Virus record (IMG/VR): IMGVR_UViG_3300029288_000065
Coordinates: 160,001 to 224,000 of that record
Strand: one strand, 5' to 3'
DNA length: 64,000 bases
Source: a virus
Lineage: Duplodnaviria > Caudoviricetes
A program made the position numbers and the translations under genes. Position 1 is the stretch's first letter, and each line of letters starts with the position of its first letter. Positions 1 to 64,000 of the stretch are shown piece after piece. Under the pieces are notes generated by a model. It was not told the origin of the DNA. It worked only from the letters and a program-made list of their open reading frames with translations, and ran no database searches.

Positions 1-317
1 TGGAGAAGGACATCAATGAAGGATTGCCCAAATGATTTCCCTTCGGGTGGCTTAATTGCTATTTCCCAACTGGAATCCTTATCAAATGGTTTGATGATAT
101 AGACTGCATATTTCTCTTCTTTATTGAAGGACATGAACTTGATTTTGTCTACGTTTTCTCCTGAGAACTTGATGGCATATGCTTCCCAGGTTCCACCGTT
201 TTGGAATGCTTTGTGTTTTCGGAAGAAGTAATTCTGGATGATTTGCTTCATTCTTCTAAAATAACGTGCTTTTATTCGTCTATCAGGAGAGAATTTTATG
301 TTGAGACTCATGGTCAT
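1..317 (-). CDS. hypothetical protein (partial, runs off window)
   Basis: ATG at 317 overlaps the stop of the upstream gene; frame stays open to base 1. Confidence 0.6.
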   Translation of the reverse strand, partial: MTMSLNIKFSPDRRIKARYFRRMKQIIQNYFFRKHKAFQNGGTWEAYAIKFSGENVDKIKFMSFNKEEKYAVYIIKPFDKDSSWEIAIKPPEGKSFGQSFIDVLL

Positions 318-721
318 CAACCCCTTTTGACCTTACTGTACTTTGCCAGGATCCCCTGAACCTCTGTGAGAGAGATTTGGATATTGACGATATGTGTTTG
401 GATTTTGTTTATATCGTCAATATCCATTTGTACCTTGGCTCCCCCCAACTTGAACTCACATTTTGAATCTTTTATATCTCCTTTTCTGGAGATCTGTCCA
501 CGTGCTTCCAGTATCCTAAGGTGTTTTAGAACTTCCCACCTAACGCCAAGATCAATTTGGTCTTCTAATGGTCTGTTACGTCCTTTCGGTGCTTTCTTAA
601 TATAGAGTTGTGAGGCTATTTCTGGTGTAGTACTTTTTCTGGCGCAGGATAATATTTCCCCGATCCCATGCCATGCACCATCTTTTAGAAAATCAAGAAC
701 TACTGCTCTTATTTCTATCAT
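317..721 (-). CDS. winged-helix DNA-binding protein
   Basis: VLDFLKDG...IGEI and VLKHLRILEARGQISRKG match a wHTH pattern. Confidence 0.55.
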   Translation of the reverse strand: MIEIRAVVLDFLKDGAWHGIGEILSCARKSTTPEIASQLYIKKAPKGRNRPLEDQIDLGVRWEVLKHLRILEARGQISRKGDIKDSKCEFKLGGAKVQMDIDDINKIQTHIVNIQISLTEVQGILAKYSKVKRG

Positions 722-722
722 G

Positions 723-1694
723 TTAACTTCCTTTCTTGAGTTCTCTCAGCATGTTGATAATCTCGTTGGTCCCGGCTTTGAGTTTTTTCCGAGTCTTTTG
801 GTCATTTGTTATTGCATCAATTGTCGGAAAAGCGTTCCCATCGTTCCCATTCAAGAGGGAATTCTTTATCCTGGTAAGTGTGTTGAATAGATTGGTTTCT
901 GGTTTGTTTTTCTTACCAGTCTTTACGTTTTGGAGTTTCTTTCTCCATTCATCAATCACACATAATCGTTCCTTTTCCGTTCCTTTATTCTTTACATTTT
1001 TGACCAGTTCCGAGACTTCCGATCCAGTAAGTTTAAATTGCGTAATTAGATGGCCAACCGACTTTAGGACATTATCCAAGTCGGATATTGGGGATAGAGA
1101 CGCCAGGGTGGATGTACACATAATCTTCTTGTCTTTTACCTCTACTCCAAGACAGGAAAGTCTCTCTTGAATGGAATATGCCGAACAGTGTAGTCTGATG
1201 ACATCATAATATTCAGGTCGACCTGGGAAAAATATTGCAGCTAGATCTGTCATACTTCGTTGGATTGCACCTGGAACAGATTTCCACTTAAAATAGAGAC
1301 TTACTGCATGTTGAGTTTTCTCTTCATCGGTATTATTTTCACCATGTCTGGTGTTATCGACTCGGATAAATTCGTCGATTTGTTGCGGTGTGGGATTTAG
1401 AGCAACGTATGCATCAACCACCTGCAATCCTGCTTTTATAGCAGCGTCGATTCTATGGTTTCCGCCCATGATTTCTGCGGCTTCGGTGATGACGATAGCT
1501 GGGAATGTCGTTCCTTCTCTCATCTTTTGGGCCATATCAGCACTTCGGGTGATTTTGATTGGTTCATAGAATCTGGCGTTATTTTTCTTTGATTCTTCGA
1601 CCTTTAGGCCTGAAATTTTGATATTGGGGACGTACTTAAATTTGATGTTAAGCTTGTTCAGGATTTGTTCGGCTTCAAGATCTTTGTGCCACAT
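723..1694 (-). CDS. ParB/Srx-like N-terminal domain protein
   Basis: FPAIVI...IMGGNHRIDAA...DNTRHG; start reassigned to MWHKDL behind an AAGGAG RBS. Confidence 0.7.
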   Translation of the reverse strand: MWHKDLEAEQILNKLNIKFKYVPNIKISGLKVEESKKNNARFYEPIKITRSADMAQKMREGTTFPAIVITEAAEIMGGNHRIDAAIKAGLQVVDAYVALNPTPQQIDEFIRVDNTRHGENNTDEEKTQHAVSLYFKWKSVPGAIQRSMTDLAAIFFPGRPEYYDVIRLHCSAYSIQERLSCLGVEVKDKKIMCTSTLASLSPISDLDNVLKSVGHLITQFKLTGSEVSELVKNVKNKGTEKERLCVIDEWRKKLQNVKTGKKNKPETNLFNTLTRIKNSLLNGNDGNAFPTIDAITNDQKTRKKLKAGTNEIINMLRELKKGS

Positions 1695-1771
1695 GTTCTC
1701 TCTCCTTGTGCCTGTGCGCGGGTTGCGCTGGCGAACAATTAATTTGTATCGAGGGTGGAAGGAGCTGCAAT

Positions 1772-2125
1772 CTAGCGATACCACCACCGTTTTTGTCTTA
1801 GACGTCTTAATAAAACATCACGAGATTCACACGTTGGAAATTTGTTTCTTTTTGTGAATGGGATCCCTGATACTGTGTCAAAATACCATTTTTCCAGTTC
1901 ATTGCAAAAATCATACCATTCTGGCCATTTTTCAATTGGTGTACCAATAATTTTATCCTTTAAATCGCTGAGAGGTGTAATATTCATTTCTAACATCATA
2001 TGATATGAATTTATTATCTCTTTTGCAAATTTTTCTACTTGATTTTTGGGTACAGGTGATTTTGGTAAGAACCTACCAACTATTTTGATCAAAAAATCAC
2101 CAATCTTGATCAAAAAATCACTCAT
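1772..2125 (-). CDS. hypothetical protein
   Basis: RBS AGGAG, tiles with neighbours. Confidence 0.6.
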   Translation of the reverse strand: MSDFLIKIGDFLIKIVGRFLPKSPVPKNQVEKFAKEIINSYHMMLEMNITPLSDLKDKIIGTPIEKWPEWYDFCNELEKWYFDTVSGIPFTKRNKFPTCESRDVLLRRLRQKRWWYR

Positions 2126-2135
2126 CTATTTCTCC

Positions 2136-2729
2136 TTAGATGTCAGTTTCCTTAATGCAAGGATCGTTCAACAACAACATCTTCAACACAAACGCATGAC
2201 CCATCTTCTTCGCAGGATCATTCAACACCTGCGACAACGACTTACCCTTGTGATCATACCCATCATAATCCCTCAAAATCAAATCAGTACCACCAGAATG
2301 CAACTGCCACAACTTCTTAAAAGCAGCAGTTTTAACCACAGCATGAGCATACAAAGGAGCATAAATCCTCTTCCTAGCCTCAATATAACCCAAATTCTTC
2401 CCATCCCAAAAACTATACAAAGGCTTAGCACCCTTACCCATAGGATACCTATGAGCAGTCTTATCAGACCACCCCTTCAAAGCCCATTGCCAATATGCCG
2501 TAGACGGAAGAAAACTCCCATCAACATGACTAGTATAGGTATGCTGCTTATAAACCTTCGCAAACTGCCACCCATTCTCAATATTAAACGCAACATAAGA
2601 AGCATACAAAGGACAAGGACCAAGAAGAAAAGGACTCAATTCCTTCCACTCACCAGAATGACTAGTAGTATCAACAACCTGCCCATTCATCCCCTTGAGC
2701 TTCTGGTAGAAACTAACAATCGTAATCAT
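2136..2729 (-). CDS. DUF6939-like protein (possible NADAR-like fold)
   Basis: LSPF...ENGWQFAKVY...YIEARKRIYAPLY...DYD...GHA motifs recalled for this family. Confidence 0.5.
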   Translation of the reverse strand: MITIVSFYQKLKGMNGQVVDTTSHSGEWKELSPFLLGPCPLYASYVAFNIENGWQFAKVYKQHTYTSHVDGSFLPSTAYWQWALKGWSDKTAHRYPMGKGAKPLYSFWDGKNLGYIEARKRIYAPLYAHAVVKTAAFKKLWQLHSGGTDLILRDYDGYDHKGKSLSQVLNDPAKKMGHAFVLKMLLLNDPCIKETDI

Positions 2730-2731
2730 GA

Positions 2732-3028
2732 TTACAATCCTTTCAAAGCTTTGATTACATCGTCCAGGATCTTCTTATTCTCGGTAATATTTCTCCGAAC
2801 CTCTGCAAAAAGGTTGTGTGCCTGTGGATGACACTTAAATTCATCAATAATTCTACCCTTGTAAGTAAAGATCGTCAACGTTGGACATTCACCTTCCACC
2901 AAATCAAGACGATATTCCAAGACAGTAGCCATATATACTACTGGTTTTTCACTTACCTGGTCCCAATGAAGACCACCAATGGTTGTCTTCAGAATAAGAA
3001 TTTCAAAAAAGGAGTCTATTTTATCCAT
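2732..3028 (-). CDS. hypothetical protein
   Basis: ORF tiling, RBS. Confidence 0.6.
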   Translation of the reverse strand: MDKIDSFFEILILKTTIGGLHWDQVSEKPVVYMATVLEYRLDLVEGECPTLTIFTYKGRIIDEFKCHPQAHNLFAEVRRNITENKKILDDVIKALKGL

Positions 3029-3031
3029 TTC

Positions 3032-3430
3032 CTATTCCTTGAAGAGAGGTTTTCGTCCTTCTCTGATGGCTGCTGCTTCAAACATGTCTACATCATCCAT
3101 AATCGAATCCAACAAAACTGCTTCATCGGCGGACACACTCTTTTTCAGATTTTGGAGTAACAACACCTTGTCATATTGTCGGTGCATAGTGTTTTTAATT
3201 TTCTTTGCACGTTCCTCTTCCGAACGCTTACGCTCATCCTTGTAAGTACTATCGTCAAGAACAATCTTTCCACCGCAGTGAGAACAATACTCACCAACCG
3301 CAATGGGTAGAGGGGCAAATGACATTCCAACCTCTTCTGGGGCATCGTACCGGATCTTTTTGCCACATGCCGTCTCCCAATCGTCCCCGTAAGGATCAGA
3401 ACTCTTTTTAGTGTAGACGCATTTCTTCAT
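3032..3430 (-). CDS. Zn-ribbon protein
   Basis: C...WETACG...YCSHCGGKI. Confidence 0.6.
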   Translation of the reverse strand: MKKCVYTKKSSDPYGDDWETACGKKIRYDAPEEVGMSFAPLPIAVGEYCSHCGGKIVLDDSTYKDERKRSEEERAKKIKNTMHRQYDKVLLLQNLKKSVSADEAVLLDSIMDDVDMFEAAAIREGRKPLFKE

Positions 3431-4557
3431 TATGAATTCCTATCCTTTGGCTCAAGCCACTCAATTCCCAGAACATCCAAAATCTCACGCTCCGTAGACT
3501 GAGCAATCACCCTCCCATCACGCAAATCCTCCAACCCATACCTCGTCAACTTCATACCAAGATGCTTCGCCCTCGCCCTACACCTAATGTTGAACTCAGC
3601 ACTCCCAGTAAAAAACAACAAACCAGAACCATAACACTTCTTCGGAACAATCCTCAAATCAATCTGAACACCATCCCTGGCAACAGCCAAAGCCCTCTCA
3701 CTAAGATTCAAATCTGCACCAAGATTCTTACAGAACTTAGCATACTCTCCATCCCCATCATCCCCAGCAATAAGAATATCAATATCCTTGGGATTCTTAC
3801 CCCTTCTTAGGGAGCCGGCAACCTGAACAATAGCATCAGGGAACTTGGCAGAAATAGCACTTACTATCTTATTCGCAATCTCCATAGCATCTTCATGAGG
3901 ATATCTCTTTTTCAACTTGGTTTCCGCCAACTCTTCCAAAAGTTTTGTAGTACCAGTTGTCCTAAGATCATTGATAGTCCTACAAAGAGCAGCTCCCAGA
4001 CCTGGCAATTGCTTTAATTGCTCTTCCGTCAGTTGTTCAAAATTCCTTGCTCTTTGTATAATTCCTGCAGCAGATTTGTAGGATCTAACTCTAAATTCAT
4101 TATCCTCTCCTGAGGATTGCAATCGTTCTGCAATTTCTTGCAGCTTCCCTACAATCTCTGTCTTGGTTAGGATACTTGGGATAGTTTCTGTTCCTGTGAT
4201 TTCGATCTGGCTACTGAGGTACCATTTGGTTCCATCATCACGAACGAGACACCAGGACCCTTTGAGTTTTCCTTCATTGATGTGGAATCGTACCAGGTCT
4301 GGTGTCCGTTCGTCCAGGGTCAATTGGCCTTTTTCCCAGATTTCTACTGTTCCGGCACCGTAACCAGAGGGAATTGTTCCTTCCCAGTCCATATAGGATA
4401 TTTCGTGGTCTTGGACTTGGATTGCGATGCGGATTTTGTCCTTGGAGAATCCTTTTGGGACTGCCCAGGATGGTGCTACTCCGTTTTCTTCAAACCTGAA
4501 GTCGAAATGAAGTCCCGCTCTCAGCGCCTGATGTTTCTGGACTACGAATTTTACCAT
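3430..4557 (-). CDS. polX: LigD-type 3'-phosphoesterase domain fused to family X DNA polymerase
   Basis: N-term FVVQKH.A..LHFDFR.E..GV..SWAVPKG...IAIQVQDH...YGAGTVEIWEKG; PolX AGSLRRG...DIDIL, QIDL, FTGSAEFN, EPKDR; start reassigned to MVKFVV behind a GGAGG RBS. Confidence 0.88.
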   Translation of the reverse strand: MVKFVVQKHQALRAGLHFDFRFEENGVAPSWAVPKGFSKDKIRIAIQVQDHEISYMDWEGTIPSGYGAGTVEIWEKGQLTLDERTPDLVRFHINEGKLKGSWCLVRDDGTKWYLSSQIEITGTETIPSILTKTEIVGKLQEIAERLQSSGEDNEFRVRSYKSAAGIIQRARNFEQLTEEQLKQLPGLGAALCRTINDLRTTGTTKLLEELAETKLKKRYPHEDAMEIANKIVSAISAKFPDAIVQVAGSLRRGKNPKDIDILIAGDDGDGEYAKFCKNLGADLNLSERALAVARDGVQIDLRIVPKKCYGSGLLFFTGSAEFNIRCRARAKHLGMKLTRYGLEDLRDGRVIAQSTEREILDVLGIEWLEPKDRNS

Positions 4558-4990
4558 TGTTGTAGTCCTCCCAGATCGGTTCCAATTCCTCACGAACAGA
4601 GTCCCTAAATTCGACATATTTCTTACCTGATAGTTCTTTGATGCGTGGGAGGAAGATTTCGTTGTAGAACTGTTCACCCATTCGACGGACGATATCCTTA
4701 TCATACATTTCGTCCGTTTGTTCCACTCCACTTAGATTCTTCCAGTAGGATTCAGATTGTTCTGGTACACCATCAAATAGTGGTGTATCTCCTGACTTAC
4801 AAGCACAGTGTTTGGCGGCATTTACTTTCTTGTTGTCGAGAGCGCCACCACCGACTTTGACCCTCTTCCCACCAGCTACGTGTTTGGCTAGCCAGATTGC
4901 TTCTCCTTTGGATTTGTCGTCTGGCATTCCTTTCTTGAGGTTGTTGACGTAGTTGTAGACTGCGAATACGTCAAATCGTCGTAGCATCAT
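4490..4990 (-). CDS. hypothetical protein
   Basis: RBS AAGGAG before MMLRRFDVF. Confidence 0.6.
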   Translation of the reverse strand: MMLRRFDVFAVYNYVNNLKKGMPDDKSKGEAIWLAKHVAGGKRVKVGGGALDNKKVNAAKHCACKSGDTPLFDGVPEQSESYWKNLSGVEQTDEMYDKDIVRRMGEQFYNEIFLPRIKELSGKKYVEFRDSVREELEPIWEDYNNGKIRSPETSGAESGTSFRLQV

Positions 4991-5286
4991 GGTTTTTCTC
5001 CTTTGTAGGCGCGGAGTAGGTTTTGGCATTTTACCTGGAATAGGTCATCGACGTCTGATAGAAACTGACTATGATCTCTCTGGAGTTGGTCTAATTTCCT
5101 TTGGAGTTGTTTCCCTTGTCTTAGACCAAGTGTACAGATTATATCTTTAGGCTGGAGTAATTCAAATAAATTTGGACGGTAATATCTGTCTTTTATACAA
5201 TAACTGGTATTGTATTTGGTTGCCTCTTTTACTTGGACGAATGGGTATTGTGGATGAGAGATCACAATTGTTATTTTCTTTCTCAT
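4987..5286 (-). CDS. hypothetical protein
   Basis: RBS, ATGA overlap. Confidence 0.6.
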   Translation of the reverse strand: MRKKITIVISHPQYPFVQVKEATKYNTSYCIKDRYYRPNLFELLQPKDIICTLGLRQGKQLQRKLDQLQRDHSQFLSDVDDLFQVKCQNLLRAYKGEKP

Positions 5287-5301
5287 GATCTTTCTCCTCT
5301 C

Positions 5302-6015
5302 CTATTCGTAGTATCCAATGGCATTCTTGTACAGAACGCCGAGATTGTCTTCCAGTCCACATTTATTGCACTTCATATTACACACATTATTTGTTAGTTC
5401 TTCCAGAGTTGAGTCAACTGATCCAATCTTGTAACAGAATGGAGTTTCACCAGCTACTATACTCCCATCAATGTTTATTGAAGGAGTACACATCTTCATG
5501 CGTTGTCTTATGATATTGATGCCTTCTGTGATACTTCCGCATGTTCTTGTTGTACTTCTGAGGTTGAAACACATTGGGGCAGTTCTGTCACTTGGGATTT
5601 CATTTTCAATAGCTCTTCCAAGGGCTGTAATTGTTCGGATATGGTCTTCATAGGTGAATAATGGGTGTTCGAATTTTTCTACTTTTGTTTTATAGTAACG
5701 TGGGTCATTGGTTACCTGGACGCAAATTCCCAGTCCGATTATTGCGTCTCTGAGTTTTACATTCCCGATAAATGTGCCATTACTTAGTAATATTACCATT
5801 TTGAAGTTTTCTTTTGATAATTTTAGGAATTCGAGGATTTGTGGATGTTCTGTCGGTTCTCCGCCTGAGATTAGTATAATTGGGAGAGTATTTCTAGATA
5901 CGAAGGAAACTACTTTCTTGAATGTCTCCATTGTCATGTGTTCACCGTCTGGTTTGGCGTCAACCATACAGTGAGAGCATCCCATGTGGCATCTCTGTGT
6001 GATTCTGACTAGCAT
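5302..6015 (-). CDS. radical SAM protein with Cys-rich C-terminus
   Basis: CHMGCSHC (CxxxCxxC), SGGEPTEHP, LSNG. Confidence 0.85.
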   Translation of the reverse strand: MLVRITQRCHMGCSHCMVDAKPDGEHMTMETFKKVVSFVSRNTLPIILISGGEPTEHPQILEFLKLSKENFKMVILLSNGTFIGNVKLRDAIIGLGICVQVTNDPRYYKTKVEKFEHPLFTYEDHIRTITALGRAIENEIPSDRTAPMCFNLRSTTRTCGSITEGINIIRQRMKMCTPSINIDGSIVAGETPFCYKIGSVDSTLEELTNNVCNMKCNKCGLEDNLGVLYKNAIGYYE

Positions 6016-6016
6016 G

Positions 6017-6232
6017 TCAGATCTCCGTTAGGCTTAGGACTTTAGCACCTGCCAGAGCGATATCCTTACATTCTTCTTCACTTAGTCCTGTCAGATGTTG
6101 TATATCTCTTGGGTGAGTGTTTTCGTTGGCCAGTGCTGCGAAAGCATTTAACACTGTTTTCAGTGTCATTCCATGGCCTTCGAACACTGGCTTGTTTAGG
6201 ATTGCTCTTACGTGTGGGGTTAGTTTGGTCAT
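6017..6232 (-). CDS. hypothetical protein
   Basis: ORF tiling. Confidence 0.55.
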   Translation of the reverse strand: MTKLTPHVRAILNKPVFEGHGMTLKTVLNAFAALANENTHPRDIQHLTGLSEEECKDIALAGAKVLSLTEI

Positions 6233-6233
6233 G

Positions 6234-6521
6234 TCATTTCCCTTTCAATGCCACTGGTTCATCAAAGAAACCGGTGAATGCTTTTTTGTTGCGCCATAGC
6301 ATGACCTGTTCATGACTCCCATAAACGGCGTGGTGGACGGTATGCTTTCCTTTAACTTGGCAGTATGTTTTGGATTGGTGTCCTGGTCCGTGGTGGAGGA
6401 CTGCCAGACAGAGGCCTTCTTTTTTGCGCCTGGCTTCTGTTTTACAGATTGGGCATTTTGGTCCAAAGAATATGCTGTGTTTCTTGCAACTAGAGAGATG
6501 TCGTAGGTGTTGATTCCTCAT
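6234..6521 (-). CDS. Cys/His-rich hypothetical protein
   Basis: GGAG RBS before MRNQHL; CKKH, CPIC, HGPGHQS. Confidence 0.55.
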   Translation of the reverse strand: MRNQHLRHLSSCKKHSIFFGPKCPICKTEARRKKEGLCLAVLHHGPGHQSKTYCQVKGKHTVHHAVYGSHEQVMLWRNKKAFTGFFDEPVALKGK

Positions 6522-6534
6522 GGTTTGTCTCCAG

Positions 6535-6822
6535 CTAGAAATATTTCTCAGCCTCTGCTCGTCGTACTGCACAAGAGATACCCCTTGAGGTAGCCTTGAA
6601 CTGAGAGAATGACCATCCTTCTTTACTTGGACAACATCGGGCGCTGACGGATATCTTACCATCGGAAACGGAAATAGTGACGCTTCCACGGTCAGTAGAA
6701 TACCCAATGCTTCGGATCAAACCATTCACTATATAGGGACTCCATCCAGAGGAGGTGTTGAGCTTTCTTAGAACCTGTCTTAGAAGATTGTCTTCCTGTC
6801 CTAGCTTTTTTAGGTTCCTCAT
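6535..6822 (-). CDS. hypothetical protein
   Basis: ATGA overlap with upstream gene. Confidence 0.55.
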   Translation of the reverse strand: MRNLKKLGQEDNLLRQVLRKLNTSSGWSPYIVNGLIRSIGYSTDRGSVTISVSDGKISVSARCCPSKEGWSFSQFKATSRGISCAVRRAEAEKYF

Positions 6823-7688
6823 GCCAATTCCTTTCTTGGGTCAACTGGTAGTCCTGTGTTCATATCTTCAGTTACTTTATTCTCGTGATCGCTCCAGATG
6901 GCATTGATTGTCTGGTTTCCGACTTTCTTCCAGGCGTCCATCCAGATTTTTCTTTGTTCTGCTTTCCATTTGGCATATTTCTCTTTGTCGGTTATAATTG
7001 GGGAGATTTGATTCCAACAGTCGATTCCTGCTTTGGACATGTTGATTACTGATTGTTTATAGGGCATCATTGGGTCTACGAAGAATTGGTGGATATTGGA
7101 TTGTACTGCTTCTAATAGGATTGTTTCTGCTAGTCCATCTGAGATTATTGGTACGATTGGGGCGATGTTTAGGTATACTCTTATTCCTGCTTGGGTGAAT
7201 TTTCTGACGACGTCAAACCTGGCAATATTACCTTGGGCATGCTCTAGGAGAGAGCGATATTTTTCGTGGATTGGTGTGATTGTCATGTGGAGGTTGGCGT
7301 TTGTCCCTTTCTTGAATAGGTCAAGATCTTCTAGGACTAGTGGCGATTTTGTGTATACTCCGGTTTTGGTTGATCCTGAGCCGATTAGTTTTGTTAGGAT
7401 GTGTCTGGTTAGGCGATATGTGGTTTCTGCTGGTTGGTAGGGGTCTGTGAAGGTTCCGATGCAGATTCGTTTTCCTTTGATATTTTTGAGTTCTTTGTCG
7501 AGTTTGGTTTTGATGTGTTCTCTGACTCGGACGAATTGTCCCCAGGCTTCGGGGTCTTTGATGAAGAATTGGACGTAGCAGTAGGCACATCCGTGTTCGC
7601 ATCCGACATATGGGTTACAGCACACGTCGTACCACCGAAAATTTGTGGGGGTAATAACTTTTGTCTTCCGAGCTTCTGTTATTTTCAT
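6819..7688 (-). CDS. radical SAM protein, SplB/Rv2578c-like
   Basis: NPYVGCEHGCAYCY, GTFTDPYQPAE, TKSPLV; start MKITEA behind an AAGGAGG RBS. Confidence 0.85.
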   Translation of the reverse strand: MKITEARKTKVITPTNFRWYDVCCNPYVGCEHGCAYCYVQFFIKDPEAWGQFVRVREHIKTKLDKELKNIKGKRICIGTFTDPYQPAETTYRLTRHILTKLIGSGSTKTGVYTKSPLVLEDLDLFKKGTNANLHMTITPIHEKYRSLLEHAQGNIARFDVVRKFTQAGIRVYLNIAPIVPIISDGLAETILLEAVQSNIHQFFVDPMMPYKQSVINMSKAGIDCWNQISPIITDKEKYAKWKAEQRKIWMDAWKKVGNQTINAIWSDHENKVTEDMNTGLPVDPRKELA

Positions 7689-7736
7689 GCTGCCTCCTTG
7701 TTGGAGTAGTATCATTTTTTGTGAGAAGAGTGAAGA

Positions 7737-7884
7737 GGGGTGGCCAATGGGTGCCTCTCTACCAGTCAGCAATAGCTAAGGTAGCAGACATCCCCCAATC
7801 CTGTGGATCAGAGTGGTCCACAACATTTCCAGGGTCGCTGGATATGCTATACGCGAGACTGGAAGGAAGTCCACTGGTCACCCC
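7737..7884. ncRNA. putative structured RNA element A (long stem, multi-branched cap)
   Basis: intergenic; GGGGTGGCCAATGG pairs with CCACTGGTCACCCC, CCAGTC with GACTGG; inner hairpins; shares an internal loop with 12236-12379. Confidence 0.55.
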
Positions 7885-7893
7885 CGTCCAACA

Positions 7894-8226
7894 CTAAAAT
7901 CCATCTCCAATCAATTCTCTCATATTATGAAATAATAATCTTATTTGTAAATATCTTTCAGTAGTTACTATATGACATATGTTATAAACAACATAATCAA
8001 TATTAAATTCGGCAGGATTTGCAAGATCCCAAGTCATGGTCCTGCATTTTCGTTGGAGAGTAAGAGTCAGATACTGACCAATGATTTCTATTCTACAATA
8101 TTGCATACCTTTTTTATCAGAAATTTGTAGACTTTGTGTATAGTTGGTTATCCACATTTCATCGTCTAATGTTGTCAGACGGTTCATTATTTCTTGTAAA
8201 ATTTTGTCCGTCTCAGATATTTCCAT
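7894..8226 (-). CDS. DP-motif family protein
   Basis: TWDLANPAEF. Confidence 0.65.
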   Translation of the reverse strand: MEISETDKILQEIMNRLTTLDDEMWITNYTQSLQISDKKGMQYCRIEIIGQYLTLTLQRKCRTMTWDLANPAEFNIDYVVYNICHIVTTERYLQIRLLFHNMRELIGDGF

Positions 8227-8488
8227 CTCTTATCCCCAGTTCTTCTTTTATTGCTTTTTGTTGGTTTTTTCTACCAAGGTGGTAGGCGGCTGATAATAGT
8301 GGAGCAAGAGAACATGGAATTAGGTATGTCTGTAAGTTGACATATCCGCCTTTATCTGGTTCTCTGACGGTGATTTCCCACTCATGACCAAGCGGTTTTA
8401 GAGCAAGTTCTCGTGGTACCCAAAATTCGTGAGCGTTACGTAGACCTCTAACTTCCTTTTTGAGTCGTTTCATGGTTATTGTTTTCAT
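8213..8488 (-). CDS. hypothetical protein
   Basis: RBS GGAGG. Confidence 0.6.
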   Translation of the reverse strand: MKTITMKRLKKEVRGLRNAHEFWVPRELALKPLGHEWEITVREPDKGGYVNLQTYLIPCSLAPLLSAAYHLGRKNQQKAIKEELGIRDGNI

Positions 8489-8867
8489 TTTGTCCTCCGA
8501 TGTGAATGTATTTCTTATGGAGTAACCCTGGTGGTGGGGGTATTATCTCACCAGGACACAATTTTATTATCCCTATTCTTTCCCATATTTCTAGCAATGT
8601 CCATCCTAATTCATAAGCGTCATCTGATGCATTGTAGAGATTGGAACTTGGGTAATGAACCATTTTTATCCAGAATATTACATCAAATTCACTGACTATA
8701 AGTTGTCCATTACCTGGGGATATATAATTTTTGGAATAATTATAGAATTGAAACCATATTTCTTGTACGTCACACTTTGGATCGTTTATGTCGAGATTTA
8801 GGTTTGGTGGCTGGTATCTTTCTTGTTCCAAACCGAGTCTCCAGTTTTCTGACATTGGCAGCCTCAA
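8448..8867 (-). CDS. DP-motif / winged-helix-like protein (start uncertain)
   Basis: LNLDINDPKCDVQEIW...LLEIWERIGII. Confidence 0.6.
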   Translation of the reverse strand: MRLPMSENWRLGLEQERYQPPNLNLDINDPKCDVQEIWFQFYNYSKNYISPGNGQLIVSEFDVIFWIKMVHYPSSNLYNASDDAYELGWTLLEIWERIGIIKLCPGEIIPPPPGLLHKKYIHIGGQNENNNHETTQKGS

Positions 8868-9264
8868 ACTCTGGTATATTATCTAGATAAGCGTTTCGAT
8901 CAATAAATGGCAAACATCCACCCATAGTCTCTACGGTATCTGGTTCTGCTACGCATAGTTCTTTGAAGATCTTTTCCCATAGGAATCCTATACCAGTCCA
9001 CCATCGTCTTGTCTTATGTCCTTCTTGTGGGAGTCGTTTTCGTTCTGATTTGAGGAATCTCGCTTGGTTTAGGTGTTCTTCTGTGTTGATGGTCCAGTTT
9101 ACCAGTGCTTCCATGGCGTAATCTGCTTTTTCGTCTGTTGTCAGATGTTCTTTTCGTTCTTTTACTTGGAATGCTTTGTGTGACCAGAATTTCTTGCATT
9201 TCTTACAGTAGGTGTTGTGTCTGAAGGTGATTAGGGTTTTGCATTCTGGGCATGGGATTTCCAT
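8770..9264 (-). CDS. Zn-ribbon protein
   Basis: CPEC...CKKC at N-terminus. Confidence 0.6.
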   Translation of the reverse strand: MEIPCPECKTLITFRHNTYCKKCKKFWSHKAFQVKERKEHLTTDEKADYAMEALVNWTINTEEHLNQARFLKSERKRLPQEGHKTRRWWTGIGFLWEKIFKELCVAEPDTVETMGGCLPFIDRNAYLDNIPEFEAANVRKLETRFGTRKIPATKPKSRHKRSKV

Positions 9265-9401
9265 GATTTTCTCCCGTGTTTTTCACCAGCTAGAAATCCT
9301 GCTTTAAATGCTCTCTTTGATAAATCTGGATAATATCCAGAAAGTTTGGATCGTTCGAAAGATTTTCTCCATGGTGCTTTCTTCATTTCTTCTCCTACAA
9401 A

Positions 9402-9432
9402 AATGGGGCTGGTATTACCTACCAGCCCCATT
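9402..9432 (-). terminator. intrinsic terminator
   Basis: 13-bp stem AATGGGGCTGGTA/TACCAGCCCCATT running into a T tract on the minus strand, just after the stop at 9453. Confidence 0.75.
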
Positions 9433-9452
9433 GGTCCTTGAAGAAGGGTTGC

Positions 9453-10109
9453 TTAGACTTTCGTGTAACCCTTCTTCACATATTCAGCTTCGACTTCTTC
9501 GGCGGTCTTCTTGCCGATGCGGGTCTTGCTTTCCTCGTGCCCTTCCTTATTCTGGAAGCGCACGTTGAACCGCTTGCCCTTCAGGGGATATTTCTCCCCG
9601 CCAGCGTTCTTCTTTCCGAGGCTGAGGGTTCCATCCGGGTACTTGTAGGTGTTCAGGACGTGATAGATGAGGGACTTCGAGTCGATCATCACGTGGCTCG
9701 TGAGTTCGAAGTCTTTGCAGTCGAAGGAAGATTTCTTCTGGAGGTGGACCAGACCTGCTCCACCGTTTTCCTTCATCCAGGCGTCCATGTCGAACGGAAT
9801 GGGTGCCTTTTTGACTTTGGGCTTCTTTTCCTTCTTTTCCGAAGGCTTTTCTGCCTTTTCCGCCACTGCCGGTGCCGTTGCCTGAGTAACCATGTCCTTC
9901 TCCTTTCCCTTGTCGGGAAATGCTTGGCCCGCTTGGCTCTTCGCCTCATTGGGCATCTCTGCTCTACTCTTGTGAATCAGTGCCGTGACTCCGTCCTTGT
10001 CCTTGATCTTGATCGCGTTCTTGTCAATCTCTTTAACTATTTCGTATTCATCATCAAGTGTTCCCTCTGGGCCTTTGAGCTTGATCCTGGTTCCCGCTAC
10101 GTATTCCAT
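9453..10109 (-). CDS. hypothetical protein, Lys/Glu-rich linker
   Basis: GC-rich ORF; start reassigned to MEYVAG. Confidence 0.7.
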   Translation of the reverse strand: MEYVAGTRIKLKGPEGTLDDEYEIVKEIDKNAIKIKDKDGVTALIHKSRAEMPNEAKSQAGQAFPDKGKEKDMVTQATAPAVAEKAEKPSEKKEKKPKVKKAPIPFDMDAWMKENGGAGLVHLQKKSSFDCKDFELTSHVMIDSKSLIYHVLNTYKYPDGTLSLGKKNAGGEKYPLKGKRFNVRFQNKEGHEESKTRIGKKTAEEVEAEYVKKGYTKV

Positions 10110-10204
10110 GATCGCCTCTTCTGCTGTCGCTGCGCGCACCAATAATTGCGCATTACGCTTGTATCAGCATGAAGTCATTTGTCAATGGGTCAGAATGTGA
10201 CTTC

Positions 10205-10498
10205 TCAGCGACGCGAATTACTCTTCCTAAGACGCGTAAGCCAGCGCTTGGGCCGATCCAAACACCTAACTTGGCTATGTATCTTCCTATAGGTATCGGC
10301 TTCATGCTTGTGGCTTTTTGGTATGAACTCAAGTCCAGATTGACCAGTAGTAACAGTATAACAATACCAATCAGTCGGTACAATACATTCACCATGCCTA
10401 TTCTTATATTGTGGATATTCAGGGGTATCAGAAATATCCCCACCAGTAATAACTTGGACAGAAGATGAAGACACATTATAAGCAGGATATATATTCAT
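10205..10498 (-). CDS. hypothetical protein
   Basis: GGAG RBS before MNIYP; upstream TTGACA at 10553-10558. Confidence 0.45.
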   Translation of the reverse strand: MNIYPAYNVSSSSVQVITGGDISDTPEYPQYKNRHGECIVPTDWYCYTVTTGQSGLEFIPKSHKHEADTYRKIHSQVRCLDRPKRWLTRLRKSNSRR

Positions 10499-10582
10499 GA
10501 GAAGCTCCAATACTTAAATACATTTCTCATTATTATTCCTCCTAATGGTTATTGTCAAAAATATCTAAAACAGGAGAGAACC

Positions 10583-10867
10583 ATGAAACTAGACGCTATA
10601 CAATCTGATCAAAGAAAAGTTGAAAATCTCATCAAAGAAAATGTCATAACCGAACAAGATGTCCAAGAAAAAGGTAATCTAAATACCGTAAAAAAACTAT
10701 CAGACTGGGTTGCAAAATATAACGAAGACATGAAAAAAGCCCTGGACCTGAACGATATTCGTAATGCCAGATTACACTTGGCAGAAGTTAAGTACGCTTG
10801 CTCACAAATGGAAGATCACTTGACGATGCTGGCGAAGGAGATGGGATTGCCAGACTTTGATTTCTAA
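10583..10867 (+). CDS. hypothetical protein, opposite-strand island
   Basis: AGGAG RBS, A-rich coding pattern, helical protein. Confidence 0.75.
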   Translation: MKLDAIQSDQRKVENLIKENVITEQDVQEKGNLNTVKKLSDWVAKYNEDMKKALDLNDIRNARLHLAEVKYACSQMEDHLTMLAKEMGLPDFDF

Positions 10868-10874
10868 GGATACC

Positions 10875-11258
10875 ATGGAACCCTCTCAAATAGCATCGTT
10901 GATCACCGAAGACATCCATGATAATAATGGACTTATACTCGAACATAAATGGAAAGATATTAAATATTTGTTGTCAAATTGGAGACAGATACCAGTATTG
11001 GCTGATAGATATGGGAGACCATTATATAATCCTGAACTTATAAATGATAATGATTTTATGACCAATATTGTAGAAATACTCAACAAAGATGAATATTATC
11101 ATGGTACATTTGGTCAAGAACAAAATCTACAACTACTTGCTGATCGTTTGGCAGATGCGAAGAAATATCATAAGCCAGGTCTGATGGGTGCTGGACATTC
11201 TCCAGGTCGTTTGGAACGAAGCGGTTATGAGAAACGTCATCCAGTAGAGCGTGTTTGA
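10875..11258 (+). CDS. hypothetical protein, opposite-strand island
   Basis: TAAGGA RBS, starts MEPSQIASLITED. Confidence 0.7.
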   Translation: MEPSQIASLITEDIHDNNGLILEHKWKDIKYLLSNWRQIPVLADRYGRPLYNPELINDNDFMTNIVEILNKDEYYHGTFGQEQNLQLLADRLADAKKYHKPGLMGAGHSPGRLERSGYEKRHPVERV

Positions 11259-11461
11259 ATTTCCAGAACCAATTCTTCTTCAGATTTAAATTCTCTAAGT
11301 TCTCCATTGAAGTAGAAGATTATATCTTCGCTTTCTGGATTTCCGTTTTGGTCTATTTTTATGATTGCTTCTTTACAGACGTTGTACTTTACATCTCTAA
11401 AGAGGATATTATATGTTCCACCGAGATCTTTGGCGCAGCATTGTTCCCAGGTGAATGTCAT
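11237..11461 (-). CDS. hypothetical protein
   Basis: AGGAGG RBS. Confidence 0.6.
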   Translation of the reverse strand: MTFTWEQCCAKDLGGTYNILFRDVKYNVCKEAIIKIDQNGNPESEDIIFYFNGELREFKSEEELVLEIQTRSTG

Positions 11462-11482
11462 TTTATCCTCCTTTCAAGACTT

Positions 11483-11824
11483 CTATGATGACACCGTTCT
11501 GTATGGATCTTCCATTATCATCTTATCAATTACTTCCGAAATATATCTTGGGTTACAATCTGGGTCTGAGAAATCTTTTTCAAAAATAATTTCTCCAGGT
11601 TCTAATACTGGTTGGATAGAAAATTTATCCCTCCTAATAGTAATCCCACTATCAGTTATACTAAGGGAACCAAGGACATAATGGTTTTGTCCATCTTTGA
11701 TAATGAATATATCATGGTTATTGAAATGATTATTCGTATTATGAAACCAGATATATCCTTCCGTAAGTCTGATATGGTCCATAAAATCTCTAAGGATTAC
11801 TCTGGACATTTCCATCTTTTTCAC
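11483..11824 (-). CDS. DP-motif family protein
   Basis: EKDFSDPDCNP. Confidence 0.65.
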   Translation of the reverse strand: MKKMEMSRVILRDFMDHIRLTEGYIWFHNTNNHFNNHDIFIIKDGQNHYVLGSLSITDSGITIRRDKFSIQPVLEPGEIIFEKDFSDPDCNPRYISEVIDKMIMEDPYRTVSS

Positions 11825-12206
11825 CCTCCGACTTAAATTGCTCTAGAATAATATCGATAGATTTGGGGTCATTGAGATTGGTTAATGGCAATTCTTTGGA
11901 CCATCCAGATGGCATTGTGTGACTTTCAATCCATTTTTGGTAAGAAACTTCTCCATTTATATGGACGACTACAATTATATCATAATAACAGATATTAAAT
12001 CCTATTGCTGGCCCAAGAGTTATACCACCTGGTCTTTCATATTCAACGTTTAAGAAGACTTCTCGCGTATTAACTTTTTCTATTACTTGTGTTACTAATT
12101 TTACTGCTAATGATGCTATTTCTTCTCCAAAAGATTTTCTGATCTCTACGTAACGGAGTTGGTTTCTTTTAAGCATATTTGGTCTTGCTGGTGATTTGTT
12201 CCACAT
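11790..12206 (-). CDS. DP-motif family protein
   Basis: TNLNDPKSIDII; GGAGG RBS. Confidence 0.65.
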   Translation of the reverse strand: MWNKSPARPNMLKRNQLRYVEIRKSFGEEIASLAVKLVTQVIEKVNTREVFLNVEYERPGGITLGPAIGFNICYYDIIVVVHINGEVSYQKWIESHTMPSGWSKELPLTNLNDPKSIDIILEQFKSEGEKDGNVQSNP

Positions 12207-12235
12207 GATGTATTCCTCCGAAAGCTTTTAGTATA

Positions 12236-12379
12236 ATTTGGGCTGGTGGGTGCCGCTTCCTTGTCCCGAGATGACTAGTATCGCAGGTCATTCCCGACTC
12301 AATGAGTTAGGTAGCCCACGCAATCGCCTTTCGGCTCTCATGGTGCGGGACGAGTTTGAAGAGGTCCACCAGCCCAAAT
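12236..12379. ncRNA. putative structured RNA element B
   Basis: perfect 14-bp inverted repeat ATTTGGGCTGGTGG/CCACCAGCCCAAAT, extended stem, three inner hairpins including GCC-GAAA-GGC on the minus strand. Confidence 0.6.
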
Positions 12380-12949
12380 GAGTATGTTCTTATCTTTGTG
12401 CCCTGTCTTATCAATCGCATAAATCGAAGCCAACTTCCAAAGTGGTTTCCTTTGTTTTAATATTCCCTTTATTTCTAGAGCAAACTCTGGATCTTTCATT
12501 TTCTCAATATTATTTTCATATCTACCAATATATAATGACTTTAATTCGTCATTTTCATTATAAGCCCATGCCTTAACTTTTAAGCCAGAATGACTGATTT
12601 CTTCTGATTTTAACGGTACGTATATTGGTGCTGCTTTTCGTTTGTTTAGGTGACGGTCCAGACAAATCTCAACTGTGACAATCATAGCATTCCAGACAAC
12701 AAATGTGAATAGTCCCGATCTGAAAAAGATTGTATCATTCCCATATCTTTTTAATCGGACTTTGTCTTTCGCAGTTAAATTGATAACTTTGTCAGCTTGA
12801 TGGAAGCGTTTACAGAATTCTTCAAGCATATTGGTTTTCTTCCCGTTGGGGAATAACCTTGCCCAACGAGAAGAAAACCGCCACATTGCATGGTCTGTAA
12901 TTCCAAGTGTAATTATTTTCCCTTTTTTGTTCTTGTAACTCGGAAGCAT
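12338..12949 (-). CDS. hypothetical protein, possible DUF4258/RelE-like nuclease domain
   Basis: ITDHAMWRF motif. Confidence 0.45.
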   Translation of the reverse strand: MLPSYKNKKGKIITLGITDHAMWRFSSRWARLFPNGKKTNMLEEFCKRFHQADKVINLTAKDKVRLKRYGNDTIFFRSGLFTFVVWNAMIVTVEICLDRHLNKRKAAPIYVPLKSEEISHSGLKVKAWAYNENDELKSLYIGRYENNIEKMKDPEFALEIKGILKQRKPLWKLASIYAIDKTGHKDKNILIWAGGPLQTRPAP

Positions 12950-13053
12950 AATTACCTATCCAGGAGGTAGCGCTCCACCAACCATCCTTCCTTACCTTTT
13001 TGTGGACCGGTTTGGACACGGACGTAGTAATCACGCCACACATCATTACTGTA

Positions 13054-15018
13054 TCAGCAGCGGATTGCGCGAAGAATCTTCATCTTCGCATTGTGGAGAA
13101 CCTGCCTAACATGCTTTAGATTAACGTCTCTTGCGGCTGCAACAGTCAAGACCCCAGGAATGGTCTTTTCCTTGGTACCGGTATCATCCTTCTCCTTAAT
13201 AGGAGACTTGAATACCAGAGGATACTGGTGAGCAATTTCCTCTACTTCCTTGATTTTCTGATGATCAAGGCCATAAGCCTGAGCGAACACCAGATTCTCT
13301 TCCAGAGTCAAACCAGCAAACTTCCTGGCCGTCTGGACCAGAGGGTAAAACTTCGGATCTTCCTCCAACTCCTCGAAAGAGAGATCCTGGAGCTTCTTGT
13401 CGCCAGCTTCCTGGAACTGGGCAATCCTCTGACGAGAAACGGTCCTGTTCTTGTTGGTATCATTGGTCAACTTGCCGAAGTTATTGGCTATCTCAGAACC
13501 AGCCAATTTCTCCTTCCCGTTGATCCCATAGATGTGCTCCAACACCACACGCTGCTTGTCAGAAAGGACTACTTGGGAAGTAAGCCTGCTTACCAGTTCT
13601 ACCATCTCATTCTGGCTAGCAATCTCATCCGGCTGAGCGAACGGAATACCAGTCTGGAATCCACCATCAGTCCTCTTGGCGAGCAAGTCAGCCTTCTGAG
13701 AATAGCTGACCGTACCAGTCAGGACTCCACCCTCTTCAGGATCTTCTGCCCCATCCAGACTCACAGGATTCCCATGGAAATCAGGATTAGTGGCGAAAAG
13801 CTGAACCAGGTCAGCCACGCATTGGACACGGTCAGAACTACTGGCATTTAGTGATACCTTCCTGGACCCAGGAGTATTGTTGAACTTCAAGTTTAGATAA
13901 TCAACCAGGTAATCCAGAACATCGCCATCCAGGTTTCTGAGGTTAAACTTCCCAGAAACTACCCAAATGTAGACGTTCTTCTGACCAAGTTTCTGGATCA
14001 GTCGGTATTGCCAGTTGGGAGGAGTACCGATTCCCAGACCATCAGTCCCGTTGATAATTTCATAGGACTTGTCAGACTTTGACAGTTCAAGATATGAATT
14101 GAAACCCTGGTCCTTAGCAATTTCGTCCAGTTCTCTGGACCCGATAGGCCCCAGGAAGTTCTCTTCCCAATAAATTATCTCGTCGAGATATTCATATACT
14201 TTGTCCTTTATTTCTTGGATCTTTGTCTCGGATTTTACATCTTCGAAGGATTCATATTTTAGCGTCTGGGCATGCCTGTCCATTTCATGTTGCTTGACTT
14301 TTCCAGTCAGATAGATGGTGATTGCTTGTAGAACTTCGGTCACGGACGGGCGTTTTTCAGGAGTTTTTACGATTCCTGATTGGGCTGACGGGCGGCGTGT
14401 ACTGGTTCTGATTCTGCTGTAGCCGTGCTTGGCGAATGGTGCCATTCCTGCATCGGTCTTGATTGCGAACATCAGGCCTATTGCGCCGTTCTGTTTGCAT
14501 TCGTCCACGTCGCAGCGCTTGGAGTAGTAGCGTTTGGCGTTTTCTCCAATATAATTGCTCATTGCCTCTACGAGTTCGTCTTGTGTCCAGTTGTAGAGGA
14601 GTGGATGTTTGATCTTGTTGAGGGAGTCGAAGGTCTTGGGGAGCTTGCAGAATTCTTCGTATTCTTCCTTGGTCGGGAGGCCTTGGTAGCGGGTAATCTC
14701 GACTCCGTTCACTTTGACTTTTAGGATTTGTGTAATCTTCTTTAGAGTCTTGACTGAGCGTTGGACGTTGAAGAAGATTTGGATTTTTTCTTCCGGGACG
14801 CCGATGGAGAGCAGGTGGTCGCGGATGACTTTTTCGAGTTCTTGGTTTTTGCTGTTGTCTTCTTTCTTTTGTTTCTTGATGCTTTTCTTGTCATAGACGA
14901 TTTCGGCGCGGATGAATTGTTCTGCTTCTTTGTTTCCGATATTAGCCGTCAGGTTCTGACGGATTTCCTCTAGCAGAAGGGCATGATCAGAGACGATGAG
15001 GGGTGGTTCTTTGGACAT
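13054..15018 (-). CDS. divergent sigma70-family RNA polymerase sigma factor
   Basis: region 2-like DVDECKQNGAIGLMFAI...FAKHGYSRIR; region 4-like LSDKQRVVLEHIYGING...EIA...VSRQRIAQ; second region-4-like copy at the C-terminus; AAGGAG RBS. Confidence 0.75.
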   Translation of the reverse strand: MSKEPPLIVSDHALLLEEIRQNLTANIGNKEAEQFIRAEIVYDKKSIKKQKKEDNSKNQELEKVIRDHLLSIGVPEEKIQIFFNVQRSVKTLKKITQILKVKVNGVEITRYQGLPTKEEYEEFCKLPKTFDSLNKIKHPLLYNWTQDELVEAMSNYIGENAKRYYSKRCDVDECKQNGAIGLMFAIKTDAGMAPFAKHGYSRIRTSTRRPSAQSGIVKTPEKRPSVTEVLQAITIYLTGKVKQHEMDRHAQTLKYESFEDVKSETKIQEIKDKVYEYLDEIIYWEENFLGPIGSRELDEIAKDQGFNSYLELSKSDKSYEIINGTDGLGIGTPPNWQYRLIQKLGQKNVYIWVVSGKFNLRNLDGDVLDYLVDYLNLKFNNTPGSRKVSLNASSSDRVQCVADLVQLFATNPDFHGNPVSLDGAEDPEEGGVLTGTVSYSQKADLLAKRTDGGFQTGIPFAQPDEIASQNEMVELVSRLTSQVVLSDKQRVVLEHIYGINGKEKLAGSEIANNFGKLTNDTNKNRTVSRQRIAQFQEAGDKKLQDLSFEELEEDPKFYPLVQTARKFAGLTLEENLVFAQAYGLDHQKIKEVEEIAHQYPLVFKSPIKEKDDTGTKEKTIPGVLTVAAARDVNLKHVRQVLHNAKMKILRAIRC

Positions 15019-15062
15019 GTTCGGCTCCTTTCGTCGCACGAACGGCACGAGATGACACGAGA

Positions 15063-15091
15063 ATTTTACCACATTTGGTGGTTTTTGTCAA
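15063..15091 (-). promoter_or_regulatory. sigma70-type promoter of the phage sigma gene
   Basis: TTGACA-17 bp-TAAAAT with extended -10 TG. Confidence 0.8.
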
Positions 15092-15118
15092 GTATCGAGT
15101 TTGTGCGAATACCAAGAG

Positions 15119-15805
15119 TTATTTTTGATTATAACTTACATTTAACTCTGATAACAGTGTTTCCCAGTTCGAACTGAAATATTTAATCAAAGTCAACAAG
15201 TGGTCAAGAGTTTTTCCTTTCGGATCTGCTAAGTCCGTTGGGATTATATGATCTGGATTACGGTGATTCTGTAACCTAAAGACGACATTCCCATCAACAA
15301 TCAGGATGAAGAAAGGCATAATAGTTGGACTTACGATAAGGTAAGGAACTTCTGAGTTATTATAATCCCGATAAGTGTATCGAGATACTTTGTAACCTTG
15401 TTCTTTCAAGAAGAATTTGATTACATTTAGGGTATCTGGGTTTTCCTTTAGTTGTTTCTTCTTTAGGATTTGTTTTCGGTCATCTTCGATATGTTCTATA
15501 ATCTTGTCACATAATCCGATATGTCCGTTGGTGTAGATTCTATCATGCCAGATATCTCTAAACCGTGCTGTTTGGATAGCCATATATAAGTTTGTTTCCG
15601 TTTCCGTAAAGATCACGAAATACTTCTCATTCTTATACTTTATAGTGAAGATATACTTGGTTTCAGTCCAAGTAGCACCTGGATATTTTGGTTCAGTAAT
15701 TACTCTAAAATCAGTAGTTTGAAACGATTTGCTGTCGTCCAGCCAAGTTTTAAATTCCTGCAATTTTCTCAGCTGTTCAGGATCTTCTTTTATGACGCCA
15801 CCCAT
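15119..15805 (-). CDS. DP-motif family protein (two-domain)
   Basis: PTDLADPKG; AGGAG RBS before MGGVIK. Confidence 0.6.
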   Translation of the reverse strand: MGGVIKEDPEQLRKLQEFKTWLDDSKSFQTTDFRVITEPKYPGATWTETKYIFTIKYKNEKYFVIFTETETNLYMAIQTARFRDIWHDRIYTNGHIGLCDKIIEHIEDDRKQILKKKQLKENPDTLNVIKFFLKEQGYKVSRYTYRDYNNSEVPYLIVSPTIMPFFILIVDGNVVFRLQNHRNPDHIIPTDLADPKGKTLDHLLTLIKYFSSNWETLLSELNVSYNQK

Positions 15806-15999
15806 TCTCTGATCTCCTGTATGCTTTTCTTTGAACCCATGACAGTAAATCTCCAAACACCATTCCCAAGGTGCGTCGGATTTAATACCTTCACTCTGTA
15901 CCTGGGCCATCCCTGCACATCCATGATATTATCCTGTATTTCTCGTTTTCTGTTTTCAGTGTCGAATGTCCATTTCTGTTTCCAGGAGATTCTTTTCAT
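15790..15999 (-). CDS. hypothetical protein
   Basis: AGGAG RBS, ATGA overlap. Confidence 0.55.
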   Translation of the reverse strand: MKRISWKQKWTFDTENRKREIQDNIMDVQGWPRYRVKVLNPTHLGNGVWRFTVMGSKKSIQEIREWVAS

Positions 16000-16496
16000 G
16001 GTGCTTCTCCTATCGCGAACATCTTCAAGAGTTTTCTGTTTTCTTCTGGAGATGGAGAATTCTTCCCAGCTTCATGAAGTGCTGTCCAAACTTGAGCATA
16101 AATTCCATTGCTCTTCCAAGCTTCCAGGATTGACATCAAACCATCAATTGAAATCTCATTGGCTGATTCAGCGGTCATTTGGGCATCAAAGAAAGCGCAT
16201 CCGAATGGTGCGTTTTTGTGAATCTTGCAACTCATATCATCACAGAAGAATCTACAACTCCCCTTTGCGTTTCTGGCAGGGACAAGAGTTGGTATCTTTA
16301 CAATTTCTCCATCCATTACTACTGTTGCTCCTGGACTAGCCAGTAGATTTTCCATCGCCCATTCCATAATCGGCTTCTTCCCGGCCATTCTCGGAAGATC
16401 ATTGGGAATAAGGTAGCCTGGGATGAAGACGCAATTCAGGATGTCATTCGTACTCGCGCTGCTTGTTCTAGTGTATCCGAATTCAGTCCTGGCCAT
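15996..16496 (-). CDS. YkgJ/UPF0153-like Cys-cluster protein
   Basis: GSCRFF...CKIH..AP.GC..F. Confidence 0.55.
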   Translation of the reverse strand: MARTEFGYTRTSSASTNDILNCVFIPGYLIPNDLPRMAGKKPIMEWAMENLLASPGATVVMDGEIVKIPTLVPARNAKGSCRFFCDDMSCKIHKNAPFGCAFFDAQMTAESANEISIDGLMSILEAWKSNGIYAQVWTALHEAGKNSPSPEENRKLLKMFAIGEAP

Positions 16497-16771
16497 GTTA
16501 CCCCCAATTCTTTGAGTCTGTCGTAGTTGACTTTATAAAATCCAGGTATATTACTCTCAAATGTATGCAATATTCTGGATTTCAACCACACTAATATAAT
16601 GTTGTCGACATCTTGATCCAATTCTTCAAAATCATCATAATGGGATTTATATTTAAAAACCCAATAATTTTCAAATGATGTTTGGGTGAACCAAGTGCTG
16701 AAAGCGATATATTCCCAATATTCTTCAAAGATCTTGAGTAAATCACAGTTTGGATCGTGTATGTCTACCAT
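16436..16771 (-). CDS. DP-motif / winged-helix-like protein
   Basis: MVDIHDPNCDLLKIF...VWLKSRIL. Confidence 0.6.
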   Translation of the reverse strand: MVDIHDPNCDLLKIFEEYWEYIAFSTWFTQTSFENYWVFKYKSHYDDFEELDQDVDNIILVWLKSRILHTFESNIPGFYKVNYDRLKELGVTWPGLNSDTLEQAARVRMTS

Positions 16772-17121
16772 CGGCCTAACCTCGTTAGAAATTTCTTGTG
16801 GCTCATAATGTCTTTTGTAATATATCTCTTCATATTCTTAATTGAATTGGGATCTGAGAGTGGAAATAGATATGACCTATTTCCACACCATAATTTAAAA
16901 TTATCATCTTGGAAACATATATCCCAGTAGATTTCAGTATTACTCTTACAAAATCCTATCGATAATGTTGTTGGTCTTTGCATGAATGATAATTTATCGA
17001 CAAAAAAGAGCTTTGACTCAACTTCCCAGAATTTAAATTTCTTTTGACGATAATGTTTTTCCATGTCCTTCCTCAATTCATCCAATATCTTGTCTTCTGT
17101 TTTCATTTGATCGTACCACAT
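16765..17121 (-). CDS. DP-motif family protein
   Basis: FPLSDPNSI. Confidence 0.6.
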   Translation of the reverse strand: MWYDQMKTEDKILDELRKDMEKHYRQKKFKFWEVESKLFFVDKLSFMQRPTTLSIGFCKSNTEIYWDICFQDDNFKLWCGNRSYLFPLSDPNSIKNMKRYITKDIMSHKKFLTRLGRW

Positions 17122-17642
17122 TTCCCAAGGAATTGTTGGACACTTGTGTTCAACTCTTTAAAGAATTTCTCATGTTCAGTCTTTTTCTGGTATGCCAGAT
17201 CAATAAGTCCAACTATCTTCTCTGGATCGAAGCATGGGTCTGATATAAGACATGTGTCTATATTCCAGTCGATTGATCCTTCGTCATCAGTGAAGATATT
17301 AATCTCTATATTAATAATATTATCATCATTTGGGTTTAAAAAGATGCGCATATCACTATCTCCATTATCTTTATGCCCAATATCTATGGAATAATTATTC
17401 CAATCTACATCATATTTAATTTTACGATTCTTGCAAATCATAACTATCTTAGAAAGAATCAGTTTCTTTACATCAGAATATTTAACAGCTTTATTTATGT
17501 GTAGTTGTTCATATTTCTTGTTCAACTCATCATTGTGTTTTAAAAGGGCTTCTGCAAGTTCTTTCATAGCTGTTGGTGAATATGGAATAGCAACATGTAC
17601 TCTCTTATTGTAACATAATTTTAAATCTACTGGTTTTCCCAA
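17103..17642 (-). CDS. DP-motif family protein
   Basis: CLISDPCFDPEKI. Confidence 0.6.
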   Translation of the reverse strand: MGKPVDLKLCYNKRVHVAIPYSPTAMKELAEALLKHNDELNKKYEQLHINKAVKYSDVKKLILSKIVMICKNRKIKYDVDWNNYSIDIGHKDNGDSDMRIFLNPNDDNIINIEINIFTDDEGSIDWNIDTCLISDPCFDPEKIVGLIDLAYQKKTEHEKFFKELNTSVQQFLGKCGTIK

Positions 17643-17866
17643 TTATCGCAATTAATATTCCACCTCCGACTATTTATAATAATTCTAATTGTATGATATC
17701 CGTTATGGGTCTCAGTACCATAATTTGCTTTAAAGGCGGGTTTACTTTCGTCGTCGATCCAATAACATAGCCTATCAAAAGCTATATCCCCAAAATTCCC
17801 CAATTCTTTTGAAATTCGCAGCGATATTTCTCTTGCTCTACGCCCATCAGCATCTATTGTCTCCAT
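17627..17866 (-). CDS. hypothetical protein
   Basis: RBS, tiling. Confidence 0.55.
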   Translation of the reverse strand: METIDADGRRAREISLRISKELGNFGDIAFDRLCYWIDDESKPAFKANYGTETHNGYHTIRIIINSRRWNINCDNWENQ

Positions 17867-17877
17867 CCCTTTCTCTC

Positions 17878-18078
17878 CTAATCACACCATGGACCAAAAT
17901 GTTGTATCTTTTTGTCTTTATGGAGTTTGTGTAGAGATTCACTTAATGCATCCCAGAGTTGACGTTTTAGTTTTCTTGCCCCTGTCGTCGTTTCAATTTC
18001 AACCGAGAAGTCTTCAAAAATATTATCATCTTTTTCTGAGGACACAGTAACGTTGACGGTAAAATTTTTCTTTTTCAT
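17878..18078 (-). CDS. hypothetical protein
   Basis: AGGAG RBS. Confidence 0.55.
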   Translation of the reverse strand: MKKKNFTVNVTVSSEKDDNIFEDFSVEIETTTGARKLKRQLWDALSESLHKLHKDKKIQHFGPWCD

Positions 18079-18087
18079 TTTATTCTC

Positions 18088-20004
18088 CTAACCAAGAAGC
18101 TTCCGGAAATCCTCCAAAGACACAACAGTGACACCCAAAGAAGCAGCCTTCTGCATCTTACTACTACCACTACCAACATCCTTAGCAACCAAATAATCCA
18201 GACCCTTAGCAACACCAGACTTCTCCTTGGCACCAGCAGCCTGGAATTTGGTAATCTCATCACCCTTCAACCGAACACCAGTAAAACAGACCGACTTCCC
18301 ACTCAGAGGATGACTGGTATTGACCTGAACCTTCTCAGGGAGGGTGATTGTAACATATTTAAGCAATTTCTCGATCTGTGGCTTGGCCTTCTGAATACCA
18401 GCCACAATACCAGGAGCCTTACTCCCTTCCTCACTGAAACCAGCCATATTCCTCAATTGATCAACCGTCACTGCCATAAACTTCTCCAGAGTATCAATCC
18501 CTTGACCCATCATAATCTCAGCTTGACGGCGACCCATGAACTGAATACCCAAGCTACCAATGAAATCGTTTAACTCACAAGACCTGGATTTGTTGATCTC
18601 CACCATAATCTGCTTACTTGCAGTACCAACAATCCCCTGACCCCTCTTGACCTTGTACAGATCTTCTTCCTTGATTGTGTACAGGTCAGCAGGAGTTAAG
18701 ATACTATGGTGGTTGAACAATTCAGCAAGAAGTTCATCGCCAACAAACTTAATCTCCCTTTTGGTAACCCAGTTTTTGAGCCGCTGGAAGGCTTTTCCAT
18801 CGCAGGCGTCATTCTTACAGGTCCAGTGGACTCCTTCCTTAACTAGGTCAGAGTTGCAAACGATACACTTGGTGGGAGGAACAATTGGTTTATTGGTAAT
18901 GTCGATCACCCTATTAACGTGTGGGATGACATCACCAGCACGTTCAACTTCGATTTGGCATCCTTCCGTGAGACCGAGTTCTTTGATATAGTCATAATTG
19001 TTCAGGAGTACATGGGAAATTGTAACACCGCCGACACGGACTGGCTTCAGGACGCCGGTAGGAATCATTGCCCCTGTGTGTCCCTGGGAAACCATGATCC
19101 CTTCAAGGATGGTGATTGCTTTCTGTGATGCAAATTTGACGCATCTTTGCCCCTTTGGCCGCATATCAGAACTCGCTCCGAGTGCAGCCTGGACGAAGAG
19201 ATAATTCGCTCTGACAATTACTCCGTCAATTTCAAAATCAACGAATTCTCGTTCATTCTCAAGATCTTTATAGGCTTTCCAGACTTCTGCTCCGTTGTTG
19301 AATTCTTTATGGTCAACTGTTTGGAATCCCAGTCCTTTGATGAACTCGATTCGTTCCGATTCTGTATCCCATTCTTTCCCGTTGCAGACATCGTAACAGA
19401 TGATATTGAAGTGCTTCTGGAGATCTCCACCTTTCCTGTCTCGGAGGAGTCCCGAGACGGTATTTCGTGGGTTTTGGTATCCCAGTGGTTCGAAGATTTC
19501 TTTAAATTTCTTGACTGCCAGGATGCCTTCGCCACGGATAGAGCCTGTGAAGTTGCTCTTGAGTTTCTTGGGGACGCCAGGGATTTTGAGGACGTTTTCT
19601 GTGATATCCTCTCCCTTGTACCCGTCTCCTCGTGTAACGGCGTTAATTAGTTTGCCGTTTTCGTAGTTGAGAGCTACGGAGTTACCGTCCAGTTTCCATT
19701 GCATGACCAGGATAGGTTTGTTTTCTCCTGTTGCGGAGACAATTCCGTCTACCCATTGGTCGAATTCTTCTCGGTCTTTGAGTTTCTCTTGGGAGCCCAT
19801 TGGGATTTTGTGTTCTACAACTTGTCCGAGTGGGGGCGCTCCGATTTCTTTTAGGACTGTATTTTCGGGGTCCAGGATTCGGAGTTCGTCTACCAGGATA
19901 TCGAAGTCTGAGTCTTGCATGATTGCTGTACCAGTATTATAGTAGGCATCAGATGCTTCTTTGATCTGTTTGGATAGTTGGGCGATGCGTTCTTTCTTTT
20001 CCAT
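18088..20004 (-). CDS. ligA: NAD-dependent DNA ligase
   Basis: AYY...D.DFD, KLDG, TRGDG..GEDIT.N, EIDGVIV, Zn finger CIVC...C...C, HhH motifs, C-terminal BRCT (SVCFTG...SKMQKAASLGV). Confidence 0.97.
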   Translation of the reverse strand: MEKKERIAQLSKQIKEASDAYYNTGTAIMQDSDFDILVDELRILDPENTVLKEIGAPPLGQVVEHKIPMGSQEKLKDREEFDQWVDGIVSATGENKPILVMQWKLDGNSVALNYENGKLINAVTRGDGYKGEDITENVLKIPGVPKKLKSNFTGSIRGEGILAVKKFKEIFEPLGYQNPRNTVSGLLRDRKGGDLQKHFNIICYDVCNGKEWDTESERIEFIKGLGFQTVDHKEFNNGAEVWKAYKDLENEREFVDFEIDGVIVRANYLFVQAALGASSDMRPKGQRCVKFASQKAITILEGIMVSQGHTGAMIPTGVLKPVRVGGVTISHVLLNNYDYIKELGLTEGCQIEVERAGDVIPHVNRVIDITNKPIVPPTKCIVCNSDLVKEGVHWTCKNDACDGKAFQRLKNWVTKREIKFVGDELLAELFNHHSILTPADLYTIKEEDLYKVKRGQGIVGTASKQIMVEINKSRSCELNDFIGSLGIQFMGRRQAEIMMGQGIDTLEKFMAVTVDQLRNMAGFSEEGSKAPGIVAGIQKAKPQIEKLLKYVTITLPEKVQVNTSHPLSGKSVCFTGVRLKGDEITKFQAAGAKEKSGVAKGLDYLVAKDVGSGSSKMQKAASLGVTVVSLEDFRKLLG

Positions 20005-20061
20005 GGTTTCTCCCTTGTTTGTTGTCTTATTGGAAGTATCGTTTGGAAGTCTTTAAGTAAG

Positions 20062-20394
20062 CTATTTCTTTTTGAGTCGTGATATTGGTTCTGAAATTAT
20101 TTTGATAAATTCTGCTGGAGTACATTTGGGATCTTCTAATTCAAATGATACTTTGGGATCCCATTTTGATTTTCCGTTTATATAAGTAACTCGTCTTATA
20201 TGGTCATCAAATATTAATCTACCTATATCCTTCCCTCTCCAGGTTAGTTTCCATACTGTTACGTAATATGGTTTTGCTTCTCTGTTTTCGCTATGATCCC
20301 TAAAGGCAGAGAATCCAAATCCAGGTGGCATTCCTTCGATAATTTCATCCAAGAAATAATCTTTCCATGAGATATCAAGTATCGCTTCACTCAT
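20062..20394 (-). CDS. DP-motif family protein
   Basis: SFELEDPKCTP. Confidence 0.6.
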   Translation of the reverse strand: MSEAILDISWKDYFLDEIIEGMPPGFGFSAFRDHSENREAKPYYVTVWKLTWRGKDIGRLIFDDHIRRVTYINGKSKWDPKVSFELEDPKCTPAEFIKIISEPISRLKKK

Positions 20395-21074
20395 TATGCT
20401 GCACCTTTGTAAACCTCGCGTCTTCCATCATCGCCCGAACGCCACTTAATCTTGATCAGAGTTGCCGACTTCTTACACTCAACTCTGTCTCCAACGATCG
20501 TATCATTTTTATGACGGAGGACTATACCTTCCGTCCATGAAATACTCTTCATCTCCTCAAAAAATTCACTGAATTTTTGACCTTCCTTAGGTCGGATTGG
20601 AAGTCTTACATGATTATTTAGCTTGTTGACAGAGAAGAAAGTTTCTTTCCTCATAAACCAAGGAGTAGTACCCATCCACATATCCTTCCACCAAAGAACA
20701 TCCAAAAGGAACAAAGACTCAGGAATCTCACCAATAGTCCGACGATCCAACCACTCACTATCCAACATAGACAAATCAGGAAGCATCAAATTCTCGACAG
20801 TTTCAACAATCTCCTCCTTGACTGGGATATTAGTAGGACCACCCTTATCAATCCCACGCCGGCTAAGGAAGAAAAGATCCTTATTCTTACCACGTGCCCA
20901 ACTCAGATTTCCACCAGGATAGGACTTGATAATCCCCTGCGAAGCATCCCTACAAATCAGAGTACGCCAACCATCAACTTTGGAAGTACAATCCCATAGA
21001 TTTAGTTCCCCATCCATCTTGGGGAAGACCTGACGGAACATTTCGAGAGGCTTCATGGGAAATCGCAGAATCAT
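20394..21074 (-). CDS. ATP-dependent ligase-type nucleotidyltransferase domain (no OB domain)
   Basis: KVDGWR (I), SRRG (Ia), LDSEW (III), FLLDVL (IIIa), EGIVL (IV), KIK (V). Confidence 0.75.
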   Translation of the reverse strand: MILRFPMKPLEMFRQVFPKMDGELNLWDCTSKVDGWRTLICRDASQGIIKSYPGGNLSWARGKNKDLFFLSRRGIDKGGPTNIPVKEEIVETVENLMLPDLSMLDSEWLDRRTIGEIPESLFLLDVLWWKDMWMGTTPWFMRKETFFSVNKLNNHVRLPIRPKEGQKFSEFFEEMKSISWTEGIVLRHKNDTIVGDRVECKKSATLIKIKWRSGDDGRREVYKGAA

Positions 21075-21084
21075 GTCTTTCTCC

Positions 21085-21357
21085 TTACCACTCGTTGAAT
21101 TGTTTCAAGCCACCAAACTTTTTGAAAATCGGTGGTAGCTCCAAACCCAACTCTCTATCCATATCACCAGGCTGTAGATCAGGAGCTCTCTCGATAAATC
21201 TTTCCATTGTATTCAAAAGAATACGAAATTCTTCCTTTGTAAGATTCACGACCGTCACATCAGATTGGTTACACCCCAATTCTGATGCAGTTACACCTGC
21301 AATCTCATATTTGGAACTCTTACCCAACTTGTTTGACAGGACTATGACTCTTTTCAC
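21085..21357 (-). CDS. hypothetical protein
   Basis: GAGG RBS, GTG start. Confidence 0.55.
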   Translation of the reverse strand: MKRVIVLSNKLGKSSKYEIAGVTASELGCNQSDVTVVNLTKEEFRILLNTMERFIERAPDLQPGDMDRELGLELPPIFKKFGGLKQFNEW

Positions 21358-22066
21358 TGTTCACCTCAAGTAATTTCTTGGTCATGTCATCATATTGCTG
21401 AGCAAACTCTCTTGCTTGTGCAAGAGACATATTTCGTGGACAATATGCCCGAGGATTACCGTATTTCTTATCAATGGTCCCTGGAATTGCCTGTAATCCT
21501 GTCACCAACTTTAACCATTGTTCATCTGCCCAAGGCGGAGTCCAGGAAGGCGATCTACAAATGAATACTACGTCATATTCACTCTTCGGAGGAAGACCGT
21601 AATGTACTTCGCATTTCTTTGAACCTTCCTCTTCGTGTCCTTTTCGCCATTCTGGGTAGTATAATTTGTATTTAGAGATAATTTTCTTCTTGACACCATG
21701 GTAGGCCCAGTTACTGCAGTCCAGGACTTTGGTTTGTTGGTAACCATAGTCGTGGTGAGCGTCTAAGTTGATTAGTTCGATTCCTCGTAGTTCTCTAAGT
21801 AGTCCGTAGATGTCTCGGTGTGATTCTGTTACGCAGATATGCATTGGTCGTGGTTTTACCACTTTATTCCAGAAAGTCTTTATTACTTCTGGATCTGGGT
21901 TGAAGATTTCACAGGCGTTGTTTTTGCCGTTTCTGTCTTTGGTGTTGGTTCTGGTTACCCAGATTAGTTCGTAGAATAATTCTCTGTCTTCGTGACTTCC
22001 CCAATCATACCAGGTTGGATCTGGGAAGAACCAATCCCAATCTACACTAAGGACTTTGATTGGCAT
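21320..22066 (-). CDS. arginase/deacetylase-fold (UPF0489-like) metallohydrolase
   Basis: SVDWDWF, ESH, NLDAHHD, CSNW. Confidence 0.65.
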   Translation of the reverse strand: MPIKVLSVDWDWFFPDPTWYDWGSHEDRELFYELIWVTRTNTKDRNGKNNACEIFNPDPEVIKTFWNKVVKPRPMHICVTESHRDIYGLLRELRGIELINLDAHHDYGYQQTKVLDCSNWAYHGVKKKIISKYKLYYPEWRKGHEEEGSKKCEVHYGLPPKSEYDVVFICRSPSWTPPWADEQWLKLVTGLQAIPGTIDKKYGNPRAYCPRNMSLAQAREFAQQYDDMTKKLLEVNSEKSHSPVKQVG

Positions 22067-22985
22067 GTTTCACCTTTTGTTTGAAGCTCTTTTCTGCGTC
22101 TGATAATGCTTGCTTTTTGGTAAGCAAGTTTTCTAACTCTTTGTTGTGTTCTTTCAATTCTTCTTGAGCATTCTTTATAGCTTCTTCATCGTCTTTAATA
22201 TCTCTTTCTGTATTGTCAACGTTCCATTGGTTTGACTTTTTGATTCGTTTGAAGATTAGGGATGCAAATTGTTCGAAACATTTTGGATCAGAAATATGGA
22301 TATCTACATTATCGAATTGTATTAAGTCATTTACCTGTTGGATATCATCAGAGATTTCATCTGTTGTCCAAGGGCTATTCAAGACTAAAGTGTATCCATA
22401 TGTTTTACATCCATCAGTAGACCCAATATTTCCATTTCTTAATCCGATCTTGACTTCTGGTATTAGTTTGGATACCTCTTCCATGAAGTCTTTTATAATG
22501 TTTCCTTCTGTCGTTGGTACTCTTTTCTTGGCTTCTTCTATTACTTTTTCAATCTCTTCCCATGGGAAAATTAGTTTCGATGTTTTTCGTCCTTCATCTT
22601 CACCATAACTATTATATCTGAAATCAAAGAAATTTATGATCAGTTTCCAGGTGTTGGTTGGCGGATTTTCTTTATCATGATAATGATAAACATCTTTCGC
22701 TACCCTAATTCGTACAAGTCGTGGAAGGTTAATTCTAAACTCTATTTCTTTCCATATTTCTCTTTTATCACCCCATGTTTCATAACTTAATCGTTCGACG
22801 GTTATTCTTCCACCAAATCGATCATAAATTATCTTTACGATTTCTTTACCCCGTTTATCAATTTCTTTACTGATTTGTTCTCTAATTGGTTGGTCTAAAT
22901 CGTAATTCTTACTCTTCTGATCGGGATCTTTTGTATAAGCTGTCATCTTGGGGAACGGTTTATCCAGGATTTCATCAATGGTCAT
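22047..22985 (-). CDS. DP-motif family protein with C-terminal coiled coil
   Basis: DIHISDPKCFEQF. Confidence 0.6.
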   Translation of the reverse strand: MTIDEILDKPFPKMTAYTKDPDQKSKNYDLDQPIREQISKEIDKRGKEIVKIIYDRFGGRITVERLSYETWGDKREIWKEIEFRINLPRLVRIRVAKDVYHYHDKENPPTNTWKLIINFFDFRYNSYGEDEGRKTSKLIFPWEEIEKVIEEAKKRVPTTEGNIIKDFMEEVSKLIPEVKIGLRNGNIGSTDGCKTYGYTLVLNSPWTTDEISDDIQQVNDLIQFDNVDIHISDPKCFEQFASLIFKRIKKSNQWNVDNTERDIKDDEEAIKNAQEELKEHNKELENLLTKKQALSDAEKSFKQKVKHANQSP

Positions 22986-23002
22986 GTTTTCTCCTACGTA
23001 TA

Positions 23003-23027
23003 GGGCGGGGGAAACTATCCCCCGCCC
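23003..23027. terminator. GC-rich intergenic hairpin
   Basis: GGGCGGGGGA/TCCCCCGCCC 10-bp stem; no U tract on the minus strand. Confidence 0.5.
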
Positions 23028-23224
23028 GTCTTTCCTTTCTATACCAAGAACAATCCACGTCGTGCTTTTCTATCCACAATATTTAGTGGAGAAGGAGGCA
23101 CAATACAGGGACGAAACTTGGATTTCTCAACCTTATCTTTCTCATATTCCCTGGCCTTCTGAGCGACTTTGGAAATCCCAAAATCTCTCTGGAAAATCAT
23201 CATGGTTTGCCTTTCTTCAAAGGT

Positions 23225-23899
23225 TTAAGCTACGAAATGAGGAGTCTGGGGTTTGATAACACCATCGTCAACCAGCTTCCGGTAAACCTGCGCCAGCTTC
23301 GGATCCAGCATCTGGTTGGCATGCAGGAAATTCGTCGGCTTGAGATTCTGAGCAACCTCGAAAATCTCAGTCCACGAATCAGCCTTGCCAGTAGCCTCGT
23401 CCGCAGCCTTCATCAGCAACGGAAGCAACGTCTCAATAAGCTTGAGACCCTTCTCCGTCAGAGTGATCTCAGTGTCAGTAATGACGCACTTATCGTACGC
23501 AGCCGCAGCCGCTTCCTTCCCGTAGACCGCTTCGAAAGCAGCCTTGATCTCATCTTCCTTGTCCACGCCGATCTTACTGTACTTCTCGACCTGGACGAAG
23601 GTGATGGGGCCTTCTTCACCGGCCTTGACCTTGACACTGGGGTGGAACTTGCCGGCTTCCTGACAGTGTTTGGTCTTGACATCGATACAAGCGGGTCGGA
23701 GGACAGCTTCAGCCTGCTTACGCAGGGATTCGGCGGTCTTTTCGACTTGCTTCTGTTCGATGATGGTCTTGATTGCAGAAACGATTTCGGGGGACTGTGG
23801 GAGTTCCAGAACCGGTGCCGCGTCCTTCTTGGGAGCGGGAGGGGCTGCCTTGGCAGCACTCTTCAGTAGACTTGCGACGTTCGCCTTCGCCATTGTCAT
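23225..23899 (-). CDS. hypothetical protein (GC-rich backbone gene)
   Basis: AAGGAG RBS, long ORF. Confidence 0.75.
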   Translation of the reverse strand: MTMAKANVASLLKSAAKAAPPAPKKDAAPVLELPQSPEIVSAIKTIIEQKQVEKTAESLRKQAEAVLRPACIDVKTKHCQEAGKFHPSVKVKAGEEGPITFVQVEKYSKIGVDKEDEIKAAFEAVYGKEAAAAAYDKCVITDTEITLTEKGLKLIETLLPLLMKAADEATGKADSWTEIFEVAQNLKPTNFLHANQMLDPKLAQVYRKLVDDGVIKPQTPHFVA

Positions 23900-24273
23900 G
23901 TCTCCTTTTGGTTTTCGTCTTTTTGAGTGATATCGTTTGCTGAGGTCTCTGTCAACATCTGTTTCGCTTCTCGGAGTACATCATCATAATTTAATATATC
24001 AAATTTCTTTCCCTTCCATATTAGGGTATCATTCTCCAATGTAATAACCCTGGATACACTGGTAGTAACTCTACCTACTACATGTTGCATACACTCACAG
24101 AAGAATCTTACTTTCACCTCCTCTTTTGGGTTTGCGAGTTCCTTACTCCTAATCTTGAGTGAGATATTCATTACATAAGTTGCTTCCATGAAATGAGTTT
24201 GTTTGATGGTAATTCCTGCTGAGGCAGATCTTTCCTCTCTTTCAGTCATCACTGTCTGCCTTTGTACAACCAC
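23896..24273 (-). CDS. ELANP-subtype DP-motif protein (start uncertain)
   Basis: RSKELANPKEEVKV. Confidence 0.55.
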   Translation of the reverse strand: MVVQRQTVMTEREERSASAGITIKQTHFMEATYVMNISLKIRSKELANPKEEVKVRFFCECMQHVVGRVTTSVSRVITLENDTLIWKGKKFDILNYDDVLREAKQMLTETSANDITQKDENQKET

Positions 24274-24446
24274 CAGAAACCTTCTCCCACCTACCCAATC
24301 TTCCTTCGTCTGGTTTGAACTGCTCTACCGTGACTCCACCACCGATACGGCACAACCATACCCGAATGGTTCCAGTATCAACCTTACAACTACAACATTG
24401 TCCTTGAAATAATGTTGGGAGATCCTTCAGTGCTTTCGCATCCCAT

Positions 24447-25601
24447 TTAGCCATTTGGCGTCCCTTTCTCAGCATTTGACGCAATCATAAAGTGCTCAAA
24501 CGTCGGGAATTCTTCACAGCTACCTTCAAGATCATATTCCTGAGAAACCAGATCACCGATATACCCCTGAAAGCGACGACTCGCCTCAGGATTCAGAATA
24601 TGGGTTGCCAACTCGGTGGTGAAATTCTGGATCGTATAAACCGTTGCCTTAGTCGGCAATGTCCGCATCCTCTTCTTGCTGATAGCGTCCAACTGAACCA
24701 CGCCATAAATTTCTTTAATATCACCACTTCGCTTGTAAAGATCAGCCAGGACTGCATTCCTCATATCGTCCTTTTCTGGCTTGGTATTCCCACAGATTTC
24801 TTTCATCATATCAGATTTGAAGTCATTCAGATTCAGCTTCCAGATGAATTGGGCCAGTCTAACAACCTCATTCACGGAGGCCCATGACTTCTGAGCCGAC
24901 TCAATTCTATTCCTAAGAGCAACAAAACCATCCTCATTACTATAACTCTCCAAAATCCGTTGGAGAGTCCCACCAATCTGGGTATCCCCAATGTTGATCC
25001 CGCTGTGGAATGCCTTACTGTAGGCAACCAGACCATTCTTACAGGCTTGTCGGAGAAGAGAGAGATATACTGACGGTTTTCCATAGCCGTCGATTGGGGC
25101 TTCCAGAGTTAGGCGCGGCTTGTGATCATCTTCACCGATCTTGAAAAGGACATCACTCCGTGGAGGGTGACGACTTACGATTACCCCACTTCGATACTCT
25201 ACGCCACGGGTATCCAAATTATTGAGCGTTGTGATTAGAGTCGTGCAGTCCAGGATATTCTTGTCAGGACCAGATACTCCAAGTAGGGTTGGCTTGAACG
25301 TCTTGGAGTCCTCTTGTTCTGATGGGGTTGTTTGGATTGCCACTCGAATATTGTCGTTCGGTACAGCGGCAGTGATCCTTGCGAATACTTCTGCATGGGT
25401 GAAGTATCGGAAGATTGATGGGCCGAATCCGAATCGGCTGCAGAGACTATCCCAGAATCTCTGGGATGGTTCGCAATATTGGCTGTCAATCTGGACGGAA
25501 GTTACTTCTTGTCTGCCTTTCTCGTCCTTTTCGACATTGACTTTGAAATCCTGGATGGACTTGATCTTGTAGTCGATCGCAGGAATCGTGACTTGTGCCA
25601 T
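24447..25601 (-). CDS. DUF932-like protein
   Basis: LLRQACKNG resembles the RxxCxNG motif; GGAGG RBS. Confidence 0.55.
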   Translation of the reverse strand: MAQVTIPAIDYKIKSIQDFKVNVEKDEKGRQEVTSVQIDSQYCEPSQRFWDSLCSRFGFGPSIFRYFTHAEVFARITAAVPNDNIRVAIQTTPSEQEDSKTFKPTLLGVSGPDKNILDCTTLITTLNNLDTRGVEYRSGVIVSRHPPRSDVLFKIGEDDHKPRLTLEAPIDGYGKPSVYLSLLRQACKNGLVAYSKAFHSGINIGDTQIGGTLQRILESYSNEDGFVALRNRIESAQKSWASVNEVVRLAQFIWKLNLNDFKSDMMKEICGNTKPEKDDMRNAVLADLYKRSGDIKEIYGVVQLDAISKKRMRTLPTKATVYTIQNFTTELATHILNPEASRRFQGYIGDLVSQEYDLEGSCEEFPTFEHFMIASNAEKGTPNG

Positions 25602-25604
25602 TGT

Positions 25605-26768
25605 TTACCCTCCAAATCCAGAAAGCCTTGTGGACATATTCTTCTTCACCATTACCCCTTGTCTCTTTGTATACCGGATCGTATTTCCATTCCCTTCCAG
25701 AACCTTCGGTAACATTACTGGTTTGGGTAGAATATTCCGAATTACCACACTGGAAATTAACTCTATCTGATGGCCTCCTTTGATGGAGCGCCATTCCGTG
25801 TTATCCCAGATATATTGTTCTCTTGGCTTGGCTGTTTTGGCATAGGGATATGGGGTTTTGTCAGATTGTACGATTCTTGCTACTTTGGTCGGGTCTGCTG
25901 GATTCTTTCTTAGGACTCGACCTGACATCTGCATTGTTGGCAACTTCCCACTATCCCTTACCCAGACTGTCTGTAGATCTGGAGCATCAAATCCTTCGGT
26001 CAAGAGGTAAACATTGACGAGTGCTTTGAGTGCCCCCTCTTCGAACCTTGTATAAATATCGTCTTTTTGGGTTTGGGACAAGTTACCAAGAATTACTTCA
26101 CATTGCAGTCCTTTGTCTGCGACGTGTTTCTTGAATTCATAGCATTGGTCTGCGTTTTTGAAGTAGAAGATTGATTTCCCCCATTCGTCTGGTTTTTCCA
26201 GGTATCGTTGGGCGACGAAGTAGGGCGTCCATTCCGGGACTACGTATTGGTCGAAGTTGGCAAGATATCCTTGTTCGATTAGGAATCTGACACCACAGTC
26301 CGAAATTATTTTCTCGAATGCCAGTTTGATTTTGTCTGTTCGGAATGGTGTGGCTGTTAGTCCTAGGAAGTATAGTGCTTTCATATTATGGTGGAGTGCC
26401 AGGCACGTGTCGGCTGCGTCGTGTTGTGCTTCGTCGGTGATCATGAATTCCGCTTGGGGCGGGTTCTTGTCGAACATTGAAATAAATTTAATATTCTTAA
26501 CACCAATACGCTCATTTTCTTTCTTTGCCTGGTCTAGAAGTTTGCGGCGCATTGCCACCCAGTTTATTCGTATATTTAGTTCATCCTCCAGGAATTTACA
26601 TATAATAAGTCCCATAGAGCTTTTCCCTGATCCTGTTGGGCTTTCGATTAGAACTGATTTATTTATTTGGAATGCATCAAGTGCTTTTCCGATGATTCTA
26701 ATTTGATATTCTCTTGGTTCCAGGGTTGTGTTTTCTCTGATGAAGTTAAGAATTTTGTCTTGGTTCAT
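25605..26768 (-). CDS. superfamily 2 (DExH) helicase
   Basis: PREYQ, PTGSGKS, DEAQH, LTATP, LTEGFD, QMSGRVLR. Confidence 0.92.
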   Translation of the reverse strand: MNQDKILNFIRENTTLEPREYQIRIIGKALDAFQINKSVLIESPTGSGKSSMGLIICKFLEDELNIRINWVAMRRKLLDQAKKENERIGVKNIKFISMFDKNPPQAEFMITDEAQHDAADTCLALHHNMKALYFLGLTATPFRTDKIKLAFEKIISDCGVRFLIEQGYLANFDQYVVPEWTPYFVAQRYLEKPDEWGKSIFYFKNADQCYEFKKHVADKGLQCEVILGNLSQTQKDDIYTRFEEGALKALVNVYLLTEGFDAPDLQTVWVRDSGKLPTMQMSGRVLRKNPADPTKVARIVQSDKTPYPYAKTAKPREQYIWDNTEWRSIKGGHQIELISSVVIRNILPKPVMLPKVLEGNGNTIRYTKRQGVMVKKNMSTRLSGFGG

Positions 26769-27363
26769 TTTCTTCCTCCTTCTGGTGTGGACAATATCCG
26801 AATAAACCAATCGAGTAATTGCAATTTATACAAAGAACTCTGAAACCATCTGGCCATTTTTTGTTTCTAAGCCATCTATAAATTCCACCACTTCCACCTC
26901 CTATTTCTTTCCTGTGTACATTTCCTCCTCCATTCATATGATCAATCGTAAGGAATTCTAAATGGCATTCACCGCAACATGCACATTTGGGAGGAATACC
27001 ACCATATTTTTCTAATGCGTTCTTCTTATCACGGATATTCCTCTTTTTCCTAGCTTCACAATATATGGGTTTCATACACTTTTTACAGATATTATGTCTT
27101 GTTTCGGTTTGTGAATCTTTTTTGAAGAATTCTTTAATGGGCAATAACAATTTGCATTTTTTACAAATAATCTTATTTTTCTGTTTTTTACTCTTTTTCA
27201 AGCAACCACAACTCCGGATGCCACCTAATTGTGTTAAATGGTGACTTCTACATGTTGTTATCACACCACAATCGCAACGACATTTCCAAAGGGCTGTTTT
27301 ACCCTTTGACCCTGCGCGGCAAAGGACAAACAATTTTCCGAATCTTTGTCTTGTCAGATCCAT
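26746..27363 (-). CDS. HNH homing-type endonuclease with N-terminal CxCDCG domain
   Basis: DLT.QRFGKL.V...WKCRCDCG...SCGC; CACCGE..FLTIDH.N...LCINCN. Confidence 0.85.
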   Translation of the reverse strand: MDLTRQRFGKLFVLCRAGSKGKTALWKCRCDCGVITTCRSHHLTQLGGIRSCGCLKKSKKQKNKIICKKCKLLLPIKEFFKKDSQTETRHNICKKCMKPIYCEARKKRNIRDKKNALEKYGGIPPKCACCGECHLEFLTIDHMNGGGNVHRKEIGGGSGGIYRWLRNKKWPDGFRVLCINCNYSIGLFGYCPHQKEEENEPRQNS

Positions 27364-27371
27364 GGTTTTCT

Positions 27372-27417
27372 CCTACGGTAAATGGTATGACACCCATTGC
27401 CTACCATCTACCGTAGG
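27372..27417 (-). promoter_or_regulatory. RBS-occluding hairpin of HNH gene
   Basis: 16-bp stem whose 3' arm contains the AGG of the AGGAG RBS. Confidence 0.6.
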
Positions 27418-27463
27418 TTTGCCTTTCTACTTGTTGATATCGTGGTGAGACGCGGCATAAAAG

Positions 27464-27700
27464 CTAGCAGGTGATCGAATTCGTCCCGTTACTACAAAAG
27501 TAGCCACCTACTGGTGATACCGGTCCCCAAATCTCCGGAGGGATTGGTAATTCTCTGTTTCTTTTGATGTCCCATACTCGTACTTCTTCGGTCTTATAAA
27601 ATTTCTTGACGGCATCTACCTGGGCTAGTGCTAGTCCAGGTAGTGTTGCGGTTACTTTGTCTTCCCAGCCAGATTCTGTTTTGATCTGGATCTCGTACAT
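27464..27700 (-). CDS. hypothetical protein
   Basis: tiling. Confidence 0.55.
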   Translation of the reverse strand: MYEIQIKTESGWEDKVTATLPGLALAQVDAVKKFYKTEEVRVWDIKRNRELPIPPEIWGPVSPVGGYFCSNGTNSITC

Positions 27701-27704
27701 TTTA

Positions 27705-27917
27705 TTACCCTTGTTTGGGAGGTGATGTTCTCAACAATAATGACATTGGAATCCAACGGAATTCCCCTGCAACATTTGCCATAAGGAATTCCGTCCTGGT
27801 CTTACCATCATCAAGATCAATAACTGAGGTGTCGAAAACTGGATAATGACCATTCTCCTTGAAGCCGTCTGGGATTTGTACACCTTTCTTAAAGTGTACG
27901 AAAAGTTGACCCGTCAT
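27705..27917 (-). CDS. hypothetical protein
   Basis: AAGGAG RBS, ATGA overlap. Confidence 0.6.
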   Translation of the reverse strand: MTGQLFVHFKKGVQIPDGFKENGHYPVFDTSVIDLDDGKTRTEFLMANVAGEFRWIPMSLLLRTSPPKQG

Positions 27918-28237
27918 GCGCTCTCCTTGATTACCATCGGGTGCTTACTGGCCCCGCGAACAATACCACAAAACTTTGTGGTATAAATCCCAAGCTCGTC
28001 AAACAACTTTGCTGTTTTGGATGTCCTGACCAGGATAGGAATCCTCTGCTGTTCTCGGATTTGCCTCATTAGGAAAGCATCGGGACGCTCGTTAGTCTGA
28101 ACTCCCTTCAGATCCAGACGAGTAATTTCGTCCCATATATATTCAAAGGATTCCTTGTCTACCACCAGCGAGGTGATTGGCTCTTCTTCAGTTGGCTCCG
28201 AAACCAGGTGGGAGGTGATAGATTCAAGCTTCAGCAT
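27914..28237 (-). CDS. hypothetical protein
   Basis: AAGGAG RBS. Confidence 0.6.
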   Translation of the reverse strand: MLKLESITSHLVSEPTEEEPITSLVVDKESFEYIWDEITRLDLKGVQTNERPDAFLMRQIREQQRIPILVRTSKTAKLFDELGIYTTKFCGIVRGASKHPMVIKESA

Positions 28238-28259
28238 GTGATTCTCCTTGGCACGTCAT

Positions 28260-28997
28260 TTAGAGGTCAAGGACCCGATGCCCCAACGCGGCGAACTTGG
28301 CAACGACCTGCTGGCTAGCGCCAGCTTCTGCGACAGTAGAATAGACCTCCTGCATGACCGGAGCGACGCTCTGCTCGTTCTCGTCTTCGTCGTCTCCGAG
28401 GTTAAGTTTGCGTGCCCCGATAGCAGCAAACTTAACCGACATTACTTCCTTGACCTTACTGTACAACCGCTTGAGGTAGGCACGTACTGCTTCGACAAAC
28501 TTATGCCCTTCTCCGGAGGCTACGTCTGCTCTACCAAATTTGATCTTTCGTCCTTCTTCTTGTATCTCACCCTCGAGAATCAAGGAATCGGTCTTGTTCA
28601 GCAAGAGCCGAGTAGTTTCCTTGGTCCAACTATTAAGGATTTCTACGTAGACGTACCTGGTGGGATCATAGTTACCAATAAACGTGAGATTATTCCCCAT
28701 CCTGGACACCCATTGAATCCGACCGATCTTGTTCTGGGTACCCAATTCCTGGGCAGTCTTGACTTCCTGCTGAAGCTGTTCAGAGGTGACCAGCTTGTAG
28801 CCCTTTGCTTCCTTTTCAGCTACTTTCTTGTCAATGAATCGGTCGCGGGCGCTTTGGCTTCCGAAGTCTTTGATTTGTTCTTGGCCGGTTTCTCCGACTC
28901 GTCCCCATTGGATTCGGACTTGGTCGCTGCCGATTTCTTCATAACTCCATGACTTGTTGTGATGGTCCTCCTGGCAGACGTAATTGTGTTTTGCCAT
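28260..28997 (-). CDS. WGR domain protein
   Basis: HNKSW...VRIQWGRVGETGQ...K.AKGY. Confidence 0.85.
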   Translation of the reverse strand: MAKHNYVCQEDHHNKSWSYEEIGSDQVRIQWGRVGETGQEQIKDFGSQSARDRFIDKKVAEKEAKGYKLVTSEQLQQEVKTAQELGTQNKIGRIQWVSRMGNNLTFIGNYDPTRYVYVEILNSWTKETTRLLLNKTDSLILEGEIQEEGRKIKFGRADVASGEGHKFVEAVRAYLKRLYSKVKEVMSVKFAAIGARKLNLGDDEDENEQSVAPVMQEVYSTVAEAGASQQVVAKFAALGHRVLDL

Positions 28998-29352
28998 CTT
29001 CCTGTCTCCTTTTTTCGTGTGGACAAATACCATAAATATTCTTGGCACAGTTACAATTCCAACATAATGGTTGGAGATCTTTTGGAAAATTATTCTTAAT
29101 TACCCACCTATAGAAAGCATCTCCTCCAGCTTTTGGTCTTCCTAATTGCTTCCTGTGTTCGGCACCATTGTTGTTTATATGGTCCAGGGTTAAGAAGTCA
29201 ATTCCCTCTCCACAACAAACACATTTTCTTCCATAATGATTAAAAACTATTTCTCTCAATTTAAAAAGATGGAGGAAAGAACATCCAGAAGAGTTTTGTC
29301 TTATTTCTCCAAGACCTTGTTTTCGTCCAACTTCTTCCCATCCTTTACCCAA
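28939..29352 (-). CDS. HNH endonuclease, probably 5'-truncated
   Basis: CVCCGE..FLTLDHINNNG...LCWNCN..CPH; no ATG or RBS for the domain. Confidence 0.7.
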   Translation of the reverse strand: MGKGWEEVGRKQGLGEIRQNSSGCSFLHLFKLREIVFNHYGRKCVCCGEGIDFLTLDHINNNGAEHRKQLGRPKAGGDAFYRWVIKNNFPKDLQPLCWNCNCAKNIYGICPHEKRRQEDGKTQLRLPGGPSQQVMEL

Positions 29353-29552
29353 TAAACCGAATTCTGTCCAGGCAATGATTGCTGACTATACCCCTGCTCC
29401 ATGGCCTTCTCTCTAATCATCCTCTCCCCATGATTATAAGAGATAACTATTGCGGTAATGCATACGCCAATAATAAGAATACCAAACACGACCCAAAATT
29501 CTTGTTGTTTGACGAGAGAGTTCCAAAATCCCTTTTCTTCTTCTTGTGCCAT
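29301..29552 (-). CDS. single-pass membrane protein
   Basis: FWVVFGILIIGVCITAIVI. Confidence 0.65.
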   Translation of the reverse strand: MAQEEEKGFWNSLVKQQEFWVVFGILIIGVCITAIVISYNHGERMIREKAMEQGYSQQSLPGQNSVYWVKDGKKLDENKVLEK

Positions 29553-30025
29553 TACTTCCTCACTTTCTTGGCTTGTTCCATCAGAATCTCTGAAACTTCA
29601 GCGATGTTTCCTACGTTTATTACCTTCCCTTTCATGTCCCAGAAAGTCTTCGTCTCAGGGTCAAATAAAAAAGGCATCCTGGTAATATTGCACTTCCCTT
29701 TCAGAACAATCAACAATAGTCCAGCAATACCAAGAGAAGCATCTGGTGATGCCAATTCCTCCGTTACAATCCTTAGATTGGTTAATCCTACTATATTGTC
29801 GTTGCCGAAGTTCCTTCCCTTCAGTTTTAATGCCGTTCGTTTCTCTAAGAACTTTAGGAAATTGCTTTTGAGACTCACCTCATAAAATGGTGCATCAATA
29901 TCACTTTTGTTTAAGGTAATAACAGAATCGGCTCCGTATCCTAGTTTCTTGAGACTTATACTAACCTTTCCATTCCCCAAGTCCTCATAACAAGACATAT
30001 ATTCTTCAAGGAGCTTCGGTCTCAT
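29552..30025 (-). CDS. ELANP-subtype DP-motif protein
   Basis: VTEELASPDAS. Confidence 0.55.
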   Translation of the reverse strand: MRPKLLEEYMSCYEDLGNGKVSISLKKLGYGADSVITLNKSDIDAPFYEVSLKSNFLKFLEKRTALKLKGRNFGNDNIVGLTNLRIVTEELASPDASLGIAGLLLIVLKGKCNITRMPFLFDPETKTFWDMKGKVINVGNIAEVSEILMEQAKKVRK

Positions 30026-30698
30026 CTTCCCTCTCCAATCCCAAGTATTGTAGACCGAATGGATGTTTCATTATACCATTGTCTACGCAACCGTTGGGGT
30101 CAGGAAGGATAACTCTCAGGATTGGGCGGTCGGTCTCAGTGAAACCAGCTTTGAATGTGATTGGATATTCACCAAGTAACGAGTAGTCACGTTCACCTGG
30201 CAGAAAAACTTTTCCATTCTTGATTTGGTTTGTGAGATTATGGAGAATCTCATTTGCCATCTTATTTGGTAGTGGAACTACGATTTGGAGATCAAGATGA
30301 TTCCATTTCTCCTTGATACCATGAGTATGGATATTTACCATTTGATGTTTATAACCTTCGCCTACATAATGGGCAAACCATCCAAACTTTTCAATACATT
30401 CTTTTTCCCATCTATCTTGTTCTTCATTTCCATACTTGCAGCGTGCACATTCACATTCCTCTTTTTCACACCCACATTCTTCTTCAGGTGCTTCTTCCAG
30501 GACAATTTTGCTGTTGACTTTTACAGCAATGTCGCCCATTGTCTTGGCTACCAAGATTTTATTCCCGTTTGGCATGACTACCATAACGGGGGAAGTATCA
30601 ATTGTTTCTTCTGTAACTGGAGCTGCCAATCTTTTGAATTCGTTGATTTCGTCCAGTGTGAATCCTGTTTTCCTTAGGTTTTTAATGTTTACCTTCAA
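30006..30698 (-). CDS. protein with DUF4262-like C-terminal domain
   Basis: IEKFGWFAHYV...NIHTHGI...HLDLQI. Confidence 0.5.
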   Translation of the reverse strand: MKVNIKNLRKTGFTLDEINEFKRLAAPVTEETIDTSPVMVVMPNGNKILVAKTMGDIAVKVNSKIVLEEAPEEECGCEKEECECARCKYGNEEQDRWEKECIEKFGWFAHYVGEGYKHQMVNIHTHGIKEKWNHLDLQIVVPLPNKMANEILHNLTNQIKNGKVFLPGERDYSLLGEYPITFKAGFTETDRPILRVILPDPNGCVDNGIMKHPFGLQYLGLEREDETEAP

Positions 30699-31341
30699 GC
30701 TTTGTCCCTTTCTTCTTTTGTTTTTGAAGGGTCTTTCTAAGTGCCATGATATCCTTAAACCACCGTTTACTTCCGCCGTGAGACAATATCCATTTTGAAT
30801 CTTCGTCGAAATTAATATCCCCTAGTGATGTATCACTTACCATGTTTTGGAATGCGGAAATAACTCCCAAATTTTGTATTTGTTCCAATATCCAGTCACA
30901 GACTATTAAATCAACTTTTGGGTCTGCCAAATAGAATGATATTTCTTTTAATTCATGACTTTCGCCTTGTCCATCCTCTGCTTCTCCAGAAAAGGTTATA
31001 CATCCGTTTTTGAAACAGACGTCGAACTTTATATCTGTACCATCTTTACTGTTATATTCTACACCCCACCAATTTTCGTCTCGATCGTCATCAAATCCAA
31101 AATCAACTTTTCTCAGTGGAGATAATAGATACTCAAGGATCTTTCTTTGTTGCCCTCTTACTTTCTCCCGTTCTTCTTCTTGTTTCCTTTTAGCGTCTTC
31201 TTTACATTTCGGACATACCTGTATATGGTGTCCGTCTTGCGTGACTCTCTGATATCCGCATTTTGTGCATTTGAAATATCGTAGTGATAATTCTCCGTGT
31301 TTTTTTAGTAATTCGATTGCTTGTGTGATTGGGTCGACCAT
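30682..31341 (-). CDS. Zn-ribbon + DP-motif protein
   Basis: CTKC...CPKC; SFYLADPKVD. Confidence 0.6.
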   Translation of the reverse strand: MVDPITQAIELLKKHGELSLRYFKCTKCGYQRVTQDGHHIQVCPKCKEDAKRKQEEEREKVRGQQRKILEYLLSPLRKVDFGFDDDRDENWWGVEYNSKDGTDIKFDVCFKNGCITFSGEAEDGQGESHELKEISFYLADPKVDLIVCDWILEQIQNLGVISAFQNMVSDTSLGDINFDEDSKWILSHGGSKRWFKDIMALRKTLQKQKKKGTKLEGKH

Positions 31342-31349
31342 TTTCCCTC

Positions 31350-31799
31350 CTAGCGGTACTTATCCCTGAGTTCCTGCAGCTCAAGAATGGCCTTGTCTAA
31401 CTGGGATATAACATATTCCTTGGCGATACCATCTATTCTTGGATGGATAGACTTTACATCAAATAATACTCCGTTCGCTGAAATGGTCCCACCAGAATGT
31501 CCAGCTGATCCGGCACCACAAGTGGTAACTGTTGTAACTCCGGAAGTGGTGGTGACTCCTCCAGGCAGGTGTTGTGTATATTTCTTCTTGTGACTCTTCT
31601 CTGAATCGAGGAACATATATGAGATTCCATTTAGGTTAGAGCCGAAGCCTGTGTTTTTGAGATCGAATCTTGGCCAATATCTCTTTTGATGACCATTGGC
31701 ATTTCGTGGTCCATGGTACTTGGCTGCGACTTGGTAAGTCTCGCCCTTGTAGATGACCTTGTCACCAACGGTGATGTGGCTGGCTTGATTTCTCTTCAT
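31350..31799 (-). CDS. SH3/KOW-like hypothetical protein
   Basis: ITVGDKVIYKGETYQV; AAGGAG RBS. Confidence 0.55.
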   Translation of the reverse strand: MKRNQASHITVGDKVIYKGETYQVAAKYHGPRNANGHQKRYWPRFDLKNTGFGSNLNGISYMFLDSEKSHKKKYTQHLPGGVTTTSGVTTVTTCGAGSAGHSGGTISANGVLFDVKSIHPRIDGIAKEYVISQLDKAILELQELRDKYR

Positions 31800-31840
31800 T
31801 CTAGTCTCCTTTTCAGGGGTAATACCACCGTTGGGTTTGA

Positions 31841-32395
31841 TTAGCAATTAAATGCGTTGATGAAGAAATCCTGATTTGATGCGGTAAATAGTTTACCTCT
31901 ACTAGTATAAAATTTTCCATCTTTTAGGGTTAGATGGCATTTCCTCCTTGACATTGTTATAGTTCCATATGGTGTTTGGGATGTCATATATCTTGTCATG
32001 AATACCAATTCTGGATTAGTCTTGGGATTGGCCAGATCTTCATTCTCTTTTACTGATAATCTCATTTTCATTTCAAGAATGAAATTGGTACCATTTGGCA
32101 CCTTTAGAGTCTGGAGGATTTTGTGTTGTTTTCGTTTGAGTGTCACTATAATTCCATTTTTGATCTTTTGAATCTTTGCATTATATTTCCTTTGGTAATC
32201 CGGACCGGTTGTAGATCCCTTAAATCCTGATTCGAATACCCATCTCTCTTTTTCTTGAAGTCCTTTTACATTATGAGGAGTTATGATTTTACATCTATAA
32301 ATATCTCTTCCTCTTGGTGCTATTTTACTTACAACTGTATTGATACACATTTCAGAATAATCAATCGTAAACACAGCATCAAATTTTTCTTCCAT
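31841..32395 (-). CDS. ELANP-subtype protein, paralog of 51424-52086
   Basis: EDLANPKTNP..FM.R.MT...KDGK.Y...FTA.N..FF. Confidence 0.65.
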   Translation of the reverse strand: MEEKFDAVFTIDYSEMCINTVVSKIAPRGRDIYRCKIITPHNVKGLQEKERWVFESGFKGSTTGPDYQRKYNAKIQKIKNGIIVTLKRKQHKILQTLKVPNGTNFILEMKMRLSVKENEDLANPKTNPELVFMTRYMTSQTPYGTITMSRRKCHLTLKDGKFYTSRGKLFTASNQDFFINAFNC

Positions 32396-32405
32396 TTTTA
32401 AACTC

Positions 32406-32684
32406 CTACAACCAGGTTTCTACTATGCGTGGGTCATCTCCTTCCTGACGTGGTATACAGGTGAGACCATATGGTTCTAGGAAAGCGCGTACTTCTGCGA
32501 GTGTTTTACCAGTTAGGCACAGAGTCATTGGTCTTGCGGTACCATTACCAATTATGAATGGTCTTGCTACGAATAATTCTGGGAAATCGCTTGGTTTCTC
32601 ATAGACTGTCCAAATCAGCATCCGAGGGGCAGCGGGATCTCCCGCTGCCCCTCCATCTTTGCTACTAGCTGGCTGCAGCGCCAT
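32406..32684 (-). CDS. hypothetical phage protein
   Basis: WTVYEKPSDFPE.FVAR...DDPRIVETWL. Confidence 0.6.
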   Translation of the reverse strand: MALQPASSKDGGAAGDPAAPRMLIWTVYEKPSDFPELFVARPFIIGNGTARPMTLCLTGKTLAEVRAFLEPYGLTCIPRQEGDDPRIVETWL

Positions 32685-33642
32685 CCTTCTTTTCCTCTTC
32701 CTTTACCTGGACAGATTCATCGTCGCCCAGATCGATGTGCCGCACGCCGAGAATCTTTTTCTCCATATCAGCCAACGACGTCTGATAGGAGCTGATGTCG
32801 GCAACGACGCCACCAGCATGGAATCCTTCAAGACGATTCAGCAACTTCTTGAGGCGGTTTACCCGCGTGGACGACCACACCTTCGTCACTTCCTTATCGT
32901 CCTTCAGGACAGCCTCAAGGTCCTTTTCCAACTGGCCGAACTCGTCGTTGAAGTCCTCAACGAGGGCATTCTTCAGGATCTGTTTGCTCGCTTCGACTGC
33001 CGGGATGGGCGCGAAGTCCAACCGCGAACCACCACCGAAATCAGCAATCAATGCCGCTACGTTGTCCAGGACAGACTTGTAACCAGCCGGGACAAAGTAG
33101 ACTGATCCTTGTGTTCGGAGGGAGATGATATCAGCAGAGTCACGGAAGATCTTCTGGACGTATCGGGTAACGTCAGAGGACTTGTAGGTCTGCTTGTGTT
33201 GGTCAAAGAGCTTGACAATGGCATCCTTGATTGCAGGCTTGCCCTTGATGATTGACTTGGCGAAATCACCGTTGTTCCGGTATTCCACCTTATCAATGAC
33301 GATCAGGGTTTCCTTGTCATATTCCAGTGCCTTGTCACCACCGACTTCCTTGATGACTTTCTCGGAAGTGAATTGGTAGGTGAGCCGGAAGTCGTCTTCT
33401 TCGACCTTCCGGATGATTCGGTTTGCTTCCATTTCGCGGAGGGCGCGAATGAAGGCAGATCGGTAATTATGCTCCCTGGCGTATTTCTTGTTGATGCCGT
33501 GGTCTTCCAGGAGTTTTTCGAATTGGGCTTTGGTCATGTGGACGTTATTGACATTCCACCAGACCATGAAGCCATAGATTGTAAAGTTTTGGGTTCCTTG
33601 CTGGAGGGTGTCCAGCAACATACTCTTTGCTGCGTTTGACAT
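32665..33642 (-). CDS. DUF6744/DUF3150-like protein
   Basis: G..VWW at N-terminus, LR..GSVYFVP; AAGGAG RBS. Confidence 0.5.
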   Translation of the reverse strand: MSNAAKSMLLDTLQQGTQNFTIYGFMVWWNVNNVHMTKAQFEKLLEDHGINKKYAREHNYRSAFIRALREMEANRIIRKVEEDDFRLTYQFTSEKVIKEVGGDKALEYDKETLIVIDKVEYRNNGDFAKSIIKGKPAIKDAIVKLFDQHKQTYKSSDVTRYVQKIFRDSADIISLRTQGSVYFVPAGYKSVLDNVAALIADFGGGSRLDFAPIPAVEASKQILKNALVEDFNDEFGQLEKDLEAVLKDDKEVTKVWSSTRVNRLKKLLNRLEGFHAGGVVADISSYQTSLADMEKKILGVRHIDLGDDESVQVKEEEKKDGAAAS

Positions 33643-33708
33643 TTCTGTCTCCTTTTCTTGAAAACATTTTGTATCATTCAATTTTATAGAAACAATTTTC
33701 TCTCGCTG

Positions 33709-34395
33709 TTACTTCCTCCTTTCTTTGTTCCCGAGTAGGATAGGTATAGCATTTTGGAAATTATATATGATATCAAACATATCCTTTTCGAAATTGGGGC
33801 TAGCCATCTCGATCTGGCATACATCCTCCAAATGGACATAAGAACTCCTACCACCACCAGAAGTATACTGAACCTCGACCTTGACGAAAGTCGAATTATC
33901 AATTGGAGAGAATTTCAATTCAAACCAATTACATTCAATCAAGAAACCACCAGAATGCCGCCTGAAGCCCATTTTATGCTGATCGAAAATATTCCGGAGA
34001 ACATCAATTGGTGTCTTGATCGTTTTCCGGCGCTTTTCTCTTTCTGCTTCCAATTCTTCGTTTTTGAGTTTACATAATTGCCTATACTTTCCAATCGTGA
34101 TCAATTTTGGTGTTACCAGGAGAGTACTATTTGATGCCCAAAAATAATAATATATTCCTTTTACTTTGAAGAATCTGTTGTGCCATTTGTCACCAATAAA
34201 TCCTTCATCATATTCATTGTGGGATCTACTATAGTAGCCGTCATTTTTGCATCGTTTGATTTCTACTTCTTTAACTCCAGCATAGAAAGTTTGGGCTTCT
34301 GGCATAAGTTCCCAACTTTCATTTCGTCTGCCTTCGAACTTTAGTTCTAAGATAGTAGTTATTCCTAATTCTTTCATCAAGGCGGCGGTTGTCAT
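33709..34395 (-). CDS. DP-motif family protein
   Basis: QIEMASPNFEK. Confidence 0.55.
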   Translation of the reverse strand: MTTAALMKELGITTILELKFEGRRNESWELMPEAQTFYAGVKEVEIKRCKNDGYYSRSHNEYDEGFIGDKWHNRFFKVKGIYYYFWASNSTLLVTPKLITIGKYRQLCKLKNEELEAEREKRRKTIKTPIDVLRNIFDQHKMGFRRHSGGFLIECNWFELKFSPIDNSTFVKVEVQYTSGGGRSSYVHLEDVCQIEMASPNFEKDMFDIIYNFQNAIPILLGNKERRK

Positions 34396-34703
34396 GTTAG
34401 TATCTCCCAGACCGTCCATTGTTTAGATTCTTCGTTGTAAAACGACTTTTTGATAAATTTGGATTTCTCAAAGATTTTTAATATTTGTTCACAGATTATT
34501 AGATCTTCTCCACCTACTTTTACTCTAAACTTAAAACTATAAAACCAGAGATAGAATTCTGCTAAGTTAAACTTCTTTTCACCATATTCTTTATTGGTAC
34601 CCAATGATCGTAATTTCTTAACATGATTCTTCAACGTTTGGAATAATTTCTCTGGATCCCAGTTGGGATTTGCAAAATCACAAATATCAAAATCATCTAT
34701 CAT
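34392..34703 (-). CDS. DP-motif / winged-helix-like protein
   Basis: CDFANPNWDPEKLF...ILKIFEKSKFIK. Confidence 0.6.
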   Translation of the reverse strand: MIDDFDICDFANPNWDPEKLFQTLKNHVKKLRSLGTNKEYGEKKFNLAEFYLWFYSFKFRVKVGGEDLIICEQILKIFEKSKFIKKSFYNEESKQWTVWEILT

Positions 34704-34920
34704 TTTTTACCTCATTTAGTAACCAGGCATTCTTTTGTTCGATACCCTTAAAAAGGGGTAAAACCGTACCAATGATATAGGAAACCGCCTCTTTCCACCC
34801 AAGAATATAAAAAGGTAAGACGATAATCGCCGATGCGAGTGTAATGGTCCAAAAGAGAAGAAATAAAAGTAATGCACAAATGACACAGAAAATGCAATAT
34901 AAAGAATTTATAATATTCAT
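34693..34920 (-). CDS. membrane protein
   Basis: long hydrophobic stretch. Confidence 0.55.
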   Translation of the reverse strand: MNIINSLYCIFCVICALLLFLLFWTITLASAIIVLPFYILGWKEAVSYIIGTVLPLFKGIEQKNAWLLNEVKNDR

Positions 34921-35207
34921 TATAGTTTCCTGTAGATAAGAGTATTCCCGATGACATATTCCAATTCTTTAACGGTATCAGAACCATAACCGTAGCCAGT
35001 ACCCCTCCGGTGGATACCCTTGTCCTCCACGTAAGTTGCCTCAATAGCAGTTGCTGCCAGCATTGTGATCTCATCAATCTGGTTTTTACTTACGTAGAAC
35101 AATCTCACATAAGCACCAGATTTGTTAAATTGGACCAAATAATATACTTCACTGTGTGGTGGGAGCCACTCTTTGAGGATTTTTCGTGCTTCCTCTTTTG
35201 TCTTCAT
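34920..35207 (-). CDS. hypothetical protein
   Basis: AAGGAG RBS. Confidence 0.6.
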   Translation of the reverse strand: MKTKEEARKILKEWLPPHSEVYYLVQFNKSGAYVRLFYVSKNQIDEITMLAATAIEATYVEDKGIHRRGTGYGYGSDTVKELEYVIGNTLIYRKL

Positions 35208-35215
35208 GCGTCTCC

Positions 35216-36766
35216 TTAGAGTGACATCTGTCGACCAAATGACCGAGTGTCAACAGGAGCCTTGTCATCCCCTTCCAGGCGGCTTGCAGGGACGGCATTC
35301 TTCGCTGCCCAATTGGCCATATTGTTCAGTTGAGCAGTTGCCGACTTACTGAGAGGATTGGTACCATTAATACCACACAAAATGAAGTCAGTCGTCAGAT
35401 CCTTATCAGCAGCAAACGCCTTATACAGGGCAGTGACAACCGATTCTTCCAATTCAGCACCAGAGAAACCTTCGCTCTTCTTGCTCAACTCCTTGTAGTT
35501 GATCTTGGAAATCAGAGCTTCCCGTTTGAACTTCCTGGTGTGGATCTTCAGAATTTCTTCCCGTTCCTTATCCGAGGGGAGGCCGACGAAGAAGATCTCG
35601 TCGAACCGGCCTTTTCGGAGCAATTCGGGCATTGTATCCAGGATCGATTCGATCCTGTTGACGGTTGCCACGACGAAGGAAGGACTCTTCTTGTCTTGCA
35701 TCCAGGTCAGGAAGGACCCGATTACGCGTTGAGTGGTGCCACCATCCGTGGACCCGCTCCCACCCATCCCGGAGAATGCCTTCTCCATTTCATCGACCCA
35801 CACGACACAGTTCCCGATTGCGTCGATTGTGGAGAGGGCCAGTCGCATATTCTGTTCTGATGCACCGACAAGGCCAGCGAAGATTCGTCCAATATCCAAC
35901 CGAATGAGGGGAATCCCCATGATGTTGGATGCCACCTTGGCAGACAGGGACTTTCCGCAACCAGGGAGACCAGCCAACACGATTCCTCGTGGCTTCGGCA
36001 ATCCAAATTCTCGTGCTTTCTTGGTGAAGGCCTGTTTGCGCTCTGTGAAGAATGTCTTGACATTCTCCAAGCCACCGATATCTCCGACATTCTCGGTTGC
36101 TTCGTAATACTCCAGGATGCCGCTCTTCTTGACGACCTGAGCCTTCTCTCGCATTACCAACTTTGCAATTGACGGCTTTGGCTCTGGCATATCTTTCCTG
36201 CTGACCAGAGCTTTGGCGAAGGCATTTTCAGCTTCGATGGTGGTCAGACCCATTGCAGCTTGAATGATTTCGTCGTGCTCTTCCTGCGTGAGATTTCCGA
36301 TTTTCTTCTTGTAGCCATCATAGATCAGCTTCCAGACTTTCTCGATTTCTTCCTTGGTGGGGAGTTCGAATTCGATCACGGTTACGTCGTGTTCGATGTC
36401 CGGAGACACCTTGTTGATTGGGGACACCATGATTAGGGTCTTGGCGTTCTGCTTGAAGTCCATTGCGATGTCTCGGAGGAGTCGGAGGACTCGCGGGACG
36501 TCGAAGTATTTGTGCAGATCGCGGAATACCCAAATCGATGATTCTTTGCTGTTCTTGATGCTTTGGAGGGCTTCGATCGGGTCTTCAGTCGCTTCGTGAT
36601 ATTTGTTGTCAGGCGAGAAGAATCCGTCTGTGTGGGACCAGATGATGAGTGGTCGCTTGAGCGCTTGGGCTACGCCGAGAATGTTGAGTTCTGCGCGGCC
36701 TTCTTCGGGGGTGACGAGGTAGAGGACGGGGTAACCGGCGGACACGTAGTGATTGAGTTCTTGCAT
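35216..36766 (-). CDS. Ycf46-like AAA+ ATPase
   Basis: YPVLYL.T.EE.R, DLH, IGGLENVK, GLPGCGKS, VDEMEK, ATVN, PELLRKGRFDEIFFV. Confidence 0.9.
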   Translation of the reverse strand: MQELNHYVSAGYPVLYLVTPEEGRAELNILGVAQALKRPLIIWSHTDGFFSPDNKYHEATEDPIEALQSIKNSKESSIWVFRDLHKYFDVPRVLRLLRDIAMDFKQNAKTLIMVSPINKVSPDIEHDVTVIEFELPTKEEIEKVWKLIYDGYKKKIGNLTQEEHDEIIQAAMGLTTIEAENAFAKALVSRKDMPEPKPSIAKLVMREKAQVVKKSGILEYYEATENVGDIGGLENVKTFFTERKQAFTKKAREFGLPKPRGIVLAGLPGCGKSLSAKVASNIMGIPLIRLDIGRIFAGLVGASEQNMRLALSTIDAIGNCVVWVDEMEKAFSGMGGSGSTDGGTTQRVIGSFLTWMQDKKSPSFVVATVNRIESILDTMPELLRKGRFDEIFFVGLPSDKEREEILKIHTRKFKREALISKINYKELSKKSEGFSGAELEESVVTALYKAFAADKDLTTDFILCGINGTNPLSKSATAQLNNMANWAAKNAVPASRLEGDDKAPVDTRSFGRQMSL

Positions 36767-36802
36767 TGTTCGCTCCTTGTGAGTGTTTCTTCTATCGCGG
36801 TT

Positions 36803-37138
36803 TTAAAGAGGAATAATTCCATTCGACTTGCGACGTTCTTGCATCTTGCGTAATCCTTCTATATGTCTTGCCCGAAATTCATTGACCTGGAATAAATCGT
36901 TTATAACCGCATCCACTACTTTCTCTACACTAAAATCATTGGGGTCTCTAATATCAAAATCTATAGTATTATAACATCCACAACGACATACCGAAAAAGT
37001 TGGTGGGTCTATATTCAATTGCCATTCTTCATCCATAAATCCTATAATTATATCACATCCTTCAGTATCACCGAGATCAAATCCATATTTCAATAGTTCC
37101 TTGACACATGCTTTTAAAATCTTTTTGGAGTCGCTCAC
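36803..37138 (-). CDS. DP-motif family protein
   Basis: DFDIRDPNDF. Confidence 0.6.
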   Translation of the reverse strand: MSDSKKILKACVKELLKYGFDLGDTEGCDIIIGFMDEEWQLNIDPPTFSVCRCGCYNTIDFDIRDPNDFSVEKVVDAVINDLFQVNEFRARHIEGLRKMQERRKSNGIIPL

Positions 37139-37371
37139 ATGCTGAGATGAGGATCTTCCTCATCTTGTCTCCGAATAGTAATTTTTCTACCCCAGACGTT
37201 ATCAAATAGTTCAGGTTCTTTTGATTTTTCCAACATTCTTAGAACTACCTGAAGTTGTTCAACCCCTCCCATTTTTTCAGCGAATTCCTGCACTGCTTGA
37301 ATATATTCCTTTGATTTTGGGTCACGAACTTTGGTGTGTACTCTGACTAAACTTATTGGTAATTTGGTCAT
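37135..37371 (-). CDS. hypothetical protein
   Basis: tiling. Confidence 0.55.
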   Translation of the reverse strand: MTKLPISLVRVHTKVRDPKSKEYIQAVQEFAEKMGGVEQLQVVLRMLEKSKEPELFDNVWGRKITIRRQDEEDPHLSM

Positions 37372-37625
37372 TTGATTTTCCTTTTCTTCCCATTTGGCAT
37401 GATCACAAATAAATGGTCGTATCTGTCTTTTACGTCTTCAGCAAGTTCGTTGATTTCTATCAATGATTCCCTTTCATCAATAGGAATGACGTTGTTGTTT
37501 ACGTCGTCCATACCTATCAACTTATAAGTACCGTCCGATACTCTCCCTCCTCGTTTTTCTAGCGCGTCGGCTATTCTCCTTAGTAGGGCGTTGTTTTCTT
37601 CCAACAATTTTATGACTTTGTCCAT
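37368..37625 (-). CDS. hypothetical protein
   Basis: tiling. Confidence 0.55.
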   Translation of the reverse strand: MDKVIKLLEENNALLRRIADALEKRGGRVSDGTYKLIGMDDVNNNVIPIDERESLIEINELAEDVKDRYDHLFVIMPNGKKRKIK

Positions 37626-37631
37626 GTGTTC

Positions 37632-37985
37632 CTATCCCTTCATTGCCGATGCAATCGTTTCTGCTATTTGTTTGAATACTTTGGGATCACCTAGGTAGAA
37701 CGTTATTTCAATTTTCTTACCAAATTCTCTTGTGAATATTTCATCGACCGTTTCTGCTGGCTCACGATCTCTAAATGGAAATTGTTTCTTTTCTCTATAA
37801 TCAAGAATTATTTGATCTTTTCTGAATGATAGGAAGAATGCTATTCCGTCCATATAGAATGCGGCGCTGGTGTCGCCAATATTAGCGGCATAATCTTCGA
37901 TATCCAATTCCCTCATTGATTTACGAATTTCTGCTATTAGTTTATCCCAAATTCTTTGAATAGACATTAATTCGTCGTAGTTCAT
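37632..37985 (-). CDS. DP-motif family protein
   Basis: TFYLGDPKVFKQI. Confidence 0.6.
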   Translation of the reverse strand: MNYDELMSIQRIWDKLIAEIRKSMRELDIEDYAANIGDTSAAFYMDGIAFFLSFRKDQIILDYREKKQFPFRDREPAETVDEIFTREFGKKIEITFYLGDPKVFKQIAETIASAMKG

Positions 37986-38386
37986 GATTTTCCTTCTAGA
38001 ATCTTTTGGTATCCTTCGATAAAGACTTGGGATTCATTTATAATATTCTGAAGATTCTTATTTCTATCTTCTAACATAGTCTTAAACATGCGAATAATTG
38101 ATTTAACGACTTTTTCGAAGAATTGTGGTTCTGCCATATCGAAAAATTCCTCGTATAATGCTTGTGTTTCATTTCGGATATAGACGCAAGCATTGCCACT
38201 ATTAAATGTTAATATAACTTCATAATGTTTGTCAAGTATGGAGGATGGTGTAAGCCTTACGTTGGAAACTACAGTCTCACCAACGTTTACTTCTTTAACA
38301 AAGAAACCGGACGTTTTCATACTAAGTTGATTAATTATTTCATCTACACACAAAATTTCAAAGTCGTTTTTTGTGTCAATTGACAT
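37982..38386 (-). CDS. DP-motif family protein
   Basis: FFDMAEPQFFEKV. Confidence 0.6.
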   Translation of the reverse strand: MSIDTKNDFEILCVDEIINQLSMKTSGFFVKEVNVGETVVSNVRLTPSSILDKHYEVILTFNSGNACVYIRNETQALYEEFFDMAEPQFFEKVVKSIIRMFKTMLEDRNKNLQNIINESQVFIEGYQKILEGKS

Positions 38387-38563
38387 GGTATTTCCTTCCA
38401 GGTACCCCTATTGTATCATCTTAAGAATACCTGGAAATGGGGCGTAACAATCCCACGCCCCAAAAGGGAAGCTGATCAAAGGACGGAGGTTGGTCCTTCT
38501 CAACTTGCGGCTGATTTGGGCAGAAACAAGGGGTATTAAGTAAGACACCCTTATCGAGACGCC

Positions 38564-38881
38564 TCAAGAAGCGTCCTGCCGCTGCGCTTTCTCTCTTGTC
38601 TCTGTAGCAGATAAATCTGGTATAACTATCTCACCAGAAAAGAAAGCAACATCCTCAATCCAAACCCCCTTACGCCAAGGAGATAAATCATTTCGACTAG
38701 ATTCTTTCAAATAACCAATAAAACTCTCAAACTCTTCATAGTTACCACGTTCATATTTATACCAATAATTTCTGAGAACTTCTCTTATTTCATTCTCAGT
38801 CGGTTCCCTATCAAATATGGCAAGATTTATTTTCTCTTGCCAATCTTGCCCGCATATTACTAATAATTTTTGATATTTCAC
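38564..38881 (-). CDS. hypothetical protein
   Basis: tiling. Confidence 0.55.
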   Translation of the reverse strand: MKYQKLLVICGQDWQEKINLAIFDREPTENEIREVLRNYWYKYERGNYEEFESFIGYLKESSRNDLSPWRKGVWIEDVAFFSGEIVIPDLSATETREKAQRQDAS

Positions 38882-39189
38882 CAGATTTCCTCATGGTGTT
38901 TCCAGGTGTTACGACCCATATCTTCATCAAATTCAACTTTGACCTTGTTATCTTTCAGAACTGTGACGAAACTACTATAGGTGATTTTGTTTCCTTTTTC
39001 CTGATCATAATAATTTACTCTGAAGCAATGTGGGAAGAGCCAATTAATCTTCCTGATATAGCCCCACCGTTCTGGGAAGTGAGATTCAACTAGCTTAGTA
39101 GCGGCAATTTTTTCTTTCTCTTCCGCAGTTGGTTCTGGCGTCTTGACGGCTTTTGGTACTTTGGGTTCTGGAACAGTTGCTGTGCTCAT
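38878..39189 (-). CDS. hypothetical protein
   Basis: tiling. Confidence 0.6.
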   Translation of the reverse strand: MSTATVPEPKVPKAVKTPEPTAEEKEKIAATKLVESHFPERWGYIRKINWLFPHCFRVNYYDQEKGNKITYSSFVTVLKDNKVKVEFDEDMGRNTWKHHEEIW

Positions 39190-39230
39190 GATTTATCTAC
39201 CCCTTTGACCTTTGGTTGGGAGGGTATATT

Positions 39231-39602
39231 TTATGATCTAAAGTGGAAAATTAGTTGTTTCCAATATGGGTATTCCTTTAACTTCTCTACTACATCAAAT
39301 ATATGGTTCAATTGTTCTGGAGTAATCTTATATGTCTTCATTGCTTCTTCGATTTTTTCTAGCCAATATTTATGGCTGAAAGTTTCCCAGGTAATATTTG
39401 GGTCTTTCTTATCTTCTTCATAACCCCAGGCACAACCATCTGTGTGGTTGTATTGGCAGAAAAGTTCGTGTGCGCGTTCTGCCAATTTCCTAAGTGGGAG
39501 TCGCCGTTGGGTTCTCTCTTCTCTGAGTTCTTCAGCGAGCTTTTCTTCAAGTTCCTTGACCTTTTCTCTTGCTTTGTCGAGTTCGTTGGAAGTTTCTGTC
39601 AT
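39231..39602 (-). CDS. hypothetical protein
   Basis: coiled coil then H...C..NH.DGC.W..E. Confidence 0.6.
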   Translation of the reverse strand: MTETSNELDKAREKVKELEEKLAEELREERTQRRLPLRKLAERAHELFCQYNHTDGCAWGYEEDKKDPNITWETFSHKYWLEKIEEAMKTYKITPEQLNHIFDVVEKLKEYPYWKQLIFHFRS

Positions 39603-40348
39603 TCTTCGTCCTTTTTCTTTTCTCTGAGGCTTAGTTTGTTGTATAGCTCGATAGCCGCTGTGATAACTACTTTATCATTCGTCGTCAAAGCGCCTTTCAC
39701 AGTCCGTGTTTGTCGCAATACTTCCTGATCAGTGCCGAAGAATTTGGCATGCACAGGAATCCATGTTGTCACTTCTGGATTTACAGCAGCCAAGAAGTGC
39801 CCATATCTACCTTCAATATGAACAAGATACCATACATCGGCATTTGCAATTGTAATATATTCATGCGAAACTGAAGTCCCCGAGATAGCCACCAACTTCT
39901 TAACTTGAGCGTAATTACAGGCATCACTCCAGGACGCGTATCCACTCTTGTTTGTGTAAATTGTTGATTTGACAAAACTATATCTGTTGGTAATCTCTCT
40001 GATCGTCTCTGGTTTCTTATAATTATCAATGAATTCAAGTTGTTCCTTCCAGGTGGTATGCGTACAATTTCCATTTATATATGTCCAACTCTTAATCTTC
40101 TTATACCCACCGGTATCATCCATATAGAAGACATCAACACCATCGTTTTCACTGTCTCCCCTTACCGAAATACCTTCTCTTGTAGCTTTCCAATAAAATC
40201 TATAGTCTCTCTCACTAACAATAGTAATTTCAAACCCACGCTTTTCCAAAAGATTTAGAATATTAACAATTTTGGTGTGTATAAACCTGTCAGTGCCCAA
40301 TATTCCTGCTTTCTTGTTTAGTCCAGAGACTTGTTCTCTCCAAGTCAT
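39599..40348 (-). CDS. hypothetical protein, paralog family with 40730 and 49843
   Basis: shared C-terminal pattern (WY...I; L...D...I..AIE). Confidence 0.6.
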   Translation of the reverse strand: MTWREQVSGLNKKAGILGTDRFIHTKIVNILNLLEKRGFEITIVSERDYRFYWKATREGISVRGDSENDGVDVFYMDDTGGYKKIKSWTYINGNCTHTTWKEQLEFIDNYKKPETIREITNRYSFVKSTIYTNKSGYASWSDACNYAQVKKLVAISGTSVSHEYITIANADVWYLVHIEGRYGHFLAAVNPEVTTWIPVHAKFFGTDQEVLRQTRTVKGALTTNDKVVITAAIELYNKLSLREKKKDEE

Positions 40349-40740
40349 TTCTTTTTCTTCTCCTCAATATCCTCGTTCATCTTCTCTCTAATTTGAGCCA
40401 ATACAATCTCAGCATTAGCTATTGGGAATTTCTGATGCAATCTAAAAGTCCCAGTGCTCATTTCCGTATAATTGATAAATTCACCTCGCGTAACATCAAT
40501 CCAAACGTTATTATAATCCTCCGTGTACGGCATCAACCAACCTTTGTCCTTCTTCCCAGTCATGACTGTTACTGCACAATGGATAGACAGAACACATTCT
40601 GGGTCGCTCCATTCCCTGTCAGCGTAGAGCGTGATTTTTCGGACTTCAGTGATATACCATTTCCCGATCTTGAATCCTGGTGTGAAGTTATATTTCTTAA
40701 TATCACCATAATCGATCTTGTCAAACACTTTAGTCTTCAC
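40345..40740 (-). CDS. hypothetical protein (EWSDP variant)
   Basis: GAGG RBS, GTG start. Confidence 0.55.
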   Translation of the reverse strand: MKTKVFDKIDYGDIKKYNFTPGFKIGKWYITEVRKITLYADREWSDPECVLSIHCAVTVMTGKKDKGWLMPYTEDYNNVWIDVTRGEFINYTEMSTGTFRLHQKFPIANAEIVLAQIREKMNEDIEEKKKK

Positions 40741-41578
40741 GTTTCACCTCTATCTTATGCCATTCTTCAATGGCTCTCTTAATAAGACTCTGATCCGTTG
40801 CATTTAATATATTATCTTGGTGGACTACGGGAGAAACTCTATAAACTTTTCCAGTCGTGAAGAATGTTAGATATTTCTCACCATCAGTAATTATTTCAAG
40901 ATTTGGATATATTCTACAGAAATACCATGGCTTCTCGTTGGGCTTCTGCAAATCAGCTGTGTTTACAACACCATCAGTGCCGATTGCAACCAACATGTGG
41001 ACGCGTACACTTTTGATTTTTCTGGCATCACCAACCGATATAGTTTTTACTGTCTTGTTATTCAAAGGACAATATTCAGATTCAATCTGGGAAATAAAAA
41101 GACCTGCTTTATTGAATTCTGTCGCATCTGGGAGATATCTATTCTCTTCACAGATCCTCTTACACAGGTTCATTAGCGTGGGGACCTTCCCTTCCAAAAT
41201 ATTAATACCATCTAATGTCATTTCGAAATATCTCTCATACCCACTTCCCTTACTTCTACCAAATAATTCCCATCTTGGATGTAGTACACAGTTCCTTAAT
41301 GAAAATTCCTTGAATCTTGCAATCATAGAAATTTCATAATCCATACCATATAACAAATCGCTTGGATTTGTTGGGGCTTCTGGTAGTTTATCATTCAATT
41401 TAATATCAAAACCAAATTCATCCAAAATTTCCAATAATTCTAATTTAAATTCGAACTTATCCTTTAGATCTACAAGTCTTTTCTTTTTATCTTGGTCATC
41501 CAAAGATGATTTTCTAATAAAATTAAGATATCTCTCTTTTATTACGTCGTAATCACTTCTCCACTTTTTGCGTTCCAT
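40730..41578 (-). CDS. hypothetical protein, paralog of 39599/49843
   Basis: ADLQKPNEKPWYFCRI; likely start MERKKW. Confidence 0.6.
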   Translation of the reverse strand: MERKKWRSDYDVIKERYLNFIRKSSLDDQDKKKRLVDLKDKFEFKLELLEILDEFGFDIKLNDKLPEAPTNPSDLLYGMDYEISMIARFKEFSLRNCVLHPRWELFGRSKGSGYERYFEMTLDGINILEGKVPTLMNLCKRICEENRYLPDATEFNKAGLFISQIESEYCPLNNKTVKTISVGDARKIKSVRVHMLVAIGTDGVVNTADLQKPNEKPWYFCRIYPNLEIITDGEKYLTFFTTGKVYRVSPVVHQDNILNATDQSLIKRAIEEWHKIEVKRED

Positions 41579-42626
41579 CTTCTTTTTCTCTCCATGCCTT
41601 GATGTGAGTTTCAAAGACCCAATTGACAAATTCATCGTTGTCTGAAAGGGCCTCGTCAATCCTATAGGTCTTATGTATAGAATGTAAATTATTGGGATCA
41701 CCCAAAACGGTCGCTTTATCGAAATCATAAGTATTATTATACTTCTCATCGTCACGAACTATATAAATTTTATCTTTCGGATTATTAACACTTTTACAAT
41801 AACCAAAGATTTTTCTATTTCCATTCCCCATATCGAATGCCAAGAATACGTAGAGATCAAGATTTGGATCACATAATTCATCTTTGGTAATGAGATGAAG
41901 TGTTTTACCCTCTTTTCTCATAAGAATGAGAGAAAATTCTTTATTCTCGGCGAAGATACTCTTATTTAGAGGTAATGCTGATACTTTTTGGAAGATTTCT
42001 GTTCCATTTGCTTTTATAAAATCAAACACTATATTTATATAATTCATGAATATCAATGACACGTTCGGAGGATCTGCCTCATCACAACTTGGAGACATAG
42101 TATTAATGTCTTTAGCTAATTCATCCTTGGTCTTCTGGAACAAAATATCATCTCGATTAAAGAACAACCTCATGTATTGGGTATGAGAATTCCTAGCAGT
42201 AACTCCAAACCATACATATCTAGTATATCCAAGATTTGCATATTTACATTTCCCTGTTGTAAATCCAATATACTTGAATTCACCAGGTTTTGGTTTTTTC
42301 TCAGACAAGATTAATTTGTGTTTATCATGGAGGACTTTATATTCAACTAAATAATCTTTGAAAGCAGCAATTACTTCATCCAGCCATCCTCTGATATCTT
42401 CAATTTCCCAAAACTTACAAGTGTGCTTGAACATTTCTTCACGATGATTTAATGTAAGGGAAAATCCCATTCTATTTTCATAATCAATATGATATGAAAA
42501 ATTGGTATATTTTAATTCATCCTTTATAACTTGTATCCTTGTTTGTAATGTTTTATTTAGAATACGATCAATATCTCTGACACTCCATGGTTTTGTCAAG
42601 TTCCGTACGATGTTTTTGTCTTCCAT
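41553..42626 (-). CDS. DP-motif family protein (multi-domain)
   Basis: DELCDPNLD; AGGAG RBS. Confidence 0.6.
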   Translation of the reverse strand: MEDKNIVRNLTKPWSVRDIDRILNKTLQTRIQVIKDELKYTNFSYHIDYENRMGFSLTLNHREEMFKHTCKFWEIEDIRGWLDEVIAAFKDYLVEYKVLHDKHKLILSEKKPKPGEFKYIGFTTGKCKYANLGYTRYVWFGVTARNSHTQYMRLFFNRDDILFQKTKDELAKDINTMSPSCDEADPPNVSLIFMNYINIVFDFIKANGTEIFQKVSALPLNKSIFAENKEFSLILMRKEGKTLHLITKDELCDPNLDLYVFLAFDMGNGNRKIFGYCKSVNNPKDKIYIVRDDEKYNNTYDFDKATVLGDPNNLHSIHKTYRIDEALSDNDEFVNWVFETHIKAWREKEDGTQKVEK

Positions 42627-42646
42627 TGTATCTCCTATTTGTATTC

Positions 42647-43042
42647 TTATTTGAATGTACTCAATAATTCTTGTCTTTTCTTTATTGAATTTAATAATTC
42701 ATTGTTTCTAAAATTGACATATTCAATTGTGAATTCTTTTACAAAAAGAATAACTTTTTTGAAGAATTCTGGGTCTGCAATATCTAGAACAGTTTTATAC
42801 TTATCTGTTTTAGTTGGGTAATGTCCATCAACATTGGTATTATTGTTAATCCAAATTTCAACTGTACCACCGTTAATAAGTATAGTAATACAAATACGAT
42901 CGGCTTCCGGCTCACCCAAAGCAATTTCACAACTAACATATTTTTCGTATGCGACAGAATAACATTTATCACAAAAATATTCATCCAAATTCTTCTTGAT
43001 TTCTATCAAAACCTTTCTTTCATCTGACATTTTGTTGTACAT
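42647..43042 (-). CDS. DP-motif family protein
   Basis: VLDIADPEFFKKV. Confidence 0.65.
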   Translation of the reverse strand: MYNKMSDERKVLIEIKKNLDEYFCDKCYSVAYEKYVSCEIALGEPEADRICITILINGGTVEIWINNNTNVDGHYPTKTDKYKTVLDIADPEFFKKVILFVKEFTIEYVNFRNNELLNSIKKRQELLSTFK

Positions 43043-43071
43043 TCAACCTCCGTCCGATCAGGGATTCACTT

Positions 43072-43101
43072 CCGCCCCCTCCAACGCCGCAGAGGAGGCG
43101 G
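43072..43101. terminator. GC-rich intergenic hairpin
   Basis: CCGCCCCCTC/GAGGAGGCGG stem with one mismatch. Confidence 0.45.
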
Positions 43102-43108
43102 CTTAGAA

Positions 43109-43420
43109 TCACTGGTCTTGTTTAGCCTGTTCTTGGATAATTACATCACCCTGAAGAACGCCAAATTTACTTTCCTCTCGAAAATGATATGTCTGCGGTT
43201 TCTCCCCAGGTTCCGCCTCCCTGGTAACAAACCACAAACTGGCAGGTTCTTTCCAGGTTACATTTACGAATTTCTCACCTGGCTTGAGCGTAACCGTGAG
43301 TGAACCACCCCATTCCTTAGCACGTCTACTGGCAGGCATCCATAGGCTAAACACAAGCCAGAAAACGCCTATAAACACTACTATACCGCATAATACCAAA
43401 ACCAAATCTTTAAATTTCAT
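43109..43420 (-). CDS. membrane-anchored protein
   Basis: N-terminal TM helix; WGG...L.PG.K..NVTWK...LW. Confidence 0.65.
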   Translation of the reverse strand: MKFKDLVLVLCGIVVFIGVFWLVFSLWMPASRRAKEWGGSLTVTLKPGEKFVNVTWKEPASLWFVTREAEPGEKPQTYHFREESKFGVLQGDVIIQEQAKQDQ

Positions 43421-45138
43421 GTCGTCTTCTTCCTCCTACTCTTCTTCTGGCACTCGACGCACCTCTTGACCTGGTGGACATCTTGAGGCTTTACCTCACG
43501 CTGTGCACCACAATCAATACAGGTAATGAAAAGACTCTTTGTCGGAAGGACCTTCTGTTCTGCAGCATGAGGGATCTGATCCTTATACTTGAATATGACC
43601 ATAGCCAATTTTCCTGCAATTTCTTCCAGACTATCAACAAAATTCATGTCGTGTTCTGATGCCTTGTTGTGTGCCAACTCATGGCACAATATACCAAGGT
43701 TCCTGGAACACAGTGGTTTGCTGAAATCTGTTGTTTCCTTCGTATTCCAGCTAACGAAGCATTTCTCTTCGTTGGCCTTGAAATGAGCAATCATAGCACG
43801 ACCAGTATGGTCGCGTTCCTGAATAAAGAAATCAACTTCTACGTTCCGTTCCAGAACCTTTTCGCTCAAGAATTTGATAACCTCAGCGAACTTCTTCTGG
43901 TCATCGGTAAGTGTAGTGACCGATTCCATTTTGTTCTTGGCGATTTCGGTCGAAACCTCCTCAGAATTCTTGACATATTTGGCAACTGCCTCAGTAATAG
44001 AAGCTGCCATGTGTTTGACATCCAGAAGCGAATATCCGTGTTGAGCTGCAACGTCATTCGCTTTCCGGTTCTCAGTCTTGATTACCATAAGTTTGCCATC
44101 TGTAATCTTGTCAACGACTCTCTTCTTCACCTCTTCAGTTGTCCATCCCATACCTTGGATTACCCATTCTTCCTTGGCAATCTCATTGGAATTAATATTA
44201 TCAATCTCATACTTCAGCACCTGACCGAAGAGATATTTAAGATACCATTCACTGACGGTATCCCGATTGTCGTTCAGTGGGACACGTTGCTGAACATCTA
44301 CATGCCAAGGAGCCACGATCTTCTGGATCGGTACTCCCATTTCGAAAAGCCAAGATTCACCCTTCTTGGACTTCCGAATGACAACATCGGTAATTCGGTA
44401 TTCATTTTTCTGAACACCCTGAACGATTACCTGAGTTTCAAGACAGAGACCACGGTAGGTCGTGATTGCATCTGGACGACGAACTTCCTTACCATTGATC
44501 TTGAGGATGAGATTCTCCGGAGGAATTACCTTTTTGAGATATTCAATGGCATCTTCCGGATTCTTCCAGGTATCCAGAGAGGACCAGATTTCTACTTTGG
44601 TTCCTACTGTCCTGGTATTTTTACATTCTTTTCGACCGTCCTTGTCGAATTCGATTGTCAGTCCGATGGTTTCGACGATGGCACGGTCTGCAGCGGAGAT
44701 CAACTCTTTGAGGCCACGACCTTTTCGGCCTCGTTTGGTGGGTTGGTCTTCTTTGTCTGTCATGAATACAGTGGTGATTAGAGAAGGGTCGCTGAAGCCG
44801 TGTTTGCTGTTGTCGCAGATGATGACGTGACCTTGTTCGAGAGTCACTTCTGCGAGGGTGGCATCTTCCAGGTCCAGGACATTGGAGATGCCTTCTCTGA
44901 TGAGGAAGGACATGCTTCGTCCTGCATTGAGACGACGCCAGCCGTCGTTGCTGATTTCAAACCAGGTTTTACTGGTCTTGATTTCTTCAGCTTTGGGTTG
45001 TTCCACAGGCGCTTCCGCCACCATTACTTCCTTTTTCTCGACTTCGAACGTCTCCTCCTTGATGGGAGGGATGGGGAGATCATCGTTGGGTGGTGGAATT
45101 CCAAGATCGTCTTGGGGGATTGGGGGAATGTCACTCAT
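43417..45138 (-). CDS. GHKL ATPase + HExxH metallopeptidase-like + Zn-ribbon protein
   Basis: REGISNVLD, DN..GF, RGRKGRGLK, GTKV; HELAH...H...F; CIDC...CVEC. Confidence 0.7.
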   Translation of the reverse strand: MSDIPPIPQDDLGIPPPNDDLPIPPIKEETFEVEKKEVMVAEAPVEQPKAEEIKTSKTWFEISNDGWRRLNAGRSMSFLIREGISNVLDLEDATLAEVTLEQGHVIICDNSKHGFSDPSLITTVFMTDKEDQPTKRGRKGRGLKELISAADRAIVETIGLTIEFDKDGRKECKNTRTVGTKVEIWSSLDTWKNPEDAIEYLKKVIPPENLILKINGKEVRRPDAITTYRGLCLETQVIVQGVQKNEYRITDVVIRKSKKGESWLFEMGVPIQKIVAPWHVDVQQRVPLNDNRDTVSEWYLKYLFGQVLKYEIDNINSNEIAKEEWVIQGMGWTTEEVKKRVVDKITDGKLMVIKTENRKANDVAAQHGYSLLDVKHMAASITEAVAKYVKNSEEVSTEIAKNKMESVTTLTDDQKKFAEVIKFLSEKVLERNVEVDFFIQERDHTGRAMIAHFKANEEKCFVSWNTKETTDFSKPLCSRNLGILCHELAHNKASEHDMNFVDSLEEIAGKLAMVIFKYKDQIPHAAEQKVLPTKSLFITCIDCGAQREVKPQDVHQVKRCVECQKKSRRKKTT

Positions 45139-45482
45139 TAAAAACTCCTTGCCGTTCTTCGGGGCATGCTTAGAATATCCTGGAGGAATTTTACTCCTCC
45201 TCGTTCGATTAGGAAGACAAATGCGTCGTCCATTGTATCGAACTTTTTAGTCCCTTGAATTTTGAAGGTTGCATCTCCGATGTGTGGGATTGCATCTTCA
45301 TATTGTCCGACTTGGAGTGCTGCTTTTCCGTTTGCTAGGTAGACGTGTGCGTAATGTCCTTTTTCTCCTCCTATGTAGAGTAGCAAGTCCCTGTTTTGGT
45401 CGGAGTGGATTCGATCCACTCTCCAGTGATCTTTACTCTTTGCTGTTTCTTCTTTCCAGGATTTTGCTTCTTCTGGGGTCAT
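45138..45482 (-). CDS. hypothetical protein
   Basis: tiling. Confidence 0.6.
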   Translation of the reverse strand: MTPEEAKSWKEETAKSKDHWRVDRIHSDQNRDLLLYIGGEKGHYAHVYLANGKAALQVGQYEDAIPHIGDATFKIQGTKKFDTMDDAFVFLIERGGVKFLQDILSMPRRTARSF

Positions 45483-45694
45483 TCAAATGCTCTCCACTTG
45501 TAGCCGCATGATTGTATAAGTTCATCGAGTGCTCCTGATGCATCAAAAAGGTCACTACATACTTTCTGATCCCAGTTCTGTTCTACTGCTAGGTCATATA
45601 ATTCCTTGACTTTTTGTGCTCGTTTGATTATTTCATCTGCGTTTCTGGAAAGGTTTTCATGCATTTCGATTTGTAGGTCTTTCATTGCACCCAT
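45479..45694 (-). CDS. hypothetical protein
   Basis: GAGG RBS. Confidence 0.55.
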   Translation of the reverse strand: MGAMKDLQIEMHENLSRNADEIIKRAQKVKELYDLAVEQNWDQKVCSDLFDASGALDELIQSCGYKWRAFE

Positions 45695-45696
45695 AA

Positions 45697-45915
45697 TTAT
45701 CCTCTGAAACTTCTGGCTTCAACTGCTTTGTCTATAATTGCCTGTGCGACTTTTACTGCTGTTTCTGGTGGCAAGCCAATCCAAGATATTTGTTTTCCGA
45801 AGTTGATAATTACGTTTCCATTATAAGTTGTTATTCCGATATTTAGTTCTCCTTCATCTCCAGGTGTTAATTTCCCTTCTGGGAATTTTCCTGTTGGGCC
45901 TGGTTCTTCAGCCAT
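45697..45915 (-). CDS. hypothetical phage protein
   Basis: GPTGKFPEGKL...DEGEL...FGK...WIG. Confidence 0.65.
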   Translation of the reverse strand: MAEEPGPTGKFPEGKLTPGDEGELNIGITTYNGNVIINFGKQISWIGLPPETAVKVAQAIIDKAVEARSFRG

Positions 45916-45917
45916 TT

Positions 45918-46085
45918 CTATTCCTCGTCGTCTATTGAGATCTCATCAAAACAATAAACTAGTACAAACATGGCCCAAAAAGCAGCTGCCCACCAGATTT
46001 GGAAGTATACAAACAATCCAACAGGAACAGCGTTGGTGGCTGCCTGAAACCACCGATTTCCTTCACTCCACTTCTTTTTCCGCAT
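45918..46085 (-). CDS. small membrane protein (55 aa, not in ORF track)
   Basis: GAGGAG RBS; MRKKKWSEGNRWFQAATNAVPVGLFVYFQIWWAAAFWAMFVLVYCFDEISIDDEE. Confidence 0.6.
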   Translation of the reverse strand: MRKKKWSEGNRWFQAATNAVPVGLFVYFQIWWAAAFWAMFVLVYCFDEISIDDEE

Positions 46086-46338
46086 CTTTCTCCTCTACAA
46101 GTGAGTCAATAACCTTCTTTGTCTTCATTATCTGGTTATTGACTCGCTTCTCTTTCGCCAACACACGTACCTCATTGGTCAGAAGTCTTGAAATTTCCAT
46201 ATTTCGTTCGTGGATTGCTTTTTCGAAATGATTCCCAGCCATACCCAATAAAATGAATGATTCTGCGACTGTTTCACCTTCCCAGACTTGGCGAACATAC
46301 CCAAGTCCTTCTGGAATCTCGCAAACCAGTTTGACCAT
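46063..46338 (-). CDS. hypothetical protein
   Basis: tiling. Confidence 0.55.
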   Translation of the reverse strand: MVKLVCEIPEGLGYVRQVWEGETVAESFILLGMAGNHFEKAIHERNMEISRLLTNEVRVLAKEKRVNNQIMKTKKVIDSLVEEKDAEKEVE

Positions 46339-46707
46339 TTATTTCTCGCCTTCGCAGAGATCCTTGTACTTGTCAGAAACTGCCTTTAGATCCTTAATAA
46401 CCTCAGTCGCTCGACCTATATCGAAATTCGGATCAGTAATGTTGAATACTAATTTCTTGCCAACTTCATAATGCTTATTTTCTGGATGATATTTGGCCAC
46501 CAAAAGTGTTTCTTTTTGATCGAAAATTATATAAAGGTTTTGAGTAATGAGTCCACGACATGAGATCATAAGATGATCTTCGTCAGTACCATTCCATACT
46601 TTCCTGATCTTAATCTTTTGCAATACAGTCGTGACACCATAGGACTTAATGGTGTCACGAATGTTCTCCATGAGCGTGCGGTTGAGATTCTCTTCCTTCT
46701 TAGCCAT
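46339..46707 (-). CDS. DP-motif family protein
   Basis: VFNITDPNFDI. Confidence 0.6.
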   Translation of the reverse strand: MAKKEENLNRTLMENIRDTIKSYGVTTVLQKIKIRKVWNGTDEDHLMISCRGLITQNLYIIFDQKETLLVAKYHPENKHYEVGKKLVFNITDPNFDIGRATEVIKDLKAVSDKYKDLCEGEK

Positions 46708-48025
46708 TAACCGTCATGTCCACGCAATTACCCCATTCAGGAGCCTTCGCCTTCTCTCCCGTTTTCTCACGAGCAATCACGAAGATCATCGGGAAAGCAC
46801 GCTTCTCAGGCCAATTACAATAACCATCGGTCAGCATGATACACGCATTCCCGATCAAACCCTGATCTTCCAACCATTTCACAGGAGCCGCCATGTCGGT
46901 ACCCCCACGACCTCGGACCTGGATACGCTTCCAATCACCGCGACGATACCTTCCATACCCCTGGAAGGCATGGTCCCATTGGAGTACATTGACCTTGGCA
47001 CGATAGCAGACTGCCTCGATTTCAGTAAAGAATTGCTCCAGCATCCGGCTGCTCACTGAACCAGAAGTATCAACCACTACCGAGACCGTACAAGCAGCAT
47101 GATGGGAGATTCCCGGTTTCCCAAAGAAATCATGACGCCGATTCCGTCGAGAATAAGTCCACCTCCGATTACCAACATAAGTTCCCATCAGACGGCGGAG
47201 AAGTTCTTTCCACCGAACGACGGGCTTATCCAGAGATTTAAGGATTTCCTTCAGGTGACCAGGAACATGACCTTGGCTCTTCTGGCTGGCCTGGTCACAG
47301 ATGTCCTTGACCACCTGGCGGGCTTCGTCTTCACTGACGTCACTCTGGCCCCAGGTACTGTGATCATCAACGGTATCCCCGAATCCGTCATTGGGTGCGC
47401 CGCCGTCACCAGAACCAGGTTCGTTACTTTCTTCCTCGCCCTGCCCTTGGCCCTGACCCTGTTTCTGCTGTTGTTTCTGTTTGCCTTTCCCGCCACCACC
47501 TTGTGGCTGGCCTTGGCCCTTTCCCTTCCCTTGCTTCTTTCCTTGCGGACCCATCTCGTTCTGTTCCAGCATTTTGTAATATTCTTCTGCAGATAGACTT
47601 TCGTCTACATCACTTGGGCAGTAGATCATGTCTTCTGCTGGCGGGAGGACTTTGCCTTTCTCTTTATATCCTACTCGTGGGTTGTTCTCGCGGCCATTGA
47701 CTGACATGTCTGCCGCGACACCCCAAGTTCGCCGATCCCGTCCACCGGTCCTTACTGGGTGGAGTCGGACGAGGTGTTCGATCAGGTGCTGGACTTGTCC
47801 ATATAGTTCTTTGAGGTTGTGTTTTGCCACGAATGGGGGATAGAAGAGGGCTTGGATTACGCCTCCCTGGACGATTCGGATTCCAAGCTTTCGCTTGCTT
47901 TCGTCGGGGATCCAGCTCATTTGGTTGGGGATCCATTCCATGGACATGGCGACGTGGCCATACCATGGCTCGCGGACCATCAGCCGGCACCTTGCTTCCA
48001 TGAGTTTGTCACTGGTTTCACTCAT
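46700..48025 (-). CDS. DUF2201-like peptidase-domain + VWA protein
   Basis: AR..L....PWYG, W.VAAD..VN, Q/G linker, DDH..W, VDTSGS MIDAS, GRGGTD, TDG. Confidence 0.85.
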   Translation of the reverse strand: MSETSDKLMEARCRLMVREPWYGHVAMSMEWIPNQMSWIPDESKRKLGIRIVQGGVIQALFYPPFVAKHNLKELYGQVQHLIEHLVRLHPVRTGGRDRRTWGVAADMSVNGRENNPRVGYKEKGKVLPPAEDMIYCPSDVDESLSAEEYYKMLEQNEMGPQGKKQGKGKGQGQPQGGGGKGKQKQQQKQGQGQGQGEEESNEPGSGDGGAPNDGFGDTVDDHSTWGQSDVSEDEARQVVKDICDQASQKSQGHVPGHLKEILKSLDKPVVRWKELLRRLMGTYVGNRRWTYSRRNRRHDFFGKPGISHHAACTVSVVVDTSGSVSSRMLEQFFTEIEAVCYRAKVNVLQWDHAFQGYGRYRRGDWKRIQVRGRGGTDMAAPVKWLEDQGLIGNACIMLTDGYCNWPEKRAFPMIFVIAREKTGEKAKAPEWGNCVDMTVNG

Positions 48026-48088
48026 TGTTCGGAAGATCCTTTCTCTGTGTTTTATCTTTTGAGACTTTGGACATAATTCGGTGCGACA

Positions 48089-48601
48089 TTATTTTGTTAG
48101 ATAGTTGATTAAATTTTCGATACTGTTGGGGTCGTTATATTCTCCTTCGAATTTCTTACTTTTGCTGTATATCCTCGCTGTAATCTTTTCATTCCAAAAT
48201 TCTACAGTGGTTGGACTCGCCAAAAACGTTGTTTGCGTTGGTCGAACTTGGAAATTACAAAGCCATGGAGTACTATTATTAAATCTAATTTCACTGCATA
48301 TAAAATTATGTTTCAATAATTCATTCTTTATACCCTCATAGATTTTTCTTAACGTTACTCTTCGCTTCTTTGTTTCTTGCCCTCTCTTTTGTACTGCGTC
48401 CTTCTGTGCTTTTGTAAAGACAGGAGCCATGTCTTTTGGAGGTAATGTTAATGCATTTTCGAATTCTTCTTTGGTTACAATATAAATTTCTCCTGTTGTT
48501 CGGTCACTGCTTAGGCGGATTGCTTCGTCGCCTTTCTTTAATATCTTACCAGTGACGGTTTTGCATTTCGCAGCTACTTTGACAAGTTGGATATATTTCA
48601 T
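48089..48601 (-). CDS. DP-motif family protein
   Basis: GEYNDPNSIENL. Confidence 0.6.
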   Translation of the reverse strand: MKYIQLVKVAAKCKTVTGKILKKGDEAIRLSSDRTTGEIYIVTKEEFENALTLPPKDMAPVFTKAQKDAVQKRGQETKKRRVTLRKIYEGIKNELLKHNFICSEIRFNNSTPWLCNFQVRPTQTTFLASPTTVEFWNEKITARIYSKSKKFEGEYNDPNSIENLINYLTK

Positions 48602-48622
48602 TGGAACCTCCTCTTTTCAGTA

Positions 48623-48988
48623 TCATTCTTCTTTGATTAGAAAATCGTTAATTTCTGGAATAATTTTCTCTGGGTCAAAAGATGGATTATTGATATCATA
48701 AACCTTGTACTTTTTATACTTCATCATACCGCCTTCACCAAATTTATGAATATCATACATCACGATTAAATCCTTATTATTCATACATTCTTCTGATATA
48801 GGGGTCACATCTTCTTCCCATCTGGTTCTTCTCAAAAATGGTGGATATATCTCATTTAGATATGTTACTATTACTCGCCTTTCAATTTTTGATCTTACTA
48901 ATCTCTGTATCCATAGATTATTGTAATGTTGATAAACGAAAATATCCTTTCTCCAACCATCTACGAATCGGTTAAGTAGGCTGTCCAT
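48623..48988 (-). CDS. DP-motif protein, tandem paralog
   Basis: KYKKYKVYDINNPSFDPEKI. Confidence 0.7.
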   Translation of the reverse strand: MDSLLNRFVDGWRKDIFVYQHYNNLWIQRLVRSKIERRVIVTYLNEIYPPFLRRTRWEEDVTPISEECMNNKDLIVMYDIHKFGEGGMMKYKKYKVYDINNPSFDPEKIIPEINDFLIKEE

Positions 48989-49322
48989 CTTTCCCTTCCA
49001 GGTATTCTGTAATCTCTTTGATCACTGATTCAGGGTCAAAGGATGGATCTGCGATGTCATATATTTTGTATTTCTTATATTTCGCATTACAAATGAAGAA
49101 TAATATTAGATTCCTTTGAAGGTTACATGATTTAGGTAAGTCGAATTCGGCAGTTGTTTCTATAAAGTGTTCATGGAGATGGTCGGTATACATTAATGAA
49201 ACCTGATAACATTTGGACTCGAATGATATCCATTGTGTTCTTATAGACAGAAAAGAATCACCTAGTCTAATTATATGAGTATCCCAGAATCTCTCAGAGA
49301 AGATTTTAAGTAGGCTGTCCAT
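48972..49322 (-). CDS. DP-motif protein, tandem paralog
   Basis: KYKKYKIYDIADPSFDPESV. Confidence 0.7.
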   Translation of the reverse strand: MDSLLKIFSERFWDTHIIRLGDSFLSIRTQWISFESKCYQVSLMYTDHLHEHFIETTAEFDLPKSCNLQRNLILFFICNAKYKKYKIYDIADPSFDPESVIKEITEYLEGKDGQPT

Positions 49323-49590
49323 TGTTTTCTCGATTCAGGAATTTCCTAACCTCTCTGACCACACTATGTGGGTCAAATGATGGATCAGCAATATCAAATT
49401 CTCTAACCCGCATCTTCAAACGTCGTTTCCTATATTTCTTAAATGCTACCTTGAGAGATGTTTTCGAAAGAGAAATCCGTATATTTCTCTTTTTGGATAC
49501 TGTTCCAATTGTAAGACTACCGGGGGTAAGAAAACGTGAAGTATCAAGAAATTCGCTTGTGAAGAAAAGTAACAACTTATCCACCATCAT
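49306..49590 (-). CDS. DP-motif protein, tandem paralog
   Basis: EFDIADPSFDPHSV. Confidence 0.7.
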   Translation of the reverse strand: MMVDKLLLFFTSEFLDTSRFLTPGSLTIGTVSKKRNIRISLSKTSLKVAFKKYRKRRLKMRVREFDIADPSFDPHSVVREVRKFLNRENNGQPT

Positions 49591-49868
49591 TTTAGGGTCA
49601 CAATCTTCTTGTCACCGGCCAACTCCTGAATCCTCAGGAAAAAGTTGGGGTGGGGCCTAAACTCCCAACGATTCTTCTCGTGATATTCTTTCGTTTCTTT
49701 GATAAATTCCTCTGCGGCAGAAATATATCTATCATATTCCTTGTGTGTCAATTTCCCAACCACTTTTGCATAAAAATCAGCACATCCAGCGCCATATCTG
49801 GTGTCACATTCCACTGGGTCCCATACTTCTTGGAATGTGTCTTCAACCTGTTTTCTGGTTACTTGCAT
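49587..49868 (-). CDS. hypothetical protein
   Basis: AGGAGG RBS. Confidence 0.6.
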   Translation of the reverse strand: MQVTRKQVEDTFQEVWDPVECDTRYGAGCADFYAKVVGKLTHKEYDRYISAAEEFIKETKEYHEKNRWEFRPHPNFFLRIQELAGDKKIVTLK

Positions 49869-50655
49869 CGAAGTCCTCCTTCAATGCTTGTGCCATCATG
49901 CAGAAGTTATCCCTATCTGCTGTGTTTAGTTCTTTTGTTTCAATATAAGGGGACGCAAACTTTTTTGTAATCCTAAGATTGTTCTTCTCAAAACAACCCT
50001 GGACAGGATAGAATTTGTCAACGCCATCGAACAATAGTTGCCCGTATCTTTGGGTCATAGTGATGAAATTGATGTAGAACCACATCTCGGATCCACTATT
50101 TGGGTCTGCCAAACCTTCTTTACTGGAATCTATCTTGCCGCCTTCTTTTAGACCAACGATAGTGATGGTTCCAGATGCAACATAATTTGGTTGGCAGAAT
50201 CTGAGTCCTTTCTCACTTCTGGTAATTGGTTCTCCAATTTCCGAGAAATTATATGGTTCATGCGGTATATTCTTGACTTTTTTGGGTCTTTCTTCGAATT
50301 TGGTAATAACCGGCGTCTCCGCGATTATTGGTTTGAGTGCTTGGGGGATTAATTTGTTTGGGATTTCCGAATTTGGGAGAGTAGTCCTTTCAAGTTCATA
50401 ACCACCAAATTTCGTAATCTTATAGAAAGACAATTCTTTCGAAATACTATTATTCCAATGATAAAGTCTTATATGAATCTGCGCTCTGAAATGATTCTTT
50501 CGCTTTATAATAACGTAATTTTCTTTTAATTCACATTCGCATCCTTCGAAATCTGGTTCTTCTTTGATACATTTTTGGAATACTTTTAAAAGGTCTTCGG
50601 CTTTGGCCTGAACTTTTGCATCAGTCACTTCTTTTCCTCCTGGAGGAATGCACAT
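49843..50655 (-). CDS. DP-motif protein, paralog of 39599/40730
   Basis: EGLADPNSGSEMWFYI. Confidence 0.6.
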   Translation of the reverse strand: MCIPPGGKEVTDAKVQAKAEDLLKVFQKCIKEEPDFEGCECELKENYVIIKRKNHFRAQIHIRLYHWNNSISKELSFYKITKFGGYELERTTLPNSEIPNKLIPQALKPIIAETPVITKFEERPKKVKNIPHEPYNFSEIGEPITRSEKGLRFCQPNYVASGTITIVGLKEGGKIDSSKEGLADPNSGSEMWFYINFITMTQRYGQLLFDGVDKFYPVQGCFEKNNLRITKKFASPYIETKELNTADRDNFCMMAQALKEDFDASNQKTG

Positions 50656-51056
50656 GTATCACCAGCAATAACCTTATCAATTAACATCTTTCGTGTAGAC
50701 GAATCTGGGATGGATGAATAATATTTCTTATAGAGACACAAAAGATCCTCATAACTAATTTCCTGTAACAGAGGTGTTAGCAACCCAACCAATGCTCCTC
50801 TTGCGAATATTTCACCGACTGTTTTTCTGAGATTATCCAGAGATTTGGGATCATTAAGATCAATTTCAATTTTATCTGCATATTTTATTCTTGATCCAGT
50901 TACGAAGATTTTGGCGTCTTTTAATTCCAATGATAAAGATGATCCCAATTTATCAGAAATACCAGCTGCTGGTATTTCTCCATAACCTGTAGTAAAATCA
51001 CCCAGTCTTGCATTTCTGATTATTTCACAAAGAAGTTCTCGTTCCAACTTGGACAT
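50625..51056 (-). CDS. DP-motif family protein
   Basis: EIDLNDPKSLDNL. Confidence 0.65.
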   Translation of the reverse strand: MSKLERELLCEIIRNARLGDFTTGYGEIPAAGISDKLGSSLSLELKDAKIFVTGSRIKYADKIEIDLNDPKSLDNLRKTVGEIFARGALVGLLTPLLQEISYEDLLCLYKKYYSSIPDSSTRKMLIDKVIAGDTCAFLQEEKK

Positions 51057-51427
51057 TATTCTTCCCTTTTCAGGGCATTAAAATGTGACAATATCTTTTT
51101 TAGAATTCTATCAAACGACGTTGGATCAGCAAGTTCGAACCTCTCACCAAAACGCCATCCCATACATTGTGTAACTTTTGGGACCGAAATATTATCATCT
51201 CCCCAAGTAACCCTCTCCATATTATCCCAAAACCATAATCTAACATTATATTCGTCATCTGGATCAATCAACGCACATTCCATTTTATTAATACAAAAAC
51301 GGAAACAGTCATCTTTTGTCTCTAGAAAATCGCAGGTCAATAATTGCTTTTCTATTTCGTCCTTTAACCATATTGCCAGTTCATGAAAAACAGACTTGGT
51401 AAGTGGGCTTAATGTTCGTATGGTCAT
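51056..51427 (-). CDS. DP-motif family protein
   Basis: RFELADPTSFDRI. Confidence 0.65.
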   Translation of the reverse strand: MTIRTLSPLTKSVFHELAIWLKDEIEKQLLTCDFLETKDDCFRFCINKMECALIDPDDEYNVRLWFWDNMERVTWGDDNISVPKVTQCMGWRFGERFELADPTSFDRILKKILSHFNALKREE

Positions 51428-52086
51428 AATATCTCCTTTAACTTCTCTTCAAAGAACTCGACATTATGAGCAGTGAAAGGAGCATTCTTCCAATAGAGTT
51501 TCCCATCTTTAATATTGAGAACTACAGATTTCTTGTGGGTACCACCACCAGGCTTGACAGTCATTAGTCTGGCCATGAAATTCATCTTAGGATTGGTCTT
51601 TGGATCAGCCAGTTCCTTATTTCCTCTGGTAATCACACGAGCCGAAAGCGTTAGAATCAGAGTCATTGGGAATTTTTCATACTTGATGTTGATTAGTTCG
51701 TTGACGACTTGATATTTGATCTTTTTGAATGTAACAATATATCCGTCTTCAGTTTCTTTATATTGGTGATTAAATATTCTTTCCCCGTTCTGCCATACCC
51801 AAGTATAAGCAGAATCACGGATTATTCCATACAAATCTGCTGGAACGTCATCCGAGACATGTATATCATAAACTTTGGTATAATCAAGATAAGTTGGATT
51901 ATTCCATTTTCTCCTATAATAGAGATTTTTGGAAATTATTTTTACTTCAATAATATCATTGCTACCTCCAACGAATTCACCGGTTAGAATACTTGTCAAT
52001 TTCACTCTAATTTCGCTTAAATCATATTCATTTATTGGCTTATCAAATCCGAGTTTTTTCATATCTCTCAAGTCGATCGTGATCAT
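51424..52086 (-). CDS. ELANP-subtype protein, paralog of 31841-32395
   Basis: KELADPKTNPKMNFMAR. Confidence 0.65.
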   Translation of the reverse strand: MITIDLRDMKKLGFDKPINEYDLSEIRVKLTSILTGEFVGGSNDIIEVKIISKNLYYRRKWNNPTYLDYTKVYDIHVSDDVPADLYGIIRDSAYTWVWQNGERIFNHQYKETEDGYIVTFKKIKYQVVNELINIKYEKFPMTLILTLSARVITRGNKELADPKTNPKMNFMARLMTVKPGGGTHKKSVVLNIKDGKLYWKNAPFTAHNVEFFEEKLKEIL

Positions 52087-52400
52087 TTATTGATTTCCTC
52101 TATCATCTTCATCACTTTTCCAAACATTTCATCGTGATTAATAGCTTCATACTTGCCAGCAATATATTCCCACCAGAGTCTCTTCTTTTCTACATCTACT
52201 CTTAGAACTCTGGTTCGACTTTGGATTTCAAATGTTCGTCCCGGTTCATATTCCAGGCAGATTGCTTCTGCCTTGAAGATTACTTCTGCTGTTGGGTCTT
52301 CCAGCATTTTGTTCACGTGGATTGTTGAGACTGATAGTTGGATCTGACAGATAAACTTGATCGTCTGGCTACTTTGGATTACTCCAAGTTCTTGCTTCAT
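52083..52400 (-). CDS. ELANP-subtype protein
   Basis: KMLEDPTAEVIF. Confidence 0.55.
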   Translation of the reverse strand: MKQELGVIQSSQTIKFICQIQLSVSTIHVNKMLEDPTAEVIFKAEAICLEYEPGRTFEIQSRTRVLRVDVEKKRLWWEYIAGKYEAINHDEMFGKVMKMIEEINK

Positions 52401-52430
52401 GTTGTCTCCTCGCCTCTAGGAAAGACACAG

Positions 52431-52459
52431 AGGCCCCCTCTGGCAGGTAGAGGGGGCCT
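52431..52459 (-). terminator. terminator-like hairpin after MoxR ATPase
   Basis: 11-bp stem AGGCCCCCTCT/AGAGGGGGCCT. Confidence 0.65.
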
Positions 52460-52482
52460 TTAGTACTTCCTAAGAAGCTAGA

Positions 52483-53730
52483 TTACTCGTCCTTGTCCTT
52501 ACCCCACGCGGTCTTGGACAGGAGATCCTGCAGTTGAGGACGCTCAAGCAGCCGGTCCAAGAATTTCTTCTTGCCACCGGGGGAGCCGCCAGCCTTACCC
52601 AACAGCTTGGCCAACTTCGGATTGGAGATTGCTGCCGCCCGGACGTGATCGTCCACGCCCGCTCCGCCACCAGACACCAAAGCCTTGCAGAACGCAACCA
52701 CAAGGTCCTTGTCCGGATTCTGCTTGCACATCCATTCCGCAAAATCCAGAGCGACTTCGCCAGGCTTGTCCTCTTCGATCTTGGGCTTGATGAAGCCCAC
52801 GAGGCCCCACATCAGACCTGTCATCTGATTTCGGTTCAGCTTGCCAAGCTGGCCTTCCTTGGCCTTGACACCGGTCTGAACCAGCTCGCGAGGCTTGACA
52901 GGGCAGGAATACCGGCTATACGACATCGCCAGTTCTCGACCGATCAGACCAGCGATGACTTCGATTCGGGCTTCCTCGCTATAGCTTCCTTCCTTGCAGG
53001 CTTCCTCCACCCTTACGATTGCTTCCCACGACCGCCTTGACGGCTGGATACCGAAGCCAAGTTCGCCGTCCACGTCACCATCAAGGTGCTTGACGTTCTG
53101 CGTGGCGAACTCGATTACCTGGGATGCCCGACCTTCGTGCTTCATACCCATGTAATCGACCCATTCATCCAGGGTCGTCTCACCGTCACTCAGAGTGACG
53201 TGACAGAATCGATTCAGGAAGGCCGGATCGGTGAATCCGTTCACCATGTAGCCTTCCATGAAATTTCCCGCGCAGACCACGGACCAGCCAGGCGGGAGGG
53301 TATACTGACCGACCTTGCGGTCCAGGATCAGCTGGAAGATTGCCTGTAGCACGTCGTCCTGGGCTCGATTGACTTCGTCCAGGAAGAGGATTCCCTGCTT
53401 GAGGCGGGGTTGCATTTGGTTCCAATATGCTTCCTTCTTTTCGTCGCCAAGTTCGTTATACTTGGTGATGAATTCCTTGAATTCGATATCGGCGATGGGC
53501 ATGTCTGCCGGTGGGAGGTAGATGGTTCGTCCGTTTTGTCGGTCAGGGAGGCCACGGATGTCGCTGGCTTCAAGCTGCGAGCATCGCATGTCGATCATTC
53601 CCATTTCGTCTTCCATTGAGGTCTGTTGGACCACGCTGGATTTTCCGATGCCTCGGTGTCCCCAGATGAACAGCGTCACATTGGACTTTTTGCAAATCCT
53701 GATAGTTTCCTTCAAAGTCTTGATCTTCAT
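52483..53730 (-). CDS. MoxR-like AAA+ ATPase (DUF2201-associated type)
   Basis: WGHRGIGKS, D.RGLP, LFLDEVNRA, QLILDR, AGN, DPAFLNRF, PSRRSW. Confidence 0.9.
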   Translation of the reverse strand: MKIKTLKETIRICKKSNVTLFIWGHRGIGKSSVVQQTSMEDEMGMIDMRCSQLEASDIRGLPDRQNGRTIYLPPADMPIADIEFKEFITKYNELGDEKKEAYWNQMQPRLKQGILFLDEVNRAQDDVLQAIFQLILDRKVGQYTLPPGWSVVCAGNFMEGYMVNGFTDPAFLNRFCHVTLSDGETTLDEWVDYMGMKHEGRASQVIEFATQNVKHLDGDVDGELGFGIQPSRRSWEAIVRVEEACKEGSYSEEARIEVIAGLIGRELAMSYSRYSCPVKPRELVQTGVKAKEGQLGKLNRNQMTGLMWGLVGFIKPKIEEDKPGEVALDFAEWMCKQNPDKDLVVAFCKALVSGGGAGVDDHVRAAAISNPKLAKLLGKAGGSPGGKKKFLDRLLERPQLQDLLSKTAWGKDKDE

Positions 53731-53784
53731 TACTGCCTCCTCGCGGAAAAGGGTTTCTTATCCATGTTGGTGATATCGGCGTTG

Positions 53785-54396
53785 CTATTTCTGGGAATTG
53801 TTCACGAATTCCACGAACGCCTTGTGGCTAGCTGCTACCAGTTCGTCGGCTCTTGCTGAATTCCACCCCTCCAAAAGCACATTGTGCAGAACTATAGTCT
53901 TGGTTTCATCACGCCACTTGTCATTATTCCAATGACTTGTCTTACCAACAATTCCATAAACAATCCACCACTTATTATCCCACTTCATCATACTGGCAGC
54001 ACCACCTGCACCACTAACATACACAATATCAGGAGAATAACTTGGATTTGACAATACCTCGACACGAATTTTATATGTATCACCATCACGGAAATATTGA
54101 CTAGTTGGGCATAGAACATGCCAACTAGTCATCTTTTCCTTGGAATGGGTGGCACACCCCATATAACAAGTACCACTCCTGAACCAAGCTACAGGTCCTT
54201 GAGTGACTTTTACCATAGCAATCTGGCACTTAGAACCACAACTCTTCTGGATAGCGGAGAGACGCGTTTTGTTCAAAGTAGTAATATCACATATCTCAAC
54301 AACGTTGATCCATTGCATCTCTGAGATTGATTTATGAATTTCCAATATTGGCTTGTACAGCTTTCCATGATTATAATTATTTGGTCCTCCAGCCAT
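53785..54396 (-). CDS. hypothetical protein, possible trypsin-like fold remnant
   Basis: GAGGA...WWIVYGIV resembles the C-terminal trypsin motif but lacks the catalytic Ser. Confidence 0.4.
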   Translation of the reverse strand: MAGGPNNYNHGKLYKPILEIHKSISEMQWINVVEICDITTLNKTRLSAIQKSCGSKCQIAMVKVTQGPVAWFRSGTCYMGCATHSKEKMTSWHVLCPTSQYFRDGDTYKIRVEVLSNPSYSPDIVYVSGAGGAASMMKWDNKWWIVYGIVGKTSHWNNDKWRDETKTIVLHNVLLEGWNSARADELVAASHKAFVEFVNNSQK

Positions 54397-54398
54397 GA

Positions 54399-54629
54399 TT
54401 ATTCTACCTCCAAAACTGGAAATTCTGATAAACTTATACGACCGAACCCGTCTGAGCAGCGGACTGAAATGCCAAGCTCCTTAGCCCTATGTAGAGCTTG
54501 TTTCAACTCCCGTTCTGCAGTTTTAATTCTATCACCCTTTGAGCGATAGAAATTCTTACACTTTGGACACACATCTCCGAAAACAAGTACATTTCGCCGT
54601 GCATGAATGTGACATTGACAAACCATCAC
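54399..54629 (-). CDS. Zn-binding hypothetical protein
   Basis: CHIH...CPKC. Confidence 0.55.
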   Translation of the reverse strand: MMVCQCHIHARRNVLVFGDVCPKCKNFYRSKGDRIKTAERELKQALHRAKELGISVRCSDGFGRISLSEFPVLEVE

Positions 54630-54816
54630 TCACCTCTTTTCTTTTGGGGCGATAGGTTTTTCACAACCCGCCTGGAATATCCTTCCACACTTGGTACACA
54701 AGTAATATATGGGCTTGTTAATGTGTTCAAGCCTGGGTCCAAGAAGATGTAGACGTGAGCCACAGGGGCACCATGATTTGGAATCATGTTGTAGTGCGTA
54801 GTGGCTTAGGTCTATC

Positions 54817-55485
54817 TTAGGCGCTCTGCGCATTTTCCACGTCCAATTTCTGGGTACTCTCGACAAACTGTTTGAGAACAACTTCACCAATTGCGTCCAT
54901 ATTTGGATTGGCGATGTCAATATCAGTGGTCATCTTTTCCAATTGTTTTTCTACATCGGTTGCCACAACCTGGACATATTTGTCATAGACTCTGAAGATC
55001 TCTGATTTCATTCTACTTTCTAATTCCCATTTAATTTTAGCCTTTAACTCAATCAATACAGCATCCTTAGCTTCCTGAATAACAGTGGCTATATTGCTTT
55101 CACTCATAATTTCTTCCAGTTTTGTGGCCACTACTAATCTTGCTTTATCAGTTACATATTTGTTGATTGTTGTCTCTCGACCGTTACAATGGTCGACTCT
55201 CCATTGTCCCCATGATCTATCAAATCCAAGAACTTCAGCTATACTAGCTTCAAGTCGTTCTCTCACCATTTTGTCAACTTGACCAATAAAATGTGCTGCG
55301 GATTCGATTATACGCTTGTTGATTTCCTTTCCTGCTGTTTTCATAAGATTTTCTCTTGATTCGTTTGCTGCTTCTGCTAGGACTTTGACTTGTTCCCGAT
55401 CACTGTTTTTTGTTTCCAGTGCATAGATTCGATCTGTTAGTGCCCGTATTTCACTTTCAAGTTCTGCGATTGTCTTTCTTGGCAT
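54817..55485 (-). CDS. coiled-coil protein with C-terminal DP motif
   Basis: DIDIANPNMD. Confidence 0.6.
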   Translation of the reverse strand: MPRKTIAELESEIRALTDRIYALETKNSDREQVKVLAEAANESRENLMKTAGKEINKRIIESAAHFIGQVDKMVRERLEASIAEVLGFDRSWGQWRVDHCNGRETTINKYVTDKARLVVATKLEEIMSESNIATVIQEAKDAVLIELKAKIKWELESRMKSEIFRVYDKYVQVVATDVEKQLEKMTTDIDIANPNMDAIGEVVLKQFVESTQKLDVENAQSA

Positions 55486-55487
55486 TA

Positions 55488-55871
55488 TTAAACTTTCTTG
55501 TATTTGGCAAAGAGACTAACATCGAATACACCAGGTGAGTCAGAAGTACCACCTGTCAATATTTCCTTCACGCATTCAAAGAACTCTTTGTTATTAGATG
55601 GTACGACCTTGGTATGTTGCTGAACCTTTTCTTTATTTTTCCAATAATAATCGATCTCATCTGTATCCAAATTCAATAGGGTACTTGGATAATATGTGAT
55701 TGCTACTTTCCCAAAGGTGAATCGTCCTGTACTTAGTTTGTTGGCTGTCATCCATAGGTCAGCCCGTACTTCTACGGTTTTGTCGGGGTTGGCCAGTTCT
55801 TCACTTACCAGGAATAGTTTGAATTTGGTTATTGAACCTGGGATAAGGAAGGTTCCGATTTGTTTTCGCAC
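55488..55871 (-). CDS. ELANP-subtype protein
   Basis: EELANPDKTVEVRADLW. Confidence 0.6.
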   Translation of the reverse strand: MRKQIGTFLIPGSITKFKLFLVSEELANPDKTVEVRADLWMTANKLSTGRFTFGKVAITYYPSTLLNLDTDEIDYYWKNKEKVQQHTKVVPSNNKEFFECVKEILTGGTSDSPGVFDVSLFAKYKKV

Positions 55872-56254
55872 ATGTCTCTCTTTATTTGGTTTACCAATTT
55901 TCTGAATATGGCAGCGTGGAGTATATTTAATTCAAATGATTTGTGTGTAAAACATTGCAACTTTTGAATCGATAAATTTCCATTCATCATCTCTGGCGTG
56001 GATCCAGGATTATATGCGAGCCAATATTGGTCACTACCATCAACAGCAATATAGAAAGTATTATTTGATAAAACGACAAAAAACACGAATAAACATTTCG
56101 TACCTTTTTTACAGATTGATTCTCTTGTTAATGTGGAGGAAGGCACTTCTCCTTCATAAGCTGGTTCCAGACCAAATATCCCCATATATTGAATGTTGAC
56201 AATACTTGCCATAGAGATTGGGTGACCCAGATCTACTTTTTGGAATTTGCACAT
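55829..56254 (-). CDS. hypothetical protein (DLGHP variant)
   Basis: tiling. Confidence 0.55.
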   Translation of the reverse strand: MCKFQKVDLGHPISMASIVNIQYMGIFGLEPAYEGEVPSSTLTRESICKKGTKCLFVFFVVLSNNTFYIAVDGSDQYWLAYNPGSTPEMMNGNLSIQKLQCFTHKSFELNILHAAIFRKLVNQIKRDMCENKSEPSLSQVQ

Positions 56255-56652
56255 TTTTCTTGCATCAACCTTTCTTCAAGCATACGAGTCCAACAATTCC
56301 TATAACTACTCTTATTGTCACGCATAATCATACAAATGGTGTCAATCATCTTTGGGTCACACAGGAATATTTCCATTAGATGTGTTTTCCATTCCCATCT
56401 ACCACAATAATTTAAATATATTCTTACTCTATCATCACCATATTCATATGATACAACTGTCTTACCTATTTGAGCGATATTGAAACCTTTACCATGAAAG
56501 GTATTTGCATTAAAACGGAGATCTTGCCCAGTACGCTTACGAATATCATTATATAATGCCAGTGCGAAAACAGCCATTTCCTCGTTTGAATCTTTCAATA
56601 TTCTATCAAATTTGTCTTTAACTAGATGATGTTCTCTACCAAGAGAACGCAT
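56233..56652 (-). CDS. DP-motif family protein
   Basis: EIFLCDPKMIDTI; start probably MRSLG. Confidence 0.55.
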   Translation of the reverse strand: MRSLGREHHLVKDKFDRILKDSNEEMAVFALALYNDIRKRTGQDLRFNANTFHGKGFNIAQIGKTVVSYEYGDDRVRIYLNYCGRWEWKTHLMEIFLCDPKMIDTICMIMRDNKSSYRNCWTRMLEERLMQEKCANSKK

Positions 56653-57497
56653 CAGAACATCCCAGAGGGTTCCTGAGGACCAGGACCACCCTCTTTCGGA
56701 GGACCCTTCTTCCACCAATCCGGGTCTTCGTGCTTATCTTTCCAGAAATCAGCATCATCTACGTCCTGTTCCTGATCCATCCCAAGAACAGGAGTCAGAG
56801 TTGCATCCGGTTCCTGAACGATCCTACTAACCACAAAATCAATCATTTTCTCAATATTCTCGCACTTAAGACGATCCTGGAAGCGGAAACCACGCTTCTC
56901 ACCATGTTCCTTCTCAATGGTGATGAATTGCTTGAGTTCCAGGTCGATCTTTACTGGATGCATATTCTCGACAACATTGAAGAATCCACCAGTTTTCTTG
57001 CATGTAGTCACGTAGACTTGACCGTAATATCCTTTACCCTCGACCATGAAGACCTGGACTCGGGTAATGAAGTTCTTTCCAGATTTATTGAGATCTGGTC
57101 GGAATTCATCTACGATATCTCCGAAGAACATAATCTTTGTTTTCTTGCCTTCTTCTAGTGCTTGTTGGCCGATGGTGGCTGCCAAATCTACGTTTTTGAA
57201 TTCCTGGACAAGGAATTCTTTGCCGCTTTGGCAGATCAGGACATTCTTTGTACCACATTCTCCGATGATTGGTTCCAGGGGAGTACCTTTTATAACTTCG
57301 ATATTCATTGGGATTAGGCCTTGTTGTGTGATATTATCTCGGAGGCTCTGTTTTGCTTCTTCTGGGACTTGCTGTTGTTGTTCCATTGTTTTGATCATAA
57401 GTTCTGCTAGTGCGTTTGTGAATTGTGTCCATTCTTCATTTGTGAGACTTACGAGTGTTGCTTCACCGCTCGGCAGATCAACTTTGGACTTTTCCAC
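56652..57497 (-). CDS. hypothetical protein
   Basis: AAGGAG RBS, GTG start; acidic/Trp C-terminal tail. Confidence 0.65.
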   Translation of the reverse strand: MEKSKVDLPSGEATLVSLTNEEWTQFTNALAELMIKTMEQQQQVPEEAKQSLRDNITQQGLIPMNIEVIKGTPLEPIIGECGTKNVLICQSGKEFLVQEFKNVDLAATIGQQALEEGKKTKIMFFGDIVDEFRPDLNKSGKNFITRVQVFMVEGKGYYGQVYVTTCKKTGGFFNVVENMHPVKIDLELKQFITIEKEHGEKRGFRFQDRLKCENIEKMIDFVVSRIVQEPDATLTPVLGMDQEQDVDDADFWKDKHEDPDWWKKGPPKEGGPGPQEPSGMF

Positions 57498-57777
57498 GTT
57501 TTCTCCTTTGTTTAATCTTGTTTGCTATCTTGATTCCTTCTGGTGTTAAATTCCACCAGGCAAATCCATTTACACCACCGTGTGGTTTTACCCATCCTAT
57601 CAACTTCCAGGATTGTAATATCTTTAGTGCAGTTTCGGTATCAGCATACAACTTTATAGATGATGTTAAAAGGTCGAAACTCATATCGAAAGGCATCCAG
57701 ACTTGCCATCGTTTTATAAATTTCGTGAATACTTTCTTTGGGTCGTAATTTGGATTATTTATGTCAAGTTCTAGCAC
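57478..57777 (-). CDS. DP-motif + winged-helix protein (tandem array 1/5)
   Basis: LDINNPNYDPKKVF...SWKLIGWVK...LTPEG. Confidence 0.7.
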   Translation of the reverse strand: MLELDINNPNYDPKKVFTKFIKRWQVWMPFDMSFDLLTSSIKLYADTETALKILQSWKLIGWVKPHGGVNGFAWWNLTPEGIKIANKIKQRRKRGKVQS

Positions 57778-58112
57778 TTTTTAAGTACCTTAATCCCTTG
57801 GTCGGTAAGCATAAAATTACCATTTTTCTTTTCTTCTATCCATTTGAAGTCTTTCCATGAATGAAATATTAATATGATGTTTGCAATATTATTAACTTCA
57901 AATTTTTTACTTTCTATTAATATTAATGTGTCCATAACACCAATTTCATAAATACGCAGCTTTTTCTTACTTAATGTATGGTGACAATTGAACTTCATTT
58001 CGAAAAATTTGCGGAATATTTTCTCTGGGTCATGATCTGGGTTTTCTATTTCTAGTTCCAAGGTTAACTCCTGTATGACCAGAGAAAAGAAATTCTCGTA
58101 ATGGCATCCCAT
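57771..58112 (-). CDS. DP-motif + winged-helix protein (2/5)
   Basis: LEIENPDHDPEKIF...SWKDFKWIE...LTDQG. Confidence 0.7.
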   Translation of the reverse strand: MGCHYENFFSLVIQELTLELEIENPDHDPEKIFRKFFEMKFNCHHTLSKKKLRIYEIGVMDTLILIESKKFEVNNIANIILIFHSWKDFKWIEEKKNGNFMLTDQGIKVLKKC

Positions 58113-58485
58113 ATCGGTTTATCTGTCGTTTTCTGATTTTCTCTTGTTTATCCTTCTTTTTCCATTCTCTGGCTACTTTGATTCCTTCTGGTGTTGCCCT
58201 ATAGAAACCTGATTTTACTGTTTTGTTTATATTCATGAAATGGGTTTCGCTTTTAATCCACCCGCATTGTTCCCAGCTTTTCAACAATAATTCGTACGTA
58301 TGGTCAACTGCAATTATATCTTGGACTTTGTCTTTTCGGACTCCCCAGAATGTTGCTACGTCTTCAACAATAAAACCATGTTTAGAATGTATGGAGAAAA
58401 AATGTTGTTTCTTGTCATAATTAAAATAGAATTTACCCCATATTTCCTCTGGGTTATGTTCTGGATTGTTTATGTCTAAATTCAA
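58030..58485 (-). CDS. DP-motif + winged-helix protein (3/5)
   Basis: LDINNPEHNPEEIW...SWEQCGWIK...ATPEG. Confidence 0.7.
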   Translation of the reverse strand: MNLDINNPEHNPEEIWGKFYFNYDKKQHFFSIHSKHGFIVEDVATFWGVRKDKVQDIIAVDHTYELLLKSWEQCGWIKSETHFMNINKTVKSGFYRATPEGIKVAREWKKKDKQEKIRKRQINRYGMPLREFLFSGHTGVNLGTRNRKPRS

Positions 58486-58742
58486 AGTTTTTCTCCTTCT
58501 TGCGTAATAATATATCCACTATTTTTCTTTCTTATCCAACCAAGTGAGACCCATGAATCAACCAAATAATATTTGTTTTGATCAAAGATGGTGTATATAT
58601 TCCCAATTGTATATGCTATCCAACATTCGACATTACAATCCCAGAATATTCGTCCATTAGTATGTTTATCATACCACCAATCACGAAAAGAAATAAATAC
58701 CTCTTTTGGATTATGCTCTGGATTAGAAATATCAATAATCAT
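58482..58742 (-). CDS. DP-motif + winged-helix protein (4/5)
   Basis: IDISNPEHNPKEVF...SWVSLGWIR...ITQEG. Confidence 0.7.
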   Translation of the reverse strand: MIIDISNPEHNPKEVFISFRDWWYDKHTNGRIFWDCNVECWIAYTIGNIYTIFDQNKYYLVDSWVSLGWIRKKNSGYIITQEGEKL

Positions 58743-59037
58743 TTTTCAGCATTCCCTCTCTAGTTATTGAATAACAATTATCCCATTCTTTAACCCAACC
58801 AAAAGAAACCCATGATTGTACAATAGCCTCACCAAGTTCCCAAGATGCGCCCAAGCATTTTGTATGAAACCAAAATACAATGGAAGAAATACTAAATGAA
58901 TTTTCGACCCTATCACCTCTCCAATCCAGAAATGATTTAAAAACCTCCTCTGGATCATGACGAGGATCATTTATATCAATCACCAGATCAATTGTTTTGT
59001 TTTGTGACTGCATCTTTCCAAGCTCCGGCAGCTCCAA
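58732..59037 (-). CDS. DP-motif + winged-helix protein (5/5)
   Basis: IDINDPRHDPEEVF...SWVSFGWVK...ITREG. Confidence 0.7.
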   Translation of the reverse strand: MELPELGKMQSQNKTIDLVIDINDPRHDPEEVFKSFLDWRGDRVENSFSISSIVFWFHTKCLGASWELGEAIVQSWVSFGWVKEWDNCYSITREGMLKNDY

Positions 59038-59644
59038 TTAACAGACGATTAATATAACCAGGCCACAATTCAACGACCTTCTCAGGAGAAAGAGAACTAC
59101 TATACTTCATCCCGGTAGAAGCAATAGAAATAATCATCTGCTGCAAGAATTCCATCGTGTCAAAATTGGTCATGAAAGCAGAATTTAAATGACCAAGAAA
59201 TTCATTTATAACCCTTGGTACATCACCAATCTCACTCTTAACAATCTTATCAGTAAAAGAATCAACCAATACCTTAACCTCTTGCGGAAGAGAATCATAA
59301 GTCTTCTGACATTGCTTAATAAAATCATCGTCAACTACTATATTCGTGACATCAATATTTGACATCACCTTCTCTGCAAAACCTTGTTGGCAGATTGACA
59401 TATATTCTTTATCAACTTTGAGATAGGTGAAGAGCTGCTCGGTAAGTTCTCCTCGTCTGATCAGTGGGACTTGCATTGCATCTTTACATCTTTGGACTTG
59501 TTCATCCGTCATTGGTTCCAGGGTCCGTATGTCCTTGCTACTGCATTTTCGCATTTCTTGGAGAAATGCGTCAAATTCCTGTTCTGTGAGGACGCATACT
59601 GTGATTTCTCCAACTTCTGGGATTATATGTTCATGCTTGGTCAT
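58988..59644 (-). CDS. hypothetical protein, N-terminus similar to 56652-57497
   Basis: GEITVCVLTEQEFDAF versus GEATLVSLTNEEWTQF. Confidence 0.6.
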   Translation of the reverse strand: MTKHEHIIPEVGEITVCVLTEQEFDAFLQEMRKCSSKDIRTLEPMTDEQVQRCKDAMQVPLIRRGELTEQLFTYLKVDKEYMSICQQGFAEKVMSNIDVTNIVVDDDFIKQCQKTYDSLPQEVKVLVDSFTDKIVKSEIGDVPRVINEFLGHLNSAFMTNFDTMEFLQQMIISIASTGMKYSSSLSPEKVVELWPGYINRLLIGAAGAWKDAVTKQNN

Positions 59645-59969
59645 GGAGTTTCCTTTCGATGGCCTGAAAGACTTCATCCAGGTTCTTGGCTGAATTTATT
59701 CGTTTTACTATCTTAATTTCCTGTGTATCTCTTTCCAGGATGAATTTCTTGTTTTTTATGTCTACTGTTAAGCTTGGTACGAAATCCCTATTGATGACCA
59801 TATCAGCACATGCTGTGACAAACCAGATATCAGCCGTTATCTTGACGGATGTGTTTGGGTTTGATAATTCTTTCCCTCGTGGTGTACTTATATAGAGTAT
59901 GAAGTTGGATATCGATCCTTTCAACCATGAAAGGTCGAACATGTTTGTTATTCCAAGATCAACTCTCAT
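59631..59969 (-). CDS. ELANP-subtype protein
   Basis: KELSNPNTSVKITADIW. Confidence 0.6.
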   Translation of the reverse strand: MRVDLGITNMFDLSWLKGSISNFILYISTPRGKELSNPNTSVKITADIWFVTACADMVINRDFVPSLTVDIKNKKFILERDTQEIKIVKRINSAKNLDEVFQAIERKLHDQA

Positions 59970-60119
59970 GGTCGTCCCTCAGAAGGAGTGGGTTTAGTCC
60001 TGTCATTTGAATAAAATTCTCAACCCACAGTTCTTCTTCGTCTGGTGGTTTTAGTTTTGGTACCTTTTTGGGTTTCTTCTTTAATTCTTTTTTCAGGATG
60101 TTTACTATGTCTTTGTTTT

Positions 60120-60503
60120 TCATGATTTCCTTTCACAGTAGTTGGATCTGGCGTCCAGGAGTAATCTCTGATACTTTAGAGCTGTCTGTATTAATTCTAT
60201 TAGCCATTTGTAAGCGTTTGGGTTGTCCAACTCTTCTTCAATTTCCCAGATTTCATAATCACCACACATATTTAGCCAGAATTGGATTCTTGATTTACCA
60301 TCTTTATCCAGACCGTAGTTGGTACCGTATTGGTAAATGCAAATAAAACAACATGCATCATTTCTTCCATTACATTTATGGGATAACCTATATGCATGTC
60401 CATCTTTATCATCACGATAAATTCGATATTGTATTCCATTTTCCTTTAGTAGGTTTAATATATAATCTCTATGGAGTTTGAATTCATTTTTGGTCAGGAT
60501 CAT
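60120..60503 (-). CDS. DP-motif family protein
   Basis: EELDNPNAYKWL. Confidence 0.6.
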   Translation of the reverse strand: MILTKNEFKLHRDYILNLLKENGIQYRIYRDDKDGHAYRLSHKCNGRNDACCFICIYQYGTNYGLDKDGKSRIQFWLNMCGDYEIWEIEEELDNPNAYKWLIELIQTALKYQRLLLDARSNYCERKS

Positions 60504-60512
60504 GAATGCACC

Positions 60513-60893
60513 TTACAAGTAAACATGTTTTTTATCGCGGAGAGCGTTCTGGTCTATTCTCCGTGGTTCTACTAATATCTTGAGTTTATAAATCTTACTA
60601 CCATGCCAAATTTTTCTTAGAAAACCATATTTTATCCAGAGGTGAACAAAAGGAACGAGAATATTTTCTTTTACTTCCATCATCTTTACCGCCCAATAAC
60701 CAGCATTGAACTCCTGTTTTTCACTCAATATTGACGGATCATTCAACAAATAAAATTTCAGCATCCAATCCAATAAAGAAATCTGATCAATAATTTCATT
60801 CTTCTTATTCCCAATAAAGATTAGGTGATATAGGAATTCAGGATCACATTTGGGGTCTGCTAGTTCCCATGAGATTCCAAGTCCATTTTTCAT
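60513..60893 (-). CDS. DP-motif + winged-helix-like protein
   Basis: WELADPKCDPEFL...LWIKYGFLRK. Confidence 0.6.
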   Translation of the reverse strand: MKNGLGISWELADPKCDPEFLYHLIFIGNKKNEIIDQISLLDWMLKFYLLNDPSILSEKQEFNAGYWAVKMMEVKENILVPFVHLWIKYGFLRKIWHGSKIYKLKILVEPRRIDQNALRDKKHVYL

Positions 60894-61231
60894 TTTATTG
60901 CCTTAATTATCCACGTTTTGATCTTCTCAAAACTCTTGGGATCAGACATATCAATCGTGAACTCAGGACCGCTAACACAGGAAAAGAAAGCAATAAGATC
61001 ACCATTTTCATTAATCATAATCTTAATATCTCTTGGGGCATCCAACCCAAGAGCAGACGGAGTAATCCTGACAGTTGGTAATCCTCGTATAGATCCTGGT
61101 ATTGAGTGTAGCATCGGATGTTCTACTTTAATTGATCTGAATATTTCCCAAAGGATATTAGCTTTCATTGCGTACGATTCTCTATATTCGTCATGCTGAC
61201 GTTGAAATTCTTCGTTCGTCAGTTTTGGCAT
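60890..61231 (-). CDS. DP-motif family protein
   Basis: TIDMSDPKSFEKI. Confidence 0.65.
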   Translation of the reverse strand: MPKLTNEEFQRQHDEYRESYAMKANILWEIFRSIKVEHPMLHSIPGSIRGLPTVRITPSALGLDAPRDIKIMINENGDLIAFFSCVSGPEFTIDMSDPKSFEKIKTWIIKAIK

Positions 61232-61255
61232 GAATTCCCTCCAGTGTTCTCATGA

Positions 61256-61279
61256 CTGCCCCCTCAAGGGAAGGGGCAG
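61256..61279. terminator. GC-rich intergenic hairpin
   Basis: CTGCCCC/GGGGCAG stem. Confidence 0.45.
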
Positions 61280-61288
61280 ATTGAGGCA

Positions 61289-61945
61289 CTAGGATTTATT
61301 TGACCAAGACGCCAAAATAATAATACAACCTAAGAATCCGACAATAAGGCCAGACCAAAGAAGAATATGCATCAGAAGAACATGAGGATAAAATGAAATA
61401 GCTGCTGGAAGCGTAACCTCCTTACCATCAAGGAGAGTCTCACGCACCCGGATCAAGACGTTACTCCGTTCCAGGGCCGTAGTCTTCGACTCGGTTCCAG
61501 TATTCTCAACCTCCTTCAAAGCTTCACGGGCCTTGACCAGGTTTTCATACCAGAACGAAATATCATTTGACGGGGTACTAAAGATAATACCAGTATTTCC
61601 AGTTGTCAGCCCGTTATCCTTGGCATACTTTAATGCCAAATCTAACTGTTCACCACACTTCTCAGGTGAAGCTGAATCTGCCGCTCGTTTAAGATACTCC
61701 TCACAGTTCCATGAGAATCCAAAACTCTTAATAACCGGTGCCATCAGCAAAATAATACCAAGTAATGCACCGGTTAGCCCTACGAAAAAGATACCACCGT
61801 TACTTGGTTTCCCCACTTTTCTCTCCTCCCTTTGAGCAACTTGCTTGGGTTTGGATCTGGTAAATTCGGTGATAACAATAATGATACAGAATAGTAGCAA
61901 CATCTGCAATGCTGGCAGTAACGATCCACCCTGGGTTATAACCAA
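61289..61945 (-). CDS. membrane protein (start probably downstream, GTG near 61816)
   Basis: TM helices flanking a helical domain. Confidence 0.65.
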   Translation of the reverse strand: MVITQGGSLLPALQMLLLFCIIIVITEFTRSKPKQVAQREERKVGKPSNGGIFFVGLTGALLGIILLMAPVIKSFGFSWNCEEYLKRAADSASPEKCGEQLDLALKYAKDNGLTTGNTGIIFSTPSNDISFWYENLVKAREALKEVENTGTESKTTALERSNVLIRVRETLLDGKEVTLPAAISFYPHVLLMHILLWSGLIVGFLGCIIILASWSNKS

Positions 61946-62228
61946 CTAGGTATTCTCCTCCATTTTCAGTACCAACGTTCTGGAAATTCATACACGGGAT
62001 AGATGTGTCCGGTACGAATTTCCAATTCTTCATAAGATCCAAGAACATTGGAGTTTCACCAGGCTTGTCAATGTACAAATGTGTTTTTGCCCGTAAAATC
62101 TTTTTGTTTGCCCGCTCTTCTGGAGATGATGCCACTGGTCCCAAGTTGGCTCCACAATTTGGACAGGTTTCCCATCCATCATCGTGGAGCCAAGCATGAT
62201 CACAGCTCTCGAAAGGATCTCTCATCAA
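61800..62228 (-). CDS. Zn-ribbon protein
   Basis: CDH...CPNCG. Confidence 0.55.
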   Translation of the reverse strand: MMRDPFESCDHAWLHDDGWETCPNCGANLGPVASSPEERANKKILRAKTHLYIDKPGETPMFLDLMKNWKFVPDTSIPCMNFQNVGTENGGEYLVGYNPGWIVTASIADVATILYHYCYHRIYQIQTQASCSKGGEKSGETK

Positions 62229-62419
62229 CCACCCAGAGTTTGCTTCTGTTGGTTCTTTTCCTCAATCTTGTAGAAGTCAGCGGTCTTCTTGTCGTCGACA
62301 GTGGTTCCTAGCGCAGATTCGATGGCCTTAGTCAGAGCGCCACAACCAGAGCCACTGAATCCTTCGACCTTGACTTCAGTCTTTCCACCCTTACCAATCT
62401 TGATCTTTAGCTTGTGCAT
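62225..62419 (-). CDS. DUF2997-like protein
   Basis: I.I...G.....VEG..G..C..LT..IE.ALG......T.DFY. Confidence 0.75.
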   Translation of the reverse strand: MHKLKIKIGKGGKTEVKVEGFSGSGCGALTKAIESALGTTVDDKKTADFYKIEEKNQQKQTLGG

Positions 62420-62428
62420 CTTTCCTCC

Positions 62429-63574
62429 TTAGTGGCCTTTGTAGTCAAGCATCTTGACTTCCCAATCAATTATACTACCATCTTCATTCCATCTAGAAAT
62501 TAGTACTGGTGCATGTCGTTCGCGGGTATTCCAGCCGGTCTTTCCGTGGATATATTCCTCCTCGAATCCATACAATTCTCCACCATATCTGATACCATAC
62601 TTATCCTTATCGGGTTTGAAACAGAAGAACCCCAATGTAACAATACCATCCTTGAATCCCTTACTACGGAAAGGTTTCCCAATCCAATCGGGTTCCCACT
62701 TCTTATCTTTCCGTTTCTCCAGGAATTCATTTGCCACTTCTTCGGCCTTCTTACAGGCCTTCGCCCACACACCTGATTTCTTCAACTTATCTAGAAAGTC
62801 ATCAGGTTTGACGTGGTTTGTCGCCTTCTTTCCCGGTTCAGGGGCAACTTTACCATACTTTTCCGCGCATTCATAAAATGCTTCGGCGATTGCTGCACAG
62901 CGTTTCTTGTCCACCTTGTGCTGGCTTTCCTGATAATCAGTAAGGTAGACAGGAGTATTAATGTCTTCCATGCTGTCTTCATCAACAACCAATTCCTCCA
63001 TCTCCAAAACGTCACCCTGCTTCAGGAGGGCATGAATCCCTTCACACATCTTGAAGAGATCATTGTTCTTATATGCCGACATCCCATCCACGATACCAAA
63101 GGCGGGGTCATTTTGACCAGCCTTGGCTTTGGCTGTCCCTCTGAGTGCCTTCACAAGCGCTGAGGAAGCAAAAGACGGAGGAAGGATTGATCGGAGTTTG
63201 ATTGCTGCTGCAGCAACCTTGAAGTCGAATACTGTCGGGTTTGGGCCGAAGTGTTTCTTGACGAAGTCTACTACTACCTTATCAGGGATTACCTTCCCCT
63301 TTTCTGGGATCGGTACTTTCACAAGGAGTGGTACTGGCGAGAATCCTTCTGCTACCACCACCTGGACTGATGGGGTTACTGGAAATTGACAATGATTTGA
63401 ACCAGAAACTGTCAGGACGCCGTTGTGTTCGGTGATTGTCACTTCTTTATCACCGTCTTGGAACACACGTACGATGCCGGTTTGGGCGTTTCCGGATTTG
63501 GAAATACGTTTCCAGTTTCCTGGATAGGTCTTGCGGATTTCCTTTACGCAATCTTCGGTGGTGATCTTACTCAT
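62429..63574 (-). CDS. hypothetical protein
   Basis: long ORF with RBS. Confidence 0.7.
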   Translation of the reverse strand: MSKITTEDCVKEIRKTYPGNWKRISKSGNAQTGIVRVFQDGDKEVTITEHNGVLTVSGSNHCQFPVTPSVQVVVAEGFSPVPLLVKVPIPEKGKVIPDKVVVDFVKKHFGPNPTVFDFKVAAAAIKLRSILPPSFASSALVKALRGTAKAKAGQNDPAFGIVDGMSAYKNNDLFKMCEGIHALLKQGDVLEMEELVVDEDSMEDINTPVYLTDYQESQHKVDKKRCAAIAEAFYECAEKYGKVAPEPGKKATNHVKPDDFLDKLKKSGVWAKACKKAEEVANEFLEKRKDKKWEPDWIGKPFRSKGFKDGIVTLGFFCFKPDKDKYGIRYGGELYGFEEEYIHGKTGWNTRERHAPVLISRWNEDGSIIDWEVKMLDYKGH

Positions 63575-63782
63575 TCCTTCCCTCGCTTGATTTTCTGGTA
63601 ACAGTATTGTAGAATTCGATTACGTCTTCTTTGTTTACTCTTTCTTTATGCCCGTTGAATTCGAAGTCAATATCGCATCCGAAATCCAGGCATGCTTTGA
63701 TCGCCGTTAAGAATGCTTCTCTGATGGAGCATCCTTTGTCGATTTCGATGGTCACTTTTGCGAGGTTGTATTCGTTACGCAT
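63567..63782 (-). CDS. hypothetical protein
   Basis: tiling. Confidence 0.55.
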   Translation of the reverse strand: MRNEYNLAKVTIEIDKGCSIREAFLTAIKACLDFGCDIDFEFNGHKERVNKEDVIEFYNTVTRKSSEGRNE

Positions 63783-63957
63783 GTTTGGTCCCTTCCCTTA
63801 TCAATCTCACGTGTGAGAACCCATGCCATTCTGGACCATAATGGGTCTCAATACAAACCGAAGGGAAAGGGCTCCAATAAGGCCAACCATCATACATCCC
63901 TATTTCCAGGACTTTGTGTCTGATACCATATACTTCGACAAAGTCACCTACCTTCAT
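63775..63957 (-). CDS. SH3/KOW-like small protein
   Basis: MKVGDFVEV. Confidence 0.55.
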   Translation of the reverse strand: MKVGDFVEVYGIRHKVLEIGMYDGWPYWSPFPSVCIETHYGPEWHGFSHVRLIREGTKHA

Positions 63958-64000
63958 TTCTTTGAGATCTTCTACTGCCTGTTTGACTACCTCAGGATTG

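Follow-up and report, generated by a model that had tools for sequence, protein, structure and literature searches.

In an uncultured 234-kb phage and part of its clade, freely variable DNA letters run from A/C-rich at gene starts to G/T-rich at gene ends, reaching 97% one way, and this very strong pattern looks like the scar of a one-strand DNA mutation or repair process rather than of codon choice or RNA folding. We found no description of such a pattern for phages. The stretch analyzed, hereafter the window, was 64,000 nt of IMG/VR record IMGVR_UViG_3300029288_000065 (Duplodnaviria; Caudoviricetes), positions 160,001 to 224,000. Below, K is G or T and M is A or C on the coding strand, and K3 and K4 are the G+T fractions at third and 4-fold degenerate sites. 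Genes were taken as greedy longest ORFs rather than curated calls. The original prediction of blockwise switching between A/C- and G/T-ending synonymous codons was confirmed, and its hand counts were exact: 14 of the first 50 and 47 of the last 50 ligA codons end in G/T, and plus-strand G+T is 0.63 at 19801-19950 and 0.30 at 18091-18240. The two genes cited as exceptions to a gene-bound rise, 2136-2729 and 6819-7772, also held. The features examined are collected in the table.

Features of the keto (G+T) sawtooth in the window (K4 is for the first and last thirds of the gene)
Position	Strand	Feature	K4 first/last third	Observation
2080..63780	.	Region of the finding		Sawtooth of third-position keto content across minus-strand genes; continues over the whole 234-kb contig
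2136..2729	-	DUF6939 gene		About 97% G/T-ending from its start, over 190 codons; this extreme K block casts a shadow ORF on the + strand at 2046-2831
3430..4731	-	PE-PolX gene (LigD 3'-phosphoesterase plus PolX)	0.38/0.77	Neutral for 85 codons, A/C-rich at codons 85-240, then about 97% G/T-ending over the last 130 codons
6819..7772	-	Radical SAM gene		About 90% A/C-ending throughout; start of a multi-gene domain from the drop point near 7752 to that near 2069 (nine genes, M then K)
13054..15072	-	672-aa gene, no Pfam hit	0.23/0.62	A/C-ending at codons 45-260, then G/T-ending; drop point at about 14938
18088..20004	-	NAD-dependent DNA ligase (ligA)	0.24/0.82	Near-linear K3 rise from 0.2 to 0.95; K block ends at the stop codon
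20394..21074	-	Gene, exception		G/T-ending from near its start (about 95% at codons 30-140), abrupt drop in mid-gene
32624..32653	.	Perfect 13-bp GC-rich palindromic hairpin		Next to the drop point at about 32595
35216..36766	-	AAA ATPase gene	0.26/0.56	Drop point at its start (36761)
44600..45915	-	A/C-ending block		Covers three small genes and the first 180 codons of 43417-45138, then a step to G/T-ending; the unit is not strictly one gene
46700..48025	-	DUF2201_N/VWA-like gene	0.19/0.71	
52431..52459	-	GC-rich 11-bp-stem hairpin (terminator-like)		In the gap upstream of gene 52083-52400; K3 falls there from 0.63 to 0.34

To ask if the swing was confined to degenerate positions, 4-fold sites were tabulated by gene quintile for window genes of 200 aa or more. 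From the first to the last quintile A fell from 0.375 to 0.20 and C from 0.32 to 0.21, while G rose from 0.14 to 0.21 and T from 0.17 to 0.38. In NNY codons C fell from 0.58 to 0.40, and in NNR codons A fell from 0.71 to 0.39, whereas positions 1 and 2 were nearly flat. In addition to the genes in the table, K4 rose from 0.30 to 0.82 in the 56652 gene and from 0.24 to 0.66 in the 58988 gene, and the DUF6744 and MoxR-like (52483) genes also rise. The comparison with codon-shuffled genes, named beforehand as a test of the prediction, upheld it: in 200 synonymous shuffles within genes the mean last-minus-first-third K3 was 0.007+-0.010 (maximum 0.037), against 0.153 observed, and the within-gene variance ratio of 50-codon windows was 0.86+-0.08, against 3.89 observed. 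The swing is thus synonymous-site-deep and not an amino acid effect.

The pattern is genome-wide, as 108 of 127 genes of 200 aa or more were positive (p=1.5e-16), on both strands; genes of the two orientations showed the same polarity (50 of 64 and 50 of 63). Near-identical DNA is assembled independently in four studies, so the pattern is not an assembly artefact. Five related metagenomic loci share the pattern (variance ratio 3.7-9.2), but it is absent in one relative of similar distance (1.47), in two remoter ones (1.07 and 1.28) and in T4 (1.19).

The profile is a sawtooth that is invariant under reverse complement, with gradual rises inside genes and sharp K-to-M drops at gene or operon boundaries. 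Strong drops lay at gene ends in 12 of 15 cases, and strong rises lay in mid-gene in 9 of 9. Of 70 drop points, 49% were within 10% of a gene end, against 19+-5% for circular shifts, and their median distance to a gene boundary was 62 nt, against 161 nt for shifts and 288 nt for the rise points. The time-reversal asymmetry of the sawtooth was, however, only modest across 20-kb blocks (p=0.024), and the A/C maximum lies 50-80 codons inside genes rather than at the boundary. Of the seven places at which resets had been proposed, six match drop points within 300 nt (7752, 14938, 20290, 36761, 45907 and 53668), and nothing matches 23.9 kb. Periodicity was not confirmed, as the autocorrelation decays to zero by about 1.2 kb with no later peak.

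We next asked whether the pressure acts on codons or on nucleotides. With Leu and Arg codons excluded, K at positions 1 and 2 tracked local K3 (slopes 0.12 and 0.10, p about 1e-12); Gly, Leu, Trp and Ser rise in K blocks, and Glu, Ile, Asn and Thr rise in M blocks. Intergenic G+T followed the flanking K3 (slope 0.33, p=9e-6). The pressure is therefore on nucleotides, not on codon decoding. The 4-fold composition is roughly reverse-complement symmetric, being A 0.49, C 0.28, G 0.10 and T 0.14 in M blocks and A 0.18, C 0.08, G 0.16 and T 0.58 in K blocks, and neutral blocks obey parity. When ligA was compared with its 93%-identical relative, third-position differences were mostly C/T and A/G; the K/M state is already randomised to the local frequency, while G/T transversions are at about a fifth of saturation, and the M-to-K crossover has shifted.

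The explanation we favor, with only modest confidence, is that the pattern is the accumulated footprint of a clade-specific, strand-asymmetric substitution pressure belonging to the DNA metabolism of these phages. In this view one DNA strand is locally driven toward G/T by transitions (C->T and A->G on that strand), slower AT pressure then makes it T-rich, and which strand is driven changes with position. Read 5'->3' on either strand, G/T content rises gradually and then drops sharply at anchor points at gene or operon boundaries, so that the strand whose 3' end points toward the nearest anchor is the G/T-rich one. The analysis itself shows that the pressure acts on all codon positions and on intergenic DNA, is invariant under reverse complement, is anchored near gene ends, turns over fast by transitions and is clade-specific. 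The cause is an inference, namely repeated single-strandedness of the driven strand, or strand-biased heteroduplex repair, spreading from the anchors. One route would be 5'->3' resection at recombination or repair junctions; junctions that survive selection would sit mostly between genes, which would explain why the anchors share no motif. The alternative would be a transcription-unit-linked exposure. Several considerations weigh against this reading. The substitutions were unpolarised, so selection or biased gene conversion on the same axis is not excluded, and 97% purity needs a rate asymmetry of about 30-fold, as extreme as in vertebrate mitochondria. Anchoring at gene boundaries, including some with no intergenic space such as the ligA stop, is what an expression-linked selective cause would also give, and no motif, promoter or terminator class was found to be shared by the anchors. 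No RecA/UvsX, family A or B polymerase, or dCMP/cytidine-deaminase-type domain (PF00383) to carry the proposed mechanism was found in the contig, which is estimated to be 89% complete. The argument from sign holds only if template damage, not misincorporation, makes the bias.

The interpretation offered with the original prediction, periodic strand-asymmetric mutation from many local replication or repair start sites or else selection for long-range fold-back, was partly supported. A strand-asymmetric mutational origin fits best, and neither a single replichore nor a constant transcription skew appears to explain the swing. The argument that co-orientation of the genes excludes ordinary processes was not supported, because a sawtooth invariant under reverse complement follows gene orientation automatically once the drop points sit at gene boundaries. 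Also not supported were periodicity, local replication origins at the resets, and fold-back.

Of the alternatives, selection on transcripts survives best, although we consider it unlikely. Cistrons would be kept A/C-rich, and so open, over their 5' parts and G/U-rich, and so more folded, toward their 3' ends, for ribosome loading, translational coupling at K-M junctions, or protection from 3' decay. Some drop points at gene boundaries leave no room for a DNA signal, and selection on RNA composition would also move positions 1 and 2 and transcribed spacers. In 120-nt windows the first quarter of genes folded more weakly than in shuffles (-16.4 against -20.8 and -23.7 against -27.6 kcal/mol), and the last quarter more strongly (-34.1 against -26.6). 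There was, however, no net change of local or whole-gene folding energy; for local 120-nt energy z ran from -4.5 to +0.5, never less folded than shuffles. Further, whole genes can be all-M or all-K, drops occur in mid-gene, some units span nine genes, and the crossover moves between 93%-identical relatives. The major capsid gene shows only a weak gradient, which selection for expression would not predict, and the pattern is lacking in one relative of similar ligA distance with similar neighbouring genes, as well as in the two remoter ones and T4. Translational codon selection, i.e., a 5' codon ramp or tRNA wobble preference, likewise did not fit, given that positions 1 and 2 and intergenic DNA follow the skew, the capsid gene is weakly patterned, and the blocks extend over hundreds of codons.

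Less likely still are replication-fork polarity domains, in which the skew would report which strand is copied as the leading strand. GC and TA skews do move together, as in replication skew, the profile is a sawtooth with linear stretches, and the + strand is G/T-rich over the whole contig whatever the gene orientation (K3 0.564), so some genome-wide polar process exists. But with the usual sign (leading strand G/T-rich) the sharp switches would be termini, and the origins would be diffuse and intragenic every 2.7 kb or so, which is implausible; fixed origins at the resets need a reversed sign. An Okazaki-template exposure model predicts a sharp rise and a gradual fall, the opposite of what is seen, and there is no periodicity. 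Mosaic ancestry, in which blocks were imported from donors with different strand skews or in different orientations, is very unlikely. Some block ends do coincide with the edges of AT-rich clusters of small ORFs, e.g., downstream of ligA, but polarity is consistent in 108 of 127 genes, gradients within single conserved genes such as ligA are smooth, orthologues in relatives carry the same kind of gradient at shifted positions, and excess variance depends only weakly on GC or length. Finally, selected long-range pairing of the A/C-rich 5' half with the G/U-rich 3' half of each mRNA or ssDNA has only the complementary composition of the halves in its favor and can be all but dismissed, as pairs between the first and last thirds in minimum-energy folds of four genes of 675-846 nt numbered 13, 27, 19 and 28, against 27+-16, 13+-13, 36+-17 and 22+-17 for global synonymous shuffles, and shuffles that keep the gradient fold as well as shuffles that destroy it.

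A more far-reaching reading, tentative and somewhat less likely than not, is that this clade of uncultured giant myoviruses has an undescribed DNA process that writes its own polarity map into the genome. From anchors at gene or operon boundaries, the strand ending 3' at the anchor would be converted toward G/T by transitions over about 1 kb, strongly enough to recode whole genes to over 95% G/T-ending or A/C-ending codons, perhaps by recombination-junction resection with deamination or by strand-biased heteroduplex repair. If so, the skew profile reads out where single-stranded DNA or heteroduplex forms in a phage that has never been grown, and the process could also explain GRINS-type skews in bacteria. 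Strand skews are the main sequence-only record of how DNA is copied, repaired and transcribed, and here the record is unusually strong (5-fold overdispersion, blocks of 97% purity), fine-grained (about 1 kb) and switched on or off between related phages. Phylogenetic profiling could thus find the responsible enzyme, the unexplained GRINS skews of bacterial gene clusters could be tested against the same cause, and the polarity of ssDNA exposure in uncultured viruses could be read from sequence alone. In practical terms, the skew distorts codon-usage-based host prediction, gene calling (the shadow ORF is an example) and synonymous-rate estimates in these phages.

The nearest published analogue is GRINS (Nivina et al. 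2021, PNAS, PMC8256042). There too, intense, positively correlated GC and TA skews occur in blocks of a few hundred bases, are strongest at third codon positions and flip sign abruptly within genes on one strand; Gly, Val, Cys and Trp against Pro, Thr, His and Gln shift with the skew, and single-strand deamination or an error-prone polymerase has been discussed as a possible cause. The phage DNA satisfies the GRINS skew criterion (mean absolute GC and TA skews above 0.15, positively correlated): at 2001-4000 GC skew is -0.32 with an AT skew of opposite sign, G+T is 0.35-0.68 in 300-nt windows, and A/T and C/G at 4-fold sites shift together. GRINS, however, are defined as duplicated regions (over 500 bp, over 80% identity) tied to gene conversion in polyketide synthase clusters. 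The phage DNA fails this criterion, as the longest direct repeat in the 64-kb window is 48 nt at 75% identity and there are no inverted repeats of 40 nt or more. The phage skew is also genome-wide, with a consistent 5'->3' polarity and anchoring at gene boundaries. In vertebrate mitochondrial DNA, C->T and A->G on the heavy strand are reported to rise with time spent single-stranded (Faith and Pollock 2003). As in the phage, both transitions act on one strand, and the asymmetry is extreme at 4-fold sites, graded with position, and spills over into amino acid composition; but mitochondrial DNA has one gradient per genome, tied to two known origins, whereas here about 70 short domains of alternating polarity are tied to gene boundaries. 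Transcription-associated mutational asymmetry, a reported excess of G+T on the coding strand of mammalian genes (Green et al. 2003; Polak and Arndt 2008), runs on the same compositional axis, with position-dependent asymmetry near the 5' ends of transcription units. That effect is weak and of one sign, whereas in the phage the coding strand is G/T-rich only in 3' parts and carries the opposite sign in 5' parts (K3 down to 0.1), with an amplitude an order of magnitude larger; drop points lie near gene starts and ends, but consensus scans, in the absence of known TSSs, gave no clear link. Lastly, the replication skew N-domains of mammalian genomes (Touchon et al. 2005; Huvet et al. 2007) are also reported to form a sawtooth of summed TA and GC skew, with sharp jumps and linear stretches between them. 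Their shape is opposite, as the jumps go up at origins and the skew declines slowly between them, and their scale is megabases, whereas the jumps in the phage sit at gene boundaries every 2.7 kb or so.

The 233,959-bp IMG/VR viral contig, of which the window is bases 160001-224000, is estimated to be 89% complete. The contig encodes a T4-type major head protein, portal, large terminase, tail sheath and baseplate wedge, as well as a class I ribonucleotide reductase and helicases. In the window lie an NAD-dependent ligase, a PE-PolX fusion, a radical SAM protein, AAA ATPases and DUF2201/VWA and DUF6744 proteins. Nearly all window genes are on the minus strand, whereas genes in 0-130 kb are mostly on the plus strand. 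To look for near relatives, 20 kb was compared by megablast with the INPHARED phage set, with no match, and a search of IMG/VR for related loci with ligA found no relative; tblastn found only ligases of 30% identity or less in cultured phages. When positions 13000-22000 of the window were sought in public sequencing runs, the same phage, nearly identical, was found at low depth in assemblies of landfill (2018-2019) and groundwater (2022) metagenomes from four studies, with pieces of 250-1000 nt showing no differences. The sequence is therefore not an assembly artefact. No RNA data set was listed among the runs with this DNA. A diverged strain shows runs of third-position differences in ligA.

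In what follows, K means G or T and M means A or C on the coding strand, K3 and K4 are the G+T fractions at third and 4-fold sites, and a drop point is a sharp K-to-M fall. The original prediction, that codon endings swing from A/C to G/T along co-oriented genes, was correct as an observation. Its hand counts of codon endings and of plus-strand G+T were exact, every gene for which a swing had been claimed shows the rise, and both of the exceptions it had named are real. In 300-nt windows, plus-strand G+T ranges from 0.35 to 0.68. At 4-fold sites of window genes of 200 aa or more, composition changes monotonically by gene quintile: A goes from 0.375 to 0.20, C from 0.32 to 0.21, G from 0.14 to 0.21 and T from 0.17 to 0.38. 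Two-fold codons do the same, while positions 1 and 2 barely move. It had been set beforehand that the swing should fail if it vanished at 4-fold sites or was no stronger than in shuffled genes. The 4-fold sites reject an amino-acid composition effect and, against 200 synonymous shuffles within genes, the mean last-minus-first-third K3 is 0.153 versus 0.007+-0.010, and the within-gene variance of 50-codon windows is 3.89 times binomial versus 0.86+-0.08. Both of these tests are therefore passed. Restriction of the pattern to GC-rich or long genes is also rejected, because the dependence is only weak (rho 0.19 with GC, 0.06 with length). The extreme blocks are listed in the table; such blocks will mislead longest-ORF gene calling here, because a strongly skewed gene can cast a longer open ORF on the opposite strand.

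To ask how far the pattern extends, the same measures were taken across the contig and in relatives. Genome-wide, 108 of 127 genes of 200 aa or more rise (p=1.5e-16), and plus-strand genes rise on their own coding strand just as minus-strand genes do (50 of 64 and 50 of 63). Independently of this sawtooth, the plus strand is somewhat G/T-rich at third positions everywhere, whatever the gene orientation (K3 0.564 overall; coding K4 about 0.58 in plus genes and about 0.42 in minus genes), a genome-wide polar asymmetry that does not flip at about 130 kb, where gene orientation does. The same pipeline on T4 bases 1-50000 gave no gradient (-0.012) and a variance ratio of 1.19. Metagenomic relatives found through the ligase show the pattern at 93, 64, 59, 50, 49 and 45% ligase identity; five of these loci are long enough to score, with variance ratios of 3.7-9.2. 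In the 372-kb relative, whole genes run at 80-100% G/T-ending after a lower start. In contrast, a relative at 46% identity with similar neighbouring genes lacks the pattern (1.47), as do two remoter ones (1.07, 1.28). The trait is clade-specific and can be absent in a relative at a similar ligase distance.

A profile that rises gradually and drops sharply when read 5'->3' looks the same on the complementary strand. Following gene orientation therefore needs no link to transcription, only that the drop points lie at gene boundaries, and this is what we found. Of the strongest 15 drops, 12 lie within 7% of a gene end, and all 9 of the strongest rises lie in mid-gene. Of 70 drop points taken from the cumulative curve (median spacing 2.7 kb), 49% lie within 10% of a gene end, against 19+-5% for circular shifts (maximum 0.33 in 300 shifts). 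Their median distance to a gene boundary is 62 nt, against 161 nt for shifts and 288 nt for the rise points. Units are not always single genes, as the multi-gene domain and the A/C block in the table show. In the two giant genes (1786 and 2140 aa) the A/C zone lasts about 1 kb, a plateau follows, and the last 1 kb or so is G/T-rich. There is no periodicity, as the autocorrelation falls to zero by about 1.2 kb. Increments are negatively skewed, but only modestly across 20-kb blocks (p=0.024).

Features of the window and of related loci bearing on the skew pattern
Location	Strand	Feature	Observation
2136-2729	-	DUF6939 gene	about 97% G/T-ending codons over 190 codons
2046-2831	+	shadow ORF (261 aa)	longer open frame opposite the gene at 2136-2729
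9438-10145	+	ORF opposite 9453-10142 (-)	longest-ORF gene calling misled here also
3430-4731		PE-PolX gene	last 130 codons about 97% G/T-ending
6819-7772		gene	about 90% A/C-ending codons
about 7752 to about 2069		skew domain	runs across nine genes
45915-44600		A/C block	covers three small genes and 180 codons of the next gene
20394-21074	-	gene with the reverse layout	about 95% G/T-ending at codons 30-140, then an abrupt drop in mid-gene; may be a fused or mis-called pair of ORFs, or an anchor inside a gene
about 15.09 kb		promoter-like site	coincidence in consensus promoter scan
23003-23027		perfect GC-rich hairpin	stem in the 10-13 bp range, short intergenic gap
32624-32653		perfect GC-rich hairpin	stem in the 10-13 bp range, short intergenic gap; coincidence in terminator scan (32.6 kb)
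52431-52459		perfect GC-rich hairpin	stem in the 10-13 bp range, short intergenic gap; coincidence in terminator scan (52.4 kb)
about 61250		perfect GC-rich hairpin	stem in the 10-13 bp range, short intergenic gap
L003:9008-9838 and L004:1359-2255 (loci of relatives)		LAGLIDADG homing endonuclease gene	just upstream of the ligase, where it splits off the Nlig-Ia domain
L006:1-1328 (locus of the 372-kb relative)		AAA ATPase	carries an intein

To ask if a sequence signal marks the drop points, a k-mer enrichment search (k = 6-8) was carried out, and nothing survived multiple testing. The T4 late-promoter word TATAAATA and sigma-70 hexamers are not enriched at drop points or upstream of genes, and consensus promoter and terminator scans gave only the few coincidences listed in the table. 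Some of the hairpins sit at skew drop points; they are likely terminators or cruciform-prone sites. The intergenic halves at strong junctions are intermediate in composition (0.55, 0.51), and so do not show whether the switch sits at a TSS or at the start codon. Given the endonuclease gene and the intein in the relatives, homing-type DNA breaks occur at gene edges in this clade.

We next asked at what level the pressure acts. Positions 1 and 2, with Leu and Arg codons excluded, follow local K3 with slopes of 0.12 and 0.10 (p about 1e-12), amino-acid usage shifts accordingly, and intergenic G+T follows the flanks (slope 0.33, p=9e-6). The 4-fold composition is A 0.49, C 0.28, G 0.10, T 0.14 in A/C blocks, A 0.35, C 0.17, G 0.14, T 0.35 in neutral zones, and A 0.18, C 0.08, G 0.16, T 0.58 in G/T blocks. 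This is roughly a reverse-complement pair around a parity-obeying middle, with little dependence on neighbouring bases. Between the window's ligase and its 93%-identical relative, third-position differences are mostly C/T and A/G. The K/M state is already at the discordance expected for independent draws (0.28 observed, 0.26 expected in the 3' zone), while G/T differences are at about a fifth of saturation. The relative is more G/T-rich in the middle zone (49 against 29), so the crossover moves quickly. A fast, strand-asymmetric transition process, plus slower AT pressure that sets T over G and A over C, explains these compositions, and codon-decoding selection is rejected as the sole cause.

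To ask if RNA structure might be the target of selection, folding energies were compared with those of synonymous shuffles. For four genes of 675-846 nt, native minimum free energy is not weaker than in the shuffles, and three of the four are somewhat more stable. Shuffles that keep the gradient and shuffles that destroy it give the same energy, and pairs between the first and last third are not enriched. For six long genes, the mean energy of 120-nt windows has z from -4.5 to +0.5, never less folded than shuffles, although the A/C-rich first quarter folds a little more weakly and the G/U-rich last quarter a little more strongly. These results do not support fold-back or general structure avoidance. 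A 5'-open, 3'-folded gradient is a consequence of the skew and remains a possible target of selection.

The interpretation offered in the original prediction was partly supported: its mutational half is plausible, but periodic origins and long-range fold-back are not supported. The feature is real, very strong and unexplained, and we favor, with moderate confidence, a clade-specific, strand-asymmetric DNA-level substitution process anchored at gene or operon boundaries. The sawtooth, the clustering of its drop points at gene ends, its reach into all codon positions and intergenic DNA, and its restriction to part of the clade are shown by the analysis, whereas strand exposure, deamination, resection and repair are inferred. 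If exposed single strands gain T and G by deamination of C and A, which is established chemistry and the accepted basis of mitochondrial and bacterial skews, then the exposed strand here would be the one whose 3' end points to the nearest drop point. This fits 5'->3' resection spreading from breaks or recombination junctions, and equally fits strand-biased repair of heteroduplex next to junctions. Junctions that survive selection would lie mostly between genes, which would explain anchoring without any shared motif. Within the favored process, this recombination/repair ssDNA version and a transcription-unit-linked version are about equally likely. All sign arguments, these and those on the other models below, reverse if the bias arises from misincorporation by a gap-filling polymerase rather than from template damage, and the phage does carry a PE-PolX next to a ligase. 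Pfam and PHROG scans of 40 large proteins gave no candidate deaminase or replicative polymerase, and searches of the contig for PF00136, PF00476, PF00154 and PF00383 found no family B or family A DNA polymerase, RecA/UvsX or dCMP-deaminase-type domain. The replicative polymerase is either very divergent, in the missing 11% or so, or absent.

A translation-reset R-loop model, in which naked RNA behind the polymerase grows along each cistron, explains the rise and the reset but does not explain A/C purity of 90%. Exposure of the strand whose 3' end points to the nearest drop point does not fit three other models: lagging-strand template exposure between fixed priming sites predicts a sharp rise and a gradual fall, R-loops near promoters predict G/T-rich 5' ends, and origins at the resets would need a reversed sign.

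Literature searches for keto or nucleotide skew in phages or within genes returned nothing closer than GRINS (PMC8256042), the only printed description of the same compositional phenomenon that we found. The defining repeat criterion of GRINS is not fulfilled by the DNA examined here, and GRINS are not reported to have a gene-anchored 5'->3' polarity. GRINS, whose mechanism is likewise unknown, nevertheless show correlated GC and TA skews that are strongest at third positions and flip within genes on one strand, with matching amino-acid shifts.

Follow-up and report, generated by a model that had tools for sequence, protein, structure and literature searches.

A recurrent Asp-Pro motif in small accessory proteins of a T4-like jumbo phage, a candidate portable docking element

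Carrier genes in the window

The window analysed here is a 64,000-nucleotide stretch (IMGVR_UViG_3300029288_000065:160001-224000) of an uncultured T4-like jumbo phage (landfill, groundwater), the capsid of which is T4-like. A preliminary description of this DNA had listed 40 short strings of the form [DE]-[LIM]-x-[DN]-P (the Asp-Pro motif) in its small proteins. All 40 were confirmed to be present, in frame and within minus-strand ORFs; the coordinates listed with them proved to be the stop-codon ends of the ORFs, not motif positions. Curation yielded 68 carriers genome-wide (genome G000), of which 39 are found among the 117 window genes, and no second motif copy was found in any carrier. Three classes were distinguished, most carriers being assigned by sequence pattern, with models made for one N-type and one C-type member: 43 C-type (CyaY/YjbR-like domain, motif before the last helix, an architecture shared by approximately 63% of carriers), 17 N-type (winged helix, motif on the N-terminal arm) and 7 M-type (beta-type domain, motif between strands; a sequence class only). 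The window features are as follows.

7894-8226, minus: C-type carrier, motif 8014-8028; modelled, alpha-beta5-alpha, CyaY/YjbR-like
8448-8855, minus: N-type carrier, winged-helix family, motif 8778-8792
11483-11815, minus: C-type carrier, motif 11561-11575
11790-12206, minus: C-type carrier, motif 11865-11879
15119-15910, minus: 263-aa protein, C-type domain at its end, motif 15221-15235
16436-16771, minus: N-type carrier, motif 16751-16765, kept in ortholog P0007
16765-17121, minus: C-type carrier, motif 16849-16863
17103-17567, minus: C-type carrier, start uncertain, motif 17235-17249
20062-20394, minus: C-type carrier, motif 20128-20142
22047-22985, minus: 312-aa protein, C-type domain and coiled-coil tail, motif 22284-22298; paralog G000 230365
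23896-24249, minus: M-type carrier, motif 24127-24141, predicted strand after motif
30682-31341, minus: Zn-ribbon fused to a C-type domain, motif 30919-30933, retained by an ortholog of 42% identity
31841-32395, minus: M-type carrier, motif 32024-32038; paralog of 51424-52086
34392-34703, minus: N-type carrier, motif 34665-34679; ortholog P0006
36803-37138, minus: C-type carrier, motif 36941-36955
37632-37985, minus: C-type carrier, motif 37683-37697
37982-38386, minus: C-type carrier, Glu-Pro variant, motif 38126-38140
41553-42626, minus: 357-aa protein, doubtful member, regular-expression match 41865-41879, low profile score
42647-43042, minus: C-type carrier, motif 42770-42784
46339-46707, minus: C-type carrier, motif 46429-46443
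46700-48025, minus: metallopeptidase-VWA protein (DUF2201), MIDAS residues intact; candidate partner only
48089-48601, minus: C-type carrier, motif 48128-48142
48623-49590, minus: three tandem C-type carriers (48623-48988, 48972-49322, 49306-49590), motifs 48683-48697, 49044-49058, 49381-49395
49843-50655, minus: 270-aa protein, weak M-type instance, motif 50101-50115
50625-51056, minus: C-type carrier, helical tail, motif 50847-50861
51056-51427, minus: C-type carrier, motif 51122-51136; Atlas model DUF5655-like
51424-52086, minus: M-type carrier, motif 51601-51615
52483-53730, minus: MoxR-type AAA+ ATPase; candidate partner only
54817-55485, minus: 222-aa mostly helical protein, motif near C-terminus, 54904-54918; G004 ortholog has Asp-Pro in the same place
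55488-55871, minus: M-type carrier, motif 55785-55799
56233-56652, minus: C-type carrier, motif 56353-56367
57478-59013, minus: five tandem N-type winged-helix paralogs (57478-57777, 57771-58112, 58030-58485, 58482-58742, the last modelled, and 58732-59013), motifs at 57751, 58038, 58462, 58719 and 58963, 15 nt each
59631-59969, minus: M-type carrier, motif 59856-59870, identical in a 61% ortholog
60120-60503, minus: C-type carrier, motif 60219-60233; gene skipped in a related strain's contig
60513-60893, minus: N-type carrier, motif 60852-60866; ortholog P0008
60890-61231, minus: C-type carrier, motif 60938-60952

Elsewhere in the genome, an apparent fusion of a C-type domain with DUF1257 (G000 224104) could instead be two in-frame products, since an internal GTG there is accompanied by a ribosome-binding site.

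Form, frequency and spread of the motif

In proteins of up to 250 aa, [DE][LIFM]x[DN]P was observed 47 times against 4.6 expected from shuffled proteins (maximum of 10 in 50 shuffles), compared with 11 against 6.1 in proteins above 250 aa. The motif is thus approximately 10-fold over shuffles in small proteins, and a chance-level origin fails. A de novo gapped-word search returned PxxDP, DPxF and LxDP as the top words other than those of zinc fingers. The string first described is real, but the actual unit is longer, hydrophobic-[DE]-[LI]-x-[DN]-P-x-[FCS]-[DF]-P, after which an amphipathic helix usually comes. The instance in the ORF at 41553-42626 fits the regular expression, fails the profile and is doubtful. 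When the Asx position was left unscored, the 60 matches in G000 contained 58 D/N and no S/T, and the 65 matches in other genomes 44 D/N and 7 S/T; in the background, S-P and T-P match D-P and N-P in frequency. An acid is found at motif position -1 or +2 in 67 of the 68 carriers, with Asn at +2 in approximately one third and a non-acidic residue at -1 in approximately one quarter. Between orthologs, identity is 84% in the motif versus 60% elsewhere in the protein (21/25 versus 380/635, a small sample of six pairs), and some orthologs and paralogs carry degenerate versions. Codon use at the motif equals the background, with information at codon positions 1 and 2 and little at position 3, which bears out the earlier proposal that selection acts on the protein.

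Among related phages, two show the motif strongly, two show it moderately or weakly and three lack it. G031 is counted as weak only, because part of its excess comes from a single helical-repeat family that is unrelated and whose members share a leader. Sister genomes differ: G001 is motif-positive and G002 motif-negative, the latter having a motif of its own, W-[YFH]-S (23 observed versus 4.4 expected). The motif belongs to accessory genes that turn over rapidly, in some lineages of the phage clade, and single carrier genes are gained and lost between strains. Four control phages outside the clade gave no motif match. When 1.84 billion representatives were searched with the motif profile, the only matches were repeat proteins (ankyrin, WD40, LVIVD) adding up weak hits, and a 5.8-billion set gave only the phage's own proteins and a few close orthologs, such searches being weak for so short a motif. 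A degenerate DNA pattern had no match in viral contigs, and ten chance or off-frame matches in genomes. No description of the motif was found in the literature. With respect to the host, the G004 ClpS is nearest to Gemmatales and Opitutales and the Ycf46-like ATPase to Armatimonadota and cyanobacteria (42-45%), while one capsid match lies in an archaeal MAG that is probably misbinned.

Folds of the carriers

In the N-type model (pLDDT 89.5, pTM 0.82), three or four helices are followed by a two-stranded wing and a last helix; the motif lies in an N-terminal coil outside any sheet. The top Foldseek rows were winged helices (STIV F93, PadR and Sso10a types), at E 0.1 or weaker. Members of this family are paralogous beyond the motif, which is their best-conserved part, and have a hypervariable middle. 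DNA binding is not implied, because the proteins are mostly acidic (median pI 5.5). The C-type model (pLDDT 84) consists of a helix, an antiparallel five-stranded meander and a helix, and the loop leading into the last helix contains the motif. The model resembles CyaY (Z 9.1, rmsd 3.4 over 88 residues), YjbR (Z 7.6), MotA-CTD (6.4-6.6), AcrIIA11 (6.3) and PsiB (6.0), as well as DUF5655 clusters (TM 0.64-0.67); the Atlas model of a second member (51056-51427) likewise resembles DUF5655. Scans of five C-type members against Pfam and PHROG gave no sequence match to CyaY, YjbR or DUF5655, and carriers had nothing significant in Pfam, PHROG, PADLOC or PDB sequences.

The motif core lies in coil in both models. 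An alignment of the C-type and N-type profiles covers only the 22 motif columns (probability 61%, E 8e-5); masking the motif abolishes the match (0.06%). In M-type carriers and a G001 family the motif is followed by alternating hydrophobic, strand-like sequence, not by a helix, and in G001 the motif also lies N-terminally in proteins of 240-330 aa, a fourth context. The motif recurs in non-homologous proteins above chance. A single homologous domain does not account for the carriers, two unrelated folds (winged helix and CyaY/YjbR-like) having been modelled with confidence. The preliminary view of about 40 dissimilar proteins holds in that at least two unrelated folds are present, but has to be narrowed to three classes, one of them dominant and another paralogous beyond the motif. 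The C-terminal, N-terminal and mid-protein placements match these classes, the beta strand after the M-type motif being a prediction. A portable motif is supported because the string is approximately 10-fold over shuffles and because it is the only region across which profiles of unrelated folds match. Grafting onto some 40 unrelated effectors was an overstatement; the C-type motif could also be a fold signature.

A putative docking motif, its alternatives and known systems

Seven small proteins of the motif-rich genomes contain copied capsid, sheath or portal pieces. The motif is carried by four of the seven under the strict definition (p 0.004) and by six under a widened one (p 1e-5; n = 7, the wider definition having been fixed after the proteins were seen). 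The copied capsid piece, which alignment with a Krischvirus capsid places in the Gol region of the major capsid protein, occurs in small proteins of G000, G001, G002 and G004, fused to accessory domains, and three of these four proteins have an Asp-Pro or Asn-Pro motif. The motif on copied-piece proteins points to counter-defence adaptors, and the recurrent joining of motif-bearing domains to capsid epitopes suggests that such proteins act as decoy adaptors against immune systems that sense the capsid.

On balance, the Asp-Pro motif is probably a portable protein docking motif for one common hub. Its core, [DE]-[LI]-x-[DN]-P-x-[FC]-[DE]-P, would often move as part of a 22-residue module that includes the helix after it. 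Each carrier would be a two-faced adaptor, in which a variable surface (fold body, fused domain, or copied capsid or sheath piece) binds a different client, probably a host defence or regulatory protein, and the constant motif binds the hub, which would sequester, remodel or degrade the client. We infer that all carriers bind this one partner. A bolder version, which we consider speculative, is an F-box-like adaptor library in a bacterium: one fifth of the phage genes would be interchangeable adaptors or decoys, some baited with capsid epitopes, delivering host immune sensors to one effector via the motif, and sister lineages would use different motifs.

A possible but tentative alternative is a structural signature without a common partner. 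A highly diverged CyaY/YjbR-like family would have expanded in some lineages, with the motif as its conserved strand-turn-helix junction (Asx-Pro turn and helix cap), and the same 22-residue piece would have been shuffled by recombination onto the winged helix and other domains and kept for good folding. In keeping with this, 43 of the 68 carriers show one architecture in alignments, in which the motif occupies a single structural position; the second Asp-Pro is a classic helix cap, like strings commonly end strands in repeat proteins (WD40, LVIVD), and close homologs have degenerate motif forms. The C-type regions upstream of the motif are slightly more alike than those of non-carriers (AUC 0.65-0.79), but only 0.51-0.71 against shuffles. 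However, the winged-helix model gives the motif no sheet to end, yet the motif is the best-conserved part of that family. Furthermore, M-type and G001-type carriers have no helix after the motif, S/T, normal in helix caps, is nearly absent at the first Asx, and the link to copied capsid pieces is unexplained.

It is unlikely that the motif is a virion packaging tag and the carriers internal head proteins injected with the DNA, as for the T4 capsid-targeting sequence, even though the capsid is T4-like and T4 internal proteins are diverse defence proteins that share only their targeting sequence (PMC3012670). The motif is mostly C-terminal or internal (51/68 carriers) rather than an N-terminal leader, approximately 70 packaged species would be many, and a separate N-terminal leader on other proteins of the clade looks like a packaging signal. 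Less likely still is a chemical site, be it for metal binding, modification or self-cleavage at the Asp-Pro/Asn-Pro bond. Such self-cleavage is known in other proteins, the Pro is invariant and preceded almost only by Asp or Asn, and the near-universal acid at -1 or +2 would fit; however, cleavage would cost the N-type a few residues and the C-type a core helix and would split the M-type, and no conserved catalytic residues or further metal ligands were found in carriers outside the motif. That the peptide reflects translation across a DNA element (promoter, operator or recombination site) is scarcely credible and largely refuted by synonymous variation: C-type motifs do lie 60-220 nt before the stop and N-type motifs just after the start, near gene boundaries, in single genes that come and go, but profile matches are in the coding frame with off-frame matches at chance level, third codon positions follow the background and no shared upstream DNA word was found.

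For a docking motif, the question becomes the identity of the hub. Across eight genomes, no gene co-occurring convincingly with the motif was found. Gene content lends no support to the phage partners first named (VWA, MoxR and Ycf46), the presence of which does not track the motif: all five motif-bearing genomes encode the VWA-MoxR pair, and of the negative ones G030 lacks it but G002 and G003 have it; each of the three motif-negative genomes has Ycf46-like ATPases, and none was found in motif-positive G004 and G005. Eight carriers are encoded between the VWA and MoxR genes. Modelling of the VWA protein (46703-48025) in complex with an N-type carrier returned 'no answer' (score 0.00) and is counted neither way. 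An S24-like peptidase, found exactly in the three motif-richest genomes, was rejected, six other encoding records having no motif match, and ClpS, present in G001, G004 and G005 but also in motif-negative G002, is not discriminating. A host protein is favoured as hub because the uneven distribution of the motif over the tree is consistent with a requirement set by the host, and we judge its chances to be about even; another phage protein is rather unlikely, and the phage MoxR-VWA pair slightly more so, as is motif-to-motif binding or some other arrangement.

Most jumbo phage genes are small orphans without a handle for study. Here, one peptide links approximately 70 orphans, a third of the window genes, to the single question of what binds it, and the binder, if found, could reveal a host-takeover or counter-defence hub and place dozens of orphans in a functional class. 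If the docking reading is true, these genes would make up a modular set of adaptors, hitherto undescribed, that serves host takeover or counter-defence; if the structural one is, they form an undescribed and very large radiation of CyaY-like and winged-helix orphans. Position-independent linear motifs across unrelated folds are a hallmark of eukaryotic viruses, and the literature search turned up none on such a scale from a phage.

The C-type likeness to CyaY/frataxin, YjbR/DUF5655 and the MotA C-terminal domain is one of fold only (6-11% identity), and the Asp-Pro motif is not known from these families. The N-type model shares a helical bundle followed by a beta-hairpin wing with STIV F93, PadR and Sso10a, although no match fell below E 0.1 and the N-type has a hypervariable middle and an N-terminal motif arm. 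T4 IPI, IPII and IPIII share an N-terminal capsid-targeting sequence that directs packaging and is removed (PMC3012670). Both systems place a short constant peptide on diverse, fast-evolving small proteins of a T4-like phage that act, or in our case would act, in counter-defence, whereas the Asp-Pro motif is position-independent, usually internal rather than at the extreme N-terminus, present in approximately 70 genes and without sequence likeness to the T4 peptide. CbbQO, a MoxR-VWA system with a MIDAS, recognises its client via Rubisco Asp82 (PMC4660213), and a MoxR-peptidase-VWA pair in group 2.2 jumbo phages has been proposed to act in virion assembly (PMC7824862). Our phage encodes such a pair with intact MIDAS, and nearly all carriers are acidic at one of two motif positions; however, neither position is invariant and two motif-lacking genomes have the pair as well. 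The T4 gp23 Gol peptide is sensed through Lit and EF-Tu (PMC12926258). The copied capsid piece corresponds to the same region, but is a stand-alone copy fused to accessory domains, with no Lit-like host sensor known. In F-box, SOCS-box and poxvirus ankyrin-F-box proteins, a variable client domain is joined to a constant short docking element across dozens of genes. The Asp-Pro motif has no sequence or fold relation to these elements, is shorter and is not tied to one terminus, yet by analogy its carriers may follow the same adaptor logic.

The motif and the phage encoding it

The gp23-type capsid (phrog_138, E 8e-82) and contractile sheath encoded by G000, the genome of the window, together with IMG/VR relatives at 73-87% identity that have complete genomes of 320-410 kb, show that the window (bases 160001-224000 of a linear, 234-kb record) comes from an uncultured T4-like jumbo phage, of which the record covers only a part. 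Capsid identity to the nearest named phages is at most 40%, and near-identical DNA was found in landfill and groundwater metagenomes from four studies. Homologs of two very large proteins were sought in five related genomes and none was found; the longer has no PHROG match. These and two DNA-processing genes are:

L008:5853-17681 (-), two proteins of 1786 and 2140 aa, immediately preceding the window
window 3430-4557 (-), LigD 3'-phosphoesterase domain joined to a DNA polymerase X-type region
window 18088-20004 (-), NAD-dependent DNA ligase

All 40 peptide strings listed in the preliminary description were found in frame in minus-strand ORFs, although the numbers attached to them are ORF ends rather than motif sites. 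In G000 proteins of ≤250 aa, [DE][LIFM]x[DN]P occurs 47 times, compared with about 4.5-4.6 in shuffled proteins (maximum 10), while proteins >250 aa contain 11 versus 6.1. A profile built from a subset of motifs gave 38 matches at ≥10 bits against 0.4 in shuffled frames, and Asp-Pro words ranked first in an unbiased word search once zinc fingers were set aside. Curation yielded 68 carriers in the whole of G000, with a further ~5 weaker ones; 39 of the 68 are among the 117 window genes, and no carrier contains a second copy. The motif codons are synonymous and used at background frequencies; across six pairs of orthologs, identity is 84% within the motif versus 60% over the remainder of the protein. 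Selection therefore acts on the protein, as originally proposed.

A related-strain contig skips 384 bases (window 60126-60511), so that exactly one carrier gene (60120-60503) is absent, as expected for dispensable, fast-turnover genes. Within the ortholog pair G005 141482 / G004 267275 (L116:9312-9815 region), one member has an intact mid-protein motif; in the other this copy is broken, with an intact one towards the C-terminal end. The pair is the one example of possible motif turnover.

Carrier folds and the role of the motif

Carriers fall into three classes: C-type (n=43), N-type (n=17) and M-type (n=7). In C-type proteins the last strand leads into the motif and then a helix, usually 20-45 residues before the end of a ~100-residue domain, which is in some cases fused to zinc ribbons or coiled coils. 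The model of 7894-8226 (pLDDT 84, pTM 0.72) comprises a helix, five strands, the motif loop and a helix; its top structural match is CyaY/frataxin (Z 9.1, rmsd 3.4, 88 aligned), with further matches to YjbR, MotA-CTD and DUF5655 clusters. Upstream of the motif there is hardly any detectable sequence likeness among members, so the prediction that all C-type proteins share one fold comes from their sequence pattern. The N-type family is homologous outside the motif too, with the motif near residue 7; the model of 58482-58742 (pLDDT 89.5, pTM 0.82) shows a winged-helix fold, in which the motif occupies the N-terminal coil. M-type proteins, classed by sequence pattern, have an internal motif followed by strand-like sequence. 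Alignment of the N and C profiles is limited to 22 columns covering motif and helix (probability 61%) and disappears once the motif is masked, which argues against a single homologous domain, named in the preliminary description as an outcome that would refute it. The carriers are thus dissimilar between the three classes, but not, as first described, among all proteins.

A recurrent peptide on unrelated folds agrees with the earlier proposal of a shared docking system; docking to a single partner goes beyond this observation. On balance we lean towards the motif being a docking handle: the constant peptide would dock each carrier to one common hub, to which the carriers, as adaptors or decoys, would deliver different clients. 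That the carriers form an adaptor library specifically is rather doubtful. The main competing explanation, which we regard as possible though unlikely, is that the motif represents a strand-turn-helix junction that folds well, belongs to one expanded fold and was shuffled to other folds. This accounts well for the C-type, and similar strings are found where strands end in WD40 and LVIVD repeats, yet it leaves unexplained why the motif is conserved in the arm of the winged helix, why it also occurs in contexts followed by a strand, and why Ser/Thr hardly occur at the first Asx. That the motif is a packaging tag seems improbable, a chemical site more improbable still, and a DNA element barely credible.

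Distribution among relatives and candidate partners

Among the related phage genomes, small proteins with the pattern number (observed/expected) 34/8.9 in G004, 22/7.6 in G001, 11/5.7 in G005, 10/5.7 in G002, 6/6.7 in G030, 3/5.7 in G003 and 16/5.6 in G031, the last inflated by an unrelated repeat family. G001 has an additional 25 small proteins with the variant Asx-Pro-x-aromatic-x-Pro (1.6 expected) and shows the motif in two further contexts, ~20 M-like proteins and the N-terminus of four 240-330-aa proteins. A position-specific profile identified 8 good carriers in G005 and none among the small proteins of G002, G003 and G030; clear C-type carriers occur in five partial genomes, and four unrelated large phages gave no match. 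In an unrooted tree of 29 core proteins, motif-positive and motif-negative genomes interleave (G001 with G002; G030 with G004 and G005). Motif-negative G002 has W-[YFH]-S in 23 small proteins versus 4.4 expected, in many cases with x-x-I after it; this is possibly an alternative tag. The G031 family is undescribed and has at least 10 recent paralogs, in which a 35-residue leader, nearly identical among them, precedes tandem helical repeats of 24 residues.

G002 L150-L168, e.g. genome 52461-72590 and 337464-345267, W-[YFH]-S orphans
G031 L327-L344, genome 31288, 47655-49400, 58007, 78449 and 297535-298990, repeat family

The VWA protein (46700-48025), previously suggested as partner, does have an intact MIDAS, a site that binds one client carboxylate in such proteins (PMC4660213), and the VWA and MoxR genes have eight carriers between them. 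However, both acidic positions of the motif vary among carriers, and the VWA-MoxR pair also occurs in motif-negative G002 and G003. This pair is known from jumbo phages, where virion assembly has been proposed as its role (PMC7824862). The occurrence among genomes of Ycf46-like ATPases, another earlier suggestion, of ClpS and of an S24-like peptidase does not follow the motif. Since no phage gene co-varies convincingly with the motif across eight genomes, a host protein is modestly favoured as the hub; G000 being incomplete, a phage partner may lie in its missing part, which amounts to at least 100 kb.

window 35216-36766 and 62225-62419, L009:10104-10799 (all -), dispersed genes for the Ycf46-like AAA+ ATPase, DUF2997 and DUF1257; DUF1257 follows a C-type carrier in frame and has a GTG start and a ribosome-binding site of its own
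G004 L128:1827-2156 (+), phage ClpS adaptor, also in G001, G002 and G005; nearest proteins are from Gemmatales and Opitutales (41-49%)

Copied virion pieces and known systems

Several small clade proteins start with a stretch copied from virion proteins of the phage itself. Motif-rich genomes contain seven (five capsid, one sheath and one portal piece), of which four carry the motif under the strict definition (background 11%; p 0.004) and six under a broader one, adopted once these proteins had been seen (p 1e-5). The motif-bearing ones span M-like and C-type carriers. The conserved peptide, present once per protein, at differing positions and patchily among lineages, shows an association with these capsid-epitope fusions. 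The most frequently copied piece corresponds to the Gol region of T4-type capsids; in E. coli, the Lit protease is activated by this region (PMC12926258). Proteins with copied capsid (often Gol-equivalent), sheath or portal pieces are candidate immune decoys. Copies of this kind also occur, motif-free, in motif-negative genomes, so the bait is not dependent on the motif everywhere.

G000 L003:16870-17256 (+), virion-piece protein
G001 123856, 100745, 154349, 96379 and 292897, virion-piece proteins
G002 297137; G004 292960; G030 86817 and 141957, virion-piece proteins

Database and literature searches found no description of the motif as a family, structure or paper. A clade-wide N-terminal leader, separate from the motif, reads approximately I-A-x-L-I-T-[DE]-D-P-D-V-[LF]-x-E and resembles a capsid-targeting leader with a prohead-protease site at its end.

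window 10875-11258 (+), G000 26485-26796 and 98703, leader proteins
G001 (at least 14 proteins), G002, G004 and G005, leader in relatives

The closest known case to the motif itself is the T4 capsid-targeting sequence, which alone is conserved among a diverse set of internal defence proteins (PMC3012670). Both are constant tags on variable proteins, but the motif is set apart from that sequence by its position.
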